Source: Candidatus Beckwithbacteria bacterium (lineage in GTDB: Bacteria; Patescibacteriota; Microgenomatia; UBA1400; CG1-02-47-37). From it: a stretch of 64,000 nt of DNA. The DNA lies in assembly GCA_026397255.1 (NCBI GenBank), contig JAPLVF010000013.1, positions 251,532-315,531 on the forward strand, written 5' to 3'. Numbering within the stretch: position 1 is the first letter of the stretch; the number at the start of each line of letters is the position of its first letter. The position numbers and the translations under genes were made by a program. The notes under the pieces are model-generated. The model saw nothing but the letters and a program-made list of their open reading frames with translations. It had not been told where the DNA came from and did no database searches. Positions 1-64,000 of this stretch are shown here, piece after piece.

Positions 1-579
1 TTCGCCGGTGACATCGATAATATCGCTAATGTCCGTCGGGTCAACCACTTTTTTCTCCGCTACAATATAGTTATAAGGAACATTGTTATAGTAAGCAATA
101 ATTTTATCGCCTTTTTCCAGTTTTCCTAAAAGATAGAAAACCGCATTAAACCGTTCCACATCAAAAGTCGCGTCAGTCGAATGGCCGAAAATATAAACCG
201 TACCGTTTTCTCCCGGAACCGCCGTCCCGACCGCATGGGCGACTCCACCCGCCTGTTTTAACACCGATTGGTAGGCTTTTACATCCTCGGGGTTAACATT
301 TTCCGTCACCGACACGTTGACAAAAATTTTCGGGATCACCAAACCAAACTGGGTTGACAAGGGCTTGACCACATCAGCGTTGGCCAATTGTTTAAAACCG
401 GACATTGATACCATCATGCCTGAAAAACCAACAGTTGGTTTACCGGTTGACGCGGCTTTTACTTCTTGCTGATAACGCGCTTCGGTGATGACGCTCGGAC
501 CGAAAATCCAGGCTAAAATTACCACAATTAGCCCTAAACTTAAATTAATCCCCCAAATGATTAATTTTTTATTTTTCAT
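1..579 (-). CDS. Sortase (class A/E-like transpeptidase), 3' end truncated by the window edge. The N-terminal signal-anchor is present.
   Basis: Manual minus-strand translation from ATG at 579-577 gives MKNKKLIIWGINLSLGLIVVILAWIF (TM anchor). Further on: ...GENGTVYIFGHS...FAVFYLLGKLEKGDKIIAYYNNVPYNYIVAEKKVVDPTD, matching the sortase His-loop and beta6/beta7 region. The catalytic TLxTC should lie beyond position 1. Not in the ORF track because the ORF runs off the window. Confidence 0.55.
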   Translation of the reverse strand, partial: MKNKKLIIWGINLSLGLIVVILAWIFGPSVITEARYQQEVKAASTGKPTVGFSGMMVSMSGFKQLANADVVKPLSTQFGLVIPKIFVNVSVTENVNPEDVKAYQSVLKQAGGVAHAVGTAVPGENGTVYIFGHSTDATFDVERFNAVFYLLGKLEKGDKIIAYYNNVPYNYIVAEKKVVDPTDISDIIDVTGE

Positions 580-582
580 AAA

Positions 583-1986
583 CTAAAACCCAAATAATAA
601 TTTCACTAATAGTAAAGTTGCTCCCAAACCGGCACTGCCAACGCTTAACCAAGTCGGTGCTCCGGTTGAAGGCTGGCTGGGCGGAAAATTTGGCGTTGGA
701 CTGGCTCCGTTAATACCGTTAACCGGATAGTTGCCAAAATAAAACTTATAGTTTTTGCTTTGATTCAGAGTTTGTTCTACTACCGTTCCGGTCGTATTTA
801 ACCACCCTTCCTGACCCAACTCCTGTATCTTAACTCTATCACCGATATTGACCGTGATGGTGTCTCCGGCGTCTCCATTCGGTTCAATCGTGTAGCTTTC
901 TTCTTGCCCGCCATTCACCTGATAGGTAAATTCCCAGGCCCGATTAGTCGAACCTTCCCCGGTTTCTCTAACCCCGTTTTTATTAGCATCTAAAAATTTC
1001 TCAATAACAAAAGTGGGTTGATTGGCTCCCGGCGATGGGCTGGGACTGGGACTGGAACCGGGTTCGGGTGAAGGGCTGGCGGAAATTCGTTGGTTGCCAA
1101 AATCAAAAGTATAAGTATGTCCCGCCTGGCTTAATGTTTGTGTCTGATTTTTAGGAGTGGTAATCTTCCAACCGGATTTAGTAAATTCCTCTACTTCGAC
1201 TTTGGTTCCTTTGTTCATGGTTGTCTTAGCTGATAAACCGCTGGCAGTGGCCGTATTAATCGCTTTCCAGTCGCCGTCGTTAATGCTGTATTGGAACGAC
1301 CAGGTCTTATTCGGACTGCCTTCATTAGAATCTTTGTCACCGTCGCCGTTTAAATCATTAAATTTGCGGATTTGAAAATAGGCTTTATTAGAAGATGGGG
1401 TGGGTTTATAGGAAAAAATCACTAAAAAATCATTATAGTCTGAGGCTGGCTCACCAGCCGTATCCCAATCTGACCAGCATTGAGTGGAAACAATCGGTTC
1501 ACCGTTGTCATTTACTTCCTTAACATAGGCCTCAATATTCACCGGTGGGTCTGCCAAACCGCTAACGCCGCATTGTTTTCCGTCATTAATCGGCGTTTGC
1601 CAATTAAAGTCGGGTTGGTAAACATCGTTGACTTTCGCGGAGATTTTTTCCGTTAGGCTTTCTTGAGCCTTAATATTAATTCCGGTATCTTTATAGTTGC
1701 CGGTGCTTATCTCAAAAACATTCGGAGTTTCTTGGTAAGTTAGCTCAAACTTTCTATTGGTCCAGGAGTCAAACCGCCAATAATAGATCCGGACCTCGCC
1801 GTCTTTAGGAAATTTTAACGTGGTTGGGTTAGTGCCGCTAGTTAACTCTTCCGGCTGCGCTTGGGCAATAAACGCTTCCTGCCGATTCAGACTGGATAGG
1901 TATGTCCGCATCGATAAATTTAGGCTGACTAGGCCAGTCACTACGATTACCCCGATCCACAAAAGTTTTTTCCAGGCAAACTTCAT
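583..1986 (-). CDS. Secreted or cell-surface protein with an N-terminal signal-anchor, an internal (SP)n linker (SPSPEPGSSPSPSPSPG) and a C-terminal hydrophobic anchor.
   Basis: 467-aa ORF. N-terminal TM MKFAWKKLLWIGVIVVTGLVSL, Ser/Pro-rich linker, C-terminal ...PSTGAPTWLSVGSAGLGATLLLVKLLFGF. Function unknown. Confidence 0.6.
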   Translation of the reverse strand: MKFAWKKLLWIGVIVVTGLVSLNLSMRTYLSSLNRQEAFIAQAQPEELTSGTNPTTLKFPKDGEVRIYYWRFDSWTNRKFELTYQETPNVFEISTGNYKDTGINIKAQESLTEKISAKVNDVYQPDFNWQTPINDGKQCGVSGLADPPVNIEAYVKEVNDNGEPIVSTQCWSDWDTAGEPASDYNDFLVIFSYKPTPSSNKAYFQIRKFNDLNGDGDKDSNEGSPNKTWSFQYSINDGDWKAINTATASGLSAKTTMNKGTKVEVEEFTKSGWKITTPKNQTQTLSQAGHTYTFDFGNQRISASPSPEPGSSPSPSPSPGANQPTFVIEKFLDANKNGVRETGEGSTNRAWEFTYQVNGGQEESYTIEPNGDAGDTITVNIGDRVKIQELGQEGWLNTTGTVVEQTLNQSKNYKFYFGNYPVNGINGASPTPNFPPSQPSTGAPTWLSVGSAGLGATLLLVKLLFGF

Positions 1987-2050
1987 CTTAAAATAATCCT
2001 ACACTATTTTACCAAGTTCTTCAAAAAAAGCGGCGTGATAGAATAAAATT

Positions 2051-3409
2051 ATGAGAAATTTTAAGACCTGGGTCGGGTTATTAATTTTAGTCGGAGGGTT
2101 AATCATCGCCTTAAGCTTGGGAAGAAGGGCCACCCGACTGCTACCCGGTGCGGCGGGCCAACCGGCTAATATTATTGTCAAGGCAGATGAAAGCGTAGGG
2201 CCTCTGCCCCGCCCCTGGACAAATTTAGCCCAAGGCGGTGAAGAATCCACCGGGATGCTCAGCCAAACCGTTGGCAAAATCAAACCATTAAAACCCACCT
2301 ATATCCGCCTTGACCATATATATGATTTTTATGACACGATTAAAAAAGAAAACGGACAGTTAAATTTTAACTGGACGAAATTAGATAAAGAAATTGAGGC
2401 AATTTTACAAACCGGGGCAAAACCGTTTTTATCTTTATCTTATCTACCGCAAGGCTTCGGGTTAAACGACTGGCAGGCAATCGTTAAGGCCACCATCAAT
2501 CATTATTCCGGCAAGAATGAGAAAAATTTGACAGACGTTTATTATGAAGTTTGGAACGAGCCGGATTTATTCGGCGACTGGAAAATTTCCGGCGAAAAAA
2601 ATTATTTGGACCTGTACCGGTTGGCGGCGGTCGGGGCCGATCAAATCACCAATGCCAATCTGTTTAAGTTGGGCGGGCCAGCCACGACCGGCATGTACCG
2701 CAACTGGATGGAAGCGCTATTTAATTTAATCGACAAAGAAAGTCTAAGATTGGATTTTATCTCCTGGCACCGTTACGGCCTCAACCCGAGTGATTTTTCG
2801 GCCGATACTGATGAAATTAGCAATTTAATCGGCCAATATCCTAAATTAATCAAAGCGGAAAGAATTGTTTCTGAGTGGGGATTTGATCCGAAAAACAACT
2901 CCGGTTATGACAGCGCGTTTGGAGCCGCCCATATCTTAGCCAGCGTCAGGGAAATGTTTAATCGGATTCAAAAAGCTTTTTTGTTTGAAATTAAAGACGG
3001 CAAAGACCCGAAGGGTCAACCATTTTGGGGCCGGTGGGGACTCTTAACCCATGAATCAACCGGCCTATTAATTAAGCCCAGATATAACATGCTGCTCTGG
3101 TTGAACGATCTGGGAACAAACCGCTTATTATTGTCCGGAGAAAATGGGTTTATAAGAGGCATTGCCGCTAAGAAAGAAAACGACATTCAGATTTATTTAG
3201 TGAATTATGACCCGGCTAATCAGCATGAAGAAACAGTCCCAATAATCGTCAAAAATTTACCACTGGGACAATATCAGGTGACAACCGAGTGGTTCGGACA
3301 GAAACCGGAAACTAAAATAATAACGATTACCGCCGGCACCTACGTTGACTCGGTTAACTTAAAACCAAATCAAAGCACCAGAGTTAGCTTAACGCCGAAC
3401 AACCGCTAA
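2051..3409 (+). CDS. Secreted clan GH-A (TIM-barrel) glycoside hydrolase, GH39/GH5-like.
   Basis: N-terminal TM. Acid/base motif YYEVWNEPD and nucleophile motif IVSEWGFDP are typical of clan GH-A retaining hydrolases. Confidence 0.6.
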   Translation: MRNFKTWVGLLILVGGLIIALSLGRRATRLLPGAAGQPANIIVKADESVGPLPRPWTNLAQGGEESTGMLSQTVGKIKPLKPTYIRLDHIYDFYDTIKKENGQLNFNWTKLDKEIEAILQTGAKPFLSLSYLPQGFGLNDWQAIVKATINHYSGKNEKNLTDVYYEVWNEPDLFGDWKISGEKNYLDLYRLAAVGADQITNANLFKLGGPATTGMYRNWMEALFNLIDKESLRLDFISWHRYGLNPSDFSADTDEISNLIGQYPKLIKAERIVSEWGFDPKNNSGYDSAFGAAHILASVREMFNRIQKAFLFEIKDGKDPKGQPFWGRWGLLTHESTGLLIKPRYNMLLWLNDLGTNRLLLSGENGFIRGIAAKKENDIQIYLVNYDPANQHEETVPIIVKNLPLGQYQVTTEWFGQKPETKIITITAGTYVDSVNLKPNQSTRVSLTPNNR

Positions 3410-5191
3410 AAAAGCTTCCTGAGAGAGATTGACCTTACCCACCCGCTTCATCCGTTTTTTGCCGCGCTTCTGACTGGCTAAAAGCTTGGCTTTGCGGCTT
3501 AAATCGGCGGCGTGGAGTTTAACCGTGACGTCTTTGCGGTAGGCTTTAATCGTTTCCCGGGCTAAAATTTTACCGCCCAAAACTACCTGGATTGGTAGTT
3601 CAAACTGCTGACGGGGAATGGCGGCTTTTAATTTTTTCGCTAATTTTAAGGCTAAGCTGACAGCCGCAGGGCGAACAGTTAAAACTGATAAGGGTTCAAC
3701 CAGCTGACGATTAAGTAAAATTTCCAGTTTAACGATGTCGCTTAAAACAAAACGGGAAAAACGCCAATCAAGGCTGGCAAAACCGGAAGAAACCGATTTT
3801 AAACGATCAAAAAAACCGCTGATTAATTCCCGGAGCGGCATAAAATAAACCAGCTTGACCTGGCTGCCAAAAAATTCCTGGGATTTCAGCTCGGCCCGAT
3901 ACTCGCGGCATAAATCCATCACCCCGCCCAGATAAGTAAGCGGGGTAAACAAAGATAAATCAATATACGGCTCCAGAGTTTGGTTGATTAACGAGGGGTC
4001 GGGAAAATCGGCCGGGCTAAGGATGGAAATAAGTTGGTGATTTTTCTTCAATTCAATCTGGTATTCAACCGACGGACTGGTAGTAATCAGGTTTAAATCA
4101 AATTCCCTTTCCAGACGCTCCTGGACGATCTCGGCGTGCAACAGCCCCTGAAAACCGATTTTAAAACCGCTGCCTAAAACCGCCGAGTTGACGGGATTGT
4201 AAGTAATGCTGGAGTCGGTTAAATGAAATTTTTCCAAAGAGGTTTTTAATTTAATAAAGTCTTGGTTGTCAATTGGATAAAAATCCATAAAGACAACCGG
4301 TAAGGGTTCCTGATATCCCGGCAAAGCGGAAACGGCCGAGCCTGATTCAACAATCGTGTCGCCGACGCGGCAAAGAGAAATATCTTTCAGGCCGGTGGCC
4401 AGATAGCCAACCTCGCCACAGGTTAATTGCTGCGTCGGTTTTAGGCTAGGAGAAAAGTAACCGATTTCCTGAGTTTTAAAGACGGTCGCGTTAGAAAAAA
4501 ATTTAAGCTGGGTAGAGGCAGTAATTTGGCCGTTGACTAAACGGACGCAAGCAATAACGCCGTGATGGGGATGATAAAAAGAGTTAAAAACTAAAGCTTG
4601 CAGGGGGCTGTCCTCCTTCGCTGAAGCTACGGCGGGCGAAGGAATCCGATCAATAACAGCTTTAAGCAATTCCGGTACGCCAGCGCCTGTTTTGGCAGAC
4701 ACTAATAAAATCTCCGAGGCTTTAAAACCGAATGAATCCTGTAATTCCTGCTTAACCCGATCAATTTCGGCATTGGCTAGGTCAATTTTATTAATCACCG
4801 GAATTAATTCCAAATGACTAGCCATGGCTAAATTGGCATTAGCCATTGTCTGGGCCTGAATTCCCTGGGTAGCGTCAACTAATAAAATGGCGCCTTCGCA
4901 AGCATTGAGCGACCGGGAAACTTCGTAGGAAAAATCAACGTGACCGGGGGTATCGATCAAATTTAGAATATAGGAGTTAGCATTTAGCAAATAGCGCATG
5001 CGGACAGGGGCGAGTTTAATGGTGATTCCCCGTTCTTTTTCAATCGGATTAGAGTCCAAGAACCGTTCCTCGAAATCTTTTTTGGCAATCGTACCGGTGG
5101 CTTGCAAAAATCGGTCGGTTAAAGTAGTTTTGCCATGATCGATATGACTGATAACGCAAAAATTTCTAATAGTTGATTGGTAGAGATTCAT
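3389..5191 (-). CDS. lepA: Elongation factor 4 (LepA).
   Basis: N-terminus VISHIDHGKTTLTDRFL (GTPase G1), DTPGHVDF, NKIDL. Length 600 aa and domain order match LepA. Confidence 0.95.
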   Translation of the reverse strand: MNLYQSTIRNFCVISHIDHGKTTLTDRFLQATGTIAKKDFEERFLDSNPIEKERGITIKLAPVRMRYLLNANSYILNLIDTPGHVDFSYEVSRSLNACEGAILLVDATQGIQAQTMANANLAMASHLELIPVINKIDLANAEIDRVKQELQDSFGFKASEILLVSAKTGAGVPELLKAVIDRIPSPAVASAKEDSPLQALVFNSFYHPHHGVIACVRLVNGQITASTQLKFFSNATVFKTQEIGYFSPSLKPTQQLTCGEVGYLATGLKDISLCRVGDTIVESGSAVSALPGYQEPLPVVFMDFYPIDNQDFIKLKTSLEKFHLTDSSITYNPVNSAVLGSGFKIGFQGLLHAEIVQERLEREFDLNLITTSPSVEYQIELKKNHQLISILSPADFPDPSLINQTLEPYIDLSLFTPLTYLGGVMDLCREYRAELKSQEFFGSQVKLVYFMPLRELISGFFDRLKSVSSGFASLDWRFSRFVLSDIVKLEILLNRQLVEPLSVLTVRPAAVSLALKLAKKLKAAIPRQQFELPIQVVLGGKILARETIKAYRKDVTVKLHAADLSRKAKLLASQKRGKKRMKRVGKVNLSQEAFLAVVRR

Positions 5192-6773
5192 CGTGAGTAA
5201 AGCGTTTAATTAAAACCGTAAAGCTATCCAGCTCTCTAATTTTTAAAATTTTGGAAAAAACTGAGTAAACCGTCAAGCCAATTAAGGTCGTGATAATCGA
5301 TAAAATAATCAAATCAAGGGTCCGGGCGGTATCAAGAATATACCGGTCAAGAACACGCAAAGGAATCCAAAGACTGAAGCCGGTTAAAATCGTCGCTAAA
5401 GACATTTTTAAAAAAGGAATAAATAATAAGTGGCGGTCAAAGCCGCCGGTCAACCGGGCGAGAAAAAATAACAACAAGGCTGCATGTAAAAAACTAGCCA
5501 GGGAAACTCCCAAGGCCAAACCTAAAACACCGAAATGAAACTGATAAATAAACAGAATACTAAAGGCAACATTGGTAAAAACGGCGGCAATAGCCAGATA
5601 TAAAGGGGTACGGGTGTTGGATAGCGCATAAAAACCGCGGACCAGAATTTGAATAGCAGATTGGGCAAAAACAGAAATAGCAAAGAGGGCAACCACTTTG
5701 CCGGTTAAAATCGTCGCCTCCCAGGGGAAAGTCCGAGCACCGAAAGCCAGACGAACGGCCGGAATTCTTAAGACCAGCAAAATCATTCCGGCCGGCAAAC
5801 TTAAATATAAAGCCTGATTAAGGGATGATAAAAGCAGGGTTTTAAATTTATCCAAAGAATCCCGGGAAACATTCTGAGACAGAGTGGGCAAGGCGGCCTG
5901 ACCGATGGTGGCCCCGAACAAACCGACCGGCAAGTTGTTTAAATTTTGAGCAAAATAAAAAATGGCTAAAGAGCCGACCGACAAAGAAGTGGCCAGAAAA
6001 ACAGCCATGGTCAGCTCAATTTGGCTGACCGCTAAAGCTAAAGTTCGGGGAAACATTAATCGGCCAATCCGTTTCACCCCGGGATGTCGAAAATCAAAAC
6101 TAAAACGATAATTAAAACCTAAGCTCTTAACTAAAGGCACCTGAATTAAAAAATGCAAAAAGGCGCCGAGAATGACGCCAAGCGCCGGACCGTAGATTCC
6201 AAACATAGGTCCCAAAACCAGAATCCCAAAAATTATTCCCAAATTATAAGCAATCGGGGAAAGGGCAGGAATTAAAAAATAATGATGCGACTGCAAGATG
6301 CCGGTTAAAAAATTAGAAACCAAAAAACAAGCTTGGGCCAGCAATAAGATACGCGTCAAGACGGTCATCAGATTAAGCTGATCGACGGAAAAATTAGGGG
6401 CAATTAAATGGCTTAAGGGCCGGGCAAAAATAAATAAAACAGCGCCTAAAATCATAAATAAGGCCAGACCGATGTTAATAACGCTGGAAGCGACATGCCA
6501 GGCTTCATGTTTTTCTTTAATTAAATAGTGGGAGAAAACCGGAATAAAGGCAGCGGAAAAAGCGCCAACGACTAAAAGCTGAAAAATCATGTCCGGCAGC
6601 CGAAAGGCGGCAAAATAAACATCCAACTGCCAAGAACTTAACGGATTAAAAAAAGCGCCGGCCAAAAATCTGTCCCGCAACAACCCCAAAATCCGGGACA
6701 AAAAAACCGCAAACATCAGAGTACTGGCGGCAGAAAGAGTGTCTGGCTGTGGCCGAAGCCAACGATTTCTCAT
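5166..6773 (-). CDS. murJ: Lipid II flippase MurJ/MviN. The start was moved to the internal ATG (MRNRW...); the track ORF extends to 6866 and overlaps the rpsT promoter.
   Basis: At least 12 predicted TM helices. N-terminal motif LSRILGLLRDRFLAGAF is typical of MurJ. The 3' end overlaps the lepA start by 26 nt. Confidence 0.8.
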   Translation of the reverse strand: MRNRWLRPQPDTLSAASTLMFAVFLSRILGLLRDRFLAGAFFNPLSSWQLDVYFAAFRLPDMIFQLLVVGAFSAAFIPVFSHYLIKEKHEAWHVASSVINIGLALFMILGAVLFIFARPLSHLIAPNFSVDQLNLMTVLTRILLLAQACFLVSNFLTGILQSHHYFLIPALSPIAYNLGIIFGILVLGPMFGIYGPALGVILGAFLHFLIQVPLVKSLGFNYRFSFDFRHPGVKRIGRLMFPRTLALAVSQIELTMAVFLATSLSVGSLAIFYFAQNLNNLPVGLFGATIGQAALPTLSQNVSRDSLDKFKTLLLSSLNQALYLSLPAGMILLVLRIPAVRLAFGARTFPWEATILTGKVVALFAISVFAQSAIQILVRGFYALSNTRTPLYLAIAAVFTNVAFSILFIYQFHFGVLGLALGVSLASFLHAALLLFFLARLTGGFDRHLLFIPFLKMSLATILTGFSLWIPLRVLDRYILDTARTLDLIILSIITTLIGLTVYSVFSKILKIRELDSFTVLIKRFTHDESLPINY

Positions 6774-6774
6774 C

Positions 6775-6803
6775 TTGACGCGAGTATAACAAAAATATAA
6801 AAT
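6775..6803 (+). promoter_or_regulatory. Sigma70-like promoter for rpsT. TTGACG at 6775-6780, a 17-nt spacer, then TAAAAT at 6798-6803. The ATG follows at 6811, so the transcript is leaderless or nearly so.
   Basis: Read directly from the sequence. Only 7 nt lie between the -10 and the ATG, and there is no Shine-Dalgarno. Confidence 0.45.
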
Positions 6804-6810
6804 CCAAACC

Positions 6811-7059
6811 ATGCCAATACTAAAATCCGCCATTAAAAAACTAAAGCAGGATAAAAAAAGAACCAAGGTGAATAAGCCTTATCGCGAAAAATACCGGTTA
6901 GCGGTAAAAACGGCCAGAATCCATCCCAGTCTAAAAACGCTAAAATTGGCGGCGGCGGCGTTGGATAAAGCGGCAAAAAAGAAAGTCATTCATAAAAATA
7001 AAGCCAATCGACTCAAGTCGAGATTGACACGACTTCTCAAAAAGACAAAAAAGAAGTAG
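6811..7059 (+). CDS. rpsT: 30S ribosomal protein S20.
   Basis: MPILKSAIKKLKQDKKRTKVNK...IHKNKANRLKSRLTRLLKK. The basic helical protein of this length and pattern matches bS20. Confidence 0.85.
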   Translation: MPILKSAIKKLKQDKKRTKVNKPYREKYRLAVKTARIHPSLKTLKLAAAALDKAAKKKVIHKNKANRLKSRLTRLLKKTKKK

Positions 7060-7068
7060 AATTAACTA

Positions 7069-7617
7069 ATGCCTGCCATCAAAAAAGAAATCAACTTGCT
7101 ACCGAAAGAGCCTTGGGAAAAAGGCTTTTTAGGAAATTTAATCCACTGGGTGTTATCGGTCGGCCGCTACGTAGTCGTATTTACCGAGTTAATTGTAATT
7201 TCCAGTTTTTTATACCGATTTAGCTTGGATAAAAAATTAGCCGACTTGAATGAAAAAATAAAACAAGAAAAGACAGTAGTCGAAAGCTACGGTGATTTTG
7301 AAGATAAATTCAGACAGGTACAAAAACAGTTAGAAGAAGTAAAGATAAAAGAAGATGAATCAATCCCGATTGGACTGATTTTAAATACTATCAGTGAGAT
7401 TACCCCCACAGAAACAGTCTATGAATCAATCACAATTAATAACCAAGTGGTTGAGTTACAGGGCCGGGTTTTATCAGAAGTGGGATTAGCCACCTTGCTG
7501 ACCCAGGCCCAAGCCCGGAAAGAATTTTCAGACATCAACTTAGAAAATGTCACCTCCGGAAAAAATAACAGCCAAGAAATAAATTTTCAAATGACCTTAA
7601 CTTTAGCTAAAAAATGA
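7069..7617 (+). CDS. PilN-like bitopic membrane protein (type IV pilus or competence assembly component), tentative.
   Basis: INLLPKE N-terminal motif, a single TM (VVVFTELIVISSFLY) and a coiled-coil periplasmic segment. This is PilN architecture, but no pilM lies adjacent. Confidence 0.4.
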   Translation: MPAIKKEINLLPKEPWEKGFLGNLIHWVLSVGRYVVVFTELIVISSFLYRFSLDKKLADLNEKIKQEKTVVESYGDFEDKFRQVQKQLEEVKIKEDESIPIGLILNTISEITPTETVYESITINNQVVELQGRVLSEVGLATLLTQAQARKEFSDINLENVTSGKNNSQEINFQMTLTLAKK

Positions 7618-8204
7618 AACAAGATTATTTACGCTGGGCACAACAACCAATAGTGAGAATTTCCGGATTAATTTCCCTAACCTTTTTTACGGTCGCCTTC
7701 TTTGGTATCTTTGCCATTATGCCAACCTTTAAAACAATCGCTAAACTTAATAAAGAAATTGAAGACAGCCAAATAATTGACAGTCAACTTTATAAAAAAA
7801 CCGTTAGCTTGCAGGCCGCTCAAACAAATTATGACAAAGTTATTAATGATTTAGGTTTAGTAAATCGGGTAATGCCGGAAAGGGAAGAGTTTGAAACCCT
7901 GTCCTGGCAGATAGCCTGGCTGGCTAGCCAAAAAGGGGTAGAGCTGACAAGCGGCACTTTTAACACTTTCAACTTGGTCGGGCCCAGTGAAACCGGTTTA
8001 CAAACCCTGGAAATTGATTTGACGGTCAGCGGCCCCTATTTAAACATTAAGGATTATTTCGTCTCCTTAACCGGCTTTGACCGATTAATCACCATTAGCG
8101 ACGTAAATTTCGGCAGTAAGAATTCAAATAATCTAAAAAATAATCTGAACTTAACCGCTAACTTAAAATTAACTGCCTATTGGTTACCTAAGGAGGGAAA
8201 ATAA
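7614..8204 (+). CDS. PilO-like bitopic membrane protein, tentative.
   Basis: A TM followed by a coiled coil, then a C-terminal beta-rich region (RLITISDVNF). A 4-nt overlap with the upstream gene indicates an operon. Confidence 0.35.
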   Translation: MKQDYLRWAQQPIVRISGLISLTFFTVAFFGIFAIMPTFKTIAKLNKEIEDSQIIDSQLYKKTVSLQAAQTNYDKVINDLGLVNRVMPEREEFETLSWQIAWLASQKGVELTSGTFNTFNLVGPSETGLQTLEIDLTVSGPYLNIKDYFVSLTGFDRLITISDVNFGSKNSNNLKNNLNLTANLKLTAYWLPKEGK

Positions 8205-8507
8205 ATGCTCAGCGGAGTGCAAAAATCCTGGCGCAAAGACTTATTCAGATTGTCAATAATGACATTAATTACCGTGGTCGTCTGGATCGGCTTGGCCACT
8301 TACCAAGCTTTAACCAAAAGCCAGATAAAACCGGATGTAGCCAAGGCAATTTTACCCTTGACGCCAACCCTCGACATTGACACAATGGAAAGGATTAAAC
8401 AAAAACAGGTTACTCCTAATATTGATTGGGGCAGCCTAACGCCGGTAAAGCCGGAAATTTTAGCGGTGCCCAAAGAAGCGACTGCCAGCAGCCATGCAAA
8501 CGAATAA
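8205..8507 (+). CDS. Small membrane protein, hypothetical.
   Basis: 100 aa with one TM helix (IMTLITVVVWIGLATY). The start is adjacent to the stop of the upstream gene (8204). Confidence 0.4.
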   Translation: MLSGVQKSWRKDLFRLSIMTLITVVVWIGLATYQALTKSQIKPDVAKAILPLTPTLDIDTMERIKQKQVTPNIDWGSLTPVKPEILAVPKEATASSHANE

Positions 8508-9828
8508 AGTTCATTTCCCCACTGCCTTAGGCTTGTTAATTTTATTAGTGGCAATATTTTTAGGCGTGTTTTTTGCCAAAACCAGAACAGTAAACACCAA
8601 CCAGAGCCAAGAAACAGCCACGCCCAGTCAAATAAGAATTACCAACGTGACTGATAATGGTTTTTCCACGTCTTGGCTGACAGATCAACAGACAGAAGGG
8701 TTTCTTAAATACGGCACTAAAGAAACAGAGTTAAGCCAATCAACCCTGGATGACCGGGACCAACTATCAGGAGAAAAAGGGAAGTTTGAAGTGCATTATG
8801 TGACGAGTAAAAATTTAATGCCAGCAACTAAATATTATTTTAAAATTGACTCGGGCGGCAAACAGTTTGACAACAACGGCAAACCGTTTGAGGTCGTCAC
8901 GGGCCCAACTTTAACTAATGCTCCCAGCGCTGACCCAATTTACGGCACGATTTTAACTCAATCAGGAACAGCGGCAGAAGGAGTGATTGTTTATATAAAT
9001 GTGGCTAATGCCGCACCCTTATCAGCTCTAACAAAAACTAACGGCAACTGGGCGTTATCGTTAGCCACAGCCAGAACGTCAGATTTAAGCGGCTTCTTAA
9101 AATACGACACCCAGGCGACAATTATAAATCTTTTAGTCCAAGCGGGAAAGTTGGGAACGGCTTCGGCAATTACGACCGCCACTAATGATAACCCGGTGCC
9201 GGATATCAGTCTGGGTAAGTCCGAGGATTTTCGGGCCCAGGCCATGCCTTCGTCTTCGACTACGGCAGGCGACGCCGGAGCAACGGAAAGCGGACAAATA
9301 GGACAAAAAAGCGGATTTTTGTTAAATCCGCTGGTGGCCCAAGTAGCCACCGAGAGCGGCGAGGTGACCTTGAACAATCCTGCCTACGACGGCGAGGTGA
9401 TTAATGCCACCCAGCCGGCTTTTATGGGCAGCGGGCCGGCAGGGAAAATTTTGGCAATTGAGATTCACTCCACGCAAACCTATACCGGCTCGGCCACGGT
9501 TAACAGCAGCGGGGAATGGGAATTTAACGCACCGAAAGGGTTAACCCCGGGAGAGCATACGGTCACAATTAACTATATCGGAACTGACGGAAAAGAGGCG
9601 ACAATCAGCCGTAATTTTGTGATTGCCCAGGCGGGAGAAACAACCGTGCCGGCCATTACCGCGACCCCTTCGGGAGGAACAACTTCCCCTAGTCCCGCTC
9701 CCCGAACCTCAATGCCGGCAACCGGCAGCGGTATTCCTCACCCCGGCTCAAGTGAGATTTCTTTACTAATGCTGTTGACAGGGTTAGGATTAATTATCGG
9801 TAGTTTAAAAATTAAAAATATTGTATAA
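8494..9828 (+). CDS. Secreted FN3/purple-acid-phosphatase-N-like domain protein with a C-terminal sortase-type sorting signal (MPATGSG, TM, KIKNIV).
   Basis: Signal anchor, then ITNVTDNGFSTSWLTDQQTEGFLKYGT (FN3-like). C-terminus: ...SMPATGSGIPHPGSSEISLLMLLTGLGLIIGSLKIKNIV. Confidence 0.6.
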   Translation: MQTNKVHFPTALGLLILLVAIFLGVFFAKTRTVNTNQSQETATPSQIRITNVTDNGFSTSWLTDQQTEGFLKYGTKETELSQSTLDDRDQLSGEKGKFEVHYVTSKNLMPATKYYFKIDSGGKQFDNNGKPFEVVTGPTLTNAPSADPIYGTILTQSGTAAEGVIVYINVANAAPLSALTKTNGNWALSLATARTSDLSGFLKYDTQATIINLLVQAGKLGTASAITTATNDNPVPDISLGKSEDFRAQAMPSSSTTAGDAGATESGQIGQKSGFLLNPLVAQVATESGEVTLNNPAYDGEVINATQPAFMGSGPAGKILAIEIHSTQTYTGSATVNSSGEWEFNAPKGLTPGEHTVTINYIGTDGKEATISRNFVIAQAGETTVPAITATPSGGTTSPSPAPRTSMPATGSGIPHPGSSEISLLMLLTGLGLIIGSLKIKNIV

Positions 9829-9836
9829 ATAAACTT

Positions 9837-11318
9837 ATGGACAATATCGGCCTGCAGCCACCATTCACTCCGCCACCAGAAAGACCCTCAGTTACTCTTC
9901 CACCGATTCCGCCGACGACGCCACCAGCACCACCAGCCACTCCACCAGTACAACCACTAGTGCAACCGGAACAACCAATAATCCAACCGCCCCATAATCA
10001 AAGGGCGAAAAAGGCCAAAAAAGTTTTGCCGAAGTTAGCAGTCGGCACACTCTTAGTCGCGCTTTTGGTGGGAGGATTAGTGTTAGGGAAAAACTTAATC
10101 GGGCAAAAAACTAGTGTAGAGAAATTGGCAACCGCCACGATTTGCGAATCGCCTTCGCCATATCCGTATACTCACCCACTTGACTGTGGGGCCCAATGTT
10201 GTAATAAGGACACACAATACTGTTGTACATTTGGTTGTAAAGATAAATCTGATGGCCCTTGCCCCGGTGAAAGCCCAACGACCGGACATTTTGCCAATTC
10301 AGAATGTTTCGAAACCGGCTGCCATGTCAGCGACGCTGACTGGAATAACGGAGTTAGTCCTCTTTGTGTTGTGATGCATTACTGGTGTCCTAATGGAGGA
10401 GCTTCGTGGGATCCAAATGTGTGTGGCGAAGCTGTAAGTGGTTACCAAATAATTGGTAATCGGGTTCAAGAAGCGGTTTTTTCTCAAGATTGTGGTACTG
10501 AACAAATCGATTTAATATGCCAGGGCGTTACGGATCATCCCCATAGAAATCGCCATAAGGGGCCTTGCGCTAGTCCGTCACCGAGCGAACAACCGGCATC
10601 ACCTAGTCCGAGCCCGTCGGTTTCATCACCCAGCCCGAGCCCGTCGTCGTCACTTACAACTATTCCAAATTGCACAAGCTTAATAACAACTGCTGATCTA
10701 AATAATTTGCAAGTAGGAACCGAATATTCTTTCCAATTAACAGCCGGAGGTACTGCTCCAATTACTAGCGTAGAAATGTCTGTTTATGGTAGTAGTTGTT
10801 CGAATAATCTTAAAACATATACTCCACAGACTGTTTCTGGTCCGGGGACTTACACGATTAAATGGACTCCTACCCAAGCAGGTTCGTTTACAGCTTACGG
10901 CAGGATCTGGAACGATGGTGTAGCTGAGTGTCGGGCTGACTGTGTTGATGGTCCACCACGATACTTATGCGCTAATGCCCAAGCGTGTAAATTAACAGGC
11001 ACTGTCACATCACCAACAACCATCAGTTGCGTGGAATTAACGAAAAATACGGCCAACCCTAAATTAAATGACGCTGTGCCTTTTGTTTGCAATGCAGGTT
11101 ATTCTTCACCTTCTCTCGTGGCTTTCTTTAGATACAGCACCAACGGCGGTTCAACTTACAGCGACCGTTTACCTACGAACGGCGTAGTAATAAATCCCGG
11201 CGCTTACCGAGCCTATTATACGATTACTATTGGCCAAATCGGCAACTGGGTTGTCCAATGCCGCATTTGTACCAGCGCGGCGGCGACTACCTGTACTGCT
11301 TGGGGGCAGGCAAATTAA
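9837..11318 (+). CDS. Membrane-anchored, Cys-rich extracytoplasmic protein with a Pro-rich N-terminal tail and (SP)n linker.
   Basis: N-terminus PPFTPPPERPSVTLPPIPPTTPPAPPATPP, then a TM helix, then about 40 Cys in the ectodomain and an internal ASPSPSEQPASPSPSPSVSSPSPSPSSS linker. Confidence 0.55.
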   Translation: MDNIGLQPPFTPPPERPSVTLPPIPPTTPPAPPATPPVQPLVQPEQPIIQPPHNQRAKKAKKVLPKLAVGTLLVALLVGGLVLGKNLIGQKTSVEKLATATICESPSPYPYTHPLDCGAQCCNKDTQYCCTFGCKDKSDGPCPGESPTTGHFANSECFETGCHVSDADWNNGVSPLCVVMHYWCPNGGASWDPNVCGEAVSGYQIIGNRVQEAVFSQDCGTEQIDLICQGVTDHPHRNRHKGPCASPSPSEQPASPSPSPSVSSPSPSPSSSLTTIPNCTSLITTADLNNLQVGTEYSFQLTAGGTAPITSVEMSVYGSSCSNNLKTYTPQTVSGPGTYTIKWTPTQAGSFTAYGRIWNDGVAECRADCVDGPPRYLCANAQACKLTGTVTSPTTISCVELTKNTANPKLNDAVPFVCNAGYSSPSLVAFFRYSTNGGSTYSDRLPTNGVVINPGAYRAYYTITIGQIGNWVVQCRICTSAAATTCTAWGQAN

Positions 11319-11320
11319 CT

Positions 11321-11929
11321 ATGAAAAAAGATAATAAATGGCTATTGTGGGGACTGATTGGCTTTACGGCTATCTTGCTGATAACGGCAATAATTTTATT
11401 CCTGCAGTTAAGGAAACCAACACAGCCCTTGCCGACGCCAAAACCAGTCGCCTCACCGCAAGTTCCGGAAATAAATGTAGCGGGTACGGCTGGTGTCTGT
11501 GAGCTAAGCTTTACGGTGACAGCGTCACCTTCACCCTCACCGAGTCCGGGGACGTCACCTTCACCCTCACCGAGTCCGGGGACGTCACCTTCACCCTCAC
11601 CGAGTCCGGGGACGTCACCACAACCAAACGTTTGTTTTGACACCTGCAGCACAGATGATGAATGTAAGGTGGCTAATTCTGAGTGGAGGTGTATGACTGT
11701 GTCCGGCGATAAGCGCTGTGTTAACCCTAACTGCACGGACGAGACCGACTGTAACTGCAATATCGCTTCCTCGCCTAACCCAACAATTATCGCCTACGCT
11801 TCACCAACTCTTCCACCCCAAACCAAGGGCGGCCAGCCGGTGTTACCGCAAGCGGGTATTTCCGGACCGGCAGTTTTAGGGGTTTCAGCCGGACTGTTGC
11901 TGATGCTGGCCGGGTTGTTGTTGTTTTAA
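11321..11929 (+). CDS. Small surface protein carrying an (SPSPSPSPGT)x3 tandem-repeat linker, a Cys-rich domain and a C-terminal LPQAG plus TM anchor. The start was moved to the ATG at 11321.
   Basis: MKKDNKWLLWGLIGFTAILLITAIILF (TM). Three identical 10-aa repeats encoded by three identical 30-nt units. The protein ends VLPQAGISGPAVLGVSAGLLLMLAGLLLF. Confidence 0.6.
   Translation: MKKDNKWLLWGLIGFTAILLITAIILFLQLRKPTQPLPTPKPVASPQVPEINVAGTAGVCELSFTVTASPSPSPSPGTSPSPSPSPGTSPSPSPSPGTSPQPNVCFDTCSTDDECKVANSEWRCMTVSGDKRCVNPNCTDETDCNCNIASSPNPTIIAYASPTLPPQTKGGQPVLPQAGISGPAVLGVSAGLLLMLAGLLLF
11524..11613 (+). repeat. Three perfect tandem copies of a 30-nt unit (gtcaccttcaccctcaccgagtccggggac), in-frame within the CDS.
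   Basis: Identical 30-mers at 11524-11553, 11554-11583 and 11584-11613. They encode S-P-S-P-S-P-S-P-G-T repeats. Confidence 0.9.
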
Positions 11930-11931
11930 AT

Positions 11932-13134
11932 TCAGCGCCAGGTAGGTAACCAGAACCAATATTTTAGTAAGTTTACAGGTAGTGGTATTGCGGTATTTAA
12001 GGGGTAGAAGAAAATAAAAGTTATAATCGTTATAAATATTATAAATTTTATAATTTTGGCTGGCAGAGCGTTAACCACTTGAGCTAAAATTAAACATAAA
12101 AAGGGCAGGGCGGGCAGATAGTGATGTAAAAACATAATCCGGGGAGAAAAAACGAAAGGAAAAAAGAGAAAGAAATAACAAATCAGAAGAAATAAATTGC
12201 TGCAGAAAATTAAGGAAATTAAACCGCCCCAGAAAACTAACGGGTTGCCAAGATTATAAATATTGGCGACAGAATTTTTAAAATACTCAACATAAAACCA
12301 AACCGGCCGGATTAGAAACGGCCACTGCCAGGCAGAAGACTGATAAGAGTGAGTGGCGGTAAGGTGGGTTTGATACCAAATAATTTGCTTGTGAAGATCA
12401 AAAAAACTGGTCAAGCTGCCGCCGCGGAGAAATAACTGAGAATAAGAGAGAAAATAAATAATCACTGTAATAAGTAATATGTAAACTGTAAACAAAAATT
12501 TTTTGGGAGATCTAATCAGAAAGAAAATTAGGTAAATCGGAAAAAGCAAGACGGCAGAATGTTTGGTGGCCACGGCCAAGCCGGTAAAAATAGCAGTAAG
12601 AAAGAGATTACGATAAGGAGACGCCTTCACATGCGTAAAGGAGTCTCCTTTAATAAATCGACAAAAGAAAGTGAGGGCAAAAATAATCCAGGTAGTCACA
12701 AAAATATCATTCATGGTAATCCGCGACATCGTCAACTGAAGATTGTCAAAAGCAAAAAAAGCGGCAGCCATTAAAGCGATTTTTTTATTTTTAAATAATG
12801 TCAGGGCGAAATAATAAAGGGCGGCAATGGAGATTGTCCCAAAAAGGGCACTGGGGAATCGCCAACCGAAACTGTTATCGCCGAAAATCTTAACTGAGTT
12901 CGCTTGAATTAATTTAGCTAAAGGCGGATGAAGCCAATCATAGGCGGTATTGGGTTCGGGCGCTTTGGCAAAGGGATTATAGGCATCAAGGTTCCCCTGA
13001 CTAATCGCCCGCACGGCCGGAACATGATAAACCTCGTCGAAAACATAGGCAGCCGGGACACCCAAGCGGAAAACCCGCAGGAAAAAACTAACAACGAGCA
13101 ACAACCATAACGCTCTCGTGTAAAATGGTTTCAT
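11932..13134 (-). CDS. GT-C fold membrane glycosyltransferase, GT39/PMT-ArnT-like (protein O-mannosyltransferase family). The start is tentatively placed at MKPFY.
   Basis: A loop-1 motif YVFDEVYHVPA (DE motif) is typical of PMT/GT39. There are more than 10 TM helices. An in-frame palindromic element sits at 12615-12650. The track ORF extends to 13248. Confidence 0.6.
   Translation of the reverse strand: MKPFYTRALWLLLVVSFFLRVFRLGVPAAYVFDEVYHVPAVRAISQGNLDAYNPFAKAPEPNTAYDWLHPPLAKLIQANSVKIFGDNSFGWRFPSALFGTISIAALYYFALTLFKNKKIALMAAAFFAFDNLQLTMSRITMNDIFVTTWIIFALTFFCRFIKGDSFTHVKASPYRNLFLTAIFTGLAVATKHSAVLLFPIYLIFFLIRSPKKFLFTVYILLITVIIYFLSYSQLFLRGGSLTSFFDLHKQIIWYQTHLTATHSYQSSAWQWPFLIRPVWFYVEYFKNSVANIYNLGNPLVFWGGLISLIFCSNLFLLICYFFLFFPFVFSPRIMFLHHYLPALPFLCLILAQVVNALPAKIIKFIIFITIITFIFFYPLNTAIPLPVNLLKYWFWLPTWR
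12615..12650. repeat. Palindromic hairpin element family A, copy 1 (AAGGAGACGCCTTCACATGCGTAAAGGAGTCTCCTT), located inside the GT39-like CDS.
   Basis: Read directly from the sequence. Translated in-frame on the minus strand as KGDSFTHVKASPY. Confidence 0.85.
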
Positions 13135-14566
13135 GCTGTCTATTGTAGCAAGTTTTGTTTTTTGGCTTGGCTGGGTTGGGTTTTTTACGATTACCTGGAG
13201 CCATGTTCTGGTGAAAGAGGCAGCGGGCTGGTGGTCAAGTTGCGCCAATTGTTGGGGCGATTGGTCGGCCCACCTGGCTTATACGACCAGTTTTGCCTAC
13301 GGCCACAATTTCCCGCCACAACTGCCGATAATGGCCGGCCACAAATTCAGTTATCCGTTTCTGATCGACTGGTTGTCAGCCATACTCGTGAAATTGGGCT
13401 TGGATTTAAGATGGGCATTAATTATCCCCGGCTGGATTCTATCGTTAATTTTGATTTGGCTGATTGTCAGATTGGGGCAAAAATTAACCGGCAGCTTGGC
13501 GGTGGGCCGGTTGGCCTCATTGATTTTTTTATTTAACGGCGGCAAGAAATTTTTAAATATTGTGGTAGCCCAATTAATGCCGCAAAGAGGCTGGTTGTTG
13601 GGCATGAGTTTAGGGATAATTATTTACTTATTGTTTTGGCAGTGGCTGGAAAAAAAGCAAAAAAAATATTTATTAATTGCCGGGATAATTGCCGGCTGCC
13701 TACCCTTAATTCATTTACATTCATTGGCGGCAGTGATTTTTGTAGCCGGGTGGTTAGTAATATTTAATTTCTCCCGGCAGTGGCTGTATTTTTTCCTACC
13801 ATTGGCTTTGTTGGCCACACCCCAGATATTAAGTTTTTATTCTCTGGGATTACATTTAATTAAGTTTAACCCGCAGTGGTTAGGTTTAGACCTAGGCTTA
13901 GTGATAATTTTAGGATTGATCGGTTTTATCAAGGCGGATAAAAGACTTAAAAAATTTGTTCTGCCTTTTTGGGGATTATTTATTTTGGCTAGTTTATTTG
14001 TTTTCCAGCCATTTGATTGGGACAATACCAAGATTTTTGACCATTGGTATTTAATGCTGGCAATTTTAGCCAGCCTCGCCTTACAAAAAATGTGGCAAAA
14101 ATCCTGGTGGTTAAAAATTGGGGCAGGAATTTTGTTTGGTTTAATGATTTGGCCAGGTTTGGCGGAAACGATTAAATTTAACCAGTACCAAAAAAATAAA
14201 TATTTGTTTTTCGGTAATGAAGAGCTGGCTTTAGCCGAAGTGGGTAAAAAAAACATTCCCCCGCAGGCAGTGGTTTTAACCGCCAGTAATCATAACCATT
14301 GGCTGCCAACTTTAACCGGGAGAAAAATTGTTTTAGGTTATACCGCCTGGTTATGGTCCTATGGCGTTAATTACCAACAAAGAGAGGCAGATGTAAAATT
14401 AATGTATCAAACGGGGAGCAAATCATTGCTGGAGAAATATAAAGTTAATTATGTGTTAATCGGGCCGGAAGAACGCCGTCAATTTAGGGTAAATGAAGCT
14501 TGGTTTAACAAGAATTTTCCGGTAATTGAATTGAACAGAGAGAATAAACTTTACCAAATCAACTGA
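13133..14566 (+). CDS. Polytopic membrane protein, probably a GT-C-type glycosyltransferase. The start is ambiguous.
   Basis: 477 aa with roughly 12 TM helices and a C-terminal soluble domain. The start codon is interleaved with the divergent gene's start at 13132-13135. Confidence 0.5.
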   Translation: MLSIVASFVFWLGWVGFFTITWSHVLVKEAAGWWSSCANCWGDWSAHLAYTTSFAYGHNFPPQLPIMAGHKFSYPFLIDWLSAILVKLGLDLRWALIIPGWILSLILIWLIVRLGQKLTGSLAVGRLASLIFLFNGGKKFLNIVVAQLMPQRGWLLGMSLGIIIYLLFWQWLEKKQKKYLLIAGIIAGCLPLIHLHSLAAVIFVAGWLVIFNFSRQWLYFFLPLALLATPQILSFYSLGLHLIKFNPQWLGLDLGLVIILGLIGFIKADKRLKKFVLPFWGLFILASLFVFQPFDWDNTKIFDHWYLMLAILASLALQKMWQKSWWLKIGAGILFGLMIWPGLAETIKFNQYQKNKYLFFGNEELALAEVGKKNIPPQAVVLTASNHNHWLPTLTGRKIVLGYTAWLWSYGVNYQQREADVKLMYQTGSKSLLEKYKVNYVLIGPEERRQFRVNEAWFNKNFPVIELNRENKLYQIN

Positions 14567-14579
14567 AAACTGACAGCAG

Positions 14580-15746
14580 TTAAAGAAGATTACGCAGCAG
14601 CAGACAGTAAAAAACCGCATACTGCTGATTGTGCTGATAAAAATTTTCAATAAATTGGGTGTAAAACAAAGGGTAAACTAACTGGTCAAAAATAGCGATA
14701 AAGGCTAATAAAACAAACATTAATAAATATTTAAGCTTATTGTTTTTTTTGAACTCTAAAAACGGAAACAAAGATAAAAACCACCAAATATATTGCGGAT
14801 TAAGATTTTTGGAAAAAACCAGAAAAATTAAAGTCAGGCAAAAAATAATGGCAAAATTGAATTGTTTAAAGTAAGATCTTTTAAACCACAAGAATAAATA
14901 AAATAAACCTACCGGCAGCAACCAGATTGAATTAAAAAACGGCAGCTTTAGGCTAGTAATAAAGTTTAAGTTAATTCCCCAAACTCCATAACCACCCAAT
15001 GGGGGCGGTGGTTGATGAAATTTTAATAAAGAGGTTGCAGTTAAAAGGCTTGCAGGCACGCTTTCGATGCTGACATATTTATTTTTATGAAAGGCTAAGG
15101 TTTCAGCTATCTGTTCCCATCGCCCTCCGAAAGCAAAAAAGATTAAAACCGGTAAAATAATGGCGCCTAAATAAAATAAAATAAATTTTTTTAGTTTCGG
15201 CAGCTGATGGCGGTAAAGAAGAAATAAGTAGGGCAAAAAAATTATTGGGTAAATTTTAATACCGGTGGCCAAACCCAAAGCCAAGCCCGAAAAAGAGAGT
15301 TTCTGCTTCTGCCAAAAAATTAGGCCTAAAATTATTAAGAAAGCGGCAAAAGTATCAAAGCGAAATAAGCTGATTGGGCCGAAACATAAAATCAAGATTA
15401 AAAATTGCCATCGGCGGCGGGAAAGCAAAAAACTGATAAAAATAATTAATAAATTGAGCCAAATGACTGCTTTTAAATATAAGGCGTAGTTGAGCTTAGA
15501 CCAGCCGGAAAAAATTGCCGGAAGAAAATTATAAAAAAGAGTGGCCGGTAGCAGTTCATTGTCTTTATAGCTTCCAAAAGAATTATGTTTAAAAAAGGCG
15601 GTTAAGCGCGTATACCAAACCCAAACATCTACCTGTAAATGGGCATTCCAAAGCGGATTTTGCGACTGAAAATAAAGAGCTAGAAAAACAAGTAAGCCTA
15701 AAACTCCCAACAAAATTGATTTTTTTCTGAGTAAAATATTAAGCAT
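14580..15746 (-). CDS. Polytopic membrane protein, GT-C/GT87-like putative glycosyltransferase.
   Basis: 388 aa with about 11 TM helices. Family not resolved. Confidence 0.45.
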   Translation of the reverse strand: MLNILLRKKSILLGVLGLLVFLALYFQSQNPLWNAHLQVDVWVWYTRLTAFFKHNSFGSYKDNELLPATLFYNFLPAIFSGWSKLNYALYLKAVIWLNLLIIFISFLLSRRRWQFLILILCFGPISLFRFDTFAAFLIILGLIFWQKQKLSFSGLALGLATGIKIYPIIFLPYLFLLYRHQLPKLKKFILFYLGAIILPVLIFFAFGGRWEQIAETLAFHKNKYVSIESVPASLLTATSLLKFHQPPPPLGGYGVWGINLNFITSLKLPFFNSIWLLPVGLFYLFLWFKRSYFKQFNFAIIFCLTLIFLVFSKNLNPQYIWWFLSLFPFLEFKKNNKLKYLLMFVLLAFIAIFDQLVYPLFYTQFIENFYQHNQQYAVFYCLLLRNLL

Positions 15747-15761
15747 AACTAAAATTCTAGC

Positions 15762-17204
15762 ATGAAAAAGATTATTGTAATCGCGATTTTTATTCTAGCC
15801 TTGGGGTTGAGAGTTTATAAATTGAGTTTGAGCCCGCCGGGATTGTATGCCGATGAGGCGTCCATCGGTTACAATGCCTACTCTATCTTGAAAACTGGGA
15901 AGGATGAACATGGAGTTGCCTGGCCAATATTTTTCCAGGCCTTTGGTGATTATAAAAATCCGGTATTTATTTATTCTTTGGCGCCGCTAATCAAGCTAAA
16001 TGGTTTAAAACCAGAGACAATCCGCTTGGGAGCGGCTATCTGGGGCAGTCTGGCAATTCCCTTGTTAATGGCGGTGGCTTGGGCAGCGACGGCAAACTTT
16101 ACTTTAAGCTGTTTGGCTGGAGTAGTTTTGGCCTTAATGCCGTGGCACCTCCATTACAGCCGGCTAGGTTTTGAAGCGATTACTTTGCCAACCTTAATGC
16201 TTTTATCTTTATGGTTATTTCTTAAATGGCTAAAAAATAAAAAAATTCTCGCGGGGATCGCTTTGGCGCTAAGTTTATTTTTAATGTTTTACAGTTATAC
16301 CACTGCCCGCTTGTGGATGCCGCTATTGGGTTTGATTTTACTAATACTTTTTCGCAAACAACGGTTGAGTTTGACTAAAAAAATAGTTGTTTTTGATTCG
16401 CTGCTAATAATGTTTTTACCGCTTTTGATCTGGCTTAGACAATTTCCGGATAGTTTAACGGCACGGATGAATCAAATTGCCATTTGGGCAGATAAGCCCC
16501 CTTTGCAAAAAATGTGGCAACGTTTTTGGTCGACCTATGCCGGCCATTTTACTTTCAGCTGGCTTTTTTCCCGGGGCGACACAACCATCCGTCACTCCAG
16601 CGGCATCAGCTCAGAAATGCTGTTAAGTTTTGCCCCCTGGTTAATCATTGGTTTAATCATGCTAATAAAACAATGCCGCAAACAACCTTTTTGGCAGCTG
16701 ACCTTAATTATGATCGGCCTATTCCCGTTAGCGGCGGCTTTAACCCAAACCAGCCCGATTGCCACCAGAACTTTACAAGCGACCCCATTTTTCAGCCTGG
16801 CAATTGCTTGGGGAATAATAAAATTAAAAAAGCCGTTGTTGATTATTTTGGCCTTGATAATTATCGGGTTGGAGTTCGGCCGTTATTACCGGGATTTAAT
16901 TTATTTTTATCCAAAACGGGTGAGTCAACCGTGGGATGGTTTTGATAGCCAACTGGGCCCAGCCATTAAAACGGCTTACCAGAAAAGCCAAGAACAAAAA
17001 AAGCCATTATTTTTATCTAGTAAAATCGAGCAAGCTTATATTCAGGGTTTGTTTTTTACCCAAGCTGATCCCCGGCTCTGGCAGACAAAACATCAGACTC
17101 CATTTACGGTAGCTAAGTTTAAGGCAGTTAAAGCTGGTGAGATATGGGTGATTACCCGAGACGAATGTCCGCAAAAAGATAAAGATTATTGCGTTTTATT
17201 CTGA
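15762..17204 (+). CDS. GT-C fold glycosyltransferase, ArnT/PMT (GT39/GT83)-like.
   Basis: N-terminal loop YADEASIGYNAYSILKTGKDEHGVAWPIFF carries a DE motif and basic loop as in ArnT/PMT. About 12 TM helices and a C-terminal soluble domain. Confidence 0.65.
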   Translation: MKKIIVIAIFILALGLRVYKLSLSPPGLYADEASIGYNAYSILKTGKDEHGVAWPIFFQAFGDYKNPVFIYSLAPLIKLNGLKPETIRLGAAIWGSLAIPLLMAVAWAATANFTLSCLAGVVLALMPWHLHYSRLGFEAITLPTLMLLSLWLFLKWLKNKKILAGIALALSLFLMFYSYTTARLWMPLLGLILLILFRKQRLSLTKKIVVFDSLLIMFLPLLIWLRQFPDSLTARMNQIAIWADKPPLQKMWQRFWSTYAGHFTFSWLFSRGDTTIRHSSGISSEMLLSFAPWLIIGLIMLIKQCRKQPFWQLTLIMIGLFPLAAALTQTSPIATRTLQATPFFSLAIAWGIIKLKKPLLIILALIIIGLEFGRYYRDLIYFYPKRVSQPWDGFDSQLGPAIKTAYQKSQEQKKPLFLSSKIEQAYIQGLFFTQADPRLWQTKHQTPFTVAKFKAVKAGEIWVITRDECPQKDKDYCVLF

Positions 17205-18235
17205 TAAAGAAGTTCGGAAACGTAAGAATAGACAGACTGCCAGTTATTGTTAACCGGCAACAAGACCCACTGGCCGTAAAGACTACTGGGCGGATTGTAT
17301 AAAAGAGCGGGAATATCTTCGCTGCTGCTGCCTTGGTCAACGATCCCGGTGCGCAGACTGGAAGATTTAACTCTTAAAACCAGCTTAACTAAATCAATAT
17401 AGCTAGAGGTAGAAAGATCGGTTTTGACAGCATGCTTAAATTCTTGGTAAAGAGCTTTAAGCTTGGCAGGATTTAATAAAACGGAGGGTGATAACACTTT
17501 GTCTTTGAAGGCCAATAAAACCAATTGCTGGCGTTGGGCCCGGGCATAATCACTCCCTTCCTCTCCCTGGGAATAGCGGGAACGGACATATTTTAACGCC
17601 AGAGAACCATCCATGTGCTGTTGGCCGGGAGAAAAGGTTAAGGCTTCGTAGCGGCTGGATTCGGGTTCGGCGGTTTCTTTGCCCGGAACCGGATACTGCG
17701 GGTCGGTAAAACCATGAAGAACATTAAGATCAATTCCGCCCACAATATCGATGGCTCTTTCAAAACCGGAGAAATCCAGAAGAACAGCGTAATGGACCGG
17801 CTGGTTAATAATCTCGGAAACAGCACTTTTAGCCAAAACCAGGCCGCCGCCCAACTGCTTGGCTTCACCAAATTCGTAGGCAGTATTAATTTTAGCGGAT
17901 AGGGATTCTATCCAAATATCGCGCGGCAAAGAAATAAGAACCGTATCCGAGTGAGTTAAATTAACAGAAATAAACATAATACTGTCGGTTAAGTCGGCGC
18001 CGGGATGATCGCCGCCGCCAATACCCAGAAGCAAAAAGTTGGTGCGGCCGCGAAAAGAATTAAGCTGAGTAATGGCCGGATTAATCAGAGAAAAAATTTT
18101 AGTCAGCGGCTTGGTTTTCGGGATAAACCAGATAAAAAATAGAATGATTAAACTAATAACCGCTAAATAAAAAACCGGCCGGAGAAAGAGAATAAATTGG
18201 TAAGTACGACGTTTTAATTTAGGCACTAAAGACAT
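17186..18235 (-). CDS. LytR-CpsA-Psr (LCP) family glycopolymer phosphotransferase.
   Basis: N-terminal TM, then LLLGIGGGDHPGADLTDSIMFISVNL...LISLPRDIW... The LCP core motif is present. Confidence 0.8.
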   Translation of the reverse strand: MSLVPKLKRRTYQFILFLRPVFYLAVISLIILFFIWFIPKTKPLTKIFSLINPAITQLNSFRGRTNFLLLGIGGGDHPGADLTDSIMFISVNLTHSDTVLISLPRDIWIESLSAKINTAYEFGEAKQLGGGLVLAKSAVSEIINQPVHYAVLLDFSGFERAIDIVGGIDLNVLHGFTDPQYPVPGKETAEPESSRYEALTFSPGQQHMDGSLALKYVRSRYSQGEEGSDYARAQRQQLVLLAFKDKVLSPSVLLNPAKLKALYQEFKHAVKTDLSTSSYIDLVKLVLRVKSSSLRTGIVDQGSSSEDIPALLYNPPSSLYGQWVLLPVNNNWQSVYSYVSELLYQNKTQ

Positions 18236-18249
18236 GTTATGATTCTAAC

Positions 18250-19989
18250 ATGAACCTAAACCAGCAACAAAAAAAGGCAGTGGAGTTTAAGGACGGTCCC
18301 TTATTAATTTTAGCGGGGGCCGGATCAGGGAAAACCCGGGCACTAACCTATCGGGCGGCTTATTTAATTAAAGAAAAAGGGATTGATCCCCAACGATTAC
18401 TATTAGTGACTTTTACCAATAAAGCCGCCAAGGAAATGAAAGAACGGGTCAATAAATTAATCGGCGCTAACCTGCCCTGGGCAGGAACATTCCACGGTTT
18501 TTGCGCCCGGATATTAAGAATTGACGGGCAGGCCATAAACTTACCAAAAAATTTTGTAATTTTTGACGAAGATGATTCTTTGGCAACAATTAAACAGGCA
18601 ATGGATAATTTAAAAATAGACAATAAGCTTTACCGGAAAAACAATATTAAGGCCTGTATTTCGGCAGCCAAAAACGAGTTAATTAACAGTCTTGAATATT
18701 CACAATTAGCCCGCGGAGTTTTTGGAGAAACGGTGGCTAAGGTTTTCCGTGAGTACCAAAGACTGTTGAAAGAATATCAAGCCCTGGATTTTGATGACTT
18801 ATTAATGTTAGGGGTAAAACTATTAAAAGAAAGCGGACCGGTAGCCAAAAAATACCAAGAAAAATTCCAATACGTGTTAGTAGATGAGTACCAAGATACC
18901 AACAAGGCCCAGTATGAATTAACCAAGGCATTGGTAAAAAAATGGCGTAATTTAACGGCGGTCGGCGATTTTTCCCAAAGTATTTACTCATGGCGGGGAG
19001 CAGATTTTAGAAATCTGAATAATCTTCAGGTTGATTTTCCGGATTTAAAAATTATTAACTTGGAACAAAATTACCGCTCGACTAAAAATATTTTGGACGC
19101 GGCTAATCAAGTAATCAGTAAAAACAAATCCCACCCGATTTTAAAACTTTGGGCCAACAGCCAAGAGGGCCCAAAAATAAGAATTTTTGAGGCTGGTGAC
19201 GAAAAGGAAGAAGCGGCGTTTATTGCTAAAGAAGTAAAAAAATTAAAATATAAAGATTGCGCGGTTTTATACCGAACCAATGCCCAGTCAAGAACAATTG
19301 AAGAGGCGTTTTTAAAAATTGGCATTCCTTATGTTTTAGTGGGCGGAGTAAAATTTTACTCGAGAAAAGAAATTAAAGATTGCTTGGCTTATCTAAGGTT
19401 TTTGGTGAACCCAAAAGACAAGGTTAGTTTTGACCGAATTGTTAAACTGGGGAAAAAACAATTGGACAAATTTCTGGAATGGAAAAGGCCAACATATTTA
19501 ACGACCAGGAAAATTTTAGAAAAAATTTTAGAAATTACCGCATATTTAAAAAGATTTGACGAGAAAGACGAAGAAGATTTAGAAAGACTAGAAAATATTA
19601 AAGAATTAATGAGTGTGGCGGAAGAATACAGCGACTTAAATGAGTTTTTGCAAAATACGGCTTTGGTGGAAGAGGGAGATTCAATAAAAGAAAATAAAAA
19701 CGCTGTCACCCTAATGACCTTGCATGCCTCTAAGGGATTGGAGTTTAAAAATGTGTTTATGATCGGAATGGAAGAAGGCCTATTCCCCCACGCCCGGTCG
19801 ATGATGAACCGAGACGAAATGGAGGAAGAAAGACGGCTTTGCTATGTGGGGATGACCAGGACAAAAGAAAATTTATTTTTTTCTTATGCCCGGAAAAGAC
19901 TATATTTTGGTTTCTTAGGCAGTAACGCCGTCAGCCGCTTCTTGGGCGATATTGAGGAAAATTTGCTAGAATCAATTAATGATTATTAG
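18250..19989 (+). CDS. uvrD: UvrD/PcrA-family DNA helicase, short form (579 aa).
   Basis: Walker A AGAGSGKTRALTYR, motif II VLVDEYQDTN, and YRSTKNIL. The C-terminal region is shorter than in canonical UvrD. Confidence 0.85.
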   Translation: MNLNQQQKKAVEFKDGPLLILAGAGSGKTRALTYRAAYLIKEKGIDPQRLLLVTFTNKAAKEMKERVNKLIGANLPWAGTFHGFCARILRIDGQAINLPKNFVIFDEDDSLATIKQAMDNLKIDNKLYRKNNIKACISAAKNELINSLEYSQLARGVFGETVAKVFREYQRLLKEYQALDFDDLLMLGVKLLKESGPVAKKYQEKFQYVLVDEYQDTNKAQYELTKALVKKWRNLTAVGDFSQSIYSWRGADFRNLNNLQVDFPDLKIINLEQNYRSTKNILDAANQVISKNKSHPILKLWANSQEGPKIRIFEAGDEKEEAAFIAKEVKKLKYKDCAVLYRTNAQSRTIEEAFLKIGIPYVLVGGVKFYSRKEIKDCLAYLRFLVNPKDKVSFDRIVKLGKKQLDKFLEWKRPTYLTTRKILEKILEITAYLKRFDEKDEEDLERLENIKELMSVAEEYSDLNEFLQNTALVEEGDSIKENKNAVTLMTLHASKGLEFKNVFMIGMEEGLFPHARSMMNRDEMEEERRLCYVGMTRTKENLFFSYARKRLYFGFLGSNAVSRFLGDIEENLLESINDY

Positions 19990-21016
19990 AGATATCAGTC
20001 AAGCCGACAAAGACGCTTTTAATCAAAAAGCCGGGCATCCGCTGCAAGCCTATGAATGGGGGCAATTCCGTGAATTAACCGGAGTGAAGGTAATCAGAAA
20101 AGGTATTTTTGAAGGGAAAAAATTAATTACCCCAATGCAAGTAACCATTCATCCCCTGCCTGCGCAGGCAGGTTTGCCAAAAATAAACTTGAATATTGGT
20201 TATTTTCCTAAAGGACCGATGCCGGATGAAACACAGCTTAAGGTTTTAAGGCAAATCGGGGAAGAAAATCGGTGCTTGTTTATTAAGCTGGAGCCAAATG
20301 TTCCCCGGGCTAGCGCCTCGGAGGCGATCGATAAATTTTTATTTGACCGCGGCTGCAAAAAAGGCCGGCCGATGTTTACCAAATATACCTTTGAATTAAA
20401 TCTCAAAGAATCCGAGGAAACGCTCTTGAAAAACATGCATCCAAAAACCCGCTATAACATTAACTTGGCACAAAGAAAGGGCGTTAAGGTGGTGGCCGAC
20501 AATTCCCAAAAGTCATTTAAGTGGTTTATAAAGCTACTGTTTGAAGAAACGGTCAAGCGGCAGGGTTTTTATAGCCATACGCCCGACTATTTTGCCAAAA
20601 TGTGGCAAGTGTTAAAACCGACGGGGATGGCACAAATTTTGCGGGCAGAATATCAGGGAAAAATTTTGGCAACTTTTATGGTGTTTGTCTTTAACAACAA
20701 AATTTATTACCCTTACGGCGCTTCCACGCGCGAGGACAAAGAGTTAATGGCGCCGAATTTAGTCATGTGGGAAACAATCCGTTTGGGTAAAAAATTGAAT
20801 TGTCAAAGTTTAGATATGTGGGGAGCATTGGGGCCGAAACCAAACCCCAAAGACCCCTGGTATGGTTTTCATCGGTTTAAACAAGGGTACGGAACAAATT
20901 TGATCGAGTTCTTGGGAAGTTATGATTTGGTGCTTAGGCCAAAGGCCTACGGGCTTTACCGAATAGCGGAAGAATTACGCTGGCTAGGCCTGAGATTAAA
21001 AGCAAAAATTAGATGA
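19979..21016 (+). CDS. FemAB/FemX-family aminoacyl-tRNA:peptidoglycan-precursor aminoacyltransferase.
   Basis: YYPYGASTREDKELMAPNLVMWETIRLGKKLNCQSLDMWGA matches the C-terminal FemABX (GNAT-fold) core. Confidence 0.65.
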   Translation: MIIRDISQADKDAFNQKAGHPLQAYEWGQFRELTGVKVIRKGIFEGKKLITPMQVTIHPLPAQAGLPKINLNIGYFPKGPMPDETQLKVLRQIGEENRCLFIKLEPNVPRASASEAIDKFLFDRGCKKGRPMFTKYTFELNLKESEETLLKNMHPKTRYNINLAQRKGVKVVADNSQKSFKWFIKLLFEETVKRQGFYSHTPDYFAKMWQVLKPTGMAQILRAEYQGKILATFMVFVFNNKIYYPYGASTREDKELMAPNLVMWETIRLGKKLNCQSLDMWGALGPKPNPKDPWYGFHRFKQGYGTNLIEFLGSYDLVLRPKAYGLYRIAEELRWLGLRLKAKIR

Positions 21017-21825
21017 AGGAAACGGACTTAAGACAAAGCCGGGAATATGCTCAATATATGAAGGCACTGGGCTGGCAGACAGAAGCAGGGGCATTGATTA
21101 AAAAACTACCATTTGTCCCCTGGTCATTTATTAAAATTCAACGGCAAAAACGGAAAATCGATTTTGATAAAATGGCGAAAAAATATCGGGCGCTGCAAAT
21201 TAAAATTGAGCCCCCTTGGGGTGATAAAACCGATTACGGTAAGTTTGGTTTTAGGCCGGATAATTCACCGATGCTGCCGACAAAAACGACTTGGCTGGAT
21301 TTAACCAAAAGCGAAAGGCAATTATTGAAAGAAATGCATTACAAAACAAGATATAACATTAAGAAATTTTCAATCCGCCAGCTGGCGGACAGGTTTTCAA
21401 TGATAAGTGGGGATAAAATAACAGAAAATCAACTACGGGAATTTTATGAGATTTACAGAAAAAATTACCAGAAACAAAAATTCTGGGGGTTAAACTTTAA
21501 TCAATTAAAGTGTTTATTAAAGGCGTTTAAGTTAAAAAGTTATTTGTTGACGATAAAAAACTTAGGTGGGTTAATTATTTTAGTCCACAACAGTGTGGTT
21601 TACTATTCCCATAATGCCAGCACTCAGGAAGGCAGACAAAAATTTGCGCCGACAATTTTAATTTGGCAGGCAATTAAGTTAGCGAAAAAATTGTGTTTAA
21701 AAAGATTTGATTTTGAAGGAATTAATGACAAACGCTGGCCCGGCTTTACCAGGTTTAAAAGAAGTTTCGGCGGAAAAGAGATAGAATATAGAGGTAGTTT
21801 AAGTAAATGGTATTTATGTATTTAG
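21013..21825 (+). CDS. FemAB/FemX-family aminoacyltransferase, second and shorter tandem paralog.
   Basis: VVYYSHNASTQEGRQKFAPTILIWQAIKLAKKLCLKRFDFEGI. A 4-nt overlap with the upstream paralog indicates an operon. Confidence 0.6.
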   Translation: MKETDLRQSREYAQYMKALGWQTEAGALIKKLPFVPWSFIKIQRQKRKIDFDKMAKKYRALQIKIEPPWGDKTDYGKFGFRPDNSPMLPTKTTWLDLTKSERQLLKEMHYKTRYNIKKFSIRQLADRFSMISGDKITENQLREFYEIYRKNYQKQKFWGLNFNQLKCLLKAFKLKSYLLTIKNLGGLIILVHNSVVYYSHNASTQEGRQKFAPTILIWQAIKLAKKLCLKRFDFEGINDKRWPGFTRFKRSFGGKEIEYRGSLSKWYLCI

Positions 21826-22271
21826 CCTTGGAAAATATCCGCAGTCTTTATAATGTCGGGGCGATTTTCCGGACAGCCAGTTTTTTTGGGATAAAACATG
21901 TTTTATTGGTTGGGTATTCGGGTAGAAAGGCGGCTGGTCTTAATGAGTTGCACGAAAAAGTGAAAAAGACGGCCTTAGGAACGGAAAAAGATCTGGAAAT
22001 TAAATTTTTAAAAAATTCTCAAGAATTAATTAAGTTTAGTCGGGATAACAAATTAAAAATAATCGCGATTGAACAGGATAAAAATAGCGTGGCGATTGAC
22101 CACTGGCAGCCAAAGAAAAATTCAGTGCTTGTCCTGGGTAATGAAGTTAACGGGGTGAGTAAGGAAGTTTTGGCCGCGGCCGATGAAGTTGTGGAAATCC
22201 CCCGGTTGGGCAAAAAAGGGTCGTTAAATGTCAGCGTCGCGGCAGGAATTATCTTAGGCAGATGCTTGTAG
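21807..22271 (+). CDS. SpoU/TrmH-family RNA 2'-O-methyltransferase (SPOUT fold, TrmL-size).
   Basis: NVGAIFRTASFFGI...LVLGNEVNGVSKEVLAAADEVVEIPRLGKKGSLNVSVAAGIILG. SpoU motifs 1-3 are present. Confidence 0.75.
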   Translation: MVFMYLALENIRSLYNVGAIFRTASFFGIKHVLLVGYSGRKAAGLNELHEKVKKTALGTEKDLEIKFLKNSQELIKFSRDNKLKIIAIEQDKNSVAIDHWQPKKNSVLVLGNEVNGVSKEVLAAADEVVEIPRLGKKGSLNVSVAAGIILGRCL

Positions 22272-22895
22272 ATATGGATCAAGTTTAGCAGCAATAGCAC
22301 TGGTGTCTGGTGATTTTTTAAAGTAACCAATTAGTTGTCTCACATCGGAATTCTCTAGTTGTTTTGTAGCTGTTTCAAAAAGTCTTCTCCCCATAGATTC
22401 TTCTGGACTGTCTTCTAGGCTCGTGCCGACATTTAAAGCGCATAATAAATTAAACCCTTCAGGAGTACTATATGCTTTGTCTGCATCCCACCCTTTAACG
22501 TCAAGTCCTAGAAATTCTTCAATTTTTTCTGATAATTTTCCGCCTGCTTCTACTGAGTTTAGGTGTTGAGTTAAACGATCATGCAGTCTTTCGTCAAAAA
22601 GAATGTTAAGACCATTACCTCTAAGATAACCTTTATAAAGCTCTGTCGATGGGTTTTCTGACTTAGGCAAAGTAGCTAAGGATACACCAAAATTAAAGGC
22701 TTCTTCAGGATTTTTAGAAATTATTTCCTGTAAAAACCCGTCATTTACTATCCAGGCTTGAATGGCAGCTTTAAGATTATGATTAGCCTCGTGATGAGTC
22801 CCGATTAATGAAACTAAAAGAGACCTAATTTCTGGCCGTTGCTCAACTGGAATATCTTTTATATCCTGAAAGATCGCTTCAACTAATTCAGTCAT
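22254..22895 (-). CDS. Hypothetical protein with atypically low GC and unusual codon usage. It is the last gene of the rmuC / helicase-nuclease operon.
   Basis: 213-aa ORF. Third positions are visibly A/T-rich compared with its neighbours. I recognise no motifs. Confidence 0.45.
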   Translation of the reverse strand: MTELVEAIFQDIKDIPVEQRPEIRSLLVSLIGTHHEANHNLKAAIQAWIVNDGFLQEIISKNPEEAFNFGVSLATLPKSENPSTELYKGYLRGNGLNILFDERLHDRLTQHLNSVEAGGKLSEKIEEFLGLDVKGWDADKAYSTPEGFNLLCALNVGTSLEDSPEESMGRRLFETATKQLENSDVRQLIGYFKKSPDTSAIAAKLDPYLQASA

Positions 22896-22911
22896 AAGTT
22901 GTTGTATTATA

Positions 22912-25875
22912 TCACTTGATTAACTCCAGCTGTTTGGTTTTGGGGAGGCCGTCGGGCCAACAGTGGCGCTGAAATTCACAGCGGACACACTGGTGGTAAT
23001 CAGTGGTGCGAATAAAGTTAAGGGCGCGAATTTCTTTCATGGCGCTAATAATGGTGGCGCGTAAATCTTTTAAGTCATCATCGGAAATTTTAAAAGATTC
23101 CTGCCGAAACTTACCGCTTTGTCGGTTAGGCTCGACAAAATCAATTTCTGCTTCGGTCACTTCCAGGCGGAAAGTTTGATCAAGTTTAGTTAACAGCTTG
23201 TAAAAAACCAGCTGGCGGTAATAGTCGCCTTGGGAGTTTTTAGTCTTGCCCATAATGGCGTTACGGGTTTGGGGTTGGCCGGTTTTGTAGTCAACCACCC
23301 GGACAGTTTTATTAACCATGTCAAGCGGGTCAATCCGGTCAATTTTCCCGGTTAAAGGAATATCTCCCAAAAAGGTCTTTGACCAACCGTAACCAAAAAA
23401 TTTTTCAGTAAACATGGCTTTAATAAAATCATCCTGATAATAATCATAATAAGCGGTTAGAATTTTTGCCCCCTGTTTTAAGCGGCTGGCAGATTCGTTT
23501 TTATCCAACACTTCTGCTTCCAAGGCTTTAGTAAATTTATCCAAGAGGAATTGTTTGCTTGGGTGTTTGTCGTCGAGAATAAACTGACGGTGAAAATTTT
23601 CCAAGGCTTTGTGAACGGCCGTACCAAAAGACATAAAAGAAGCCTTGGCCCGGGGAACGCGAATCAAGTTATTAAGTTTAAACTTATAGGCACAGGTAAG
23701 AAAAGTGTTTAAAGCGGTAGGAGAAAGCTTAAAGTTTTTAACCAAATTGGCTAAAAATTCTTTTTCAGAAAAAGTTAGAGTTGGCTGACTAACCGGCTCT
23801 AAAAATTGACGCAAAATTCTGGCTTGATCTTGATTTAATTTTGGCAAAATTATTTTTTTAAATTTATCGGGAATTTCTGAGATAAACATGGTGGGGACAG
23901 CCTCGCTGACATGGCCGCTATTGGCATAGCGTTCGGCAAAAGAAATAAAGATTTTTTTCTTGGCCCGGGTAAGACTGACGTAAAATAAACGACGTTCATC
24001 TTCATTTTTTTCTTTTTTTTCTAAATCCGAATGGGTTAAGATTCCCGCGGGCAACTTAATTAATTCACGGGTCCGATTATTCCCCCATTTGCCATCAATG
24101 GCCTTAATAATAAAAACATAGTTCCATTCTTTGCCTTTGGCTTTATGGGCGGTGCTCAGAGTAACGGCGTTGGTTTTAATATCCAAATCAGCGGCGGAAA
24201 TTTTTAAGTGATTAATTTCCATCAACTCCAATGATTTTAAAAATGAGTCCAGCTTTAAACTATGATCAGCATTATTAAGGCGCTTAATGGCGCTGAAAAA
24301 AGAATTAAGAATATTTAATTTAGCGGTGGCGTCAGGTTGGCTCAAAATCCAATCAAGAAAACCGCTTTGTTTAATTACCGTCTCGAAAAACTGAGAAAAA
24401 GTTAACTGGCTGTTTAATTCCTGCCACTGGCTTAATTGTTTCACAAACTCAATTAAACGTTCCGGTTGAGCCAAGCTTAAAGAGTGAAAATTGTCGGATA
24501 AAATCACGTCCACTAAAGACAAATTGGCCTTGCTGGCACGACGGCTGAGCTTAAGAATATCAAGAGAGTTAAATTTTAAAAATTCGTAGTGAAGCAGGGT
24601 GAATAAGTCCAGGTCTTCCAAGTTTTTGGGGCTTAAATTAATCGCTTTTAAAAGAGTTAACAACTTAACAATGGTCGGATCCTCCAGAACGTTGCCGCCG
24701 CCCTCAATGTCCGTAGGAATGCCCAACTTTGAAAAAAGATCGGCAATGTCCAGGGCGTCGGCATTATGACGGTATAAAACAGCAATTTCTTCCGGTTTAA
24801 CTCCTTGGTTAATTAATTTTTTAATCCGGCGGCCGGCCCAGTAAAGCTCGACTATTTCCGAAGGCAAACGCACTAGATTAATTGGTAATTCCGGAGAAAC
24901 TTTTTGGCTAATTAACTTGGATTTAGCGGTTTTTACTACGTCCTCGATTTTTAAATGATTTTTTTGAATTAAATGAAAACTGGTATCCAAAATTGTCTGA
25001 GTCGAACGGTAGTTTTGATCCAAGCTAATAATTTTGGCCTGAGGGTAAGTCTTGGTAAAAGAAACAATATTTTCCAGAGAAGCACCCTGAAAGCGAAAGA
25101 TGGATTGATTGCTGTCGCCGACGACAAAAACATTAGCTTGATCCCCCCAGTAAGAAGCCAATAAATCAACGACTTGATTTTGGGCTGAGTTCGTATCCTG
25201 GTATTCATCGACCAAGAAATATTGCAATCGCTCCTGATAGATACGTAGCAAGGTTTGATCGCTTTTAAAGGCAGCGACAACCAGGTTAATCATGTCTTCA
25301 AAATCATAGCGGCCACGATCGATTAGAGCCTGCTGATACAAAGAATAAATTTTTAACAGCTCCGGCAATTTTTTATCTTTCTCGCTGGAAATGATTGATT
25401 TAAATTTTTCCGGGGAGACCGCTTCCCGCTTTAAATCCTGGATGGCTTTAATTAAGGCCGGCGTGTAATAAAAAGGTGTGTTGACAGGCTTTAAATAATC
25501 AAAGTTGTGGGAAGTTAAGATTTCGTGAAAGATTTCCACGCGCTCCAAATCGGACAAAGGTTCCATCTGGGGCGAAATGACGAAATGGTCGGGAAATTCC
25601 TGGATTACTGAAGAGCAAAAAGAATGAAAGGTAAAAATATTAACGTAATAAGCAGTCGGGCCAATGGTTTGTGTCAGACGTTCACGCATGGCCTTGGCAC
25701 CGGATTCGGTAAAGGTTAGGGCTAAAATCGCATCGGGGGAAGTATCGGTCTTTTTCAAAATATTGGCGATCCGCTCGGCAATGATTTGAGTTTTGCCGGT
25801 TCCCGGACCGGCAATCACCATAACCGGGCCTTCAATTGTGTCGACGGCCAACTGCTGAGAGGAATTAAGCTTCAT
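22912..25875 (-). CDS. Single-chain UvrD-like helicase fused to a C-terminal PD-(D/E)XK nuclease with a Cas4/AddB-type Fe-S Cys cluster.
   Basis: Walker A AGPGTGKTQ, motif II LVDEYQDTN and YRSTQTIL (helicase). C-terminal RVVDYKTG (nuclease Lys motif) plus Cys spaced as C...C-x2-C-x5-C (TCAYKF...CVRCEFQRHC). Confidence 0.8.
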   Translation of the reverse strand: MKLNSSQQLAVDTIEGPVMVIAGPGTGKTQIIAERIANILKKTDTSPDAILALTFTESGAKAMRERLTQTIGPTAYYVNIFTFHSFCSSVIQEFPDHFVISPQMEPLSDLERVEIFHEILTSHNFDYLKPVNTPFYYTPALIKAIQDLKREAVSPEKFKSIISSEKDKKLPELLKIYSLYQQALIDRGRYDFEDMINLVVAAFKSDQTLLRIYQERLQYFLVDEYQDTNSAQNQVVDLLASYWGDQANVFVVGDSNQSIFRFQGASLENIVSFTKTYPQAKIISLDQNYRSTQTILDTSFHLIQKNHLKIEDVVKTAKSKLISQKVSPELPINLVRLPSEIVELYWAGRRIKKLINQGVKPEEIAVLYRHNADALDIADLFSKLGIPTDIEGGGNVLEDPTIVKLLTLLKAINLSPKNLEDLDLFTLLHYEFLKFNSLDILKLSRRASKANLSLVDVILSDNFHSLSLAQPERLIEFVKQLSQWQELNSQLTFSQFFETVIKQSGFLDWILSQPDATAKLNILNSFFSAIKRLNNADHSLKLDSFLKSLELMEINHLKISAADLDIKTNAVTLSTAHKAKGKEWNYVFIIKAIDGKWGNNRTRELIKLPAGILTHSDLEKKEKNEDERRLFYVSLTRAKKKIFISFAERYANSGHVSEAVPTMFISEIPDKFKKIILPKLNQDQARILRQFLEPVSQPTLTFSEKEFLANLVKNFKLSPTALNTFLTCAYKFKLNNLIRVPRAKASFMSFGTAVHKALENFHRQFILDDKHPSKQFLLDKFTKALEAEVLDKNESASRLKQGAKILTAYYDYYQDDFIKAMFTEKFFGYGWSKTFLGDIPLTGKIDRIDPLDMVNKTVRVVDYKTGQPQTRNAIMGKTKNSQGDYYRQLVFYKLLTKLDQTFRLEVTEAEIDFVEPNRQSGKFRQESFKISDDDLKDLRATIISAMKEIRALNFIRTTDYHQCVRCEFQRHCWPDGLPKTKQLELIK

Positions 25876-26891
25876 TTTAATTTGGGGATGTCGTCATCGG
25901 GAGTTAATTCACGGCTGGTACGAAGTTTTTGGCCAATGGAATTGTAGGCAGAATTGACCTCGGAAAATTTATTGTGGGCGTTAAGAATATGGCTGCCAAG
26001 AGTCACCAGTTTTTCTTCCACTTTTTCATAGTCGGTTTGGATGGCCCGCAAGAGGCTAAAAATTTCCCGGGATTTATGTTCGATTTTTTTACCCTCAAAA
26101 GATAAAAGAATCATCTGCAAATGGGCATAAAGGGTCGAGGGGGAAACCGGAAAAATCCGATTGCGTTTGGCAAAATCCATCACCTCAGTCAAGTTAACTA
26201 GTTCGTAATAAACCGCTTCGGAGGGAACATACATCAGGGCAAAATCCATGGTGCCTTCTTCCGGCAAAATATATTTTTGGGAAATGGCTTTAATATGTTT
26301 TTTAACATCGGCACTAAAGGCCCGGCGGGCTATTTCCTGATCGGATTTATCTTTAGCCTTAACAATTCTTTGAAAGTTTTCCATGGGGAATTTGGAGTCA
26401 ATTGGCAAAATACCAGCATCGGTTTGAATGGCGGCATCGACTTTGTCACCGGACTTAAAAGAATACTGCAAATGAAAACTTTTTTTGGGAAACATCTGGC
26501 AAATTAAGTCTTTTAAAACCTGCTCACCGATATTCCCCCTTAATTTGGGTGAGCGTAAAAATTCGTTTAATTCTTTCATGGAGCGGGAAACCTCGGTAAA
26601 CTCACCGGCTTCTTTTTGCAAACCGCCGATCACTTCCGCAGCTTTGTCTAAGCGTTTATTTAAAGTGTGGGAAGATTGTTGAAGCGTGTCAATCATGTGC
26701 TGATTGGAAGTTTGCAAAGAATCGGACAAAACTCTTTGTAAATCTTTAATGTCTTTTTGGGTGGATTTGGCCCATTCCATTAAAGTTAGGTCCTCTTTTT
26801 TTCTGGTTAAAAACCAAATAACGACAGCAAAGCCGATAACAATTAAGGCGGTAATTAAATAAATCTCTGGAGTCATGATTAATTCTAACAT
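25872..26891 (-). CDS. rmuC: DNA recombination protein RmuC.
   Basis: N-terminal TM plus coiled coil. ...LPIDSKFPMENF...DFALMYVPSEAVYYE matches the RmuC core. A 4-nt overlap with the downstream helicase-nuclease gene indicates an operon. Confidence 0.7.
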   Translation of the reverse strand: MLELIMTPEIYLITALIVIGFAVVIWFLTRKKEDLTLMEWAKSTQKDIKDLQRVLSDSLQTSNQHMIDTLQQSSHTLNKRLDKAAEVIGGLQKEAGEFTEVSRSMKELNEFLRSPKLRGNIGEQVLKDLICQMFPKKSFHLQYSFKSGDKVDAAIQTDAGILPIDSKFPMENFQRIVKAKDKSDQEIARRAFSADVKKHIKAISQKYILPEEGTMDFALMYVPSEAVYYELVNLTEVMDFAKRNRIFPVSPSTLYAHLQMILLSFEGKKIEHKSREIFSLLRAIQTDYEKVEEKLVTLGSHILNAHNKFSEVNSAYNSIGQKLRTSRELTPDDDIPKLK

Positions 26892-26906
26892 ATACTAAAG
26901 ATTAGA

Positions 26907-27233
26907 ATGATTAAGAGGCGTAAAAACTATCTACCGACATTGCTGTTAGTTTTAATTCTGTGGGCGTTATTGGGTTTAATGCTTTATTTTGTCGAGCCGG
27001 CAATGGTAAAGGATATTTTAATACCGGGGTTGTATTTACCATTTTTCTTGTTGTTTTTTCCGGCGAGCAGTTTAACGTTAGGAATAATTTTTAACAACAG
27101 CCTGAGGGGGCTTTTGTTGGCCATTGGAATAACTGCCTGGTTAATTTTAAAAGTTTATCAACTGGATAATTGGCTGAATATAATTTTAATTTCGGGAATA
27201 ATAATAACAGTTGACAGATATCTGTCCACATAG
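26907..27233 (+). CDS. Small membrane protein, hypothetical.
   Basis: 108 aa with 3 TM helices. Confidence 0.4.
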   Translation: MIKRRKNYLPTLLLVLILWALLGLMLYFVEPAMVKDILIPGLYLPFFLLFFPASSLTLGIIFNNSLRGLLLAIGITAWLILKVYQLDNWLNIILISGIIITVDRYLST

Positions 27234-27281
27234 TTTAATTAATTAAAGAGCCGTCTTCATATAAATTTCGGCGAGCCAAGC

Positions 27282-27653
27282 ATGCAGATATCAAAAAAGA
27301 ACGTTAACAAACAAGTTGAAAAAAGAATTTTTAAATCGCTGTATCAAGTGTTGGCAGATTTAAGAAAACCGGACGAAGTAGAAAAATTTTTAGGCGATAT
27401 TTTGAGCGAAACGGAAACAACGGTCTTGGCCAAAAGGTTGGGAATTGCCTGGTATCTTAATAAAAAGATGTCTTACGACCTGATCCGGAAAGATTTGAAA
27501 GTGTCTTCGGCGACCATTGCCACGGTCCGAAGCTGGCTAGAAAAAGACAGTGTGGGTTTAAAGCTGGCAATTAAGGCAATTGAGGCAGACGAGTGGGCCG
27601 GAGAGATGGCCAATAAAGTCAAGCAGTCGGTAAAAAAGATTTTTAAGAAATAA
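27282..27653 (+). CDS. YerC/YecD-family TrpR-like helix-turn-helix protein.
   Basis: LADLRKPDEVEKFLGDILSETETTVLAKRLGIAWYL...SYDLIRKDLKVSSATIATV is typical of the YerC/YecD family. Confidence 0.55.
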   Translation: MQISKKNVNKQVEKRIFKSLYQVLADLRKPDEVEKFLGDILSETETTVLAKRLGIAWYLNKKMSYDLIRKDLKVSSATIATVRSWLEKDSVGLKLAIKAIEADEWAGEMANKVKQSVKKIFKK

Positions 27654-27670
27654 TCAGCTAAAATAGGCTG

Positions 27671-29086
27671 ATGCTAGATAAATTTTATGTGACCGCGGCG
27701 ATTCCTTACGTCAACGGATTTCCCCACCTGGGGCATTCTTTGGAGTTTATCGTTACTGATGTCATTCAAAGATACCAAAAACTATTAGGTAAAGAGGTGT
27801 TTTGCGTGTCCGGATCAGATGAAAACGGGCAAAAAATTTTAGAGGCGGTGGCAAAAGAGGGTTTGAAACCGCAGGAATTAGCGGATAAAAATACTTTAAG
27901 ATTTCAAGATCATGCCAAGCATTTAAACGTTCATTTTGATGTCTGGCGCAGGGCGACTGACCAAAAACTCCACTGGCCGGGGGTCAAAGAGTTGTGGCAA
28001 AGATGTATTAAAAGCGGAGATATTTACAAGAAAAAATACAGCGGGCTTTATTGTGTTGGCTGCGAACAGTTTTACACCAAAGACGAGCTTGTTAACGGTA
28101 AATGTCCGGAGCATAACCGGGTGCCGGAATTAATTGAAGAAGAAAATTATTTTTTTAAATTATCCAAGTATCAAAAACAATTGGAAGATTTAATTAAAAA
28201 TGATGAATTAAAGGTGTTTCCGCAAATCCGCAAAAATGAAACCTTAGGTTTTATTAAACAAGGCCTGGAAGACTTTTCGGTTTCGAGACCAAAAGAGCGC
28301 TTGAGCGGCTGGGGCATTCCCGTTCCAAATGATCCAAAACAGGTAATGTATGTTTGGTTTGACGCCTTGACAGTTTATATGACGGCGGTGGGTTGGGGCT
28401 ATGACCAAAAGTTATGGGACAAATGGTGGCCGGCGGATGTCCACGTGATTGGTAAGGGCATTTACCGCTTCCACACGGTTTACTGGCCGGCGATGCTGCT
28501 ATCAGCTAAGCTCCCCTTACCGAAAGCGGTTTTGGTCCACGGCTACATTACCTCCGGAGGCCAGAAAATGGCTAAGTCATTAGGCAATACGATTGATCCG
28601 GAAGAGGTTTTAAACCAGTACGGTGTGGATGCTGTTAGGTATTTTTTACTTAAAGAAATTCCCACTCAATCTGACGGCGATTTTACTCACGAAAGATTTA
28701 AAGAAATATATAATGCTGATTTGGCTAATGGTTTGGGGAACTTGGTTTCCCGGGTGGCCAAAATGGCGGAAAAAGACGGTTTGAGCGGAATTAAAGATTA
28801 TGTGAAGAAAATCACTATTAGCGATGACCTTAATCGTTATGAATTTAACCAGGCATTAATTAAATTGTGGGAAGAATTAAGAAGTTTAGACTTAGAAATT
28901 TCTCGGTTTGAGCCATGGAAGAAAACGGCTGCCGAGCGAAAAAATAAGTTAATTGAGCACTCCAAAAAGTTATTAAGCTTTTCCTGGCAGCTGCAGATAT
29001 TTTTGCCGGAAACAGCCAAAAAAATTGAGAAAATATTCAGCGGGAGTAAAATAAAAATAGAAAAAGGTCTTTTTCTAAGGCTATAA
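27671..29086 (+). CDS. metG: Methionyl-tRNA synthetase, short form lacking the C-terminal tRNA-binding extension.
   Basis: PYVNGFPHLGH (HIGH), Zn knuckle CVGCEQF...CPEH, KMAKSLGN (KMSKS). Confidence 0.9.
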   Translation: MLDKFYVTAAIPYVNGFPHLGHSLEFIVTDVIQRYQKLLGKEVFCVSGSDENGQKILEAVAKEGLKPQELADKNTLRFQDHAKHLNVHFDVWRRATDQKLHWPGVKELWQRCIKSGDIYKKKYSGLYCVGCEQFYTKDELVNGKCPEHNRVPELIEEENYFFKLSKYQKQLEDLIKNDELKVFPQIRKNETLGFIKQGLEDFSVSRPKERLSGWGIPVPNDPKQVMYVWFDALTVYMTAVGWGYDQKLWDKWWPADVHVIGKGIYRFHTVYWPAMLLSAKLPLPKAVLVHGYITSGGQKMAKSLGNTIDPEEVLNQYGVDAVRYFLLKEIPTQSDGDFTHERFKEIYNADLANGLGNLVSRVAKMAEKDGLSGIKDYVKKITISDDLNRYEFNQALIKLWEELRSLDLEISRFEPWKKTAAERKNKLIEHSKKLLSFSWQLQIFLPETAKKIEKIFSGSKIKIEKGLFLRL

Positions 29087-29123
29087 AACGAAGTAATTAG
29101 GTTAGATAAGATATAATTAAGGC

Positions 29124-29945
29124 ATGTTTGTCGATACGCATTGCCATTTGAATTTTGAGGCGTTTGCCAAAGACTGGCAGAGCGTGGTGGAAGAAGCCAA
29201 GCAATCAGGTGTGAGAAAAATGATCCTGGTCGGGACAGATATTAAAACCTGTCAAAAAGCCATCGAGATGGCGAGGGAAACGGCTGAGCTTTACGCCACC
29301 ATCGGCTTTCATCCCCATCACGTTAAGTCTTTGGTCGGTCTTGCCTACGCCCGAGTCCAAATTTGCCAAATTACTGATCAATTAAAAAAACTGGGGAAAA
29401 ATAAAAAAGTGGTGGCTATTGGTGAGTGCGGTCTGGATTATCATGTTTATCGGAAAACAAAATATTCTTCGGAGGTAACTGAAGAGGAAAAAACTTTGCA
29501 AAAACAATTGTTCGGGATGCAAACCCAGTTGGCAAAAGAGTTAAAATTACCGCTCATTATTCATAACCGCGAGGCCGGGGAGGAAACCCTGGATACTTTA
29601 AATCATTTTTGCAAGAATGACGGCAAATACCCCCGGGGTGTATTTCACTGTATCTCCGGCAGTAAAAAGTTGTTGAAAAAAATTCTGGAAATGGGATTTT
29701 TTGTTGGCGTGGATGGAAATATTACTTACAGCCAAGAAGTGCAGGAGTTAGCCAAAAATGCGCCCCTGGACAGAATTTTACTGGAAACTGACGCACCATA
29801 TTTATCGCCCAAACACGACGGCAGCCGGAATTTTCCCCAAAGTGTTAAAATAGTCGCACAGTTTTTAGCGAAACTAAAAGGCACTTCAATTAATCAAATT
29901 GAGACGCAAACCACTAAAAACGCAGAAAAACTGTTTAAGTTATGA
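29124..29945 (+). CDS. tatD: TatD-family metal-dependent DNase/hydrolase.
   Basis: MFVDTHCHLNF at the N-terminus, GECGLDY, and a C-terminal ETDAPYL motif. Confidence 0.85.
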   Translation: MFVDTHCHLNFEAFAKDWQSVVEEAKQSGVRKMILVGTDIKTCQKAIEMARETAELYATIGFHPHHVKSLVGLAYARVQICQITDQLKKLGKNKKVVAIGECGLDYHVYRKTKYSSEVTEEEKTLQKQLFGMQTQLAKELKLPLIIHNREAGEETLDTLNHFCKNDGKYPRGVFHCISGSKKLLKKILEMGFFVGVDGNITYSQEVQELAKNAPLDRILLETDAPYLSPKHDGSRNFPQSVKIVAQFLAKLKGTSINQIETQTTKNAEKLFKL

Positions 29946-31429
29946 GGGGTTGGCTAGTAAACCACGAAAAAAAAGTCTTGCGGGCTTTAGAAATGATGCC
30001 GGGGTTAATTTCCTGGTCGTTGATTATCTTCCCTATCTGGGGGGCTTTTTTAGTCCCGACTCTGGTCGCATATTATATTATTGCTTTTGATGTTTACTGG
30101 CTTTACCGGTCAATTTGGACAGCCATGATGTCACTGTTGGCCCATTTTAGATTAAAAGCAGCTCAGGAATTTGACTGGTTAAAGGAAACCAAGTCGTTTT
30201 TGGATTGGCGGAAAGTTCATCACATTGTGGTAATCCCGACTTATAAAGAACCCGGGCATATTTTGGAAAGAACTTTAACGGCTTTGGCCAAACAAACATA
30301 CCCACGAGAAAATTTAACGGTGGTCATGGCCTTTGAGGAAAGAGAAGGAGAAGAAGCCAGACAAAAAGCAAAACATTTGCAAAGAACTTACGGAAAAGAA
30401 TTTGGAAATTTTTTAATAACTTTCCATCCGGATATCAGGGGCGAAGTTAAAGGGAAATCTTCCAATACAGCCTGGGGGGCAAAAATAGCCAAAAAAATGT
30501 TAGTGGATAAGCAAAAAGCGGACATTGATTATGTGACGATTACTTCCAATGATGCCGACGTCATCCTCCACCGACAATATTTTGCCTACTTAACCTTTAA
30601 ATTTTTAGATGACCCGAGGCGGTATCAAAAAATCTGGCAATCGGCCATACAGTTTTATAACAATATTTGGCGATTGCCGGCAATCACCCGAGCCTACAAC
30701 CGGGTGTCCAGCGTGGTTCAGACGGGCGTGTTAATGCGGCGTGACCGGCTGATGAATTTTTCCACCTATTCCATCAGTTTAAAACTGGTGGATAAAGTCG
30801 GCTATTGGGATGTGGACGTCATCCCGGAAGATTACCGGATGTTTTTTAAGATTTTTTATGCAATTAGGGGTAAGGTGGAAGTAGATCCAATCTTTTTACC
30901 TTCTTTTTGCGACGCGGCCGAATCAACCAGCTGGTGGAAAACAATGGTAAACCAATACGAACAGGTGAAACGCTGGTCTTGGGGGGTCAGCGACGATGCT
31001 TACATTATTTATAAATGGCTGACGGTGCCGAAAATGCCTTTTTGGGAAAAAACAATTAGGTCTTTATATGTGATTAAGGATCATATTTTGTGGCCGGTAA
31101 ACTGGTTCGCGATTACCCTGGGGGCTAATATTCCTCCACTTTTGAATAAAGAGTTTGGGCGAACGATTATCGGGAAAACCTTACCGCAAGTGTCTTCAGG
31201 AATATTAACTTTGTCTTTGGTGGCCTTTGCGGCAATATTTTTCGTTGACTGGCAAGAAAAACCAAAAGCCCCCAAAGAATTAGCCTTGTGGAAAAAGATT
31301 TTCAGCCCGCTGGAATTTGTTTTGCTGCCGGTGGTGGGATTTTTCTTTACCGCCCTGCCGGGATTAGACGCACATACGCGACTGCTTTTGGGAAGATATC
31401 TGGAGTACCGGGTAACAGAAAAAGTGTAG
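29942..31429 (+). CDS. Processive GT2-family membrane glycosyltransferase (cellulose/chitin/PNAG-synthase-like).
   Basis: VVIPTYKEPG (DXD region), ITSNDADVI, and QxxRW motif QYEQVKRWSWG. TM helices at both ends. Confidence 0.7.
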   Translation: MRGWLVNHEKKVLRALEMMPGLISWSLIIFPIWGAFLVPTLVAYYIIAFDVYWLYRSIWTAMMSLLAHFRLKAAQEFDWLKETKSFLDWRKVHHIVVIPTYKEPGHILERTLTALAKQTYPRENLTVVMAFEEREGEEARQKAKHLQRTYGKEFGNFLITFHPDIRGEVKGKSSNTAWGAKIAKKMLVDKQKADIDYVTITSNDADVILHRQYFAYLTFKFLDDPRRYQKIWQSAIQFYNNIWRLPAITRAYNRVSSVVQTGVLMRRDRLMNFSTYSISLKLVDKVGYWDVDVIPEDYRMFFKIFYAIRGKVEVDPIFLPSFCDAAESTSWWKTMVNQYEQVKRWSWGVSDDAYIIYKWLTVPKMPFWEKTIRSLYVIKDHILWPVNWFAITLGANIPPLLNKEFGRTIIGKTLPQVSSGILTLSLVAFAAIFFVDWQEKPKAPKELALWKKIFSPLEFVLLPVVGFFFTALPGLDAHTRLLLGRYLEYRVTEKV

Positions 31430-31448
31430 GGGTAATGTACAATAAGCT

Positions 31449-32873
31449 ATGTGGCAGAAGTTTGTTCATTGGATTGAGAAAAATGAGGGCTTAATTTTAA
31501 TTTTATTGCTGGTGATAATTTTACGGATCCCCTCTTTATACGAACCATATTGGTACGGCGACGAGGGAATTTACCTGACCTTAGGGCAAGCGTTAAGAAA
31601 GGGGTTGGTGTGGTACCGGGATATTCACGATAATAAGCCGCCGATGCTTTACCTAGTGGCGGCTATGGCCGGTAATTTATTTTATTTTAGGTTAATTCTG
31701 CTGGTTTGGTTTGAGGCAACGGTGGTGGCCTTCTTCAGATTAATGCAGTTAATGCTGCCTGGCAAAAAAGCGGCCTGGTATTGGTCAACTTTGATGATGA
31801 TTGGCTTAATCACTTTGGTTGAAGGAAATATTGCCAACGCGGAAATTTTTATGGCGTTACCCACAATTATCGGATTGCTGTTGGTTTTTGGGGGAAGACG
31901 GTTGTTAGCGGCAGGCTGTTTTTTCTCAATGGCGTTTTTATTTAAAGTGCCGGCAGGATTTGATTTTGGGGCGGTTTGGCTCTGGCTAATAATACTTGAA
32001 AAAAACAGACTTAAAAATGTTTTCCGGCTGTCACTGGGATTTATTTTGCCAATTTTGGGGACGATGGGGTATTACGCAATTGCCGGCGGCTTGGAGCCTT
32101 ATGTCCGTTCGGCGCTCTTTCAAAATATCGGCTATTTAAGTTCCTGGAACAATAGCCAATCCGGTCTGGGCGGGCGGGCACTAATCCTGATCGTTTTGCT
32201 GGGGATAATCTTTATTTTAGCTAAAAAATTCAAACTAAAGACCAAGCTTAGCCTCACAATGATGTGGACGGTGATGGCTTTATTTGGGGCATTATTATCA
32301 GCCAGACCATATCCACATTACTTAATTCAACCAGCTATACCGGGAGCAATTTTAATCAGTTGGTTTATTTTTAGCCAAAAGAGGGTTGTCAGGCTGATGA
32401 TTTTGGGCTTGGCTGGTGTCACGATTTTGGCATATTGGCAAATCCATTTTTGGGGTTACCCGATTTTGGCCTATTATAAAAATTTCGGTAATTACGTTTT
32501 AAAGAAAAAATCAACCGAGGATTATCGGAATTGGTTTGATGCAAAAGTTAATCAGAATTATAAAGTGGCAGCAGAGATAAAGGAAAAAACCTTAAAAGAA
32601 GAGCGCATTTTTATTTGGGGAGACGAACCGGGGATTTACGCCTTAGCGGAAAGGCTGCCCATTGGCCGCTACACGGTTGCCTATCATATAATTGATTTTA
32701 ACGGCTTTAAAGAAACCATAGAGGCATGGGATAAACAACCGCCGAAAGTGGTGGTGGTAATGGAATATGAAAGCAAAAAATTTCCGGAAATGGATAGCCG
32801 ACTAAGCACTAATTATGTTTTAACTAGTGAAATTAACCAGGCATTAATTTACCGCCGAGTCGAAACAAAATGA
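31449..32873 (+). CDS. Polytopic membrane protein, GT-C-like putative glycosyltransferase.
   Basis: Early loop YGDEGIYLTLGQAL (DE motif). About 12 TM helices and a C-terminal soluble domain. Confidence 0.5.
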   Translation: MWQKFVHWIEKNEGLILILLLVIILRIPSLYEPYWYGDEGIYLTLGQALRKGLVWYRDIHDNKPPMLYLVAAMAGNLFYFRLILLVWFEATVVAFFRLMQLMLPGKKAAWYWSTLMMIGLITLVEGNIANAEIFMALPTIIGLLLVFGGRRLLAAGCFFSMAFLFKVPAGFDFGAVWLWLIILEKNRLKNVFRLSLGFILPILGTMGYYAIAGGLEPYVRSALFQNIGYLSSWNNSQSGLGGRALILIVLLGIIFILAKKFKLKTKLSLTMMWTVMALFGALLSARPYPHYLIQPAIPGAILISWFIFSQKRVVRLMILGLAGVTILAYWQIHFWGYPILAYYKNFGNYVLKKKSTEDYRNWFDAKVNQNYKVAAEIKEKTLKEERIFIWGDEPGIYALAERLPIGRYTVAYHIIDFNGFKETIEAWDKQPPKVVVVMEYESKKFPEMDSRLSTNYVLTSEINQALIYRRVETK

Positions 32874-33253
32874 AAACACTGAAGCTGGATTTCAAGACAG
32901 TAAAAAAACAAGTGGATACTTTGGCTTCCGACAAGGCTGCAAAAAATGGTTTAAGGCTGCTTTTTGCGGCTCTGGGGGTGAGTTGGTTATGGCTAGGGGG
33001 CTGGTGGCATAAATTACCGCCGGAAGTGCCGTTGTTTTATAGCCTGGCTTATGGTGAGGGCCGGCTGGCCGACAGATGGGAATTATGGTTGTTGCCGGCC
33101 TTGATGCTCTTAGTTGATTTAATCTCGATTAAAGCAGCAGGAAATTTAATTGAAAAAGACAAATTACTGGCGCAAATATTAGTGTGGATAGCGGCAATCA
33201 TAACGACCATGATGTTAATTGCTTTGGTAAAAATAGTTTTTTTAATTACCTGA
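32870..33253 (+). CDS. Small membrane protein, hypothetical.
   Basis: 127 aa with 3-4 TM helices. Overlaps both neighbouring genes by 4 nt, so it sits within an operon. Confidence 0.4.
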   Translation: MKTLKLDFKTVKKQVDTLASDKAAKNGLRLLFAALGVSWLWLGGWWHKLPPEVPLFYSLAYGEGRLADRWELWLLPALMLLVDLISIKAAGNLIEKDKLLAQILVWIAAIITTMMLIALVKIVFLIT

Positions 33254-33256
33254 TTT

Positions 33257-34351
33257 ATGCCCCTGATTCAATTAATTAAACCGTTAATTGTGGCTGTAAT
33301 TTTAAGTTGGCTAAGTACCGGGGCAGTAATTAAAATTTATAAAAAATTGAATTGGCTGGATGATCCCAAAAAACAAAAACACCCTAAGGTGGTGCATCAA
33401 TATCCGGTGCCAAGGGGTGGCGGTTTAGCTATTGCTTTGGCCATTATTAGCTGCAGTTTATTATTTCTGCCCTTAGATAAACATTTGACCGGTATTCTTT
33501 TGGGAACAGTGGTTTTGGCAGTCTTGGGGACAATTGACGATGTAAAAAACTTAAATCCATATAAACGGTTACTTTGGGGTTTCGTCGCGGCCGGCATAGT
33601 GGTAGCGGCCGGCATTGGCGTACCTTATATTTCCAACCCCTTGAAGGCCGGGGCAGTGATTGATTTATCCCAACCACAAGTCCAGGTTTTCTTTTTCGGA
33701 AAATTAAGAACCATCTGGGTTTTAGCTGACATCATGGCTTTAATCTGGATTGTAGGAACAATGAATTTTGTCAATTGGGCTAAGGGGGTAGACGGACAGT
33801 TGCCGGGAATTGTGGTGATCGCCGGAATTATTGTCGGTTTGTTAAGCTTAAAGTTTGCCGGGGATGTGACCCAATGGCCGGTAATTGTTTTGGCTTTGAT
33901 TTTGGCCGGAGCTTATTTAGGATTTTTAGTTTGGAATTTTTATCCGCAGAAGATTATGCCGGGGTACGGCGGCGGGGCTTTGGCCGGTTATTTTTTGGCA
34001 GTGTTGGCGATTTTATCAGGAGCAAAAGTGGCCACGGCAATTTTGGTTTTAGGCGTACCGATGATTGATGCGATTTACAGTGTTTTAAGGCGGGTTTTGG
34101 CCGGAAAATCTCCGGTTTGGGGCGACCGGGGACACTTGCACCACAAATTAATGGATTTAGGTTGGGGGAAAAGGCGAATTGCTGTATTTTATTGGCTGGT
34201 ATCCGGGGTTTTGGGTTGGTTAGCCCTGAAATTGAATAGTCAATATAAACTCTATACAATGATTTTATTAGGAGTAATTATCGGAGGAGCGCTTTTATGG
34301 TTGAATATGGCTACCTACTTCTTAAAGAAGCCCGGCCAAGACAAATCCTGA
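33257..34351 (+). CDS. Polyprenyl-phosphate N-acetylhexosamine-1-phosphate transferase of the MraY/WecA family (Pfam Glycos_transf_4).
   Basis: NFVNWAKGVDGQLPG resembles the N-x-x-N-x-x-D-G-x-D-G-L motif. 10-11 TM helices. No cell-division genes nearby, so a WecA-like initiating transferase is favoured over MraY. Confidence 0.65.
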   Translation: MPLIQLIKPLIVAVILSWLSTGAVIKIYKKLNWLDDPKKQKHPKVVHQYPVPRGGGLAIALAIISCSLLFLPLDKHLTGILLGTVVLAVLGTIDDVKNLNPYKRLLWGFVAAGIVVAAGIGVPYISNPLKAGAVIDLSQPQVQVFFFGKLRTIWVLADIMALIWIVGTMNFVNWAKGVDGQLPGIVVIAGIIVGLLSLKFAGDVTQWPVIVLALILAGAYLGFLVWNFYPQKIMPGYGGGALAGYFLAVLAILSGAKVATAILVLGVPMIDAIYSVLRRVLAGKSPVWGDRGHLHHKLMDLGWGKRRIAVFYWLVSGVLGWLALKLNSQYKLYTMILLGVIIGGALLWLNMATYFLKKPGQDKS

Positions 34352-35223
34352 AAAATTTAGCCTTGTTCACCGGTTTAATATTTTCCGGATGGCTGTTTAT
34401 CGCGGAAAAGTTTTGGATAGTGGCCATGTCTTTTGTAGTTTTTTCAATTCTGACCGGGTCGATTTATATTTTCAACGACATTATTGATATTAAGGCTGAT
34501 AAAAACCATCCGTTTAAAAAATTCCGGCCCTTGGCGAGCGGTAAACTGCCGATTCCCATCGCCTTATTTTTTAGTCTGGCGGGAATATTAATCAGCCTAA
34601 CCTTGGGTTGGTCACTGTCTTATTTTTTATTTTTAATTATGATCGGCTATATAGGATTGCAGCTACTATATACTTTGAGTTTTAAACATAAGCCTATTCT
34701 TGACGTGATGACGATTGCGATGGGGTTTGTGATCAGGGTTTACGGCGGCGCCCTGGTGATCAGCGCCCATTTGAATGTATGGCTGCTCTTATGTATTATT
34801 TCTTTCTCATTATTTTTGGCGATCGGAAAGAGGCGAAGTGAATTGACTTTATTACAAGGGCAGTCGGCCAGCCGCCTGGTTTTAGGACGATACCCAGAGA
34901 AACTACTGGATTTGTATACGGCGATGTTCGCCAATACCACCTGGTTGACTTACGCTCTATTTACTTTTATGTTTCCGGCGTTTGAATTTAAGGGCAGAGT
35001 CCTAACTTTGTTATCAACCCTACCCCACACTTTCCGCTCAGAAAAATGGCTAATGGCCACAATTCCTCTGGTAATTTACGGAGTTATGCGTTATTTGCAA
35101 TTGATTTACGAGCGTAATGAAGGCGAATCGCCGGAAAAAATTCTCACTTCAGACAAAGGAATGTTAATCACGGTAGTGATTTGGGGATTGATGACAATCG
35201 GAATTCTTTACGGGTTAGGATAA
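34297..35223 (+). CDS. UbiA-superfamily prenyl-phosphate transferase, decaprenyl-phosphate phosphoribosyltransferase (DPPR synthase)-like.
   Basis: FNDIIDIKADKNHPFKKFRPLASG (Asp-rich motif 1 plus an HPxKxxRPxAxG-like stretch). 8-9 TM helices. The 5' end overlaps the upstream gene by 55 nt, so the true start may be downstream. Confidence 0.65.
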   Translation: MVEYGYLLLKEARPRQILKNLALFTGLIFSGWLFIAEKFWIVAMSFVVFSILTGSIYIFNDIIDIKADKNHPFKKFRPLASGKLPIPIALFFSLAGILISLTLGWSLSYFLFLIMIGYIGLQLLYTLSFKHKPILDVMTIAMGFVIRVYGGALVISAHLNVWLLLCIISFSLFLAIGKRRSELTLLQGQSASRLVLGRYPEKLLDLYTAMFANTTWLTYALFTFMFPAFEFKGRVLTLLSTLPHTFRSEKWLMATIPLVIYGVMRYLQLIYERNEGESPEKILTSDKGMLITVVIWGLMTIGILYGLG

Positions 35224-35461
35224 AGATTTATTGATTAAATCGAAATGAATCTTCGACGGATTGAATCACGACCTCCCATGCATTTAAGTCATCTAAAGAT
35301 ATTCTGCTGAGTGATTTTGGTGAGTCAGGATTATTTATCTCATCTTGAGTGATAGATTTTTCTCCTTTTAGGGCTAAGCTTTTCCCAGAGACCGGAATTG
35401 AAACAATTATAGGAGTTGCCTCTTCTTCTATGCCAGCAATGGAAAATATTTGTACTTCTAT

Positions 35462-35710
35462 TCAATCTATCTGTCTACTAATTTGTTTATGCTGTCTACT
35501 AATTTGTTTATGAAGGAGGGGGTATTTGGCTCTAGCAACTGGTGACAGCAACCCGTATAGCAGTTTATCCCCAAAATTCCGTTCATCAGGGATGGGTTGA
35601 CCATGATCTAGTAATAACTTTCTGGCTTGCGCGGTAAGAGCCGTTATTTTCTCAACTTTTGGTTGATTTTCCTGATTGAAAGCCTTAGCTTCCTCTAGTA
35701 ATAATCCCAT
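35462..35710 (-). CDS. Small hypothetical protein containing an in-frame 21-nt tandem duplication.
   Basis: 82-aa ORF ending ...HKQISRQHKQISRQID, produced by the duplicated 21-mer at 35471-35512. Confidence 0.3.
   Translation of the reverse strand: MGLLLEEAKAFNQENQPKVEKITALTAQARKLLLDHGQPIPDERNFGDKLLYGLLSPVARAKYPLLHKQISRQHKQISRQID
35471..35512. repeat. Perfect 21-nt tandem duplication (ctgtctactaatttgtttatg x2).
   Basis: Read directly from the sequence. Confidence 0.9.
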
Positions 35711-35751
35711 ACTATTCTCCTTGGGCAGGAAAATTAATAAATCGTGTTTTC

Positions 35752-36663
35752 TTACTCGTATTTTTCGGCGTACTTGCCGGAAATCCAGCCTTCTTTACCG
35801 GTAGCATATTCGATTTTGTACCAACCGGATTGGCTATCAACTAAAGGAAATTTCTGGCCATGGTCAACTTTGGTTAGTTCTTCGCCGCTGGTTGACGGCT
35901 CGCTTCTGACCCTTACCCAACCGGTATCAGGAGCGTTAATCTGAACGTAGGGCCGGGCCAGTTCAGCTGAACCGGTGGCGGTTTTGGGCGAGGGCTTGGG
36001 GGTGGCTTTAGGCGAGGCCGCCGGGGTGGCTTCAGGTATTTCTTCCTGAGGAGCAATCTCCGCCAAACGAGCTAACTGAACAGAAGCAATTAATTTATTC
36101 CCTTTAACGGTTTTGGCTTTAATAGTTTTATCCTTAAACCCAGGTGAGGAAATTAATAAAACGTGGTCACCTTCGGAAATTTTATCTAAAGAAATCGGGG
36201 CAAAGCCACGGGGTTCGCCGTCCAGATTAACCACGGCGCCGTCGGGAGTAGTCACGACAGAGATGGAACTAGAACTTTTATCGGCAATTGGTTCAAAAGA
36301 CAAAATTTCGCCGGAAGACAAGTCGGCAGTTAAGGCTAATTCGCGATCAACCACAGTGAGAATGCCCGGGCTTAAAGTAACCCGTCCTTCCCAAGGATTC
36401 AGGGCTTGTCCGGAAGACTCAGGCACAATTTTTAAAACATAGTCGCCGGATTTTAATTTTTCGTTATAATAAGGCGTTTGGCCTAAATGCTGGCCGTCAA
36501 GAAAAACAGTCGCCTGGGGAGTAGTAGAAACAGAAAGGGCAGCCTGTTTCCGGCCGGGGAAAGTACAACCGGAGAAAAAAACTATAAACAGCAATAAGCA
36601 AGTAGTAAGTAGTGATTTTTTCAGCATCGGGAAAATTTTAACAATAAATCTGATAAAATACAA
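35752..36663 (-). CDS. Lipoprotein-like secreted protein with two PEGA domains and a C-terminal bacterial SH3 (SH3b) domain.
   Basis: N-terminal signal with Cys (FFSGCTF). PEGA-like TPQATVFLDGQHLGQTPY and VTTPDGAVVNLDGEPRG. C-terminal WVRVRSEPSTSGEELTKVDHGQKFPLVDSQSGWYKIEY is SH3b. Confidence 0.6.
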   Translation of the reverse strand: MYFIRFIVKIFPMLKKSLLTTCLLLFIVFFSGCTFPGRKQAALSVSTTPQATVFLDGQHLGQTPYYNEKLKSGDYVLKIVPESSGQALNPWEGRVTLSPGILTVVDRELALTADLSSGEILSFEPIADKSSSSISVVTTPDGAVVNLDGEPRGFAPISLDKISEGDHVLLISSPGFKDKTIKAKTVKGNKLIASVQLARLAEIAPQEEIPEATPAASPKATPKPSPKTATGSAELARPYVQINAPDTGWVRVRSEPSTSGEELTKVDHGQKFPLVDSQSGWYKIEYATGKEGWISGKYAEKYE

Positions 36664-36677
36664 ATAAGGTTTGTTAT

Positions 36678-36748
36678 GGCCTGGTGTCCGAATAGCTAGG
36701 AAGCGGTCTGCAAAACCGCGTACGTGGGTGCAAATCCCGCCCAGGCCT
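36678..36748 (+). tRNA. tRNA-Cys (anticodon GCA), with CCA not encoded.
   Basis: Perfect 7-bp acceptor stem (GGCCTGG/CCAGGCC) and 5-bp anticodon stem (GCGGT/ACCGC). Loop CTGCAAA carries U33 and A37. Discriminator U73 is the Cys identity element. D-stem is 3 bp. T-arm is GTGGG-TGCAAAT-CCCGC with an atypical G at position 55 and one G-U pair. Confidence 0.6.
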
Positions 36749-36751
36749 CTT

Positions 36752-37933
36752 ATGCATATTGTTCAAATTTGTCAACGTTTCTATTATGGTCATGGACAAG
36801 AGATACATGTATATAATCTCTCTAATGAGTTAGCTCGACTGGGGCATAAAATTACTATTGTTACTTCTGATATCAATGCTTCTGATATTTTCAAAAAAGA
36901 CCTAAAATTACATGAAAATATTAATATCATGATTAGTAAAGCCATAAAGATAAAATATCCAACAAACCAACTATTGTTCCCAAATTTAGGAGAAGAGTTA
37001 CTACAAATGAATAATGTCGACATTATTCATGCTCATGGGGCAATGTGTTATTCGTCTCTTGTTGGTTTGACTATTGCTAAGACTAAGAAAATTCCTTTTG
37101 TCTTTACACCACACTTTCACCCATGGAGATTCTTTGAACAAAGGCCATACCGTTATATACGAGAGGCTTACGAAAAAACTTTTACTATTCCAATTATGCG
37201 GGAATCATCGGCAGTGATTGCAGTTTCTCCATTTGAAAAAAATTATTTAGTTGTGCGTCGTAAGCTTTCTCAGGAAAAAATTCATGTCGTTGCCAATGGA
37301 ATTAACGCTTTTTACTACCCCTCTGTTGTGTCGCGACGAGCGGTTCGCCAGCACCATGATATTCCAGAAAATAAACGATATCTTATCGCTTTTGGTACAA
37401 AAACTGATCCTCGAAAAGGAGTTGATCGTACACTCCAGGTTTTTGACCTAATCAATAAAAAAATTCCTGAAACACAACTTATAATCGTTGGCTGGAAGTA
37501 TAAAAAGAAGGCTGACCACATTGCAAATCTAATGGATGCCTTGCCTTGTAAAAAAAACGTCACAACCCTTGGTTATGTATCTGAGGATGAAAAAGTGGCA
37601 TTAATAAAAATGAGTGACGTCCTCATTTCCCCCACAAGCTATGAAGCTTTTGGAATTATTCTTGGAGAAGCGATGATGTTAAAAGTTCCAGTCGTAGTGA
37701 CCAGAGTTGGCGGGACACCCTTTATTGTTCGACATCGAAAAACTGGACTTACCGTCGGTAGATATAATAGCATTAATAAATTTGCACAATATACACTAGA
37801 ATTACTCCGAGATAACAAGCTACGTGAGCGTATGGGAGAAGAAGGAAAACGACTGGTTAAAAAATACTTTACGTGGAAAAAAATTACAAAGGATGTTAAT
37901 CGAGTATATTTAAGTGTACTTAAAAAGCAATAA
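36752..37933 (+). CDS. GT4-family (GT-B) glycosyltransferase. The start was moved to MHIV; the track ORF begins at 36671 and runs through the tRNA.
   Basis: C-terminal EAFGIILGEAMMLKVPVVVTRVGG (GT4 EX7E-type region). About 394 aa. Confidence 0.8.
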   Translation: MHIVQICQRFYYGHGQEIHVYNLSNELARLGHKITIVTSDINASDIFKKDLKLHENINIMISKAIKIKYPTNQLLFPNLGEELLQMNNVDIIHAHGAMCYSSLVGLTIAKTKKIPFVFTPHFHPWRFFEQRPYRYIREAYEKTFTIPIMRESSAVIAVSPFEKNYLVVRRKLSQEKIHVVANGINAFYYPSVVSRRAVRQHHDIPENKRYLIAFGTKTDPRKGVDRTLQVFDLINKKIPETQLIIVGWKYKKKADHIANLMDALPCKKNVTTLGYVSEDEKVALIKMSDVLISPTSYEAFGIILGEAMMLKVPVVVTRVGGTPFIVRHRKTGLTVGRYNSINKFAQYTLELLRDNKLRERMGEEGKRLVKKYFTWKKITKDVNRVYLSVLKKQ

Positions 37934-39095
37934 GTGCCTTATGGCGATTGATTATCAGCTTAAACAGATTAAGGTGCTGAAGAGCAACGTTAGGCCAAGT
38001 CATTAACCGACCAAGACTATAAGCATTCTTCTCTATTTCCTGCCTTTGTTTTGGATTTTGCCAATAATAAATTACTTTCTGGGCCAGTGCCTGATAATTA
38101 CGAAAAGGAACTAAGATCCCCCGGTTATGGGAAAGAACTTCTCGGGCATAAAGATAAGGCGTGGAAATGCAAAATTTCCCGGCTCCAAGCGCATAACTTA
38201 AGGCTCCGGAGGCAGATTGTTGAGGCGATAAATAAGGTGTGACATAAATATCGATTGTTCTTAACCATAAAATTAACTTCTCGAGGGAAAGATATTGATT
38301 GATAAATTTAACATTATCTCTAATGCCTAATTGTTTAATCATTTTTTTAAGGGATTGGCGATAAGCTTCGCCGTCACGCTGAAGGACAACAGGATGGGTT
38401 TTCCCGATAACCAGGTATAAAACCTGAGGAAGGTGCTGTTTGATGATGGCGACCGCTTTTAAAGAATATTCAATTCCTTTGCTTTGAGTAATCAGATTGA
38501 TGTTGCCTAAAATTAAACGCTTGGCCAATTTCTTTTTTCGTTTATATTTGTCTGTGGAGCAGTAAGCTAAGTCCGGAATACCATGAGGAATAACCACAAT
38601 TTTTTGTGTCGGGATGCCATAATCTTTAACTAATTTTTGCCGGCTTTGATTGATCATGACCGTAACCGCTTGTGATTTGGCAATGATCTTTTTCAGAATC
38701 AGGCCGTGGCGAGACCGAGGGTCATCGGAAAGGCTGTGAATAGTGGTGACGAGAGGTAATTTTAAAGCATTAATAAATGGCAGTAAATAATCACCACATT
38801 GGCCACCGAAAAGGCCAAATTCATGCTGAAGAGAAACTAAGTCTGCCCCGGAATGATTAATGAACTCGGCCGCTTTAAGATAGTCGTGGGGCTGAAGGTG
38901 GTTTAAAACAAACTTAACCTCTTTGGGATAATCCAGACTTTCTTGTCCCCGGTTGACAGCAATAATTTTAGCTAAGTGATAAGGATTTAAGAGATTAACG
39001 GCATTAGTCAGGTTTTTAGTATAAGTGGCAATGCCACAGTGCCGAGGAATATACGAGGATACATAAATAATCCGCTTGGCTAAATTTTTTATCAT
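37920..39095 (-). CDS. GT4-family (GT-B) glycosyltransferase.
   Basis: Typical group-1 glycosyltransferase C-terminal half. Convergent with the upstream GT4 gene, overlapping it by 14 nt. Confidence 0.7.
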   Translation of the reverse strand: MIKNLAKRIIYVSSYIPRHCGIATYTKNLTNAVNLLNPYHLAKIIAVNRGQESLDYPKEVKFVLNHLQPHDYLKAAEFINHSGADLVSLQHEFGLFGGQCGDYLLPFINALKLPLVTTIHSLSDDPRSRHGLILKKIIAKSQAVTVMINQSRQKLVKDYGIPTQKIVVIPHGIPDLAYCSTDKYKRKKKLAKRLILGNINLITQSKGIEYSLKAVAIIKQHLPQVLYLVIGKTHPVVLQRDGEAYRQSLKKMIKQLGIRDNVKFINQYLSLEKLILWLRTIDIYVTPYLSPQQSASGALSYALGAGKFCISTPYLYAREVLSHNRGILVPFRNYQALAQKVIYYWQNPKQRQEIEKNAYSLGRLMTWPNVALQHLNLFKLIINRHKALIAF

Positions 39096-40105
39096 GATTT
39101 TTTTATGGCGGCCACAAGAGAGGCAAGCTTGACTGATTTGGCACCAATACGGTTGTCAGCGGCGCCATAATAAATATAAAGAGTCCCGTCTTTGACGACT
39201 GCACCGGTGGGAAAGACAACGTTATTGACAGTGCCGGTTTTTTCCCAATAAATGCGGGGTGAAAACAGAGGTTCTTTTAATCGACCGAGAACTTTAGTGG
39301 GATTTTTAAGATCAAGCAAGGCGGCGCCGGCGTGATAAATCTTCCCCAAGGGTGTATCTTCAACCGCATGATAGATAATTAACCAACCGTCTTTTGTTTT
39401 AATCGGCGGACAGCCGCCGCCAACATTGCGGCTTTCATACCAAAAAAGAGGCTCAAGGACAATAAAATTGCCTAAATTTTTTAAATAATGACGCCAGAAA
39501 TGTTCTGATAACTTCGAAAAATCTTTAAAGTAAATTATTTGAATTCCAGGCAGAATCCGATGAAGCATGGCAAATTTATGATGGAATTTTTGGGGAAAAA
39601 GAGAGGCGTCTTTTTCATAAAGTAAAACATCTTGCCCTTTTTTTTCTTTGTAGAACATCTCGAACATGCGATACCGCTCTTTAATTTTTGACTCACGGAA
39701 AATGTCTTCGGCCTTATCATAAGAGATTGCCGGCGAAATCAGGCCGTGTTTAGCAAAATGAATAAGGTCCTGACTGGTAGCATAAGCAATGCGGGCGTTT
39801 TGGCCATCATAAGCAGTATAGAAAAGATAATATGTTCCTTGAAAAAAGGTAATCCGGGGATCTTCCACGCCTTTTTTTTCGTATTCGTTTTCAGGAAAGA
39901 GAATTGGCTTGGGTAGTCTTTTAACAACCTTGTTGTTGACCAACTGGCAGTAGCCAATGGAAGAAATGTCATTTTGGTTGATTGCCCGATAAAACATGTG
40001 GGTAACGTCATTAACCTGAATGCAGGCCGGATTGAGAACAGCTTTGGCTTCAAATTCCCGATGGGTTTTCTCTAAAATTATTCCCTCGTCTTTAATTTTT
40101 AACAT
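39092..40105 (-). CDS. GH130-family glycoside phosphorylase/hydrolase (beta-mannoside phosphorylase-like).
   Basis: NPACIQVNDVTHMFYRAIN...DPRITFFQGTYYLFYTAYDG...GGCPPIKTKDGWLIIYHAV matches the GH130 five-bladed propeller. Confidence 0.7.
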   Translation of the reverse strand: MLKIKDEGIILEKTHREFEAKAVLNPACIQVNDVTHMFYRAINQNDISSIGYCQLVNNKVVKRLPKPILFPENEYEKKGVEDPRITFFQGTYYLFYTAYDGQNARIAYATSQDLIHFAKHGLISPAISYDKAEDIFRESKIKERYRMFEMFYKEKKGQDVLLYEKDASLFPQKFHHKFAMLHRILPGIQIIYFKDFSKLSEHFWRHYLKNLGNFIVLEPLFWYESRNVGGGCPPIKTKDGWLIIYHAVEDTPLGKIYHAGAALLDLKNPTKVLGRLKEPLFSPRIYWEKTGTVNNVVFPTGAVVKDGTLYIYYGAADNRIGAKSVKLASLVAAIKKS

Positions 40106-40139
40106 TACTAATTATAGCTTATCTGATAAAATACAGGTT

Positions 40140-41366
40140 ATGCTAAAACAAATTGCGATGATTTCCTACCATACCTGCCCTTTAGCAGCCGAGGAAGGTA
40201 AAGAAACCGGCGGAATGAATGTTTATGTGCTGGAGTTATCAAAAGAACTGGCGAAACAGGGGTGGAAAGTGGATATTTTTACCAGAGCGCAAGGTTTAAA
40301 TTGCAGTAAAATCGTTAATTTCCGGCCAAACCTAAGGGTAATTCACTTAAGCGCCGGGGTTCGAGGGTATATTTCTAAAAAAGAGCTGCCCCGCTACATT
40401 GATGAATTTACCCAAAAAGTGATTAATTTTATCCACAAAGAAAAAATCAGCTACCGTGTTTTACACGCTCACTATTTTATGTCCGGTTTAATCGGGGCGA
40501 ATTTAATCAAAGAAGCGTTCCCGAATTTACCTTTAATCATGCACTTCCACACCCTGGCATTAATGAAAAATCTGGTGGCCAGAGACGAAGGCGAAAGAGA
40601 GTCAGAATACCGGGTAAAAAGTGAGTTTAAACTGGTTAAAATAGCGGATAAAATTATTGCCTCTAGTCTAAACGACAAAACCTTTATCAGTACGCTTTAT
40701 AACTGCCCGGATGAAAAAATCAGAGTGATTGCTCCGGGCGTAGACATAAAGTTATTCCACCCGATAGCCAGAGAAAAAGCCCTGAAATTTATTAAAGAAC
40801 CGGAAACAAGTAAGATTATTCTTTTTGTTGGCCGGGTGGAGCCGCTAAAAGGAGTGGATGTGTTAATGTATGCTTTGAAAATCTGTTTAAAAAAACGGCC
40901 GACAGTCAATTTCCGCCTGTTAATTGTCGGGGGGAATAACCGAAGCCGGTATTTTAACTGTAAGGAGTTAAAAAGACTGAAGTCTTTACAAGAAACTTTA
41001 GGTTTGGGTTCAATTGTCAAGTTTGTTTCCCAGCAGAAACAGAAAGAGCTGCCTTTTTATTACAACGCCGCCGATCTGGTAGTGATGCCGTCATATTACG
41101 AAACTTTCGGCATGACTGCCCTGGAGGCAATGGCCTGCGGCGCGCCGGTGATTACCACCGATACTTCGGGGGCGTCGGAAATTATCGGCAAACAGCGCAA
41201 TTTAATTATCCCTGTCAGCAATCCTTTAACCCTGGCATCAGAGATAATATTCAGTTTAAAGCAGAAAAAGAACTTACAGACGCAAAAACAAATGTTAAGT
41301 AAAGTCAGATATTTATCCTGGAAAAAAGTGGCCCAAGAAACGGCTAAATTATACCGGGAGCTCTAA
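40140..41366 (+). CDS. GT4-family glycosyltransferase, MshA/sucrose-phosphate-synthase-like. The start was moved to MLKQIAM.
   Basis: N-terminal HTCPLAAEEGKETGGMNVYV is the donor/acceptor loop typical of MshA-like GT4 enzymes. C-terminal E..E region FGMTALEAMACGAPVITT. Confidence 0.75.
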   Translation: MLKQIAMISYHTCPLAAEEGKETGGMNVYVLELSKELAKQGWKVDIFTRAQGLNCSKIVNFRPNLRVIHLSAGVRGYISKKELPRYIDEFTQKVINFIHKEKISYRVLHAHYFMSGLIGANLIKEAFPNLPLIMHFHTLALMKNLVARDEGERESEYRVKSEFKLVKIADKIIASSLNDKTFISTLYNCPDEKIRVIAPGVDIKLFHPIAREKALKFIKEPETSKIILFVGRVEPLKGVDVLMYALKICLKKRPTVNFRLLIVGGNNRSRYFNCKELKRLKSLQETLGLGSIVKFVSQQKQKELPFYYNAADLVVMPSYYETFGMTALEAMACGAPVITTDTSGASEIIGKQRNLIIPVSNPLTLASEIIFSLKQKKNLQTQKQMLSKVRYLSWKKVAQETAKLYREL

Positions 41367-41367
41367 C

Positions 41368-41431
41368 TTGACTTATAGGCCTAAAGTGCTATAATGCGTC
41401 TATTCCTCCAAGTATTGGAGGATTTTTTATG
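41368..41431 (+). promoter_or_regulatory. Sigma70-like promoter (TTGACT at 41368-73, 16-nt spacer, TATAAT at 41390-95). It is followed by a hairpin (TCCTCCAA-gta-TTGGAGGA, 41404-41422) plus a T6 run. The hairpin's 3' arm is the ribosome-binding site (GGAGGA) for the M23 peptidase gene.
   Basis: Read directly from the sequence. 8-bp perfect stem, 3-nt loop, then TTTTTT, then ATG at 41429. Confidence 0.55.
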
Positions 41432-42094
41432 ATTTTAAAAAGGCTGATTTTGCTGTGCTGGTCAATGCTCCTGATGGCATTAATGCTACCCTATCAGATA
41501 TTTAGGGTGTTTGTGCCGGCTACCAGGAGAGGACGGCCGGGCAGCCACCCAATCTCCAAGTTTTTTAGGCATACATTTGAGAACAAAAAAACCAGGCAGG
41601 TGGTCGGGGCGGGTTTGACCATAATCCTCATGTTTTCCGGGTTAATGAGTAATATTGCGGCGGCTAATGAACCCTTAAAAACAGACGAAACGGTGATGGT
41701 CAGTCCTGATAGCCAGATTGAAACTAAAACGTCTTTACAACACCCAATTAAGGGGGTACTTGCTCAAGGCTTTCATGGTCTGCACAAGGGTATAGATATT
41801 TTAGCACCGCTTGGGACGGAAATTAGGCCAATTAATAGCGGCCAGGTGATTGAGATTAGTTTTGGCCGGATTGGCTGGGGCAATACGGTGGTAGTGGAAC
41901 ATGAACAGGGATTGAAGTCACGTTATGCCCATATGAGAGATATCAACGTTGTTGAAGGACAAGCTGTTGATAAAGAAGTGGTTTTAGGAACTGTCGGTAT
42001 GACCGGCTGGACGACTGGGCCCCATCTGCATTTGGAAACCTACCAATATGATAAAGCGATTGATCCGCAAAGCGTGCTGCCGGAATTTCCTTAG
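41429..42094 (+). CDS. M23-family (LytM) peptidoglycan endopeptidase.
   Basis: HKGIDILAPLGTEI...GNTVVVEHEQGLKSRYAHM...GMTGWTTGPHLHLE, i.e. the HxxxD and HxH motifs. Confidence 0.8.
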   Translation: MILKRLILLCWSMLLMALMLPYQIFRVFVPATRRGRPGSHPISKFFRHTFENKKTRQVVGAGLTIILMFSGLMSNIAAANEPLKTDETVMVSPDSQIETKTSLQHPIKGVLAQGFHGLHKGIDILAPLGTEIRPINSGQVIEISFGRIGWGNTVVVEHEQGLKSRYAHMRDINVVEGQAVDKEVVLGTVGMTGWTTGPHLHLETYQYDKAIDPQSVLPEFP

Positions 42095-42231
42095 AAAATT
42101 ACCTTAATACCGACGGCTTGTTGGTTGGCGGAAATTAAAGAGATGGCCAAAACCGCCAAAGCGATCAGGAAAAAAACAATGGAAGCCAGAGCGGATAAAA
42201 GATATTGCTGGAGTTTGGAAAGTTTAAGCAT
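42091..42231 (-). CDS. Possible 46-aa hydrophobic membrane peptide. Its ATG overlaps the stop of the upstream HIT gene (ATGCTTAA).
   Basis: Manual translation gives MLKLSKLQQYLLSALASIVFFLIALAVLAISLISANQQAVGIKVIF. Not in the ORF track because it is under 60 aa. Confidence 0.25.
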   Translation of the reverse strand: MLKLSKLQQYLLSALASIVFFLIALAVLAISLISANQQAVGIKVIF

Positions 42232-42835
42232 ATAAATTTTTCCATTTCTTTTCGAGCTTAATTATATCCTCTTGCGCTTGTTTCATAATTTCCTGGTTCT
42301 GCTCCATTTGTTTCCAATCCCCGCGTTCTGGTGTTCCCAGCGCCCGGGCAAATCTGTCACGGAAAAAGCGCGGAACGCCTAAACTAGTTTGAACCAGCCA
42401 CATTTTTCTGTCGATAGAAAAAAACAAATATTTTCCCTCTTTTTTAAAGGTTTTAAGTAAGCTGGCTAATTGGATTATCGGTATCAAATTGGTTTGACCC
42501 TCTGGAACAATTATCTCCGGCTCTCCCTGAAAAGGTAGCAGGTGAACATGGGAGTGAAAAACGGTTTGGCCAATCACCCCATGCTCAAAACTACTCATGA
42601 CTTGATATTCTTTTTTTAGAAAGGCGGAGGCCTTATGATACAAGTTTAAAAATTCTTCAAATAGTTTTTGAGGGTAGGCGCCAACGCAGGGAAAATGGTC
42701 TTTAGGAATAATCAAAATGTGACCTTCTACTAAAGGGTGAATGTCACAAACAACATAAAAGTTTTTGGTAGTTTTTAAAAGATGACTTAGGGCTGATGAA
42801 TGAGGATCGCAGTGAGGGCAATCTTTAACAAACAT
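42224..42835 (-). CDS. HIT-family nucleotide hydrolase/transferase.
   Basis: Histidine triad VFHSHVHLLPF with an N-terminal Cys/His Zn-like CPHCDPH. Confidence 0.6.
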   Translation of the reverse strand: MFVKDCPHCDPHSSALSHLLKTTKNFYVVCDIHPLVEGHILIIPKDHFPCVGAYPQKLFEEFLNLYHKASAFLKKEYQVMSSFEHGVIGQTVFHSHVHLLPFQGEPEIIVPEGQTNLIPIIQLASLLKTFKKEGKYLFFSIDRKMWLVQTSLGVPRFFRDRFARALGTPERGDWKQMEQNQEIMKQAQEDIIKLEKKWKNLYA

Positions 42836-42848
42836 AGTTTATTCTACC

Positions 42849-42875
42849 AAAAACCCCGGCGGAAAACCGGGGTTT
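42849..42875 (-). terminator. Rho-independent terminator for groESL: AAA-CCCCGG-cggaaaa-CCGGGG-TTT, with a T5 run on the minus strand.
   Basis: 6-bp GC stem with a 7-nt loop. The flanking A and T tracts make it read as a terminator in both directions. Confidence 0.6.
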
Positions 42876-42900
42876 GGAGTTTAATATTAAAAAGCGTACA

Positions 42901-44529
42901 TTACATCCCCATACCGCCCATGTCGCCCATGCCCGGAGTGGTATTTTTCTTGTCCTCACTGGGTTTGTCACAAATCAGACACTCGGTGGTCAGAATCATG
43001 CTGGCGACCGAGGCGGCGTTTTGCAAAGCCGTCCGGGTAACTTTGGCCGGATCCAGAATTCCCTGGGCCAACATGGAACCGAATTCCAGGGTGAGGGTGT
43101 TAAAGCCAAAATCGGCCTTGCCTTCTTCGACTTTTTTAACCACCCAGCCGGCATCAACGCCGGAGTTTTCGGCTAATAGTCGAACCGGTTGCTTTAAGGC
43201 ATACCTTAAGATATCCAGACCGATTTTTTCATCGTCGTTGATTGTCTTAACGCTATCCAGGACTTTAGCGGCCCGAAGCAGGGTAATCCCGCCACCGGGA
43301 ACAATACCCTCTTCCACAGCGGCTTTGGTGGCCTCAACGGCGTCTTTGACACGTTCCTGAGTTTCTTTCAGCTCAATTTCCGTGGCCGCACCGACATTAA
43401 TGACGGCGACCCCGCCGGAAAGTTTAGCCAGACGCTCCTGCAATTTTTCTTTATCAAAGTCCGAAGTAGTCCGGTCGACTTCTTTTTTAATCGAAGCAAT
43501 CCGGGCCTGAATCGCGGCTTTGATGCCTTTACCGCCGATAATCCGGCAATTGTCTTTATCAGCCCAGACTTTATCCGCCCGACCGCAGTCTTCAACCGTA
43601 ACGCTGTCTAATTTCCGGCCGGTATCTTCGGAAATCACGGAACCGCCGGTCAAAATCGCAATGTCTTCCAACATGGCTTTTCTCCGATCGCCGAAGCCCG
43701 GGGCCTTAACGGCCAGTAAATTAAAGGCGCCGCGCAATTTATTAACGACTAGGGTCGCTAGGGCTTCGCCTTCAATTTCGTCGGCAATAATCACAATGTT
43801 TTTGGTGACTTTGACCGCGCCTTCCAAAAAAGGTAAAAGGTCGGCAATCGCGGTGACTTTTTTGTCGGTAATTAAGATAACCGGGTCATCAATTTCCGCC
43901 TCCATTTTGTCGGCATTGCTGACAAAATAGGGAGAAACATAACCATTGTCAAACTCCATACCTTCTTTGTGATCAATGGTCATCTCAAAGCCCTTAGATT
44001 CTTCGACTTCGACCACGCCGTCGCGGCCGGCCATTTTTAACGCTTCGGCGATTTTGGCGCCGATGTTGGCATCAGAAGCAGAAATAGTGGCCACCTGTTT
44101 AATTTCCTGGTCGGTTTTAACCGGCTTGCTGATCTTTTTAACTTCGGCGACAATGGCTTCCACACCCTTATCAATGCCTTTTTTAATGAGCATCGGGTTG
44201 GCGCCGGCAGTGACATTTTTCATTCCCTGGGACACAATTGCCTGAGCTAAAAGTGTCGACGTGGTGGTGCCGTCACCGGCAACATCGTTGGTTTTGCTGG
44301 CTGCTTCTTTAATTAACTGAGCGCCCATATTTTCAAATGGGTCTTCCAGCTCAATTTCTTTGGCAACGGTGACGCCGTCATGAACAATATTGGGAGCGCC
44401 CCATTTTTTGTCCAAAGCGACGTTGCGGCCTTTGGGGCCCAAGGTGATAACCACAGCCTTAGATAAAATGTTGACACCCTTTAAAAGTTTTTGGCGGGCA
44501 TCATCGGAAAAAATAAGTTGTTTTGACAT
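42901..44529 (-). CDS. groL: Chaperonin GroEL (Hsp60).
   Basis: 542 aa. [25 protein letters not shown]-terminal GGM repeats ([11 protein letters not shown]). Confidence 0.95.
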
Positions 44530-44541
44530 ACTTCGACTCCT

Positions 44542-44850
44542 TTATTTGACGATTATGGCTAATACGTCTTTAAATTCAATAAATAAGATTTCGTCTTTGT
44601 CAGTGAGGCCTAATTTAACTTCGTTGCCGCCCCATTTTTTGTAGATAATGGTGTCGTTGACTTTACAAGGCGCGGGGCGCTTAGCGCCGGAGTCGGTTAC
44701 TTCTTCGGGTCCAATCGCCAAAACTTTGGCTTGCTGGGGTTTTTCGTCGTGGGAATCGGGTAGATAAATACCGGAAGCGGTTTTTTTCTGTTGAGCGACC
44801 GGTTCAACTAAAATATAGCCGGCAGTGGGCTGAAAATTGGGCTTAGCCAT
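44542..44850 (-). CDS. groS: Co-chaperonin GroES (Hsp10). The start was moved to MAKPNFQP, which has an AGGAGG RBS 7 nt upstream.
   Basis: 102 aa. GYILVEPV...SGIYLPD...KVLAIGP is a typical GroES sequence. The track ORF (to 44889) reads through the 5' UTR. Confidence 0.9.
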   Translation of the reverse strand: MAKPNFQPTAGYILVEPVAQQKKTASGIYLPDSHDEKPQQAKVLAIGPEEVTDSGAKRPAPCKVNDTIIYKKWGGNEVKLGLTDKDEILFIEFKDVLAIIVK

Positions 44851-44936
44851 AAAAATCCTCCTTAAATCCGCCAGCTGGCGGATTATCACTCTATTATAAC
44901 AAGTGCTATTTTAAGGGCGTAAAGATTTCTTGTCAA
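44851..44936 (-). promoter_or_regulatory. groESL promoter region. It contains TTGACA (44936-44931), a 17-nt spacer and TAAAAT (44913-44908). A CIRCE-like inverted repeat ATAGCACTT-N9-GAGTGATAA lies at 44909-44883, and its spacer carries TTATAAT. The 20-nt palindrome AATCCGCCAGCTGGCGGATT at 44885-44866 sits in the 5' UTR.
   Basis: Reverse-complement of 44848-44950 reads ...TTGACAagaaatctttacgccctTAAAATagcacttgttataatagagtgataATCCGCCAGCTGGCGGATttAAGGAGGatttttATG. CIRCE consensus TTAGCACTC-N9-GAGTGCTAA is matched at 15 of 18 positions. Confidence 0.5.
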
Positions 44937-44951
44937 GGGCAGTTTCCAATA

Positions 44952-46196
44952 TTATTGAGATTTTATTATTTTGGTGGTGGAGATTTGGGGGTTGTGAGGC
45001 AGGACGATGACGACGCGGCCGCCGGAGCACTGCATAGTCCGGCGCTTGACGGCAAGGTTTGGAGTGCTACTAGAAACAGCCAAAATATCCGGCTTAATTT
45101 GATTAATTAAAGCGCTATGGTCTTCGTCAGAATCGAATTTTTCCGGAAGAGGAAAAACTTCATCGCTAAGCTTTAATTTTTGTAAATTTTTTATTCTTAC
45201 TTCTAATTTATTAATTGGCCGGCCGGGACCTTTAAGCTGGCGAACACGCTGGTCGGCTTCGACGCCAACTAATAAAATACCGCCTTGGTTTTTTGCGGCC
45301 AAAAGCAGTTTTTTATGCTCAATGTGTAAGATGTCGAAAACGCCGGTAACGAGAATTATTTTTGTAGCCTTATGATATTTTTTTAAAACAATCTCTCCGG
45401 TCGGCCGGGGATGAAAAAAAGCAAAGTGACGGCCGATTTTTTCGTGGGTAATTTTTCGCTTCATGTAAAAGTATTGAAATTTAAAAGCTAAAGATTCAAA
45501 AAAATCCATTAATAATCCAATAAGGTCCGACCTTTTTTCAGATTTGTCTTTTAAGGTCGGACCTTGAGGAAAGGAGGGGCCTTGGAAAAAGTTGGGTAAG
45601 TATTGTTTGTACCATGAGTTGGCTGTTAAAAAATTTTGATAGGCTTGGTCACGATTATACAGCGGTTTTAATTGGCAAAGCTCATGGGCGGTATATAGGT
45701 TTTGTTGGGCTAAGATTAAAGCGGATTCGTCCAAAAAAAGATTGAGACAAAAACGGTTGTTAATTTTGTGGCCGCGGCGAAGACGAAAAAATAATAAAGC
45801 AGTTAATAATAAACGAGCTAACCAAAGACGGTTTTTACTAGTAATAATTAATAAATCAATGTCGTCATTTTCAATGCTATTATTCATGCTTAAAGCGCCG
45901 GTAACACCAACTAATTTTATCCAGGGAATCAGGGAAAAAAGCCACTTAATTTGCTTAAGTTTCTGCCACTTTAATTGACTAAAGTGCCAACGTTTTTTTC
46001 TTAAACTCACCAGTTTTTGCCGACCGGGAAGATGAAAATAGGAAGAAGTTGTCCAATAAGGAGACACCTTCGCATTCGCAAAGGAGTCTCCTTTAATGGG
46101 GGAAAATTTAATGACTTCTTCTCTGGTTAAGGGATAGTCAAAAATATCGGCATAGGCAACGGGGGCTAAAATTCCCCGATTAGTTAGCCACGCCAT
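44952..46196 (-). CDS. Two-domain protein with an N-terminal nucleotidyltransferase-like region and a C-terminal cytidylyltransferase-like (RfaE-II/TagD-type HxGH-fold) domain. The start was moved to MAWLTN. It contains an in-frame palindromic element.
   Basis: C-terminal ILVTGVFDILHIEHKKLL...RPINKLEVR (nucleotidyl transfer motif). N-terminal DDIDLLIITSKNRLWLARLL. The element at 46058-46093 encodes KGDSFANAKVSPYW. Confidence 0.5.
   Translation of the reverse strand: MAWLTNRGILAPVAYADIFDYPLTREEVIKFSPIKGDSFANAKVSPYWTTSSYFHLPGRQKLVSLRKKRWHFSQLKWQKLKQIKWLFSLIPWIKLVGVTGALSMNNSIENDDIDLLIITSKNRLWLARLLLTALLFFRLRRGHKINNRFCLNLFLDESALILAQQNLYTAHELCQLKPLYNRDQAYQNFLTANSWYKQYLPNFFQGPSFPQGPTLKDKSEKRSDLIGLLMDFFESLAFKFQYFYMKRKITHEKIGRHFAFFHPRPTGEIVLKKYHKATKIILVTGVFDILHIEHKKLLLAAKNQGGILLVGVEADQRVRQLKGPGRPINKLEVRIKNLQKLKLSDEVFPLPEKFDSDEDHSALINQIKPDILAVSSSTPNLAVKRRTMQCSGGRVVIVLPHNPQISTTKIIKSQ
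46058..46093. repeat. Palindromic hairpin element family A, copy 2 (AAGGAGACACCTTCGCATTCGCAAAGGAGTCTCCTT), located inside the CDS 44952-46196.
   Basis: Read directly from the sequence. Identical to copy 3 including the 5' flank CCAAT. Translated in-frame as KGDSFANAKVSPYW. Confidence 0.85.
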
Positions 46197-47640
46197 ATTG
46201 CGACAACACCTGGGAAACTCCTTGAGATAAGTTTTTGGTAATATCGGTTTCGGACTGGTTTTTAAGATAACCATTAATGGCGTCTTCATAATATTTAATC
46301 AGTTTAGTGTCCAAACCGTTATCAGAAGTGTTAGCAGCCATCGGCCAAGATTGGGCGGTTAAGCCAGTAGCAACAATTGCCCCCAAATACGGGTCGGCTT
46401 GAAGCTGGCTGGCCATGTCCTGACGAGGATAGGGTTCACCGAAAAGCCTAGATTGAGAAGCAGAGTTATAGAGTTTAATTAATGCCTCACGGGAGCTTAA
46501 ATATTTAACAAAATCCCAGGCGGCAGCCTGATTAGCGGATTTTTTGGAAACTCCTTCAAGCCAATAGGTGGCCCAATTAACATTAGTGCCGGGCAGTTGA
46601 GGAACAGGATAAAGTTTAAAATTTAATTTGGGATTGGTCTGTTTAATTTCCAGGGCGCGCCAGGACGGGGCAATTATCATGGCCACCTTACCCGTAGCAA
46701 AAGCCAGGGTAGAGTTGGGCAAGGCGTCACTCCAAGAACGATCCTGGGTGACAAAAAGGGTATAAAATTTTAAGGCAGAGGTGACGGCTTCTGTATCGGC
46801 CTTACCGGGATTGCCGCCGTTTTGCAAAATCATCAGGCCTAAAATATCGGAAAAATTATCCACGTTGCTGGCAGCGCCTAAGGCGACGCCGGCCCGGGTG
46901 GGAATCCCCCGGGCATCTCTAGTGGTTAAATTAAAAGCGGTTTGGCGCAAGTTATCCCAGGTGGCCGGCACCTTTAAAGAGGAATCCTGACTAAAAATAT
47001 CTTCATTAACATATAAGGCCAAAGCATCAAACATTAAAGGGACGCCGTAGTAATGTCCGTTAAAGAAAACGTCTTTTTTAACCACCGGGTAAAAAGTCGT
47101 GTCAAATTCATTAGGAGAATAAATGGTGTCCGGGATCGGGGACAAGTCAGTTTTAAACATCGGCAGCCAAGTATTGTGCCAGCGGAAAATATCCGGGCCG
47201 CCGCCTTTAGCCAGGCTGGACTGCAACCGTTCGCGGTAGTCCTGAGACGATTGAAGCAGGTACTGAATGGTGACGTTGGGGTGAGTGGATTGATAGTCGC
47301 TGATAATGGAGGCCATTAAATTTTCCGGCTCCCAGAGACCCCAATATTGCAAGGTAATTGTCTCCGGAACTTTGGGTTTTTGAAATTTTGGCAAAATCAC
47401 CTTGGTGACTAAAAGAAAGAGTAAAAATAAGAGGGCAGCACCGATTAATAACGGGAAAATGTGCTTGAAAAACGGCTCGGAAACCTGATTAGGGGCGGCC
47501 GGCTCGCCTGGTGGCGGGGTGGACGGCACTCCTTCGCCAGAGGTTTCGACGGGCAAGGCCGGGGCGGTTAACGAACCTCCTTCGCCAGGAGCTTCGGCGG
47601 TTGAGATCGGAAAGGGTGGTTCAACAACGTCGCTAGACAT
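46180..47640 (-). CDS. Family-1 extracellular solute-binding protein (sugar ABC-type SBP), membrane-anchored with a Pro-rich N-terminal tail. No permease or ATPase genes are adjacent.
   Basis: TLQYWGLWEPENLMASIISDYQSTHPNVTIQY... is the SBP_bac_1 pattern. The N-terminal 60 aa are Pro/Glu/Gly-rich and followed by a TM. Confidence 0.7.
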   Translation of the reverse strand: MSSDVVEPPFPISTAEAPGEGGSLTAPALPVETSGEGVPSTPPPGEPAAPNQVSEPFFKHIFPLLIGAALLFLLFLLVTKVILPKFQKPKVPETITLQYWGLWEPENLMASIISDYQSTHPNVTIQYLLQSSQDYRERLQSSLAKGGGPDIFRWHNTWLPMFKTDLSPIPDTIYSPNEFDTTFYPVVKKDVFFNGHYYGVPLMFDALALYVNEDIFSQDSSLKVPATWDNLRQTAFNLTTRDARGIPTRAGVALGAASNVDNFSDILGLMILQNGGNPGKADTEAVTSALKFYTLFVTQDRSWSDALPNSTLAFATGKVAMIIAPSWRALEIKQTNPKLNFKLYPVPQLPGTNVNWATYWLEGVSKKSANQAAAWDFVKYLSSREALIKLYNSASQSRLFGEPYPRQDMASQLQADPYLGAIVATGLTAQSWPMAANTSDNGLDTKLIKYYEDAINGYLKNQSETDITKNLSQGVSQVLSQYGVAN

Positions 47641-47667
47641 TATGTTATCATCTTAACAAGAGCGATT

Positions 47668-49374
47668 ATGAGAAGCAAATTAGTTTATGTCTGGGCGGGA
47701 ATATTAATTGGTTTAAGCGGCATTATTTCTTTATATCATTTGGCTTACCTGAATAAAATTTACCCTTACGTCTCAGTCGGCTTAGTAAATATTTCTAACT
47801 TAACTTTGGACCAGGCAGAAAAAAGACTGGCCAGTTTTTCCCCTTCAAAAATACCCGTGATTAAGTTAACTTTTGGCAACCAGGAATGGCCGATAAATTT
47901 GGCGGAGACGCAAATTAAATATGATCCAAAGGCCACAGCAGAAGAAGCGTTTTTAAGAGGTAGGGGTCAAGGAATTGTTAAAGATTCGACAGTAAAATGG
48001 CAACAGTGGTTTAAGCCGAAAAACTTAACCATGAATTATTCAGTTGACGAACAAAAGTTACAAGAATTAATCGACGTGGTCACCCAAGCCGTGGAAGAAA
48101 AACCAATAATGCCGGCATTAACCTTAAACAACGATGGAAAAATTAGTTTAGTCCCGGGCAAGAATGGCCGCTTGGTGGAAAAAGATATTTTGGAACAAAC
48201 AATTTTAAATCAAATCGGGCGGTTAAATTTTAATAACGTGGCCATCCCGATCAAGTTAATTACAATCGATGTTTCCGGAGAAGAATTAAGCCAAGCGCAA
48301 ATAAAAGCAGAGGCAATAAAAGATAAAACCTTAACCTTAAAATATGCCGACTTTTCCAGAGAGATCAAGGGACAAGAGCTAATTAATTTAATCAGCTGGC
48401 ATAACGACTGGGATGAAGAAAAAATAACAGAGATAATTAATAGTTTGGGGCAGGATATAAACCGTGAGGCACAAAACGCGATGTTTCAGTTTGCCAACAA
48501 CCGGGTGACAGAGTTTAAGCCAGCGCTACCCGGACTGAAAGTTAACGAAGCAGAAACACGGAAACGAATTATTGATAGTTTAAACACTTGGCAGCCGGTA
48601 GAGGTGGCGGTCGAGACAGAGGAGCCGAAAATCAAAACAGAACAAGCTAATGACCTGGGGATTAAAGAATTAATCGGCAAGGGTGAATCGTATTTTTATC
48701 ATTCGATTCCCGGCCGCATCCACAATATCGCTTTGACCGCTGCCAAATTAAACGGGGTTTTAGTCGCGCCGGGAGAAACTTTTTCTTTTAACCAAACCGT
48801 GGGTGATATTTCCGCGGCGACCGGTTACGAAGCGGCTTACATTATTAAAGAAGGCCGGACAGTGCTGGGCGATGGCGGCGGAGTTTGTCAGGACTCAACT
48901 ACCCTCTTCAGGGCGGTTTTGAATGCTGGACTGGAGATTGTCGAGCGCCGGGCCCATGCTTACCGGGTTGGTTATTATGAAAATAACTCCGCTCCGGGAT
49001 TTGACGCCACTGTTTTCGCTCCATCGCCGGACTTTAAATTTACCAATGATACCGGGGCGTATGTTTTAATTCAAACCACGACGGATACGGAGAAACTGTA
49101 TTTAAAAATGGAACTGTACGGCACCAATGACGGCCGGACAGTCACCATCAGCAACATCAGATTGTGGGACCAAACGCCGCCGCCGCAACCGCTTTATCAA
49201 GATGACCCGACGTTACCGGCCGGGCAAGTAAAACAAGTGGACTTTGCCGCCTGGGGAGCGAAAGCGGCGTTTGACTGGAAAGTGGCAAGAAATGGCGAAA
49301 CCTTGCGCCAAAAAACTTTTTATTCTGTTTACCAACCCTGGCAGGCAGTGTATTTAAGAGGGACAAAAATTTAA
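47668..49374 (+). CDS. VanW-family protein (putative peptidoglycan-associated), membrane-anchored.
   Basis: C-terminal YHSIPGRIHNIALTAAKLNGVLVAPGETFSFNQTVGDIS...GGGVCQDSTTLFRAVLNAGLEIVERRAHAYRVGYY is the VanW domain. Confidence 0.7.
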   Translation: MRSKLVYVWAGILIGLSGIISLYHLAYLNKIYPYVSVGLVNISNLTLDQAEKRLASFSPSKIPVIKLTFGNQEWPINLAETQIKYDPKATAEEAFLRGRGQGIVKDSTVKWQQWFKPKNLTMNYSVDEQKLQELIDVVTQAVEEKPIMPALTLNNDGKISLVPGKNGRLVEKDILEQTILNQIGRLNFNNVAIPIKLITIDVSGEELSQAQIKAEAIKDKTLTLKYADFSREIKGQELINLISWHNDWDEEKITEIINSLGQDINREAQNAMFQFANNRVTEFKPALPGLKVNEAETRKRIIDSLNTWQPVEVAVETEEPKIKTEQANDLGIKELIGKGESYFYHSIPGRIHNIALTAAKLNGVLVAPGETFSFNQTVGDISAATGYEAAYIIKEGRTVLGDGGGVCQDSTTLFRAVLNAGLEIVERRAHAYRVGYYENNSAPGFDATVFAPSPDFKFTNDTGAYVLIQTTTDTEKLYLKMELYGTNDGRTVTISNIRLWDQTPPPQPLYQDDPTLPAGQVKQVDFAAWGAKAAFDWKVARNGETLRQKTFYSVYQPWQAVYLRGTKI

Positions 49375-50360
49375 ATTAGCTTTTGCTGTTCTAGACTGGC
49401 CGGTGGGTTTTTGCCAAAATGGGAATAGGCTTTGGGGGTGGCAAAACGGCCGCGGGGGGAACGCTTTAAAAATCCAATCTGCATTAAATAGGGCTCTATT
49501 ACCTCTTCGATGGTTTCTTTATCTTCACTAATAATCGCGGCTAAAGTTTCCAGGCCAACCGGACCGCCTTGATATTTATCAATTAAAGCCCTTAAAAGCC
49601 GACGGTCGTTGGCATCCAAGCCCATTTCATCAACTTCCAAAAGCGCCAAAGATTCATCTAAAACCGCTTTGGTAATCCCCGATTCGCCTTGAATTTGGGC
49701 GAGGTCACGACAACGCTTTAAAAGTTTTAAAGCAATCCGAGGGGTACCTCTGGCCCGGCGGGCTAAACTCTCGGCTGCGGCCGAATCGAGATTAATTTTG
49801 AGTTTGTGACTGGCGTTTTTAAGCACCTGCATTAAGTCTTCGGGCTCATAAAAAGTTAAGCGGTGAACAATACCAAAGCGGTCACGCAAGGGAGCGGCAA
49901 TTAAACCGATCCGGGTGGTGGCGCCGATAAGGGTAAACTTGGGTAAATCCAGTTTTAAAGTTCGGGCGGACGGACCCTGGCCGACGATAATATCCAAGTG
50001 ATAATCCTCCATCGCCGGATAAAGCGTTTCTTCAACGATTTTGGGTAAACGATGGACTTCGTCAATAAAGAAAATGTCACCTTGGTTTAAGTTGGTTAAA
50101 ATTGAGGCCAAGTCCCCGGCCCGCTCCAAAGCCGGCCCGGAAGAAGCACGAATATTAACATTTAATTCTTTAGCAATTAAGTGAGCCAGGGAGGTTTTGC
50201 CCAAACCGGGCGGGCCGTAAAGCAAGATATGCTCAACCGGCTCTTTTCTTTTTTTGGCGGCAGATAAAGCCACCCGTAAAGCTTTTTTAATTTTCCCCTG
50301 GCCAACAAAAGTATCCCAGGAGTCGACCCGGAGATTGGGAAATAAATCTTGTTTATCCAT
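49371..50360 (-). CDS. ruvB: Holliday junction branch-migration ATPase RuvB.
   Basis: LLYGPPGLGKTSLA, DEVHRL, and the C-terminal winged-helix region. Confidence 0.95.
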   Translation of the reverse strand: MDKQDLFPNLRVDSWDTFVGQGKIKKALRVALSAAKKRKEPVEHILLYGPPGLGKTSLAHLIAKELNVNIRASSGPALERAGDLASILTNLNQGDIFFIDEVHRLPKIVEETLYPAMEDYHLDIIVGQGPSARTLKLDLPKFTLIGATTRIGLIAAPLRDRFGIVHRLTFYEPEDLMQVLKNASHKLKINLDSAAAESLARRARGTPRIALKLLKRCRDLAQIQGESGITKAVLDESLALLEVDEMGLDANDRRLLRALIDKYQGGPVGLETLAAIISEDKETIEEVIEPYLMQIGFLKRSPRGRFATPKAYSHFGKNPPASLEQQKLI

Positions 50361-50362
50361 AA

Positions 50363-50938
50363 TTATTTTTTGCCTAATAATTTAATGGCTTGAGAAATCT
50401 TCGCCTCTAAGGTGGGTTGGTCGCTAACCTGATTCAAGGCTTCGCGGGCTTCTTGCCGGGAAAAGCCCAGGCTGGTTAAAGCATTAACCACGTCTTTAGT
50501 GACGCTGGTATCGCTGGTTAAGTCCAGCTCTTTTAAGCTACCGAGCTTGGATTTTAATTCAATAATAATTTTTTGGCTATTTTTGCGGCCCAGGCGAGGC
50601 ACAGTGGTAAAAAAATCAACGTCGGCCTGATTAACCGCCTGAGTAATGGCGTTGACACCTTTGTCCATAATATGAATGCCAGTTTTGGGGCCGACACCGG
50701 AAACAGAAATAATTAATTTAAATAATTGAAGTTCGTCTTTGGTGGCAAAACCATAAAGATCCAGAGCATCATCACGAACATGGGTGTAGATAAATAAAGT
50801 GCGGGGTTCGGAGTACGGAGCGCGGAGTGATTCAAGAAGTTTTTGAATGACAAAAACTTTATAACCAACACCGTTAACGTCAAGAATAATCGATTCGCTG
50901 TCTAAAATTTCCGCTTTGCCGGTAAGTTTGGCGATCAT
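50363..50938 (-). CDS. ruvA: Holliday junction DNA helicase subunit RuvA.
   Basis: MIAKLTGKAEI...GVGYKVF... with an HhH region (SGVGPKTG). Confidence 0.9.
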   Translation of the reverse strand: MIAKLTGKAEILDSESIILDVNGVGYKVFVIQKLLESLRAPYSEPRTLFIYTHVRDDALDLYGFATKDELQLFKLIISVSGVGPKTGIHIMDKGVNAITQAVNQADVDFFTTVPRLGRKNSQKIIIELKSKLGSLKELDLTSDTSVTKDVVNALTSLGFSRQEAREALNQVSDQPTLEAKISQAIKLLGKK

Positions 50939-50942
50939 TAAC

Positions 50943-51431
50943 TTATTTTATCTTATTTCCCAACTTATTACTAAAGGCGTGGGTGAGAGCAATCGCCAGA
51001 GCATCGGCGACGTCATCGGGTTGAGGAATAGTATTTAATTTTAAAATTGATTTAACCATTTGCTGGACCTGAGTTTTTTCGGCGCGGCCATAACCGGTGA
51101 CAGCCATTTTTACCTGCAGAGGAGTGTAAGAAAAGATTGGCATATTAAGCTTTTCTGCCGCAAGCAAGATAACCCCCCTAGCCTGCGCTACCTTAATGAC
51201 CGTAGTTTGATTTTTAAAGAAAAACAGGCTTTCGACGGCCACGGCAGCGGGTTTAATTTTACTTAGTATTTTGGTAAAGCCGGCAAATAATTTTAAGAGC
51301 CGTTGAGATTCGGACAATTTAAGGCTGGTTTCCAAACAGCCGTAATCGCCTACCTGACAGTCGTTGTTTTTTTCGGACACGACTCCCCAACCGATTCTGG
51401 CTGTACCGGGATCAACACCTAAAATAAGCAT
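50943..51431 (-). CDS. ruvC: Holliday junction resolvase RuvC.
   Basis: MLILGVDPGTARIGWGVV... The catalytic Asp/Glu pattern is present. Confidence 0.9.
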   Translation of the reverse strand: MLILGVDPGTARIGWGVVSEKNNDCQVGDYGCLETSLKLSESQRLLKLFAGFTKILSKIKPAAVAVESLFFFKNQTTVIKVAQARGVILLAAEKLNMPIFSYTPLQVKMAVTGYGRAEKTQVQQMVKSILKLNTIPQPDDVADALAIALTHAFSNKLGNKIK

Positions 51432-51460
51432 AAGATAATTATAATGGTAAAATAGAATTT

Positions 51461-53548
51461 ATGGATAAACAGTATCAGCCGAAAGAGTTTGAGGCAAAAA
51501 TTTACCAGATGTGGGAAAAGTCAGGCGCGTTTAAACCGACAGCGAAGGGTAAGCCGTACACGATTATTATGCCACCGCCGAATGCGAATGATCCGTTACA
51601 CGTAGGCCACGCAATGTTCGTGACAATTGAAGATATTTTTATCCGTTATCATCGGATGTTGGGTGAAGCAACTTTGTGGCTGCCGGGAACCGATCATGCC
51701 GGAATTGAAACTCAATATGTGTTTGAAAAGAAACTGAAAAAAGAAGGCAAAAGCCGCTTTGATTTTGACCGGGAAACTTTATACCAAATGATTTGGGATT
51801 ACGTGCAGAAAAATAAAACTACAGCAATTGATCAAATGAAAAAATTGGGGGCAAGCGCTGATTGGACCAAGCTAAAATTTACTTTAGATAAAGATATTGT
51901 CGATCAGGCATTGGACGCATTTATTAAATTATATAAAGACGGGTTGGTTTACAGAGGCTTGAGGCTCGTTAATTATTGTACCGGATGCGGAACAGGTTTT
52001 TCTAATTTAGAAATAAATCACATCGAGAGAACTGAACCACTTTATTACTTAAAATACGGCCCATTTACTTTGGCAACAACCAGACCGGAAACTAAATTTG
52101 GGGATACGGCGGTAGCAGTTAACCCAAAAGACAAGCGTTATCAAAAATGGATTGGTAAACAAATTGAGGTCGAGGGACTAGCGGGAAAATTTAAATTAAA
52201 AGTAATTAGTGATAATTATGTCGACATGAAGTTTGGCACAGGAGTAGTAAAAATTACGCCAGCCCATGATTTTAATGATTATGAGGTGTGGCAAAGACAT
52301 AAAAACGAAATTCCTCAACCAAAACAAGTAATCGACTTTAATGGCAAGCTAAATGCTTTAGCCGGCAAGTATCAAGGGATGAAAATTAATGAGGTTAGAA
52401 AAGTGATTGTTGAAGATCTAAAACAAAAAGGATTGATGGTAAAAATTGATGAAAATTATCAGCATGCTCTGGCTGTGTGTTACCGCTGCGGCCGAACAAT
52501 TGAACCATTGCCCATGGCCCAGTTTTTCATTAAAGTTAAGCCTTTAACCAAAAAAGTCTTGGCTTCCTTGAATAAGGGTGAGGTAAAAATTTATGGATCA
52601 GGCAGGGAAAAAATTCTTCGTCACTGGTTGGCTATTTTAGACGACTGGAATATCTCCCGACAAATTGTTTGGGGTATTACTATTCCAGTTTGGTACTGTA
52701 ATAAAAAGACTAATGATCCGGGTCAGTGTTTTGTGGTTAGTCAAACAAGGCCAAAAAAGTGTCCCAAGTGTGGGGCGACTGAATTCGAAGCGGAAACTGA
52801 CACTTTTGACACCTGGTTTTCCTCTTCTCAATGGCCCTTCCTTACACTTAGGGCAAGTCCTGACAAGAATGATTTTGAACGTTTCTATCCAACCAGCTTA
52901 ATGGAGACAGGTTATGATATTTTGCCGATTTGGGTAATGCGAATGTTAATGATGGGTTTGCATTTAACCGAAAAAGTGCCATTTAAACAAGTTTATTTAC
53001 ATGGCTTGGTAAGAGATGAAAAAGGACAAAAGATGAGTAAAAGTAAAGGGAATGCGATGAATCCGCTGGATGTGGTAGAAAAATACGGAGCCGATGCCTT
53101 AAGAATGGCTTTAGTGATGAGCACGACAGCCGGACAAGATAGCACCGTAGGTGAAGGAAAAATCCGGGGAATGCGAAATTTAACAAATAAGATCTGGAAT
53201 GCAACAAGATATGTGCTTAATATGCCTGAGCAAAAAGGACAATCGAAATACGAAAAAGAATTGAAAGAAAATTTAAAAATAAATATTAAAACTGTTACTG
53301 GTAGATTAAACAAGTTAAAACCTGGACAGGCCGCAGAGTGGATTTATGATTGGTTTTGGCATACTTATTGCGACCGTTATATTGAGTTGGCAAAAAAAGG
53401 GCTAATCGGGAAAAAATTAATGATTGAGGTTCTGCAAACAAATTTAAAACTCCTCCACCCGTTTGTGCCGTTTGTGACCGAAGCGGTTTGGCAACAATTG
53501 CCGGGAAATAAAGAAAAGTTGTTAATAAATTCAAGATGGCCAAAATAA
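51461..53548 (+). CDS. valS: Valyl-tRNA synthetase, short form (695 aa) lacking the C-terminal coiled-coil.
   Basis: PPPNANDPLHVGHA (HIGH), GTDHAGIETQ, editing-domain motif GTGVVKITPAHDFNDY, KMSKSKGN. Confidence 0.9.
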   Translation: MDKQYQPKEFEAKIYQMWEKSGAFKPTAKGKPYTIIMPPPNANDPLHVGHAMFVTIEDIFIRYHRMLGEATLWLPGTDHAGIETQYVFEKKLKKEGKSRFDFDRETLYQMIWDYVQKNKTTAIDQMKKLGASADWTKLKFTLDKDIVDQALDAFIKLYKDGLVYRGLRLVNYCTGCGTGFSNLEINHIERTEPLYYLKYGPFTLATTRPETKFGDTAVAVNPKDKRYQKWIGKQIEVEGLAGKFKLKVISDNYVDMKFGTGVVKITPAHDFNDYEVWQRHKNEIPQPKQVIDFNGKLNALAGKYQGMKINEVRKVIVEDLKQKGLMVKIDENYQHALAVCYRCGRTIEPLPMAQFFIKVKPLTKKVLASLNKGEVKIYGSGREKILRHWLAILDDWNISRQIVWGITIPVWYCNKKTNDPGQCFVVSQTRPKKCPKCGATEFEAETDTFDTWFSSSQWPFLTLRASPDKNDFERFYPTSLMETGYDILPIWVMRMLMMGLHLTEKVPFKQVYLHGLVRDEKGQKMSKSKGNAMNPLDVVEKYGADALRMALVMSTTAGQDSTVGEGKIRGMRNLTNKIWNATRYVLNMPEQKGQSKYEKELKENLKINIKTVTGRLNKLKPGQAAEWIYDWFWHTYCDRYIELAKKGLIGKKLMIEVLQTNLKLLHPFVPFVTEAVWQQLPGNKEKLLINSRWPK

Positions 53549-53556
53549 ATTCCAAT

Positions 53557-53600
53557 AAGGAGACACCTTCGCATTCGCAAAGGAGTCTCCTTTTAAAATA
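53557..53600 (+). terminator. Intrinsic terminator of valS, formed by copy 3 of the palindromic element (AAGGAGAC-A-CCTT...AAGG-A-GTCTCCTT) followed by TTTTAAAATATTT.
   Basis: The hairpin lies 9 nt after the valS stop and is followed by a T-run. Confidence 0.6.
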
Positions 53601-53642
53601 TTTAATAACTCTAGGCAAAAGTGTTTACCGGCCGGTAAAACC

Positions 53643-53662
53643 GATCCGCCAGCTGGCGGATC
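53643..53662. repeat. Perfect 20-nt palindrome GATCCGCCAGCTGGCGGATC, family B copy 2.
   Basis: Read directly from the sequence. Related copies at 44866-44885 (AATCCGCCAGCTGGCGGATT) and 59969-59984 (TCCGCCAGCTGGCGGA). Confidence 0.85.
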
Positions 53663-53668
53663 CCCTGT

Positions 53669-53988
53669 TGAAAAAAATAAAAATTGTTTATTTGTTGGTG
53701 GTTTTGTTAATTGTCGGAATGATCGGCAACTATCAATATTGGCAGGAGAAAAGAGCGTTCCAGGCCAGCCAAAAACAAAAAACTGTAATTCAGCAGGAAA
53801 TTGTTTCATTGGAAAAAGAGCTAGAAAAAAAACCGGAATACCGGGATGTTTTATTAAAATTAGCGCTATTAAATTACCAGATTTTGGAGACGGAAAAAGC
53901 AAAAGAGTACTGGAATCGGGCAAATTATCTAGATCCAAATAATTTAGAAGTGCAAAAAATCGGAGAGGTTATTTCTTCTCAGCTTTAG
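53669..53988 (+). CDS. Small membrane-anchored TPR-like protein, with a tentative TTG start. The track ORF from 53536 reads through the valS terminator and is probably 5'-overextended.
   Basis: TM IVYLLVVLLIVGMIG followed by helical repeats (...EYWNRANYLDPNNLEVQKIG). Confidence 0.3.
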
Positions 53989-54712
53989 GCTCGGACTTAG
54001 TTTCAGGCTTGGCAGCTTCTTTTTTAGGCTCAGGTTTGACACCAGGCTTAGGCTCCTTCGCCAAGGCTTCGGCGCCCGAAGCGGGTTTGGCTTCACCTTC
54101 AGCCGGAACAGCGGCTTCGACAACTGGCGCGGCAACGACTTCTTCTTTGGTCGGCTCTTCAATCTTAACTACCAACTCATCTAAGTTCTCGGACATTATT
54201 TTAACTTTGGCGGTATCGACCTTAATATCTTTCAAACTAATCCCCTGGCCGATTTCTGCCAATTTAGAAACGTCAATCATGAATTTTTCCGGTAAGTCCC
54301 GGGGTAGGGCTTCAACTTCTGTCTCATGAATTAGCTGAATGAGAACGCCGCCCTTGGTGGTGGCCGGGGCAATGCCGCTAACCTCAACCGGAATGGCGAC
54401 AACAACTTTCTTGGTCAGGTCAACCTGGTGAAAGTCCGCGTGTAAAATTTCGTCAGTAACCGGATGTTGTTGAACTGAATGAATTAAGACCGGGCGTGGC
54501 TTTGCTTCTTTGATTATTTCCAGGTCTAAAATGGCGGTTTCTCCGGCTTTGGCGAAAACCGCCTTAAATTCTTTGGCAGGAATTTGAATGGATAAAGATT
54601 TAACATCTTTACCATAAATATTGGCGGGAATAATCCCCTGGCGGCGGAGTTGTTTAACCTTACGGCCGGAAATTTTTCTTGGTTCAGCTTTTAATTTCAG
54701 ATTGTTTGGCAT
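53969..54712 (-). CDS. rplY: 50S ribosomal protein L25 / general stress protein Ctc, with a Lys/Glu/Pro/Ala-rich C-terminal extension.
   Basis: MPNNLKLKAEPRKISGRKVKQLRRQGIIPANIYGK... is the bL25 N-domain. The C-terminal 60 aa are low-complexity (EAKPASGAEALAKEPKPGVKPEPKKEAAKPE). Confidence 0.85.
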   Translation of the reverse strand: MPNNLKLKAEPRKISGRKVKQLRRQGIIPANIYGKDVKSLSIQIPAKEFKAVFAKAGETAILDLEIIKEAKPRPVLIHSVQQHPVTDEILHADFHQVDLTKKVVVAIPVEVSGIAPATTKGGVLIQLIHETEVEALPRDLPEKFMIDVSKLAEIGQGISLKDIKVDTAKVKIMSENLDELVVKIEEPTKEEVVAAPVVEAAVPAEGEAKPASGAEALAKEPKPGVKPEPKKEAAKPETKSEPKAEKK

Positions 54713-54748
54713 AACGAGGATAATAACATAATAAATACAAAAATTCCA

Positions 54749-54784
54749 TTAAGGTGACGCCTTCACATTCGTAAAGGAGTCACC
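54749..54784. repeat. Palindromic hairpin element family A, copy 4 (AAGGTGACGCCTTCACATTCGTAAAGGAGTCACCTT), intergenic. It is a likely terminator of the 1039-aa gene and lies upstream of rplY.
   Basis: Read directly from the sequence. Carries compensatory stem changes (GGTGAC/GTCACC versus GGAGAC/GTCTCC in copies 1-3). Confidence 0.8.
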
Positions 54785-54795
54785 TTTCCCATTTT

Positions 54796-57700
54796 TTACC
54801 TCTCGGTAAAGTCGACGGTAAAAATGCGGTCCAGGCTCATGTCGGATTTAAAAGTAACCACCTGGGGAGAAATTTGCCCGACCGGATTAATGCTCGTAAC
54901 TGACAAAAAGCTGGGGTAGTTAATGATGGCTTCCAGCTGATCATCAATAATCCCCGGCTGTTTCGGGATAACGAGAGCGAGCCGGCCCTGACGATTAGTT
55001 AAATTAAGCGGTTGGGTTAAACGATAAGTTATTTCCACTTTTAAAGAGTTTTTAACCGGCACGGTAACCGGAAAGCCAATAACAAATTTATCATTAATTG
55101 TTTCCTGGTCAACGTCTTTCAGATTTAATTTATTATCGCCCATTTTAACGGAGATGAGGACTGTCCCCTGAGGCAAGTATTCCCGCAAGTAGCTGCGGTA
55201 AATTCCACCAGGCCAAGCATCGGCCGGACTTTGATTTTGATAATCAATACTGGTGACGGCTAATATTTCTTTGGTTTTTAAAATAGTTAATTCCTGCCGG
55301 ATTAACCGTTTAAGAAAATAATTGGCCTTATTAATGCCTAAGTTTGCCTCGACTAAGTAGGAGTAGTCGCTGGTCACCGGCAATTTTGTGGCTAAATTTA
55401 GCTGAGGAGAATAAAGCGCGCCGGACCAATTTTCTTGCAGCAACAGCTTTTGGCTATCAGCATCGTGAAGATAAATTAATAATTGCTTTTGGGCCAAAGA
55501 GTTTTCAAATGCCTGGCTAAATTTAAGCAAATCTTGGGGAGAAGAATTTTTCATGCGAGTAAAAATTTCCCGGGCCAGGGCGCCTAAAAAGTCTTTTTTC
55601 TGAGTCGAGCCGGGGAAAAAATCAATTTCCGAGTGATATTCGGCCCGCTCAAAAAGATTGTCAGCAGTCACCTCTTCGTTGTAGTCAGGGAGGGTAATCG
55701 GACCAGTGGCCCGAAGCATTTCTTTGACTGCCGGAAGATTGACGGCAATAACGCCGTCAACGTTACGATTAGTGGTTTTACCTAAAAACCATTCGGCTCT
55801 TTGGGCAGAAATCGGAAAATCCGGATCCCAGTTAGAATCACGGAAATACCAGGTGTTTTGGCCTAAAAATTTAGCAATCGGCTGGGGCGGTTGAACATAC
55901 CCCTTTAACTGGCCATCGGCACTGTAAATATCTTCAACCACAAAGTCCAAAAGTTTGCCTTTTTCAAAAGTTAATAACCCGTAAGAGCCAATAAAGCCGC
56001 CGGTGGGCCGCAATTCGCTGGAGTTTTGAAAAAGCAAAAGATAAACTTTTTTAGAATCCTGGGCAATAAAACCCGGAATTAAAGGTAAAAGTGTCCGTCC
56101 CTGATTAATTTGATCGCGAATAGATGGCAGGCTGGTAGTTAAGGTTTGAAGTTTAAGCGTCAGCGGGGTTAATAAGGCTGAGGCTGATTCTCTGCCTGAC
56201 TGTAGCTCTGATTCAACAAAGGAAAATTCCGTATATGCCTGATCAAGATTGAGCTGAATGTCTTTAAGGGCTTGGCTGATGTTGCCATCCTGATGTTGAA
56301 AAATGATTTGCGCTAAAATCGTCCCGGCTTCGCCGGTTTTGGCTAAATGAACGGCCCCCTGACTAAGTTTGCTGCCGATAAACAATAGGCCGTCAAGGTT
56401 GGAGATTAATTTTGGGCCGCCAATAATTGAAGCCAGCAACCGGGAATGGCTTAGATAACTGCGGCTGGCGTCAAAGTTTTTTTGGGCCCGGAGACTTAAT
56501 TTAGTCATTTGGTTTACCTGACTGAAGTCTGGCAGGGCGGCAATTTGTTTCAAGCTGGAGGCGGCCCTCGTTCCGGAAATAAGCAAAAGAGTTGGCGGGG
56601 CAAAAAAATACAACACAAGGAGAACAATAAATAATAATAAATATTTATGGCGGCGAGAAAGATGAATCGGATGAGGCCGTAAAGACAATTTGATGGCTTT
56701 CTTAGGACGAAAAAAATTAAAGTTAATTTTGGGGAAAGTAATTTTAGGAAATTTAAAAGGCGGTTTGACAGGCTTAGTTTTAGTGGGGGGCGGAGCGGGC
56801 TTAATCCCCAACTCTTCGGGAGTATAAAGCGGCTCAGGGGAAATTGTTTCTTCGGAGGATTTTTGTTTTTCCGCCTGAAAGGCTTGACCGCCTTCCAACC
56901 ATTTAATGGTAGCTAAAATGCCTTGGTCAAAACTGACTTTAGGCGTCCAACCAAGTTCTTCCTGAGACTCCAAAATTTCCGGCGATAAATTGACGTCAGT
57001 TTCCTCTTGGTGGGCCGGAACAAATTCAATCGACAGGTTTTTATCGGGCAAGACTTGTTTTAATTTGTAAGTTAAATTTAAAACGGTGGTTTTTTGGGGA
57101 TTAATTAAAGTAAAAATTCTAGCCTGAGAGCTTTGAGAAAACATGGCCTTGGTCAGGCCGTAAACAATATCAGTGATGTAGGTCGGGTAAAGCGATTGAA
57201 GGCCCTGGCCAAAAATTTTTAATGGGCCGGCTTGCTTAACGGCCAAAAGCAGGCGGTTAATTTCACCGTCAGCAGTTAAGTTCATCCCCGGTCCGTAAGC
57301 AAAGCCCAGACGGACAATCCGAGCATCAAGCTGGTAACGATTAAGATATTCAAAAACAAGGGCCTCGGAAAACCGTTTGGCTTCGTGATGAGAATAAATT
57401 TCTTCATTGGTTTGGTTAGATCCAAAATAATGAGCTAAGTCGGTTGAAGAAAGAAAGCCGGAAAAAAGATCGGCATTAGAAACAAGTAAAAATTTACTGG
57501 ATTGTTTTTTAGCAATTTCCAGCAGCTCCCGCGTACCAAGCGAGTTAACTAAAAGAGTTTCCAGACTGAGGTCACGACCGGAGACATAGGCTTCAAACCC
57601 TGCCAAATGAAAAATATAATCCACTTTGGGAATGGTGGCAGAAAACGGTTTGTCTAAATCTTGTTCTAAAAAAATAAAGTTGGGTTGATGAAAAAGATTT

Positions 57701-57888
57701 TTAAGATTGGCCTTTTTACCACTAATCCAGTTATCAACAGCATAGACCCGACAGTTTTGGGCTAATAAAGTTTCGCAAAGTTGGGAACCGATAAAACCAG
57801 CGGCACCGGCAACTAAGGCCGAGGGAAGATGAGGAACTGACTGAAGTTTTTGTTTAGGCATAGGCAGGATAAAACTTCTTTCTTTCAT
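54796..57888 (-). CDS. Fusion protein. An N-terminal NAD-dependent sugar epimerase/dehydratase (extended SDR, about 330 aa) is joined through a Pro/Lys-rich linker and a single TM to a large (about 600 aa) extracytoplasmic domain of unknown function.
   Basis: LVAGAAGFIGSQLCETLL (Rossmann GxxGxxG). Linker PAPPPTKTKPVKPPFKFPKITFPKINF. TM YLLLFIVLLVLYFFAPPTLLLI. The start is set at ATG 57888; the track uses TTG at 57915. Confidence 0.65.
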   Translation of the reverse strand: MKERSFILPMPKQKLQSVPHLPSALVAGAAGFIGSQLCETLLAQNCRVYAVDNWISGKKANLKNLFHQPNFIFLEQDLDKPFSATIPKVDYIFHLAGFEAYVSGRDLSLETLLVNSLGTRELLEIAKKQSSKFLLVSNADLFSGFLSSTDLAHYFGSNQTNEEIYSHHEAKRFSEALVFEYLNRYQLDARIVRLGFAYGPGMNLTADGEINRLLLAVKQAGPLKIFGQGLQSLYPTYITDIVYGLTKAMFSQSSQARIFTLINPQKTTVLNLTYKLKQVLPDKNLSIEFVPAHQEETDVNLSPEILESQEELGWTPKVSFDQGILATIKWLEGGQAFQAEKQKSSEETISPEPLYTPEELGIKPAPPPTKTKPVKPPFKFPKITFPKINFNFFRPKKAIKLSLRPHPIHLSRRHKYLLLFIVLLVLYFFAPPTLLLISGTRAASSLKQIAALPDFSQVNQMTKLSLRAQKNFDASRSYLSHSRLLASIIGGPKLISNLDGLLFIGSKLSQGAVHLAKTGEAGTILAQIIFQHQDGNISQALKDIQLNLDQAYTEFSFVESELQSGRESASALLTPLTLKLQTLTTSLPSIRDQINQGRTLLPLIPGFIAQDSKKVYLLLFQNSSELRPTGGFIGSYGLLTFEKGKLLDFVVEDIYSADGQLKGYVQPPQPIAKFLGQNTWYFRDSNWDPDFPISAQRAEWFLGKTTNRNVDGVIAVNLPAVKEMLRATGPITLPDYNEEVTADNLFERAEYHSEIDFFPGSTQKKDFLGALAREIFTRMKNSSPQDLLKFSQAFENSLAQKQLLIYLHDADSQKLLLQENWSGALYSPQLNLATKLPVTSDYSYLVEANLGINKANYFLKRLIRQELTILKTKEILAVTSIDYQNQSPADAWPGGIYRSYLREYLPQGTVLISVKMGDNKLNLKDVDQETINDKFVIGFPVTVPVKNSLKVEITYRLTQPLNLTNRQGRLALVIPKQPGIIDDQLEAIINYPSFLSVTSINPVGQISPQVVTFKSDMSLDRIFTVDFTER

Positions 57889-58103
57889 GTTAGCGGATAA
57901 TTGCCCCAAGAACAAGGTGCTATTTGCGGAGAATCGTTTTAACCTATTCGGTTAGTACTTTTTTCTAGGACTGCTTTACAGGCTAAATTTGTTTTTAGTG
58001 ATTAGTCTGTTAACTAAATATTTTTTCGTTAGCACTCTTTTACATGAAATCTTCTTGAGTCAAAAAAGTTAGTTTTAAAAAACTAAACAAGGAGAAAAAG
58101 GGT

Positions 58104-58523
58104 CTAGATTAGGTGGTCGAGGGCAAGGTTGACTAGGCGGTCGGCGGCGGTGTTTTTTTCGCGGGGAATGTGGGCGTATTTAATTGAACCGCCAACTTTA
58201 GCTTCCAGCTCGCGGAGAAAAATAATTTTTTGACGCAACTGGGTGTCTTTAATTTTCCATAAACCGTTCAGTTGGTTAACCACAAGTTGCGAGTCGAGGT
58301 GAAAAACGATTTCTGATTGATGATTAACGAATTCTGATTTTTCAGAAAGCCACTCCAGGGCGACAATAACGGCTTGGTATTCAGCCAAATTGTTGGTGGC
58401 AATTCCGATAGTTTTACCAAAAGAGTGAATAATTGTTCCAGAAGCGTTTTTAATGACAAAGCCTACGGCTGCCGGGCCAGGATTGCCCCGACTGCCCCCG
58501 TCGGTATAAATATTGAGAGTCAT
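58104..58523 (-). CDS. rnhA: Ribonuclease HI.
   Basis: MTLNIYTDGGSRGNPGPAAVGFVI...HIPREKNTAADRLVN carries the RNase H DEDD residues. Confidence 0.85.
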   Translation of the reverse strand: MTLNIYTDGGSRGNPGPAAVGFVIKNASGTIIHSFGKTIGIATNNLAEYQAVIVALEWLSEKSEFVNHQSEIVFHLDSQLVVNQLNGLWKIKDTQLRQKIIFLRELEAKVGGSIKYAHIPREKNTAADRLVNLALDHLI

Positions 58524-59044
58524 TCTTGTTTGGGCCCCACTTCGCTAGAAGGGGCCTCCTTCGCTGAAGCTACGGCGGCCGAAGCAGGTTTAACAATTAA
58601 GTGGCGATTGCGGCCTTCGCCTTCGGATTCAGTGGCCACCTTAGGATCGGTGCTTAAAAAGGCGTGAATCGTGTGCCGCTCAAAAGGATTTAAATTAAAT
58701 AAAGCCATGGGCTGACCGGAAAACTTAACCCGTTGGGCAGTGTCTTGGGCCAGCTTAATCAAGGTTTCTTCGCGTTTTTGGCGATAGTCCCCGATGTTCA
58801 CCACCAACTTGCACCACTCGCCTTTTTGCCGATACAACAACAGATTTAACATTAGCTGTAGAGCGCTGATGGTGTCGCCGTGATAGCCAATCAGCATACC
58901 CATTTCCTGATCAGCCAACTCTAAGTCTAGTAAGTAGCTGTCCGGCTCAGGAGAAGAAATGGTAATTTTGGTTGGTTCAACCCCCAACTGACTTAAAAGT
59001 TGTTTGGTTAGTTTGGCAATATTTTTTTCAGTGCTTTTTTCCAT
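58520..59044 (-). CDS. khpB: KhpB/Jag (KH plus R3H RNA-binding protein).
   Basis: KH region GMLIGYHGDTISALQ and R3H region NLNPFERHTIHAFL. Conserved position after yidC. Confidence 0.8.
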   Translation of the reverse strand: MEKSTEKNIAKLTKQLLSQLGVEPTKITISSPEPDSYLLDLELADQEMGMLIGYHGDTISALQLMLNLLLYRQKGEWCKLVVNIGDYRQKREETLIKLAQDTAQRVKFSGQPMALFNLNPFERHTIHAFLSTDPKVATESEGEGRNRHLIVKPASAAVASAKEAPSSEVGPKQE

Positions 59045-59816
59045 AATTTAAGGTTAGTTGCTGAACCAGCATAATAAGAGAGAAAACCAACCAATAAAGC
59101 ACCAACCCTGAAGGAAATTTAAAACCAATAAAAATTGTCATTAACGGAAACAAATAAAGCATTTGCGTCTGCATGGCAGTGGCCATGTCGTCGGCTTGTC
59201 CGGGGGTTTTTTGAGCAACAACGGCATTTTTTTTGGCAGCCGGCATCATTAATTTGGAAGAAAGAAACTGGACAACGGCGGCGGCAATTAAGAAAATGCC
59301 GGGAAATTTGTCAATGGTCAGGCCAAGGATTTTAATGGCGGGAATAGAAAATAAGTCCGGCTGGGTGAGGTTAAGATATAAAAACCGGGAATTTAAAGAA
59401 AAATCCAGGGGAAGTTTTAAGACAGGATAAAGAATATTATTAAGATTAGTAACGAGGTCTCCCCGACTTTGCAAAACCTGATTAAAGGCCTGATAAAGAG
59501 CAATTAAAACGACAATCTGAATAATTTGGGGCAGGCAGCCGGCGGCTGGGTTAAGACCGTGGCTTTGAAAAAGCTCTAGTTGTTTTTTAGCAAACACTTG
59601 TTTGTCTTTGCCATATTTTTCTTTAAGTTTCGCCAGCTCGGGTTGAAGTTCTTTCATTTTTTGGCCGGTTTTCAAAGAAGGAAGAGTGAGGGGGGTTAAG
59701 ACCAGCCGGATTAAAACAGTCAAACCAATAATGGCCAAGCCAAGATTGTGGCCCAGTAATTCGTATAAAAAAATCAAGGCGTTAACTAAAGGATGATAAA
59801 AAAAGGTGTTCCACAT
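59028..59816 (-). CDS. yidC: Membrane protein insertase YidC, short form.
   Basis: 262 aa with 5 TM helices, LTLPSLKTGQKMKELQPEL..., in conserved synteny. Confidence 0.85.
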   Translation of the reverse strand: MWNTFFYHPLVNALIFLYELLGHNLGLAIIGLTVLIRLVLTPLTLPSLKTGQKMKELQPELAKLKEKYGKDKQVFAKKQLELFQSHGLNPAAGCLPQIIQIVVLIALYQAFNQVLQSRGDLVTNLNNILYPVLKLPLDFSLNSRFLYLNLTQPDLFSIPAIKILGLTIDKFPGIFLIAAAVVQFLSSKLMMPAAKKNAVVAQKTPGQADDMATAMQTQMLYLFPLMTIFIGFKFPSGLVLYWLVFSLIMLVQQLTLNYGKKH

Positions 59817-59819
59817 AGT

Positions 59820-60017
59820 TTAATTCAAGGGGTCGTAACCACCCTTTGACCAGGGGTGACACTTAATAATTCTTTTAAGGCTCAAAAAGCCACCTTTTAA
59901 TATACCATATTTGGCAATAGCCTCGTAGGAATATTGAGAACAGGTAGGAATAAAACGGCAGGAGCGGGTCCGCCAGCTGGCGGATTGGTAAAAACGGATT
60001 AATTTAAGAGCGAGCAT
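59820..60017 (-). CDS. yidD: Membrane protein insertion efficiency factor YidD.
   Basis: LIRFYQ...[19 protein letters not shown]... The conserved RFISPLLGPR-like segment is replaced by SASWRTRS, which is encoded by the CCGCCAGCTGGCGG palindrome. Confidence 0.8.
59969..59984. repeat. Palindrome family B copy 3 (TCCGCCAGCTGGCGGA), located inside the yidD CDS.
   Basis: Read directly from the sequence. Confidence 0.85.
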
Positions 60018-60337
60018 GATTGTAGCAACTGCAAAAGATCGGCCTGAATGACAGAAAGCGGCCGGTTAAGAATTGTGGTGTTGGCTAAAAATAATAGTTC
60101 TGTGTTGGGCTTAAGCTTGGTTAAATATGGCCTAATGGCTTCACGAACCAGGCGTTTGTGGCGGTTGCGAACAACGGCCAGGCGGCTGACCTTGACGGGA
60201 ACAATAATACCAATTAAGGGTTGGTTGTTTTTTCGAGAATTAATTTTTAAAGTAAAGAATTGAGAAGAAAAGCTTTGTTTAGATTTAAGTAAAATCGGGA
60301 GGCGGTGGCCTGGTAGGCGATAAGCGTGAGAAAACAT
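59999..60337 (-). CDS. rnpA: RNase P protein component.
   Basis: Basic 112-aa protein ([15 protein letters not shown]). Its start overlaps the rpmH stop (TAATG). Confidence 0.8.
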
Positions 60338-60480
60338 TAAACAGCCAATTTCTGGCGGCCTTTAAGCCGGCGGCGCTTGAGAACTTTACGACCAGAAAAA
60401 GTTTTTAATCGCTCACGGAAGCCGTGCGTCCGACGCCGGCGGATTTTAGAGGGTTGATAGGTGCGTTTAGTCTTAGCCAT
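60337..60480 (-). CDS. rpmH: 50S ribosomal protein L34.
   Basis: Manual translation gives [47 protein letters not shown]. Not in the track because it is under 60 aa. Confidence 0.85.
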
Positions 60481-60589
60481 TAGGTTAAGAATAATATATT
60501 TTGATGAATTTGGCAATCTGGTTTGTATCTTTCGGGTTATCTTGGTGTTGACAGGGTGTGGATAACTTTATATCTTTAGTCAGACGACT
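60481..60589. promoter_or_regulatory. Divergent rpmH/dnaA control region. The dnaA promoter has TTGACA (60548-53) and TATATC/TATCTT near 60569-76, with a perfect DnaA box (TGTGGATAA = TTATCCACA) at 60557-60565 between the -35 and -10.
   Basis: Read directly from the sequence. A DnaA box inside its own promoter implies autoregulation. Confidence 0.5.
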
Positions 60590-62002
60590 ATGGACAAGGG
60601 TTTTTTGTGGACGGCGATTTTATCAGAGATGGAGCTTAATTTGTCTCCGGGAAATTTTGCGACCTGGATCGGGCCGATTCGTTGTTTAGGTTTAAAAGAA
60701 ATTAATAAAAACGGGTTTTGCCTGGAATTGGGTTGCCCATCGGTATTTCATAAAAACCAGGTGGGAGAAAGATATTTAGGCCAAATTCAGGCAATGGCGG
60801 AAAAAAATCTGGGAAAAAGGTGCGAGATTAAGCTGAATATTGAGCAAAAAGAGGAAAAAAAAGTCAAGAGAGAAACAAATGACTTGTTCTCCGTAGATGC
60901 AGCGAAACTGGCGGACGAGGCCTACCGGCGGACAGCGGCAAAAGCCGGATTGACGTTGGGATTTACTTTTGAAAACTTTGCGGTTTCTTCCTCAAACGAA
61001 GTGGCTTACGCGGCAGCCAAAACCGCAGCCAACAAGCCCGGGGAAATTTACCATTTAATTTTTATTTTCGGGGGGGTGGGGGTGGGAAAAACCCACTTAA
61101 TGCAGGCGGTGGGACATGAGATTTTGAAAAAAAATCCGGACACCTCTTTGGTTTACTGCACCGGAGAAGAGTTTACCAACGAAATTATTGAGGCAATCCG
61201 GAATAAAACCACGGCCTTGTTCCGGCAGAAATACCGTAAGGCTAAGATGTTGTTTTTAGACGATGTCCAGTTTATTGCCGGCAAAGAAAAGGTCCAGGAA
61301 GAATTTTTTCATACTTTTAATGCCGTGCAAAAAGAGGGGGGGCAAATAATTTTAACCTCTGACCGCCTGCCAACAGAGATTTCCGGACTGGAAGACCGCC
61401 TAAGGTCAAGGTTTGAGGGGGGATTAACCGTAGATATCCAAAAGCCGGAGTTTGAATTAAGAACAGCGATTTTATTAATCAAGGCCCAGCAGAAAAAAAT
61501 TGAGCTGCCAATGAGAGTGGCCCAGGTGGTGGCCGCCAACGTCGAGTCTGTCCGGGGACTAGAAGGAATATTAATGCGACTGTACGGCGAACAACAGACA
61601 AGAAAAGAGCCCTTAACTGAAGAGTTGGCCATGGCTTTGTTAAACAGGATCAACGGGGAGGCAAAACAACTCAAAAACAGACTGAACCCGAAACAGATTT
61701 TAGGGGCCGTTTCTGATTATTACCAGGTAAAACCGATGGATTTAAGGGGGGAAAGCCGGCTAAGGGCGTTGGTTTTAGCCCGCCAGGTGGCGATGTATTT
61801 ATTAAGAAGGGAGTTGTTCTTACCGCAAACTGCCGTAGGGGCGCTTTTGGGTGGAAGAGACCACACCACTATTATTCACGGAGAGGGGAAGATTGCTAAA
61901 GATTTGGGAACAAACGAACAGCTGAGGCTGGACGTTACCAACATCAGAAAAAATATTTATAAACAAAGTGGACAACAAGGAGGGTTATCAACCAACCAAT
62001 AG
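60590..62002 (+). CDS. dnaA: Chromosomal replication initiator DnaA.
   Basis: GGVGVGKTHLMQAVGHE (Walker A), LFLDDVQFIAGKE, and the C-terminal HTH GGRDHTTIIH. Confidence 0.95.
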   Translation: MDKGFLWTAILSEMELNLSPGNFATWIGPIRCLGLKEINKNGFCLELGCPSVFHKNQVGERYLGQIQAMAEKNLGKRCEIKLNIEQKEEKKVKRETNDLFSVDAAKLADEAYRRTAAKAGLTLGFTFENFAVSSSNEVAYAAAKTAANKPGEIYHLIFIFGGVGVGKTHLMQAVGHEILKKNPDTSLVYCTGEEFTNEIIEAIRNKTTALFRQKYRKAKMLFLDDVQFIAGKEKVQEEFFHTFNAVQKEGGQIILTSDRLPTEISGLEDRLRSRFEGGLTVDIQKPEFELRTAILLIKAQQKKIELPMRVAQVVAANVESVRGLEGILMRLYGEQQTRKEPLTEELAMALLNRINGEAKQLKNRLNPKQILGAVSDYYQVKPMDLRGESRLRALVLARQVAMYLLRRELFLPQTAVGALLGGRDHTTIIHGEGKIAKDLGTNEQLRLDVTNIRKNIYKQSGQQGGLSTNQ

Positions 62003-62166
62003 GTTTATCCACAGTTTATCAACAAAAAAATCCACCGAAAAAGACGGGGTTGTCAACCGGTATTTTTAGCAGTGAAATAAGGGGAAAAATCGATTATAAT
62101 ACACTTATCAACAAAGACTATTAATATTACTACTATTTTTAATTCTAATTAGTAATAAGGAGAGAT
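62003..62166. other. Candidate oriC. DnaA boxes TTATCCACA (62005-13), TTATCAACA (62016-24 and 62105-13) and TTGTCAACC (62050-58), plus an AT-rich unwinding element (62111-62160) immediately upstream of dnaN.
   Basis: Read directly from the sequence. The canonical dnaA-oriC-dnaN arrangement. Confidence 0.65.
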
Positions 62167-63297
62167 ATGAAAGTTTCTTTACTGCAGGAGAATTTAGCCA
62201 AAGGAGTGGGGGTAGTCAGTCGGGCAGTAGCCACAAAAACACAATTGCCGGTATTGGCAAATATTTTAATAACAACTGATCAAGGGAAGCTAAAATTAAC
62301 CACAACAAACTTAGAAACAGGAATAAATCTATGGCTAGGCGGAAAAGTAGAAAAAGAAGGGAAAATAACGATCCCGGCCAGGATTTTAAACGAAGCAATC
62401 AGCTCATTGCCTGCCGGGACAGTGGAGTTGATAGCCGAGGCAGATAAGTTAAAAATTAGCTGTGGGAAATACAAGGCGGAAATTAACGGAATTAACGCGG
62501 AAGAATTCCCGGCGGTGCCGAGTTTAAAAAACAAAAAAACCAGCGGGCAAGGGATTAAAATCGACAGGGAAATAATTGAGACAGGAATAAATCAGGTGGC
62601 GGTGGCAGCGGCAACGGACGAAGGCCGCCCGGTGTTTACGGGAGTAAAAATGGAATTAGGAGAAGGGGGTTTACGTTTAGCGGCAACAGATGGATACCGC
62701 TTAAGCGTTAAAACAATCAGCGGACTGAAGGGGATAAAAAAGAAAAAAGAAATGATTGTGCCGGCGCGAGCATTAATGGAATTAATCAGGGTTTTAGGGG
62801 CGGCGGAAACGGAAGTAAAAGAGGTAATTTTTGAGGCAACAGAAGAAGAAAAACAACTGATTTTGTCTTTTGGTGAAGGCGAGGTGGTAACGAGGCTGTT
62901 AGAGGGGGAATTCCCGGACTTTGACAAAATTGTACCGCAGACACACACGACCACAATTGAATTAAATACCGAAGAATTAACCCAGGCGGTGAGGGCGGCG
63001 GCGGTGTTTGCCAAAGACAGCGCCAATATTGTGAAGTTTAAAATTACTGACGGCGGGCTATTGATTTCAGCCAATACGCCTCAAGTGGGAGGCAATGAAG
63101 TCGAAGTGGCGGGCAAAAAAACCGGAGAGACGGGGGAAATTGCTTTTAACAGCCGCTATTTAATTGAGATGCTGAATGCGATTGGGGCGAAAGAACTAAA
63201 ATTAGAAATTTCCGGGCCATTAAATCCGGGAGTGTTTAAGCCGTTAGGCGACAACAGCTTTTTGCATATTATTATGCCGGTGAGAGTTCAGGCGTAG
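62167..63297 (+). CDS. dnaN: DNA polymerase III beta sliding clamp.
   Basis: 376 aa with a three-domain clamp pattern. AAGGAG RBS 6 nt upstream. Confidence 0.95.
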   Translation: MKVSLLQENLAKGVGVVSRAVATKTQLPVLANILITTDQGKLKLTTTNLETGINLWLGGKVEKEGKITIPARILNEAISSLPAGTVELIAEADKLKISCGKYKAEINGINAEEFPAVPSLKNKKTSGQGIKIDREIIETGINQVAVAAATDEGRPVFTGVKMELGEGGLRLAATDGYRLSVKTISGLKGIKKKKEMIVPARALMELIRVLGAAETEVKEVIFEATEEEKQLILSFGEGEVVTRLLEGEFPDFDKIVPQTHTTTIELNTEELTQAVRAAAVFAKDSANIVKFKITDGGLLISANTPQVGGNEVEVAGKKTGETGEIAFNSRYLIEMLNAIGAKELKLEISGPLNPGVFKPLGDNSFLHIIMPVRVQA

Positions 63298-63341
63298 TAA
63301 AAACTTGACTTGGGGCCTATAATAGCTTTTGGATTTTAAAT

Positions 63342-64000
63342 ATGACTGGTATTCCGGAAATTCTCCAGTCTGCCCCGCAAATTAGCCAAAAGGCTCAGGA
63401 AATTGGTTCATTGGGAAATATGGTTCATTTGGCGCTTGAAACAAGAAAGGCCCTAGCTGACCCAAATCTTTTTAGTTTTCTTAAAGATTCGGGTCACCCA
63501 TATGGATTGTTATTGCTAAATCAAGCTGGTTCTGCCCCCATTGGATGGTCTATTGTATTGTCAAGTTCTTATGCGATGAGTCAGACATGGCCTGGTTTAA
63601 TGGATGAGCGGAGTGGGAAAGCTTCTTCTGTGGCGAGCGAAATTGCAATTCCCAACCCGACAATAAGGGGGGCTGTCTCTTTATTTCTTTCAAGTAGCGT
63701 AATCGCTTGGTCGTCGTTGGATGGCACTAATAGTGGGAGGGAAAGCAACTCTGAGGATAGTTCTGAAATGAGTTCTTCCTCGTCTCATCCTTTAGAGTTT
63801 TCGGATGGCCTAAGCGGGGCTGTAAAAGGCGAAACTAAAATAGGTAAAAGAGGCATTAGTCTTGGGGCGGTAGGGATAAATTTAACGAAATTTTCTGGGC
63901 AAGAACCATATGGGATTAAAAATTCTCAGGGAGAGCAATTGGCGGAAATTAAGCCTCAGGACTCTTTAGCCTTTATTCATGTAAATAGAGAGTCAAAAGA
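63342..64000 (+). CDS. Hypothetical protein, 3'-truncated by the window edge, with atypical Ser-rich composition and codon usage.
   Basis: Open frame from ATG 63342 to the window end: MTGIPEILQSAPQISQKAQEIGSLGNMVHLALE... Not in the track because there is no stop. Confidence 0.35.
   Translation, partial: MTGIPEILQSAPQISQKAQEIGSLGNMVHLALETRKALADPNLFSFLKDSGHPYGLLLLNQAGSAPIGWSIVLSSSYAMSQTWPGLMDERSGKASSVASEIAIPNPTIRGAVSLFLSSSVIAWSSLDGTNSGRESNSEDSSEMSSSSSHPLEFSDGLSGAVKGETKIGKRGISLGAVGINLTKFSGQEPYGIKNSQGEQLAEIKPQDSLAFIHVNRESK

Follow-up and report, generated by a model that had tools for sequence, protein, structure and literature searches.

Does the stretch examined here encode one dedicated pathway for glycosylating and anchoring surface proteins? 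The host, Candidatus Beckwithbacteria (Microgenomatia/CPR), is a tiny, uncultured bacterium from groundwater. The window is the whole stretch of 64,000 nucleotides (64 kb), and an earlier, sequence-only reading had proposed such a pathway for its first 18 kb. Every element listed in that reading was recovered, by Pfam search and translation, at or near the place given for it (Table 1). The 18-kb region makes better sense as three envelope modules lying side by side than as a single dedicated pathway. Module A is a sortase and substrate pair (1-1986) whose position is lineage-specific. Module B is an operon (7069-11929) encoding PilN-like, PilO-like, sm100, Big13, p493 and p202 proteins, and module C comprises four GT-C enzymes (GT39/PMT, GTC2, GT87 and GTC4) and an LCP enzyme. 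The sortase and the LCP wall-ligase gene probably lie outside any single dedicated pathway. A surface-glycoprotein system, made up of the PMT and three membrane GT-Cs adjoining the genes for S/T/P-stalk proteins, is plausible but unproven.

Table 1. Features of the window, with strand and basis of assignment
Feature	Position	Strand	Basis
Sortase, N-terminal 193 aa (TM anchor and most of catalytic domain)	1..579	-	Pfam Sortase E 2e-15
p467, secreted, two repeated beta-domains and (SP)n linker	583..1986	-	translation
MurJ lipid II flippase	5166..6866	-	Pfam MurJ E 1e-74; equivalent place in relatives
Ribosomal protein S20	6811..7059	+	directly upstream of PilN; equivalent ORF in L002-L006 is PF01649
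PilN-like bitopic membrane protein	7069..7617	+	Pfam PilN 36.7 bits vs 22.8; one TM helix
PilO-like bitopic membrane protein	7614..8204	+	Pfam PilO 41.5 bits vs 22; one TM helix
sm100, small bitopic membrane protein	8205..8507	+	conserved after PilO
Big13 protein	8494..9828	+	Pfam Big_13 36.6 bits, Pur_ac_phosph_N 32.2 bits
p493	9837..11318	+	translation, homologues, TM prediction
p202	11321..11929	+	translation, homologues
PMT, GT39/PMT-type GT-C, 400 aa, without MIR domain	11932..13134	-	Pfam PMT, PMT_4TMC and PMT_2 (ORF 11932-13248)
GTC2, GT-C-fold protein	13133..14566	+	weak Pfam PMT_2, E about 2e-3, below cutoff
GT87-family GT-C, PimE-like	14580..15746	-	Pfam GT87 35 bits vs cutoff 25; homologues
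GTC4, GT-C-like	15762..17204	+	Pfam PMT_2 E 1.7e-3, below cutoff
LCP-family phosphotransferase, N-terminal TM and extracytoplasmic LytR_cpsA_psr	17186..18235	-	Pfam E 1.4e-28
Two FemAB-family peptidyltransferase genes	19979..21825	+	Pfam FemAB E 1.5e-29 and 1.5e-9
w495, GT2 with DAD and QxxRW motifs	29942-31429	+	matches Glyco_trans_2_3
w474, GT-C-like, EPYWYGDE	31449-32873	+	Pfam
w127	32870-33253	+	array member
WecA/MraY-like enzyme	33257-34351	+	NCBIfam WecA E 9e-20
DPPR-synthase-like UbiA	34297-35223	+	NCBIfam decaprenyl-phosphate phosphoribosyltransferase 207.6 bits, under cutoff 234

The PMT gene, its GT-C neighbours and the LCP enzyme

The PMT start was placed at 13134, as in NCBI protein P0001, and not at 13248. 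Residues D33, E34, D143, R332 and F335 are invariant among 15 CPR homologues, and the DE and Rx2F motifs align with the DE and R..F of fungal PMTs; the same residue classes are essential in M. tuberculosis PMT (PMC12331936). Against the PDB, the PMT-family profile matched only PMTs and TMEM260, with no ArnT, Aft or Emb. The AF2 model (pLDDT 83) gave TM-scores of 0.73-0.78 to Pmt4/Pmt1/Pmt2 vs 0.52-0.62 to other GT-C enzymes. The stretch best conserved in common with eukaryotic PMTs is the C-terminus of EL4, which in the M. tuberculosis enzyme recognises Pro-rich peptides (PMC12331936). The domain architecture, the invariant catalytic residues and the predicted fold all identify the product as a genuine GT39-type enzyme and not an ArnT-type lipid A transferase, in agreement with the family first suggested for it. 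Its score against the NCBIfam actinobacterial Pmt equivalog model was 57.6 bits (cutoff 800). No Ppm1-type GT2 donor synthase was visible in the 64-kb window.

A DE motif had been attributed to two of the GT-C enzymes; it is present as FDEVYH in PMT and as LYADEAS (PMT_2/ArnT-like) in loop 1 of GTC4. GTC2, whose start overlaps that of PMT back to back, has WGD43WSAH47 in loop 1 in place of the DE motif and a C-terminal soluble domain with G-W-L-W-[ST]-Y-G. It is a remote PMT paralogue from a large unannotated GT-C family, with a fold equally close to AftA, AftD, ArnT and to oligosaccharyltransferases. It is also the most constant PMT neighbour (paired in 31 of 79 loci), and PMT-GTC2 pairs occur outside CPR as well, in loci of 66% GC. 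The GT87 gene, two genes from PMT, encodes a conserved HLQVDVW in loop 1; a 10-nt indel at 14582/14583 makes the window protein shorter by 13 aa than its counterpart from a second assembly. In Actinobacteria, the O-mannose on proteins is extended by PimE/GT87 (PMC12757957). GTC4, which also carries a C-terminal soluble domain, gave no sequence match in the PDB and has only 2 homologues in the 87 loci. None of the window GT-Cs matched an Aft or Emb family by sequence.

The LCP enzyme scored 88.8 bits against the NCBIfam LCP domain (cutoff 62.3), and in 22 of 69 loci its gene is no more than 5.5 kb from PMT. Its nearest solved structures are TagV/TagU/TagT, MsrR, BrpA and Cps2A, and LcpA was absent from its 17 sequence matches at E<=1e-3. 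The suggestion of an LcpA-type role was not borne out: the enzyme most resembles the ligases of wall teichoic acid and capsule, with no specific tie to LcpA-type protein glycosylation.

Stalk proteins, C-terminal signals and gene order

S20, found in 22 loci by a custom HMM, is possibly the first gene of the operon B transcription unit; a promoter-like site ahead of it (6775-6803) was not statistically significant. The PilN-like protein carries the N-terminal EINLLP motif, through which PilN binds PilM, and its gene shares 4 nt with that of PilO. sm100 had no match in Pfam or NCBIfam and has homologues at the equivalent position in 23 loci. Big13 consists of a conserved N-terminal TM, fn3-like and Big_13 Ig-like domains and an S/T/P-rich stalk, and ends in ..SMPATGSGIPHPG followed by a TM and KIKNIV. 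Across 23 homologues this terminus is conserved as a 12-residue block, xP[AS]T[EDG]SG[VI]Px[STPA]G, with a TM and K/R tail. p493 has one TM, a cytoplasmic N-terminal tail rich in Pro, (SP)n linkers, 27 Cys and a conserved C-terminus, ..QCRxC..CTxWGQAN. In p202 an N-terminal TM precedes three SPSPSPSPGT repeats (a perfect 30-bp x 3.2 tandem repeat at 11523-11619), a Cys-rich module and an S/P stalk. It ends ..VLPQAG with the TM at the very C-terminus, and about 27 homologues conserve [EQ]LP[EQKVSM][AS]G and a TM without a charged tail.

S/T/P-rich runs or a C-terminal signal were found in 4 of the 58 ORFs of the window, all within the first 12 kb. All four proteins previously credited with (SP)n linkers and/or C-terminal signals are present, but p493 has no anchor signal and the MPATG of Big13 is the first half of the longer block. 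Two of the three extracytoplasmic operon B proteins (Big13 and p202) have a conserved [LVI]PxxG-TM signal at the C-terminus, and nearly all homologues of these two have S/T/P-rich stalks.

The fourth protein, p467, had no Pfam match and ends ..PPSQPSTGAPTW followed by a TM. The adjacent sortase gene leaves the window before the catalytic TLXTC Cys, and its product scored far under all NCBIfam sortase-class cutoffs (best class D, 35 bits vs 140). The nearest sortase relatives (57% identity) directly follow a QPxTG substrate gene; in loci L092 and L093 the upstream genes end ..SQPDTGVPTW and ..EQPDTGTPTW, respectively, each followed by a TM. Because this arrangement is kept, the sortase next to p467 probably has that protein, with its QPSTG signal, as its dedicated substrate; it would cut p467 and join it to the peptidoglycan cross-bridge. 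The FemAB pair, which adjoins UvrD-LCP in relatives as part of a conserved block, would make the cross-bridge required as the sortase nucleophile.

Gene order was compared in 87 related loci; the counts refer to 60 loci for operon order, 78 with scoreable PMT, 79 for GTC2 and 69 for LCP. Of 60 related Patescibacteria loci, 21 have PilN-PilO-sm100-Big13 downstream of PMT, even where PMT identity falls to about 36%. Among the 78 loci, ORFs that are S/T/P-rich or carry a C-terminal signal are nearly confined to positions +1 to +6 downstream of PMT; the S/T/P-rich ones number 35 at +1 to +4, one at +5 and one at -2, with none at the remaining positions from -9 to +9. The neighbourhood conservation named earlier as a check holds for PMT and the stalk proteins, which are syntenic in many relatives, but not for the sortase, its substrate and GH39, in whose place relatives carry HrcA-GrpE-DnaK; none of the 87 loci has a sortase gene within 10 kb of PMT. 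Where the PilN/O operon is missing, PMT has no S/T/P-rich gene beside it, and the association is thus without independent replication, except for the distant locus L030, where the adjacency is differently arranged (PMT>PilM>PilN>PilO). S20, LepA, UvrD, SpoU and MurJ also hold a conserved order in these loci, which makes synteny alone weak evidence for common function; the order may be a frozen backbone.

Weighing the explanations

The region is best explained by O-glycosylation of the stalks encoded nearby, a reading held tentatively and at slightly less than even odds. From donor sugar and acceptors through each enzymatic step to the coupling between modules, we infer the following course. 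Polyprenyl-phosphate sugars would be made in the cytoplasm and flipped. At the outer membrane face PMT would put the first sugar on Ser/Thr in the Pro-rich stalks carried by Sec-exported proteins, the operon B products among them, and GT87, possibly with GTC2 and GTC4, would lengthen or diversify the glycan. The stalk proteins would remain membrane-tethered or become wall-linked through the C-terminal signal. LCP would most likely act in its canonical role, ligating a polyprenyl-PP-linked glycopolymer to peptidoglycan, with the array at 29.9-35.2 kb as candidate source of that polymer.

This reading is favoured because of the PMT identity, the GT87 gene nearby, the operon/PMT synteny, the L030 adjacency, the PMT-GTC2 pairing and the fit of the stalks as acceptors. 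As regards the last, bacterial PMT favours Pro-rich Ser/Thr peptides (PMC12331936), which is consistent with the linkers being substrates, as had been proposed. The Pgf GT-C genes of Streptococcus mutans lie in one cluster with those of wall-anchored adhesins bearing S/T-rich regions (PMC12041528), and extra density is seen on Ser356 of PamA, a pilin of a CPR bacterium in culture (bioRxiv 10.64898/2026.03.03.709456). Against it stand the lack of a visible donor synthase, the Pmt equivalog score far under cutoff, and the convergence of PMT with operon B (the PMT and p202 stop codons are 2 nt apart), hence no co-transcription. Segments rich in S/T/P ahead of a C-terminal anchor also commonly serve just to span the wall, and they need not be glycosylated. 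A further objection is the coupling of PMT to UbiA-like and WecA-like genes in 17 species. The w495-w474-(w127)-WecA-like-UbiA array ends in PMT in 17-18 other Patescibacteria species, with stop and start codons that abut or overlap (translational coupling), an arrangement that suggests lipid-linked glycan or wall-polymer chemistry just as readily.

Assembly of a wall glycopolymer or lipoglycan is accordingly a serious rival, if a less likely one. The GT-Cs, possibly including the PMT-like enzyme, would build or decorate a secondary wall polymer from polyprenyl-phosphate sugars, and the stalk proteins would be unrelated cargo. By analogy with mycobacterial arabinogalactan or teichoic-acid glycosylation, the WecA-like enzyme would prime, the QxxRW GT2 polymerise, the UbiA-like enzyme supply a pentose donor and LCP ligate the product to peptidoglycan. 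The PMT-ending arrays and their equivalent at 29942-35223 argue for it, as do the UbiA score near the decaprenyl-phosphate phosphoribosyltransferase cutoff, the w495 motifs, the TagT/U/V, MsrR and Cps2A likeness of LCP, the grouping of LCP, FemAB and MurJ in one block, and the GTC2 fold. The vicinity of UbiA showed no genes for DprE1/DprE2 epimerases, however, and the PMT itself speaks against it: its profile and fold are clearly nearer PMTs than lipid- or glycan-directed GT-Cs, and the peptide-recognising EL4 C-terminus is the part best conserved between it and eukaryotic PMTs. To our knowledge, all characterised GT39 members act on proteins.

Less probable again is the absence of any functional coupling, with PMT a general O-glycosyltransferase for many exported proteins, like its actinobacterial counterparts, and its position an inherited order in small, slowly rearranging genomes. 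The retained order of the housekeeping genes, the convergence with operon B, the non-syntenic sortase module and the location of PMT elsewhere in Curtiss-, Davies- and Pace-bacteria are consistent with this, and we know of no clustering of actinobacterial pmt with substrate genes. The genes that separate PMT from Big13, and PMT from LCP, nevertheless vary while the flanks remain together, and the independent PMT-PilMNO adjacency of L030 and the PMT-GTC2 pairing beyond CPR also speak against it. It is very improbable that PMT, with GTC2, modifies pilins or platform-associated proteins and that operon B is an accessory of a type IV pilus machine in a single-membrane, walled cell. The PilN and PilO matches above Pfam cutoffs, the EINLLP motif and the L030 order would fit; PilMNO and type IV pili are widespread in CPR bacteria (PMC6744442), and there is precedent in the Pseudomonas GT-C enzyme TfpW, which adds D-arabinofuranose to pilins (bioRxiv 10.1101/2020.04.19.049825). 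The 64-kb window, however, holds no PilM, PilB, PilC, PilT, PilD or prepilin gene, and no operon B protein has a prepilin G/FxxxE signal.

Comparison with known systems

Stalk O-glycosylation resembles actinobacterial O-mannosylation (Ppm1, Pmt/GT39, PimE/GT87) in its GT39 without MIR, the DE and Rx2[F/Y] motifs, the GT87 nearby, a single-membrane walled cell and Pro-rich Ser/Thr acceptor regions. It differs in a PMT of only 400 aa (57.6 vs 800 bits), in the absence of Ppm1 from the window, and in the pairing of PMT with GTC2 and its clustering with candidate substrates and PilN/O. As PMT is operon-joined to the DPPR-synthase-like UbiA in other CPR classes, the donor may not be mannose. In S. 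mutans Pgf (PgfS, PgfE, PgfM1/M2; Cnm/CnaB/CbpA) and streptococcal GtrB/PgtC2, GT-Cs likewise O-glycosylate extracytoplasmic S/T-rich disordered regions, but these are YfhO-family enzymes, not GT39, with a GT-A donor synthase and epimerase in-cluster, neither of which was seen here.

Actinomyces oris LcpA-GspA-SrtA also unites LCP, sortase and C-terminally signalled surface proteins in one region, whereas the window LCP is nearest the TagT/U/V type, the sortase is non-syntenic with LCP in relatives, and no protein resembling GspA was found. P. aeruginosa TfpW is a GT-C that acts in the periplasm to O-glycosylate a pilus protein, and its donor pathway begins with a DPPR-synthase homologue; the genomic links here are PMT/UbiA-like and PMT/PilN/O. 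TfpW is not GT39, however, and here no pilin or DprE1/E2 genes were found and the organism is without an outer membrane. Mycobacterial arabinogalactan synthesis (WecA, GlfT, UbiA/DPPR synthase, Aft/Emb, Lcp1) is matched by WecA-like and DPPR-synthase-like UbiA enzymes, several GT-Cs and LCP in one 35-kb stretch, but the GT2 is of the QxxRW synthase type and not GlfT, with neither DprE1/E2 nor an Aft/Emb sequence match. The CPR Pam pili (PamA/B, membrane-anchored chaperones, PamR), compared by description, are encoded next to ATP synthase genes without PilN/O, PMT or sortase-like signals, but points of likeness are a CPR-specific surface structure of Ig-like proteins, C-terminal TM anchoring of accessories and, in the Pam pili, a post-translational modification on a Ser.

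Gene content and the GT-C proteins

Every gene that the sequence-only reading had named was recovered by ORF listing and Pfam and NCBIfam scans. Of the window's 58 ORFs, only those for the four proteins p467, Big13, p493 and p202 encode S/T/P-rich runs or a C-terminal signal. The scanned window ORFs contained no Ppm1, DprE1/E2, PilM/B/C or exosortase-type genes, and Pfam scans of the 64 kb found no Ppm1-like GT2 donor synthase. Promoter and terminator scans of the window were not better than shuffled controls. The gene of the GT39-type GT-C protein (PMT) is convergent with the operon headed by PilN and has no intergenic DNA at either end (13133-13134; 11927-11934), its start codon overlapping that of GTC2 back-to-back by 2 nt and its stop codon lying 2 nt from that of p202. 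Promoters and terminators flanking PMT must therefore sit inside coding sequence.

Positions of features in the window
Feature	Position	Strand	Source
Sortase, cut by window edge	1-579	-	ORF listing, Pfam and NCBIfam scans
p467, 467-aa secreted protein, C-terminus QPSTG and TM	583-1986	-	ORF listing
GH39, LepA, MurJ, further genes of the region			ORF listing, Pfam and NCBIfam scans
S20	6811-7059		
PilN	7069-7617		
PilO	7614-8204		
sm100, 100-aa bitopic protein	8205-8507		
Big13, fn3/Big_13 protein, C-terminus MPATGSGIPHPG, TM and KIKNIV	8494-9828		
p493, 493 aa, Cys-rich, (SP)n linkers, without C-terminal signal	9837-11318		
p493 N-terminal Pro-rich tail	9837-10070		
p202, 202 aa, three SPSPSPSPGT repeats, C-terminus LPQAG and TM	11321-11929		
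30-bp tandem repeat in p202	11523-11619		
Four polytopic proteins	11932-17204		
PMT	11932-13134	-	
GTC2	13133-14566	+	
GT87	14580-15746	-	
GTC4	15762-17204	+	
LCP enzyme	17186-18235	-	
UvrD, two FemAB genes, SpoU, directly outside the region of the sequence-only reading			
AddA/UvrD-type helicase	22912-25875		
MetRS-TatD-w495-w474-w127-WecA-like-UbiA array	27671-35223	+	
w495	29942-31429	+	
UbiA	34297-35223	+	
tRNA	36678-36748		Rfam
GT4-family ORF	36671-37933		
Epimerase/dehydratase-DUF4012 fusion	54796-57915		
YidC	59028-59816		
DnaA	60590-62002		

The true start of PMT was M39 of a longer ORF. The 400-aa product was 100% identical to the NCBI entry 'glycosyltransferase family 39 protein [Candidatus Beckwithbacteria bacterium]' and contained PF02366 (67.3 bits, cutoff 22.7) followed by PF16192/PMT_4TMC (78.2 bits, cutoff 32.4), a pair recorded for every full-length PMT homologue among the matches listed. 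The identical NCBI entry assigns the window to a Microgenomatia (CPR/Patescibacteria) genome. Alignment of 15 CPR homologues gave invariant D33, E34, D143, R332 and F335 and the invariant blocks FDEVYH, HPP..K, SR..MND and PR..F..HY. PDB matches of the PMT-family profile were protein O-mannosyltransferases only: C. thermophilum Pmt4 (E 1.4e-31), yeast Pmt1 (8e-30), Pmt4 (3e-20) and Pmt2 (2e-16), the weakest quoted match being human TMEM260 (6e-7). The profile alignment placed vfDEvYh of PMT on fungal vfDEVHF, mnD on llD and sPRilFlyHYLP on gRqlFlhHYLP. In M. tuberculosis PMT, which favours Pro-rich Ser/Thr peptides, D74, D176, R441 and Y444 are essential (PMC12331936); with numbering carried over via the fungal alignment, the DE pair, second Asp and R..F of the window PMT would belong to the same residue classes.

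The AlphaFold model of PMT (pLDDT 83) was compared with solved structures using Foldseek and was nearest to Pmt4 (9i5k_A, E 3e-11, TM 0.78) and to ScPmt4, Pmt1 and Pmt2 (TM 0.73-0.76), with AglB, STT3 and ArnT (TM 0.52-0.62) below the solved PMTs. By profile matches and fold, one of the four GT-C proteins of the sequence-only reading is thus of PMT type and not of the lipid-glycan ArnT type. The actinobacterial Pmt equivalog (NCBIfam NF058602) matched residues 11-154 only, at 57.6 bits against a cutoff of 800. On architecture, invariant residues, PDB profile and predicted fold, and with the equivalog cutoff missed, PMT was classed as a true, if distant, GT39-type enzyme, below orthologue level relative to actinobacterial Pmt. 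To our knowledge all characterised GT39 members glycosylate proteins, the bacterial ones preferring Pro-rich Ser/Thr stretches.

GTC2 contained no Pfam domain, and its homologues, all named 'hypothetical', form a family of ∼2,500 sequence clusters (E<=1e-30). Profile-profile comparison identified GTC2 and PMT as remote relatives (prob 94.7%, E 5.7e-8) and aligned invariant D43 and H47 of GTC2 on the D and H of PMT FDEVYH. Assignment of GTC2 to the GT66 oligosaccharyltransferases (STT3/PglB/AglB) was rejected, an STT3 domain and C-terminal WWDYG motif not being found in it; a profile of its C-terminal domain gave only chance PDB matches (TIM and VDAC). Single-sequence and profile searches of PDB sequences with GTC2, GTC4 and GT87 returned nothing useful. 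GT87 matched PF09594 (35 bits, cutoff 25) and its loop-1 Asp lies in a motif, HL[EQ][VI]D[VT][WY], kept in five homologues; GTC4 carries a loop-1 DE motif and a sub-threshold PMT_2 match. Another assembly from this population, identical over 11.3 kb apart from 10 extra nt at 14582/14583, encodes a GT87 of 401 aa; the window copy (388 aa) stops 13 aa earlier, and the difference reflects either misassembly or variation within the population.

Gene order in relatives and the second glyco-array

Relatives were collected by PMT-homologue look-ups and by scanning a single genome for each species. The scan gave 80 loci, all of them Patescibacteria MAGs to judge by gene content and record titles, several titles being wrong. 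HMMs of the window proteins served to annotate the loci, and families were called with first-round HMMs and best-family assignment because models for GTC2 and GTC4 strayed into PMT once a second round had been run. The recurrent order (arrowheads give direction) was FemAB < UvrD < LCP > [GTC2/GT87] PMT > < p202 < [p493] < Big13 < sm100 < PilO < PilN < S20, then MurJ > LepA >. PilN-PilO-sm100-Big13 lay within 8 kb downstream of PMT in 21/60 loci with enough flank, GTC2 directly adjoined PMT in 31/79, and LCP was <=5.5 kb from PMT in 22/69.

Given this order and these counts, the core of what the sequence-only reading had drawn as one locus cannot be called non-syntenic; the sortase, its substrate p467 and GH39 fall outside the conserved block. 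Relatives carry HrcA-GrpE-DnaK after LepA in their place, and no sortase was found within 10 kb of PMT in any locus analysed. S20, LepA, UvrD and SpoU keep the same order too, which makes gene order by itself a poor guide to function. A PMT of 566-572 aa is followed 10 nt on by a GTC2 homologue of 685-695 aa in two non-CPR metagenomic loci of high GC content (66%; L089, 6273-10088; L090, 4290-8058), whose source names suggest Dormibacterota. In a related Beckwithbacteria genome (L002, 1-1984) the AddA/UvrD-type helicase contains an intein (PF14890); the window copy gave no intein match.

A second arrangement was found in other Patescibacteria classes (17-18 species), with MetRS, TatD, w495, w474, (w127), WecA/MraY-like, UbiA and PMT in one co-directional array (loci L028, L035, L045, L048, L049, L053, L055, L058, L061, L065, L067, L069, L071, L072, L075, L079, L081 and L082). 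PMT is the last gene, and the UbiA stop abuts or overlaps its start. The window holds the same array without PMT, and a rearrangement has separated the two in the Beckwithbacteria genome. Identity to the Paceibacteria-type homologues was 55-58% for w495 vs 35-40% for PMT. The highly conserved w495 is a GT2 protein whose DAD and QxxRW motifs are those expected of processive membrane GT2 synthases. With w474, in which EPYWYGDE is invariant, the GT-C-like proteins number five. UbiA, which carries an NDxxDxxxD motif, matched decaprenyl-phosphate phosphoribosyltransferase (NF008977) over its full length at 207.6 bits (cutoff 234, E 2.7e-61). It is a candidate polyprenyl-phosphoribose synthase of mycobacterial type encoded by a CPR genome, with no DprE1/E2 seen nearby.

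Elsewhere in the window, a tRNA found by Rfam (52 bits) and absent from ARAGORN output overlaps the annotated TTG start of a GT4-family ORF, which therefore probably starts further downstream. A 1039-aa protein fuses an NAD-dependent sugar epimerase/dehydratase to DUF4012, a family reported to be overrepresented in the envelope gene clusters of CPR and Gram-positive bacteria (PMC6744442). YidC and DnaA lie at the far end and cumulative GC skew climbs across the window; the replication origin may be a few tens of kb away.

Stalked proteins, C-terminal signals and sortase

The C-terminal block of Big13 in 23 homologues was x-P-[AS]-T-[EDG]-S-G-[VI]-P-x-[STPA]-G, followed by ∼5 residues, a TM helix and a K/R tail. 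In ∼27 homologues p202 ended with [EQ]-L-P-x-[AS]-G and a TM helix that closes the protein. An S/T/P-rich stalk directly preceded the signal in almost all homologues of both. Compared with the LPXTG type, motif and TM are kept and Big13 retains the K/R tail, with E, D or S often following Thr; in p202 Ala replaces Thr and the basic tail is absent. For neither protein does any relative have a sortase nearby. No NCBIfam match to known sorting domains was obtained for any of the C-terminal signals. The candidate sorting-signal peptides of the locus are QPSTGAP, LPQAGIS and SMPATGSGIPHPG.

In the loci analysed, ORFs encoding S/T/P stalks were almost confined to positions +1 to +6 from PMT. Loci without the PilN/O operon had no S/T/P-rich neighbours of PMT. 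The association thus lacks independent replication; it is real but confined to one conserved block. The SPSPSPSPGT units of p202 are specified by 3.2 tandem copies of a perfect 30-bp repeat (100% identity), and the very different length of (SP)n runs among its homologues makes stalk length look evolutionarily labile. In p493 a predicted cytoplasmic Pro-rich tail of ∼60 aa, its character kept in homologues, precedes a single TM helix, and 27 Cys imply extracytoplasmic disulfide formation.

The sortase gene in the window covers domain positions 1-91/125, with the TLXTC Cys part beyond the edge, and reached no NCBIfam class cutoff. The adjoining p467 ends in an LPXTG-type signal with Q replacing L (..QPSTGAPTW, TM, one Lys in the tail). 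Each of the two closest sortase relatives (57% identity) is encoded immediately downstream of a gene whose product ends ..QPDTG.PTW, TM and K, so that QP[DS]TG.PTW with TM and K is common to all three proteins. On this recurrence p467 and its sortase are classed as a putative pair of enzyme and dedicated substrate that uses a QPxTG motif. Nearly all Microgenomates carry sortases (PMC6744442).

Readings of the locus

We tentatively favour, at a little short of an even chance, O-glycosylation of the stalks of the operon-encoded and other exported proteins, on the basis of the GT39-type enzyme, the Pro-rich Ser/Thr stretches in the adjoining operon, the nearby GT87 and precedents. The presence of the GT39-type enzyme is the strongest single fact. 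The GT87 family includes PimE, the elongator of O-mannose on mycobacterial proteins (PMC12757957), and the nearby GT87 would fit this known initiator/elongator pair. In S. mutans the Pgf cluster places GT-C genes alongside wall-anchored adhesins with S/T-rich regions (PMC12041528). A further precedent is a modified Ser reported on the pilin of a CPR bacterium (bioRxiv 10.64898/2026.03.03.709456). Service of the GT-C proteins to a wall-linked or lipid-linked glycopolymer is somewhat unlikely. It draws on the coupling of PMT to UbiA-like and WecA-like enzymes, on LCP, FemAB and MurJ as neighbours, and on LCP itself (PF03816, 100.4 bits vs 24.6; TIGR00350, 88.8 bits vs 62.3; one N-terminal TM before an extracytoplasmic domain), whose nearest solved relatives are wall-polymer ligases of the TagT/U/V type. 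We know of no sequence feature that separates LcpA-type protein glycosylation from peptidoglycan ligation in LCP enzymes. A purely historical gene order, in a block that also holds S20 and LepA, is judged less probable again.

A pilus-linked role is very unlikely. PilN and PilO domains were both above Pfam cutoffs, each protein being bitopic with one TM, and PilM, PilB/C and prepilins were found neither in the 64-kb window nor in syntenic loci. The operon proteins were rejected as prepilins, none having a G/FxxxE signal. PilM adjoined PMT only in a distant locus (L030, 6930-10382), where PMT > PilM > PilN > PilO run in one direction, a second, independent PMT-PilMNO adjacency. In that locus a 1118-aa secreted, Cys- and S/T/P-rich protein precedes PMT, and a Pup-ligase gene lies on the same contig. 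The Pam pilus system was judged an unlikely counterpart on gene context, which differs from that of the operon, with an ATP synthase neighbourhood and no PilN/O, PMT or sortase-type signals.

The single 'display pathway' of the sequence-only reading, with sortase, LCP and PMT acting on the same substrates, has the weakest support of its claims. A broader extension of stalk O-glycosylation, improbable as a whole, is a protein glycosylation system of the CPR's own. It would combine a minimal GT39 enzyme with GTC2 as a previously unrecognised GT-C partner of OST-like fold and AglB-like C-terminal domain, a polyprenyl-phosphate donor of pentose, made by the DPPR-synthase-like UbiA, instead of mannose, and PilN/PilO-like membrane proteins as a scaffold organising glycosylation and display of the operon's signalled proteins, the acceptors being stalked proteins or pilus components. 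In short, arabinan/riban-type chemistry would be performed on proteins by a reduced-genome episymbiont.

In the literature searched we found no account of PMT and GTC2 as a conserved pair, of the association of that pair with an operon that starts with PilN/O and encodes stalked proteins with C-terminal signals, or of the PMT-UbiA operon, and no paper pairing Patescibacteria with O-mannosyltransferase or Candidate Phyla Radiation with LytR-CpsA-Psr. The surface of CPR/Patescibacteria makes contact with host cells and its chemistry is almost unknown. If stalk O-glycosylation holds, the Big13, p493 and p202 families would be the first concrete CPR surface-glycoprotein candidates, together with their modifying enzymes, and a large unannotated GT-C family (∼2,500 clusters) would be a PMT partner in at least two phyla. 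GT-C protein O-glycosylation is already known in single-membrane bacteria, and GT39 annotations on CPR genomes already exist. On the stalk O-glycosylation reading the locus would add a eukaryote-like O-mannosyltransferase tied to polyprenyl-phosphoribose chemistry, which is otherwise known from mycobacteria.

Follow-up and report, generated by a model that had tools for sequence, protein, structure and literature searches.

A small, co-oriented hairpin repeat within and between genes of Microgenomates-type Patescibacteria, with features of a miniature mobile element

The window analysed here is a 64,000-nt stretch of contig JAPLVF010000013.1, which comes from a Candidatus Beckwithbacteria MAG. 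It carries five copies of a short hairpin with a core of 36-44 nt, all on the minus strand (Table 1). A pattern search for the 36-mer form gave exactly four matches in the window with none expected in shuffled sequence, and a covariance model, applied unfiltered to all of the window, found five copies and no others, against none in shuffles. An earlier note on this DNA had proposed four or more copies; three of its positions were exact, whereas copy 4, placed at 54749-54784, was 2 nt off.

Table 1. Hairpin copies and a related solo arm in the window
Feature	Position	Strand	N4	Context and form	Encoded peptide	Covariance-model score (bits)
Copy 1	12615..12650	-	AGAC	in frame in PMT/GT39 glycosyltransferase gene 11932..13248(-)	KGDSFTHVKASPY	62.5 on -, 20.5 on +
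Copy 5	45522..45565	-	TCCG	in frame in cytidylyltransferase-fusion gene 44952..46289(-); 18-nt loop, 44 nt	QGPTLKDKSEKRSDL	41.4
Solo arm AAGGAGGGGCCTT	45571..45583	.		5 nt from copy 5		
Copy 2	46058..46093	-	AGAC	in frame in gene 44952..46289(-), the host of copy 5	KGDSFANAKVSPY	68.5
Copy 3	53557..53592	-	same sequence as copy 2	intergenic		69.8
Copy 4	54751..54786	-	TGAC	intergenic		59.9

Copies 1 and 2 lie within ORFs, as the earlier note had said. The Pfam PMT match spans copy 1, and in an AlphaFold model the copy corresponds to the low-confidence loop 163-172 joining two helices. Copy 5 is composed of the blocks AAGG TCCG A CCTT, an 18-nt loop and AAGG T CGGA CCTT; in the related locus L033 the orthologous gene carries this 44-nt subtype elsewhere along its length, with 14 of the 18 loop bases identical. 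The solo arm beside copy 5 is probably a remnant half-element. An equivalent arm precedes the element at the copy 5 site of the L001 orthologue, although a single solo arm is not above chance (1.94 expected per window). Copy 2 extends with its ATTGG tail over 46053-46093.

The two intergenic copies sit directly after stop codons. Copy 3 begins 8 nt past the stop of a class I aaRS gene (51461..53548(+)), and no Pfam family was matched by the ORFs that cross it. Copy 4 follows the stop of gene 54796..57915(-) at a distance of 9 nt and precedes the start of an L25 gene (53969..54712(-)) by 38 nt; its TGAC subtype also occurs after groEL in another Patescibacteria MAG (L001 2115-2150). This position had suggested to the earlier note that these copies act as intrinsic terminators with their T-runs, a claim that was not supported. 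In the terminator scan neither copy satisfied the stem-plus-T-tract rule, the T-run at copy 4 is on the plus strand and thus on the non-transcribed one, both flanking genes being on the minus strand, and most copies of the family are intragenic. CRISPR repeats, which are direct repeats regularly spaced by unique spacers, were rejected, since the copies are 0.5-33 kb apart inside genes.

The general form of the element is AAGG-N4-N-CCTT-loop-AAGG-N-N4'-CCTT, in which the AAGG and CCTT blocks are fixed. N4 and N4' differ from copy to copy yet stay complementary, apart from one metagenome copy that matches at three of four positions, and N4, of which 12 types were seen, defines subfamilies. On the C-rich strand the unit reads approximately ATT-(A/C)AAGG-N4-T-CCTT-U.G-RC-loop-GY-AAGG-Y-N4'-CCTT-ATYGG. 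Across the family the hairpin core measures 33-44 nt and the inserted unit about 45 nt, i. e. 15 codons. The ATTGG/CCAAT tail is present on one side only and is conserved, as are the two mismatch positions, which persist uncorrected in almost every copy. Many copies are flanked by ATT-like triplets; neither a target-site duplication nor an exact boundary was definable from the filled and empty alleles compared, which are strongly diverged. The fifth copy, the modular AAGG/N4/CCTT build, the one-sided tail, the preferred reading frame and the strict co-orientation described below were additional to the earlier note.

The copies fold with 8 bp, a 1x1 mismatch, 4 bp, a mismatch or wobble, 2 bp and a tetraloop. 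Calculated folding energies of the copies are -10.4 to -13.8 kcal/mol as DNA and -18 to -24 kcal/mol as RNA, with z-scores of -5 to -7.6. The exchange of GGAGAC/GTCTCC for GGTGAC/GTCACC in copy 4, which leaves pairing intact, was seen as the note had described it, and the variation it had recorded at the inner pair is real covariation (copies 2 and 3 have G-C, copies 1 and 4 A-T). Among 32 distinct copies, 99% of the cells are paired and seven of the 15 pairs show changes on both sides; the covariation score was 0.429 compared with 0.113 for shuffles and was reached by none of 500 shuffles. Thus the compensatory substitutions and the similarity beyond chance that the note had claimed are both borne out, and the hairpin is a genuine repeat family at the DNA level.

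The constraint acts on the nucleic acid rather than on the protein. Within coding sequences the third base of the TCC, AAG and CCT codons varies hardly or not at all, and the Ser of K-V-S-P-Y is encoded by TCT where N4 is AGAC and by AGT where N4 is ACTC. Together with the intergenic copies, these invariant bases and the switch between Ser codon families point to the DNA or RNA as the conserved entity.

Related loci were retrieved via the element itself or via two host genes, so that the sample is biased. A generalised scan of all collected DNA gave 51 matches, corresponding to about 41 distinct copies once overlapping loci were merged, and none in shuffled sequence. The distinct copies gathered in this way, some 40 in number, are on contigs of Patescibacteria. 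A metagenome scan in which N4 was left free found 20 real copies among 21 loci; N4 was complementary at all four positions in 19 of them and at three in one. About three quarters of the copies found are inside coding sequences. Most are in frame and are translated as a short hydrophilic loop: 21 of the 31 gene-embedded copies share a single frame, which encodes K/Q-G-x-S-F-A-x-A-K-V-x-P-Y-W. Other frames are used as well (KVRPLRTRRSDLI, SRSVLCEREGRTL, KDSPLRSEGESL). The hosts of in-frame copies (PMT, the cytidylyltransferase fusion, aminoacyl-tRNA synthetases including ArgRS, Wzy, PBP and UppS) are mutually unrelated. Copies are grouped two or three per gene at uneven distances, and none were present on two related contigs of 8-9 kb or in the 10 kb to the right of dnaN. 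One N4 type dominates a genome, e. g. three ACTC copies in L009 and three TCCG copies on Ga0233431; in the L001 cytidylyltransferase gene both full copies and the solo arm are of the ACTC type.

The hairpin occupies non-homologous sites within and between genomes, and orthologous sites differ in whether they are filled. Copies 2 and 3, one genic and one intergenic, are identical over 43 nt (46052-46094 and 53551-53593), in line with the extended flanks noted before, and this points to recent spread. An identical 36-mer is found in UppS (L013/L024) and in an aaRS (L016). The L004 copy matches copy 1 at 35 of 36 positions although the host proteins are only about 64-67% identical, and a closer orthologue carries a different subtype. 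Copy 1 is missing from the orthologues P0004, P0007, P0008, P0009, P0011, P0031, P0074 and P0117; PMT site 1, empty in eight orthologues, elsewhere holds elements of the AGAC, TCCG, ACGC, ACTC or ATTC type. The copy 2 site is empty in P0123, contains a related element in P0122 (KGLSFTNVKVSPY) and P0127 (KGDSFAPAK) and a variant hairpin in L001. In the closest filled/empty pair, P0003/P0004 (86% amino-acid identity), the difference is 15 codons, and it is exactly 15 codons at cytidylyltransferase site 3, where L001 has an element and the window none. Repeated hits were seen at PMT sites 1 and 2 and at three cytidylyltransferase sites. Pairing is kept at orthologous sites even where host protein identity is only 55-75%.

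On every multi-copy contig all copies have the same orientation, irrespective of gene strand. This holds where the host strands are opposite, as in L025 (ArgRS on plus, Wzy on minus), in L017 and for window copy 3 versus the rest; with nine extra independent contexts counted, the chance of such co-orientation is about 2^-9. In every contig whose |GC skew| exceeds 0.1, the strand that carries CCAAT is the G-rich one. A chromosome-wide disparity of G and C between the strands has been reported for the order UBA1400, including Beckwithbacteria (PMC7143001), and we see this asymmetry in the window and in L031, on both sides of dnaA-dnaN.

The most probable interpretation, to which we assign a probability of roughly 0.6, is that the hairpin represents a miniature DNA element specific to one lineage, the Microgenomates-type Patescibacteria. 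It would spread, or would recently have spread, by copy-and-paste within genomes, and the survivors would be those insertions that preserve the frame and fall into tolerant loops, which would account for the dominance of one reading frame. The low-confidence inter-helix loop at copy 1 would be such a tolerated position. The polarity could arise if the folded single strand were processed as the chromosome replicates, much as for REP/RAYT and IS200/IS605 elements, or if survival of the hairpin differed according to the replication template strand. No transposase was found in the window's small ORFs by Pfam scans, Y1 TnpA included. Searches of about 300 kb of collected DNA by phmmer with IS608 TnpA and E. 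coli RAYT also gave nothing, albeit in a weak test, and no IS was seen in the collected DNA. Single REP-like hairpins are generally held to be immobile alone, which counts against mobility. Re-use of sites and near-perfect pairing at apparently old orthologous sites could also reflect a selected function, or maintenance through gene conversion or template switching, in place of repeated transposition. It is conceivable, if unlikely, that the hairpins are the substrate or the tool of a novel process that distinguishes the strands and is linked to the unusual one-directional asymmetry of UBA1400 chromosomes. This could be transposition of a single hairpin as single-stranded DNA without a recognisable HUH transposase, writing 15-codon loops into essential proteins, or the use by the host of polar replication signals that have been pushed into coding sequence.

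If the hairpin were instead selected on the transcript as a cis-acting RNA structure, e. g. a 3'-end stabiliser, a terminator or an RNase or translational pause site, its better folding on the usual mRNA sense strand would be expected. There are 31 U.G wobble cells in that direction versus at most five in the reverse, these wobbles being A.C mismatches on the opposite strand, and the energies are -22 to -24 kcal/mol on the sense-type strand versus -18 to -19 on the other. In addition, of the 30 gene-embedded copies that could be oriented, 26 have the better-folding strand as the sense strand, and seven of nine intergenic copies are located 8-38 nt past a stop codon. Yet orientation tracks the chromosome and not the gene: the hairpin is antisense in L016 (two copies), in the L017 aaRS and in the L025 ArgRS, and also antisense to the upstream gene at window copy 3, at L012 12337 and in L026. 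The U-tract is absent, loop and N4 vary freely, and unrelated genes carry identical copies. The excess of sense copies can be explained by frame tolerance, since the mirror frame on the opposite strand is closed by a TAA in CCAATAAGG. A transcript-level role is thus decidedly improbable. Slightly less probable again is that the cell itself uses the hairpins as polar chromosomal DNA signals in a presumed unidirectional replication (priming, fork or segregation), forced into genes by scant intergenic space. The strict co-orientation bound to the G/C strand asymmetry (PMC7143001), the conserved mismatch positions and one-sided ATTGG/CCAAT tail and the persistence of pairing across lineages speak for such signals. 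However, many orthologues are empty at a given site, so that no single copy is needed; the copy-free related contigs, the copy-free region right of dnaN and the uneven bunching within genes do not suit a chromosomal signal, and no partner protein is known.

Quasipalindrome correction is an established mutational mechanism, and old quasi-palindromes kept perfect by intra-strand template switching and homogenised by ectopic conversion would need neither selection nor mobility. Arms that are essentially perfect everywhere, genes included, and the prevalence of one N4 type per genome (L009, the L001 gene, Ga0233431) agree with this. But template switching does not place additional copies at non-homologous sites, as seen for the identical copies 2 and 3 and for the 44-nt subtype, which occupies two sites of one gene family, and leaves unexplained why the two mismatch positions persist in nearly all copies; as the whole explanation we consider it very unlikely. 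It could operate alongside mobility. Scarcely credible, finally, is a duplicated gene fragment, a selected peptide motif or the operators of a dimeric DNA-binding regulator. The peptide does recur in many proteins and operators are likewise palindromic, but intergenic copies match genic ones exactly, the host proteins are unrelated, more than one frame is used, third-codon positions are invariant and the Ser codon follows N4. An operator would keep its half-site sequence and not vary it complementarily. The gene-fragment origin, which the earlier note had named as the case against a structured element, fails on the same grounds.

The hairpin would be the smallest known repeat family to reside routinely inside genes for bacterial proteins, and this in a phylum whose members are said to be nearly devoid of mobile elements (PMC7143001). 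It appears to be a main source of loop length variation in envelope enzymes and aminoacyl-tRNA synthetases of these organisms, so that gene calling in Patescibacteria, as well as their protein alignments and phylogenies, will be affected. The strict polarity would supply an independent marker, in the sequence itself, for the chromosome-wide G/C asymmetry that is so far unexplained in the order, and would bring the mode of replication of these chromosomes closer to a direct test.

The earlier note had likened the hairpin to REP, MITE and RPE families without recognising an established one. The comparison is apt, and no described family was found: Rfam gave only chance-level hairpin matches (at most 21.5 bits versus gathering thresholds of 37 to 195), and our literature searches found no published description. 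In MITE terms the whole hairpin is the inverted repeat, and the flanking ATT-like triplets define no consistent duplication. Organelle genomes offer a further parallel, in the double-hairpin elements of Allomyces mtDNA and the coding palindromes of Nematomorpha mtDNA (PMC6649704). These are likewise short hairpin repeats tolerated in coding genes of compact genomes, but belong to eukaryotic organelles and are unrelated in sequence and size; a chromosome-wide polarity is not known to have been reported for them.

Rickettsia palindromic elements (RPEs) are palindromic repeats that are often found in frame in unrelated protein-coding genes and translated as an extra peptide (reviewed in PMC10969869). 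They resemble the hairpin in belonging to a reduced-genome lineage and in being palindromic in-frame insertions that leave the gene intact and encode a conserved peptide. They are about 150 bp long, whereas the present unit is roughly 45 nt with a 33-44 nt core and thus three times smaller, and they belong to another phylum without apparent sequence relation, a distinction drawn by length and host. The present hairpin is moreover modular, with free complementary N4 between fixed blocks. A one-sided tail and co-orientation, both features of this hairpin, are to our knowledge undescribed for RPEs. REP/REPIN sequences, for which recognition as a folded single strand by RAYT is the established model, are likewise imperfect palindromes of roughly 35 nt whose internal mismatches are conserved. 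They too occur as many dispersed copies in genome-specific subtypes and have a short conserved flank on one side only; the architecture is analogous, but the flank differs in sequence (GTAG in REPs, ATTGG/CCAAT here). However, REPs are extragenic and typically form inverted doublets (REPIN/BIME), whereas the present hairpins are single, mostly intragenic and in one orientation. IS200/IS605 elements and their miniature derivatives (PATEs) share the replication-strand-specific orientation and the imperfect hairpins, but those elements have two distinct hairpin ends and exceed 100 bp, while here one hairpin is the whole element. IS200/IS605 elements insert beside a short specific sequence without duplication and excise seamlessly. 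Such behaviour would explain the re-use of sites by different subtypes and would agree with the ATCGG that L029 has at its empty PMT site. The hairpin is best read as a lineage-specific miniature mobile element, similar to RPEs in the way it inserts into coding sequence and to REP or IS200/IS605 in polarity.

The four palindromic copies described in the earlier note are the only matches of a pattern search of the window (none in shuffled sequence). Three of their positions stood, whereas that of copy 4 had to be shifted by 2 nt. Copies 2 and 3 are indeed the same over 43 nt, and so is the compensatory change of the outer stem borne out, with GGTGAC/GTCACC in copy 4 against GGAGAC/GTCTCC in the other three. 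Covariation extends to the innermost pair, which is a G-C in copies 2 and 3 and an A-T in copies 1 and 4. Scanning the window for the modular form of the element revealed a fifth copy, again with no match in shuffles, and a covariance model run over the whole window with filters off returned the same five copies and nothing else, scoring all of them at 41-70 bits on the minus strand versus 20-28 on the plus strand. Folding of copies 1 to 4 gave one common hairpin (z-scores -5 to -7.6), in which a 1x1 mismatch parts an outer stem of 8 bp from 4 bp, and a C.A mismatch (U.G wobble when the opposite strand is folded) parts these from the last 2 bp below a tetraloop. A solo arm within the jag/KhpB-like gene falls within the chance expectation for AAGGN5CCTT, which is 1.94 per window.

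Positions of element copies and associated features in the window, on related Patescibacteria contigs (L numbers) and on L031, which lies to the right of dnaN in the source organism
Feature	Sequence	Position	Strand	Remarks
Copy 1	window	12615-12650		in frame in PMT/GT39 glycosyltransferase gene; reads KGDSFTHVKASPY; Pfam match spans it
Copy 2	window	46058-46093		in frame in cytidylyltransferase-fusion gene
Copy 5	window	45522-45565		in frame in cytidylyltransferase-fusion gene; N4 = TCCG, 18-nt loop
Copy 3	window	53557-53592		intergenic
Copy 4	window	54751-54786		intergenic
Further host genes				class I aaRS, ArgRS, Wzy, PBP transpeptidase, UppS
Stretch from copy 3 to end of L25 gene	window	53593-53968		376 nt
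ORF in this stretch	window	53536..53988	+	unsupported, no Pfam match
ORF in this stretch	window	53531..53938	-	unsupported, no Pfam match
G+C-rich palindrome	window	about 53648-53661		CCGCCAGCTGGCGG
jag	window	58520-59044	-	
Solo arm	window	58549-58561		AAGGGGCCTCCTT
yidC	window	59028-59816	-	
rnpA	window	59999-60337	-	
dnaA	window	60590-62002	+	
dnaA-dnaN spacer	window	62003-62166		A+T-rich
Overlapping palindromes	window	62084-62158		several
dnaN	window	62167-63297	+	
Variant hairpin	L001	7175-7220		
Long-loop match	L027	11696-11777		82 nt
Different hairpin repeat	L012	2522-2554, 11939-11967		built on GGTTCCGAAC / GTTCGGAACC
Different hairpin repeat	L027	11975-12030		built on GGTTCCGAAC / GTTCGGAACC
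UvrD-type helicase gene	L029	488-3355		with Hint/intein domains
Conjugation-like/type IV secretion genes	L031	3744-7377		VirB4/TraG-type P-loop ATPase, TraC-like
Copy of ambiguous orientation	L008	4304		

The modular form, AAGG-N4-N-CCTT-loop-AAGG-N-N4'-CCTT, was revealed by the DNA of orthologous genes. Its AAGG/CCTT blocks, four of 4 nt each, are constant; N4 and N4' vary freely yet stay complementary, and 7-18 nt of loop separate the inner blocks. A tail is present on one side only, CCTT-ATTGG on the minus strand, i.e. CCAAT-AAGG on the plus strand. A generalised scan of the window and of the collected related DNA gave 51 matches versus 0 in shuffled sequence, corresponding to about 41 distinct copies, and twelve N4 types occur across the copies collected. 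With a metagenome scan in which only the AAGG/CCTT blocks were fixed, N4 and loop were free and complementarity was not demanded, 21 loci were found; N4 and N4' were complementary in 20 of these (19 fully, one at 3/4 positions), and the remaining one looks like a chance match. The scan of the genome collection, with N4 fixed to NGAC, yielded one further real copy only, on L001; its matches on L002 and L003 were due to chance.

Among the 32 distinct 36-nt copies, 99% of the cells are paired, 7/15 pairs have changed on both sides and the covariation score is 0.429 (0.113 in shuffles). Our own scan partly pre-selected the N4 pairing, a bias that affects neither the inner RC/GY pairs nor the metagenome set. 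The C-rich strand gives the better hairpin (31 wobble cells versus at most 5 in the other direction), which is more stable by 1-3 kcal/mol as DNA and by 4-5 kcal/mol as RNA. On L001, a variant hairpin (AGGG-TTCG-A-CCCT, 20-nt loop, AGGG-T-CGAA-CCCT) occupies the site of copy 2 in the window orthologue. All four of its clamp blocks are shifted jointly, AAGG to AGGG and CCTT to CCCT, suggesting that each 13-nt arm must stay end-palindromic by itself. On L027, the covariance model matched arms of the usual form with a very long loop between them, perhaps an element whose loop has taken up an insert. Contigs bearing AAGG elements (L012, L027) also carry a different hairpin repeat, and an intein-containing helicase gene is present on the related contig L029.

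As judged from the sequences, the constraint on the element acts at the DNA level and not at the protein level. Genic copy 2 equals spacer copy 3 in sequence, several reading frames are used across the copies, there is little or no variation at the third positions of TCC, AAG and CCT, and the Ser codon in K-V-S-P-Y is TCT when N4 is AGAC and AGT when N4 is ACTC. The readings as a peptide motif or a gene fragment were rejected on these grounds and because the host proteins are unrelated, and that as an operator because an operator would keep its half-site sequence instead of varying it in a complementary manner. The frame K/Q-G-x-S-F-A-x-A-K-V-x-P-Y-W is used in 21/31 gene-embedded copies, a dominance which we attribute to tolerance; the matching benign frame on the opposite strand is shut by TAA in CCAATAAGG. 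Element peptides joined into a 45-aa query gave no candidates in a protein search.

The segment of copy 1 is absent from eight PMT orthologues; in others this site holds an element of the AGAC, TCCG, ACGC, ACTC or ATTC type. The closest filled/empty pair (86% identity) differs by 15 codons, and an AlphaFold model predicts the segment to be a low-confidence loop joining two helices. In some lineages there are three copies per PMT gene. The cytidylyltransferase-fusion orthologues have 3-4 such sites, each empty or bearing differing subtypes; at one of them, filled in L001 and empty in the window, the two are exactly 15 codons apart. The 44-nt subtype of copy 5 is also found in L033, in the same gene at another position. 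Sites 2 and 3 of the alignment of these orthologues hold longer recurrent peptides, e.g. GRSLTGDPAEGRVGTAKPEG and RTLPNRNSRLPAEKGPPAGG. Segments of this type recur at identical hot spots in several orthologues and may stem from one or several families of larger repeats.

Intergenic copies, including 3 and 4, lie mostly 8-38 nt past a stop codon in either orientation to transcription. The role as intrinsic terminators that the earlier note proposed for two copies was not supported, as both the terminator scan and the strand of the T-runs speak against it. The stretch that follows copy 3, which contains a G+C-rich palindrome, has no Rfam match and is unusually long as non-coding sequence for so compact a genome.

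From sequence comparison, the element has features of a putative miniature mobile element, namely subfamilies common to several genomes, sequence-identical copies in non-homologous places, sites whose filled and empty alleles differ by a constant length, and element kinship at odds with host-gene kinship. Thus the copy on L004 is identical to copy 1 at 35/36 positions although the host proteins are only ~64-67% identical, and an orthologue closer than that of L004 bears another subtype. No transposase was found among the small ORFs of the window or by phmmer, which covered a small part of any genome, and several filled-versus-empty codon alignments gave no consistent answer on target-site duplication and exact boundaries. 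Three scans of viral contigs had 0 matches, and blastn against phage and plasmid collections returned nothing meaningful. Alternatively, the persistent pairing could come from selection for a function or from quasi-palindrome correction.

All multi-copy contigs show one shared orientation of the element (5/5 in the window; one copy, on L008, is ambiguous). This co-orientation persists where the host genes lie on opposite strands, as on L025 (ArgRS +, Wzy -), on L017 and for copy 3 versus the rest in the window, and by our own count of nine extra copies in different gene contexts its chance is ~2^-9. Gene strand alone as the cause is ruled out by L016, L017, L025 and window copy 3. In 10/10 independent contigs with |GC skew| > 0.1, as well as in the window, the strand that bears CCAAT is the G-rich one. 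The + strand shows a positive GC skew nearly throughout window positions 1-64000 and L031, which continues 10 kb beyond dnaN, with no change of sign across the origin-type cluster rnpA-yidC-jag / dnaA-dnaN. This pattern agrees with a report of chromosome-wide G/C strand disparity in the order UBA1400, including Beckwithbacteria (PMC7143001). The polarity could alternatively arise if hairpins lying on one of the replication templates were lost in an orientation-dependent way. In the same region, the dnaA-dnaN spacer could be an origin unwinding region, and the conjugation-like genes just right of dnaN could belong to an integrated mobile element.

The earlier note recognised no established family, and in fact Rfam returned nothing relevant at gathering or relaxed thresholds and no published description was found in the literature. 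Its suggested likeness to REP, MITE and RPE families is justified as one of kind. It shares coding insertions with Rickettsia palindromic elements, which measure ~150 bp (PMC10969869), but is smaller. In its polarity, its size, its imperfect stem and a flank present on one side only, it resembles REPs and IS200/IS605-type single-strand elements; however, unlike REPs it is neither extragenic nor paired, and unlike IS200/IS605 it has no two distinct ends and no transposase was found. Because it departs from defining features of each of the three, it is filed under none of them. It is a previously undescribed, lineage-specific repeat family of the REP/MITE/RPE kind. Two of its properties are unusual: it routinely resides in frame in essential genes, as loops of 15 codons, and its polarity is strict across the chromosome.

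Follow-up and report, generated by a model that had tools for sequence, protein, structure and literature searches.

Does a 36-nt imperfect palindrome that lies in frame in a membrane glycosyltransferase gene of Candidatus Beckwithbacteria (AAGGAGACGCCTTCACATGCGTAAAGGAGTCTCCTT on the plus strand at 12615–12650) represent a mobile element that entered coding sequence, or does it merely happen to underlie a variable loop of the protein? The locus was analyzed within a window of 64 kb, the whole stretch of DNA under consideration, and against homologous loci collected from other genomes and metagenomes. The original prediction described a hairpin element at this position, in frame in a GT39/PMT-like ORF, and its coordinates and sequence proved exact. 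The arms of this hairpin (copy 1) measure 16 nt each, are 88% complementary, and are spaced by 4 nt. Read on the minus strand, the element runs from the second base of the K162 codon to the first base of the Y174 codon, so that the segment encoded is KGDSFTHVKASPY (residues 162–174). The evidence described below makes it likely that a dispersed palindromic repeat inserted in frame into the GT39 gene.

The host gene was assigned by family, motif, and fold. Its product is 100% identical to an NCBI protein from a Candidatus Beckwithbacteria MAG and scores above the cut-offs of three Pfam families (PMT, 68.4 bits; PMT_2, 63.5 bits; PMT_4TMC, 78.6 bits). The acidic DE motif by which GT39/PMT enzymes are recognized in the first extracytoplasmic loop is found at residues 32–37 (FDEVYH). 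An AlphaFold model of the protein (pLDDT 77.9, pTM 0.84) retrieved Pmt4 (9i5k_A) as its best Foldseek match, with E = 2e-8 and a TM-score of 0.71 normalized to the query, and a profile of the host family matches yeast Pmt1 with E = 8e-26. The GT39/PMT-like assignment is thereby upheld, and by sequence and predicted structure the gene encodes a bona fide GT39/PMT enzyme.

Copy 1 is one of four near-identical hairpins in the window, alongside a longer variant (Table 1). A search with the pattern AAGGAGAC-N(10–30)-GTCTCCTT gave 3 matches, with 0.00 expected from 100 shuffles, and a stem-agnostic pattern (AAGGNGACNCCTTCNCNNNNGNAAAGGAGTCNCCTT) gave 4 (12615, 46058, 53557, and 54751), all in one shared orientation, with 0 expected from shuffles. 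Searching the window for extra copies and half-sites returned nothing beyond these 4 copies, a 44-nt variant (copy 5, with a minus-strand read of CAAGGTCCGACCTT-N18-AAGGTCGGACCTTATTGG), and one half-element, which corresponds to a density of ∼1 copy per 13 kb. Copy 3 can be read as intergenic or as lying, in the antisense frame (NKETPSHSQRSLL), within the first 20 codons of a plus-strand ORF at 53536–53988; compensatory changes keep the outer stem of copy 4 paired (TGAC/GTCA). As predicted, copy 1 has diverged from copies 2 and 3 yet keeps its stem pairing: one of the four differences falls at the unpaired position 9, one at a loop base, and the other two form a compensatory A–T to G–C exchange.

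RNA folding of copy 1 yielded −24.6 kcal/mol for the minus strand (z = −5.9) and −20.5 kcal/mol for the plus strand, and the minus-strand values for the window copies span −22 to −27 kcal/mol (z = −4.9 to −7.7). For the four 36-nt copies, the plus-strand fold is weaker than the minus-strand fold by 4–8 kcal/mol because its C·A mismatch is a U·G pair on the minus strand, while the plus and minus strands of the 44-nt variant fold about equally well. A canonical intrinsic terminator was considered for copies 3 and 4 and rejected, as a terminator scan called none. GC skew is positive on the plus strand throughout the window with no switch at dnaA, so the element orientation is not assignable to a leading or lagging strand.

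Table 1. Positions and properties of the host gene, the hairpin copies, the orthologous outer stems, and the related insertion loci (window coordinates where numeric).
Feature	Position or locus	Strand or orientation	Details
Host gene	11932..13134	-	GT39/PMT-family glycosyltransferase, 400 aa; Pfam, Foldseek, profile match
Net insertion versus empty orthologs	12613..12657	-	45 nt; encodes F160-Y174 (FIKGDSFTHVKASPY)
Copy 1 hairpin	12615..12650	-	8 bp, Y·Y mismatch, 7 bp, 4-nt loop; minus-strand read AAGGAGACTCCTTTACGCATGTGAAGGCGTCTCCTT; in frame in GT39 gene
Copy 2	46058..46093	-	In frame (KGDSFANAKVSPYW) in cytidylyltransferase-like (CTP-transferase-like) gene 44952-46196; missing from homologs, e.g., P0123
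Copy 3	53557..53592	-	9 nt past valS stop codon
Copy 4	54751..54786	-	Intergenic, between stop of ORF 54796-57915 and start of L25 gene (53969-54712)
Copy 5, 44-nt variant	45522..45565	-	AAGGTCCGACCTT-N18-AAGGTCGGACCTT then ATTGG; in frame (QGPTLKDKSEKRSDL) in the gene of copy 2 (44952-46196)
5′ half-element	45570-45583		AAGGCCCCTCCTTT; near copy 5
Outer stem, window			AGAC/GTCT
Outer stem, P0010			AGAC/GTCT
Outer stem, P0003			TCCG/CGGA
Outer stem, P0005			ACGC/GCGT
Outer stems, P0047 and P0029			ATTC/GAAT
Outer stem, P0006			TCCG/CGGA, with re-paired inner stem CCTTGTT/GACAAGG
GT39 copies	Several loci	Mostly sense	One frame
ValS copies	L008, L034	Antisense	
LeuS copy	L009	Antisense	
UppS copies	L016, L021	Sense	Another frame
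PBP transpeptidase copies	L024	Sense	Two copies
O-antigen-ligase-like protein copy	L042	Sense	
Cytidylyltransferase-like protein copies	Window copies 2 and 5	Sense	
Intergenic copy	L007/L047		Directly past groEL stop codon

Comparison of GT39 orthologs bears out the proposal that the segment is an insertion. In a 26-ortholog alignment, it is missing from P0004, P0007, P0008, P0009, P0011, and P0031 and present, in varied form, in P0003, P0005, P0006, and P0010; the filled P0003 and the empty P0004 share 85.8% identity. Conservation of the segment in homologs lacking the palindrome would have spoken against an insertion, and none was seen: every segment-bearing ortholog has the palindrome. The DNA of the empty GT39 site reads TTT TAT CGG/AAA AAT CTC (FYR/KNLFL), and the net insertion of 45 nt (F160–Y174) is larger than the 36-nt hairpin alone.

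The place of the segment in the protein was examined by structure prediction. Originally placed between predicted transmembrane (TM) helices, with a loop location raised for its 13 aa, the segment is modeled by AlphaFold as a low-confidence coil (residues 163–172, with pLDDT < 50 at 165–170) between helices at 142–162 and 173–190. Alignment with yeast Pmt1 pairs W91-R92 with Pmt1 R138 at the lumenal end of TM2 and positions D143 in loop EL2 and K191 after TM5, while the extracytoplasmic loops of GT-C enzymes are TM1/2, TM3/4, TM5/6, TM7/8, and TM9/10 (PMC7801869). From the Pmt1 alignment and the GT-C topology, the insert falls in the TM4–TM5 loop, which would therefore be cytoplasmic and on the opposite membrane face from catalysis. 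The K/R-rich adjoining loops (KNKK and RSPKK) are consistent with the cytoplasmic side.

What is conserved at this site is the nucleotide hairpin structure and not the peptide. In orthologs found by protein homology alone, this codon position is occupied by hairpins that share one architecture but differ in their stems (Table 1). Across six orthologous copies, all retrieved only by protein homology, 100% of 90 cells pair, with double changes in 6 of the 15 pairs. Their covariation score of 0.54 compares with 0.15 in shuffles (0 of 500 reach 0.54) and with ≤0.10 when the pairing partners are slid. In ortholog P0006, the peptide is now KGPSLFNDKVGPC; the hairpin is fully re-paired, and the predicted fold is unchanged at −25.0 kcal/mol.

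Additional members were gathered by scanning the genome collection once and the metagenome collection once with a pattern in which the outer stem, the loop, and one inner pair were unconstrained. The scans retrieved ∼30 distinct members and a few unrelated GC-rich terminators. Member contigs are 37–51% GC, and many are labeled Beckwithbacteria or Patescibacteria; the few labeled Pseudomonadales or Gammaproteobacteria, one of which encodes a ValS 71.8% identical to that of the window, are probably misbinned. The 36-nt core comprises an 8-bp outer stem, a Y·Y mismatch, a 7-bp inner stem with a U·G wobble on one strand, and a 4-nt loop, with A-W-W-G-G on the 3′ side. When 30 members are aligned, 99.6% of cells pair, and all 5 pattern-free pairs covary, with 55 double-change cells and a score reached in 0 of 500 shuffles. 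A pyrimidine–pyrimidine mismatch occupies position 9/28 in 27/30 members, the loop is free, and the 3′ flank is A (26/30), W, W, G (27/30), G (23/30). With 36 nt, 4 copies and 1 variant in 64 kb, and ∼30 related sequences, the repeat matches a REP in its basic form (a 20–40 nt imperfect palindrome in many dispersed copies).

The family is diverse in length, orientation, and host gene (Table 1). Hairpin variants of 33 and 39 nt exist, and some elements are composites with a second hairpin. In the 33- and 36-nt subfamilies alike, the core has a length divisible by three, and only one of the six reading frames contains a stop codon. Numerous copies fall within long ORFs that the element does not interrupt, with five of the six possible frames used; in-gene copies are mostly sense-oriented, and both orientations occur overall. 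The window's own valS is an empty allele of the ValS insertion site, and the valS–TPR spacer holds a copy in both the window (copy 3) and L031. The dominant stem variant differs by genome, being AGAC in the window and TCCG on contig Ga0233431_1000023. Other origins were also considered. A search of viral contigs with the family pattern gave no match, and a phage origin was set aside. A known RNA family was rejected, as the Rfam 15 covariance models produced no match at the gathering threshold and only chance-level matches at E ≤ 1. A tRNA or T-arm reading, prompted by the subfamily flank GGACTCGAGTCC, was set aside when ARAGORN and Rfam found no tRNA at those sites; this flank is the second hairpin of a composite element.

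Gain and loss of the element can be followed across GT39 orthologs. A neighbor-joining tree of 82 orthologs shows filled and empty sites intermingled in at least 5 clades. The empty sites of this 82-protein set are uniform (FY[KR]K[NKS][WL]F), and the length of the TM4–TM5 loop varies across orthologs from 0 to ∼20 extra residues. Within this same loop, the window's clade carries a net +45 nt and the P0047 clade +30 nt; alleles of the P0047 clade read TAT AAA AAA TAC TGG when empty and TTT AAA GGA...CCT TAT TGG when filled. The differing net insert sizes and the uniform empty sites favor independent insertions into one loop. In P0044 (L050), an in-frame 30-nt deletion leaves the 5′ half of the element; decay of an element thus also preserves the frame, which is what translation would predict. 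Across loci, GT39 genes carry copies in three loops, with up to three copies per gene, and all three insertion sites are cytoplasmic loops following transmembrane helices. A target-site duplication, suggested by the TATCG repeats at the GT39 site, was rejected given that other copies have none. Comparison of filled with empty sites revealed no duplicated target, and the only inverted repeat is the hairpin stem, which sets the element apart from MITEs.

The stem conservation would also be expected if the hairpin were a host-selected RNA or DNA cis-element instead of selfish DNA, acting as an mRNA stabilizer, an intergenic terminator, or a translational pause after a transmembrane helix; selection on structure would then explain persistence at orthologous sites. 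Such a role is in keeping with stems that covary perfectly while the peptide drifts, with a U·G wobble that favors the mRNA-sense fold by 4–8 kcal/mol in the four 36-nt copies, and with the sense orientation of most in-gene copies. The copies directly past the groEL and valS stops, the occupation of the same valS–TPR spacer in two genomes, and the location of all three GT39 sites in cytoplasmic loops after transmembrane helices point the same way. We nonetheless regard a host-selected cis-element as unlikely, since the distribution is patchy and close orthologs lack the hairpin (the 85.8% identity pair). Moreover, both orientations occur, with antisense frames in ValS and LeuS, partial deletions are tolerated, no canonical terminator was called at copies 3 and 4, and no Rfam family was matched.

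Pairing could instead be kept by mutation in an old insertion that is no longer mobile, through quasi-palindrome template switching or inter-copy gene conversion that copies arm to arm. The dominance of one stem variant per genome (AGAC in the window, TCCG on Ga0233431_1000023) and the occupation of orthologous sites across proteins of only 57–76% identity would fit this process. Arm-to-arm correction, however, should erase both the Y·Y mismatch, which is kept in 27/30 members, and the U·G wobble, and the uniform empty sites and clade-differing insert sizes again favor independent insertions; we therefore give this explanation only an outside chance. That the segment is an ordinary lineage-specific variable GT39 loop, with a palindrome that is incidental or a by-product of the peptide sequence, accords with the variable TM4–TM5 length (0 to ∼20 extra residues) but is scarcely credible when unrelated genes and intergenic regions share the same 36 nt, the palindrome is retained when the peptide changes, and the 100% pairing among orthologs is not expected under peptide selection.

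The best reading, drawn by analogy with Rickettsia palindromic elements, is that the hairpin is a REP-like nonautonomous palindromic repeat of Beckwithbacteria and related Patescibacteria that tolerates translation. With a length divisible by three and few stops, a copy landing in a gene would add a short peptide without destroying the protein. Copies would then persist where extra residues are tolerated, which in GT39 would be the cytoplasmic TM4–TM5 loop. The insert is presumably translated and may well be neutral or nearly so. Spread might occur as single-stranded hairpin DNA via an HUH/Y1 (RAYT-like) transposase, with insertion 3′ of a CCAAT-like pentanucleotide and without target duplication, although RAYT-type mobilization of the hairpin is put forward only tentatively. 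An adjoining short specific sequence, the lack of a duplication, and dependence on an imperfect hairpin are the signature of HUH/Y1 single-strand transposition, as known from IS200/IS605 and RAYT (PMC3733652). At two loci, the 3′ tail is already present in the empty alleles (CCAGT at GT39 site 1 in L049 and ACACTT in the window's valS). This suggests a target preference in the AWWGG flank (CCWWT, on the 5′ side when the opposite strand is read), and the tail appears to be target-derived at these two loci.

A candidate transposase is encoded in L051 by a RAYT-like gene at a distance of 1.5 kb from the GT39 gene. Its 223-aa product displays HFH and YIHxNP motifs and reaches 28.4 bits with Pfam Y1_Tnp (cut-off 23); among NCBIfam models it matches REP_Tyr_transpos best, at 43.8 bits, below the cut-off of 80. 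The protein belongs to a family of 1378, and the source-named matches are labeled Patescibacteria or Microgenomates. The window contains no transposase: its ORF list looks like housekeeping genes, and when the L051 protein was run by tblastn against the window and the collected loci, only its own gene matched. Of the 1378 family members, none among the 120 matches listed lies on the 358,919-bp contig carrying the GT39 protein. In L051, L053, and L054, the palindromes that flank the RAYT-like genes are of other kinds, not AAGG...CCTT hairpins. The REP tags GTAG and CGTC are absent at both ends of the 30-member alignment, the ends being N-AAGG and CCTT-AWWGG, and CGTC is found only internally, in copies 1 and 4, through the mismatch base. 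These other flanking palindromes, the lack of a RAYT gene in the window, and the missing REP tags weaken the transposase link.

Among known elements, the closest parallel is offered by Rickettsia palindromic elements (RPEs), described as selfish palindromes that sit in frame within housekeeping genes (Ogata et al. 2000, as summarized in PMC10969869). As far as that summary describes them, RPEs resemble the Beckwithbacteria repeat in being dispersed palindromes that lie in frame in unrelated housekeeping genes and also between genes, in adding a peptide compatible with the fold and function of the protein, and in residing in a small-genome, host-dependent bacterium. In both, the host frame is preserved; in the Beckwithbacteria set, the frames of GT39, ValS, LeuS, UppS, PBP, and others are intact across the element. 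The differences are that RPEs, by the same summary, measure ∼100–150 bp, whereas the Beckwithbacteria element is 33–45 nt, and that the Beckwithbacteria sequence family is probably unrelated to RPE-1 to RPE-10. In addition, RPE-1 ends in a CGTC tag (PMC3733652), which the Beckwithbacteria element lacks, and the latter belongs to the phylum Patescibacteria and shows extensive stem covariation around a fixed architecture.

REP elements (REP/REPIN), which have a conserved tetranucleotide, GTAG or CGTC, at one end, are likewise 20–40 nt imperfect palindromes with many copies and with subfamilies that coexist per genome (PMC3733652). Shared features also include G·T pairs that favor one strand, conserved stem mismatches, and copies that are in some cases intragenic and often directly downstream of stop codons (PMC3733652); RAYT-like Y1 transposase genes, too, are found in the same lineage. 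Unlike REPs, the element has an A-W-W-G-G 3′ flank in place of the GTAG/CGTC tag, apparently target-derived at two loci, and different palindromes adjoin the RAYT-like genes examined. A large share of the Beckwithbacteria copies is intragenic and in frame, and the copy density in the window is low (∼1 per 13 kb). IS200/IS605-derived PATEs and MITEs are also nonautonomous and hairpin-based, lack target-site duplications, and resemble the element in its apparent insertion beside a short specific sequence. The element differs from them in being a single hairpin instead of two distinct ends, in having no terminal inverted repeats except the stem, and in that no cognate insertion sequence was found; typical MITEs, at 50–500 bp, are much longer. 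Because of its size, tags, and sequence, the element falls outside RPE and REP as defined.

A broader and more speculative proposal, held with even less confidence than RAYT-type mobilization, is that these hairpins form a distinct CPR/Patescibacteria class of coding-compatible REP-like elements, mobilized by the widespread 223-aa RAYT-like Y1 transposases of these bacteria and preferring cytoplasmic loops of membrane enzymes and aminoacyl-tRNA synthetases. Such a class would combine a fixed 8 bp/mismatch/7 bp/tetraloop architecture with a free 4-bp outer-stem “address,” a length divisible by three, and frames that are mostly stop-free. If so, loops would be undergoing ongoing diversification in ultra-small genomes, and some copies might be co-opted mRNA structures. 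We found no report in the literature of palindromic in-frame elements in CPR/Patescibacteria.

The genomes of CPR/Patescibacteria are ∼1 Mb in size and are usually called streamlined. A selfish or co-opted palindrome in essential genes, including those for ValS, LeuS, UppS, PBP, and GT-C glycosyltransferases, means that the phenomenon known first from Rickettsia recurs in an unrelated reduced-genome lineage. Inserts of 12–15 residues make proteins seem more divergent than they are, can lead alignments, orthology calls, and structure prediction astray, and are likely sites at which metagenome assemblies break. The clean covariation, in which the hairpin is kept and the peptide is free, offers a natural test of how REP-like elements are maintained, be it by transposase recognition, RNA function, or templated repair.

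A composite subfamily of the 36-nt hairpin was recognized at six loci on related contigs (L007, L016, L021, L031, L039 and L047), in which AAAGGAYTCRAGTGG...CCACYYGA, lying 3′ of the hairpin, forms another imperfect hairpin, which contains an A.C mismatch. The UppS genes at L016 and L021 carry the entire composite of ~90 nt in frame. A different context is presented by copy 3, the hairpin 9 nt past the valS stop codon in the window. Because the adjacent TPR-like ORF has a single canonical start codon, an ATG at 53536 that overlaps the valS stop and precedes this copy, copy 3 may be translated in an antisense frame within the N-terminus of the ORF; the L031 ortholog has its ATG downstream of the element.

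The element also occurs on MAG contigs of GTDB genomes titled "uncultured Pseudomonadales" or "Gammaproteobacteria" (L008, L009, L011, L019 and L021). These are probably misbinned or mislabelled; the contig that was checked, L008, encodes a Beckwithbacteria-like ValS with 71.8% identity to that of the window.

On the strand opposite the GT39 gene and immediately upstream of it, two neighbouring Pro/Ser/Thr-rich ORFs display tandem SPSPSPSPGT repeats and cysteine-rich modules, and their products are probably secreted or surface proteins. At L002, a GT39 ortholog lacking the insert is adjoined by a UvrD-like helicase gene, whose Hint and Intein_splicing domains indicate an intein.

Elsewhere in the window, a tRNA-Cys with anticodon GCA was detected by Rfam and not called by ARAGORN; its T-loop reads UGCAAAU versus the usual UUCGAAU, and it overlaps the 5′ end of a mechanical ORF. 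GC skew of the + strand, followed over positions 1-64000, is positive throughout and keeps its sign across the rpmH-dnaA-dnaN region (~60.4 kb). Either the replication origin lies elsewhere, or this genome's skew is uninformative.

Coordinates of features discussed in the text
Feature	Location	Strand	Detection
RAYT-like Y1 transposase gene	L051:7866-8537	+
RAYT-like Y1 transposase gene	L053:904-1575
RAYT-like Y1 transposase gene	L054:3638-4312
Pro/Ser/Thr-rich ORF	window 9837-11318	+
Pro/Ser/Thr-rich ORF	window 11258-11929	+
UvrD-like helicase	L002:1-1412	-
tRNA-Cys	window 36678-36748	+	Rfam, 52 bits
Mechanical ORF	window 36671-37933
TPR-like ORF	window 53536-53988	+

Palindromes of other kinds accompany RAYT-like Y1 transposase genes on three related contigs, all from one 223-aa family (1378 homologs) that is common across Patescibacteria. 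Each gene is flanked by perfect palindromes that differ per locus, such as CCACTCCGGGAGTGG and TTCCGAACCCGGTTCGGAA, and the conserved motifs ACTCTTGAC and CTTGA adjoin them. Among homologs of the cytidylyltransferase-like gene at window 44952-46196, which hosts copies 2 and 5, further palindrome-coded peptide inserts of differing sequence, including GSDPEGFKFPIGSDP, QGRSLTGDPAEGRVGT and QGPTLK...KRSDL, recur at several loops, which suggests that several hairpin-repeat families exist in these genomes.
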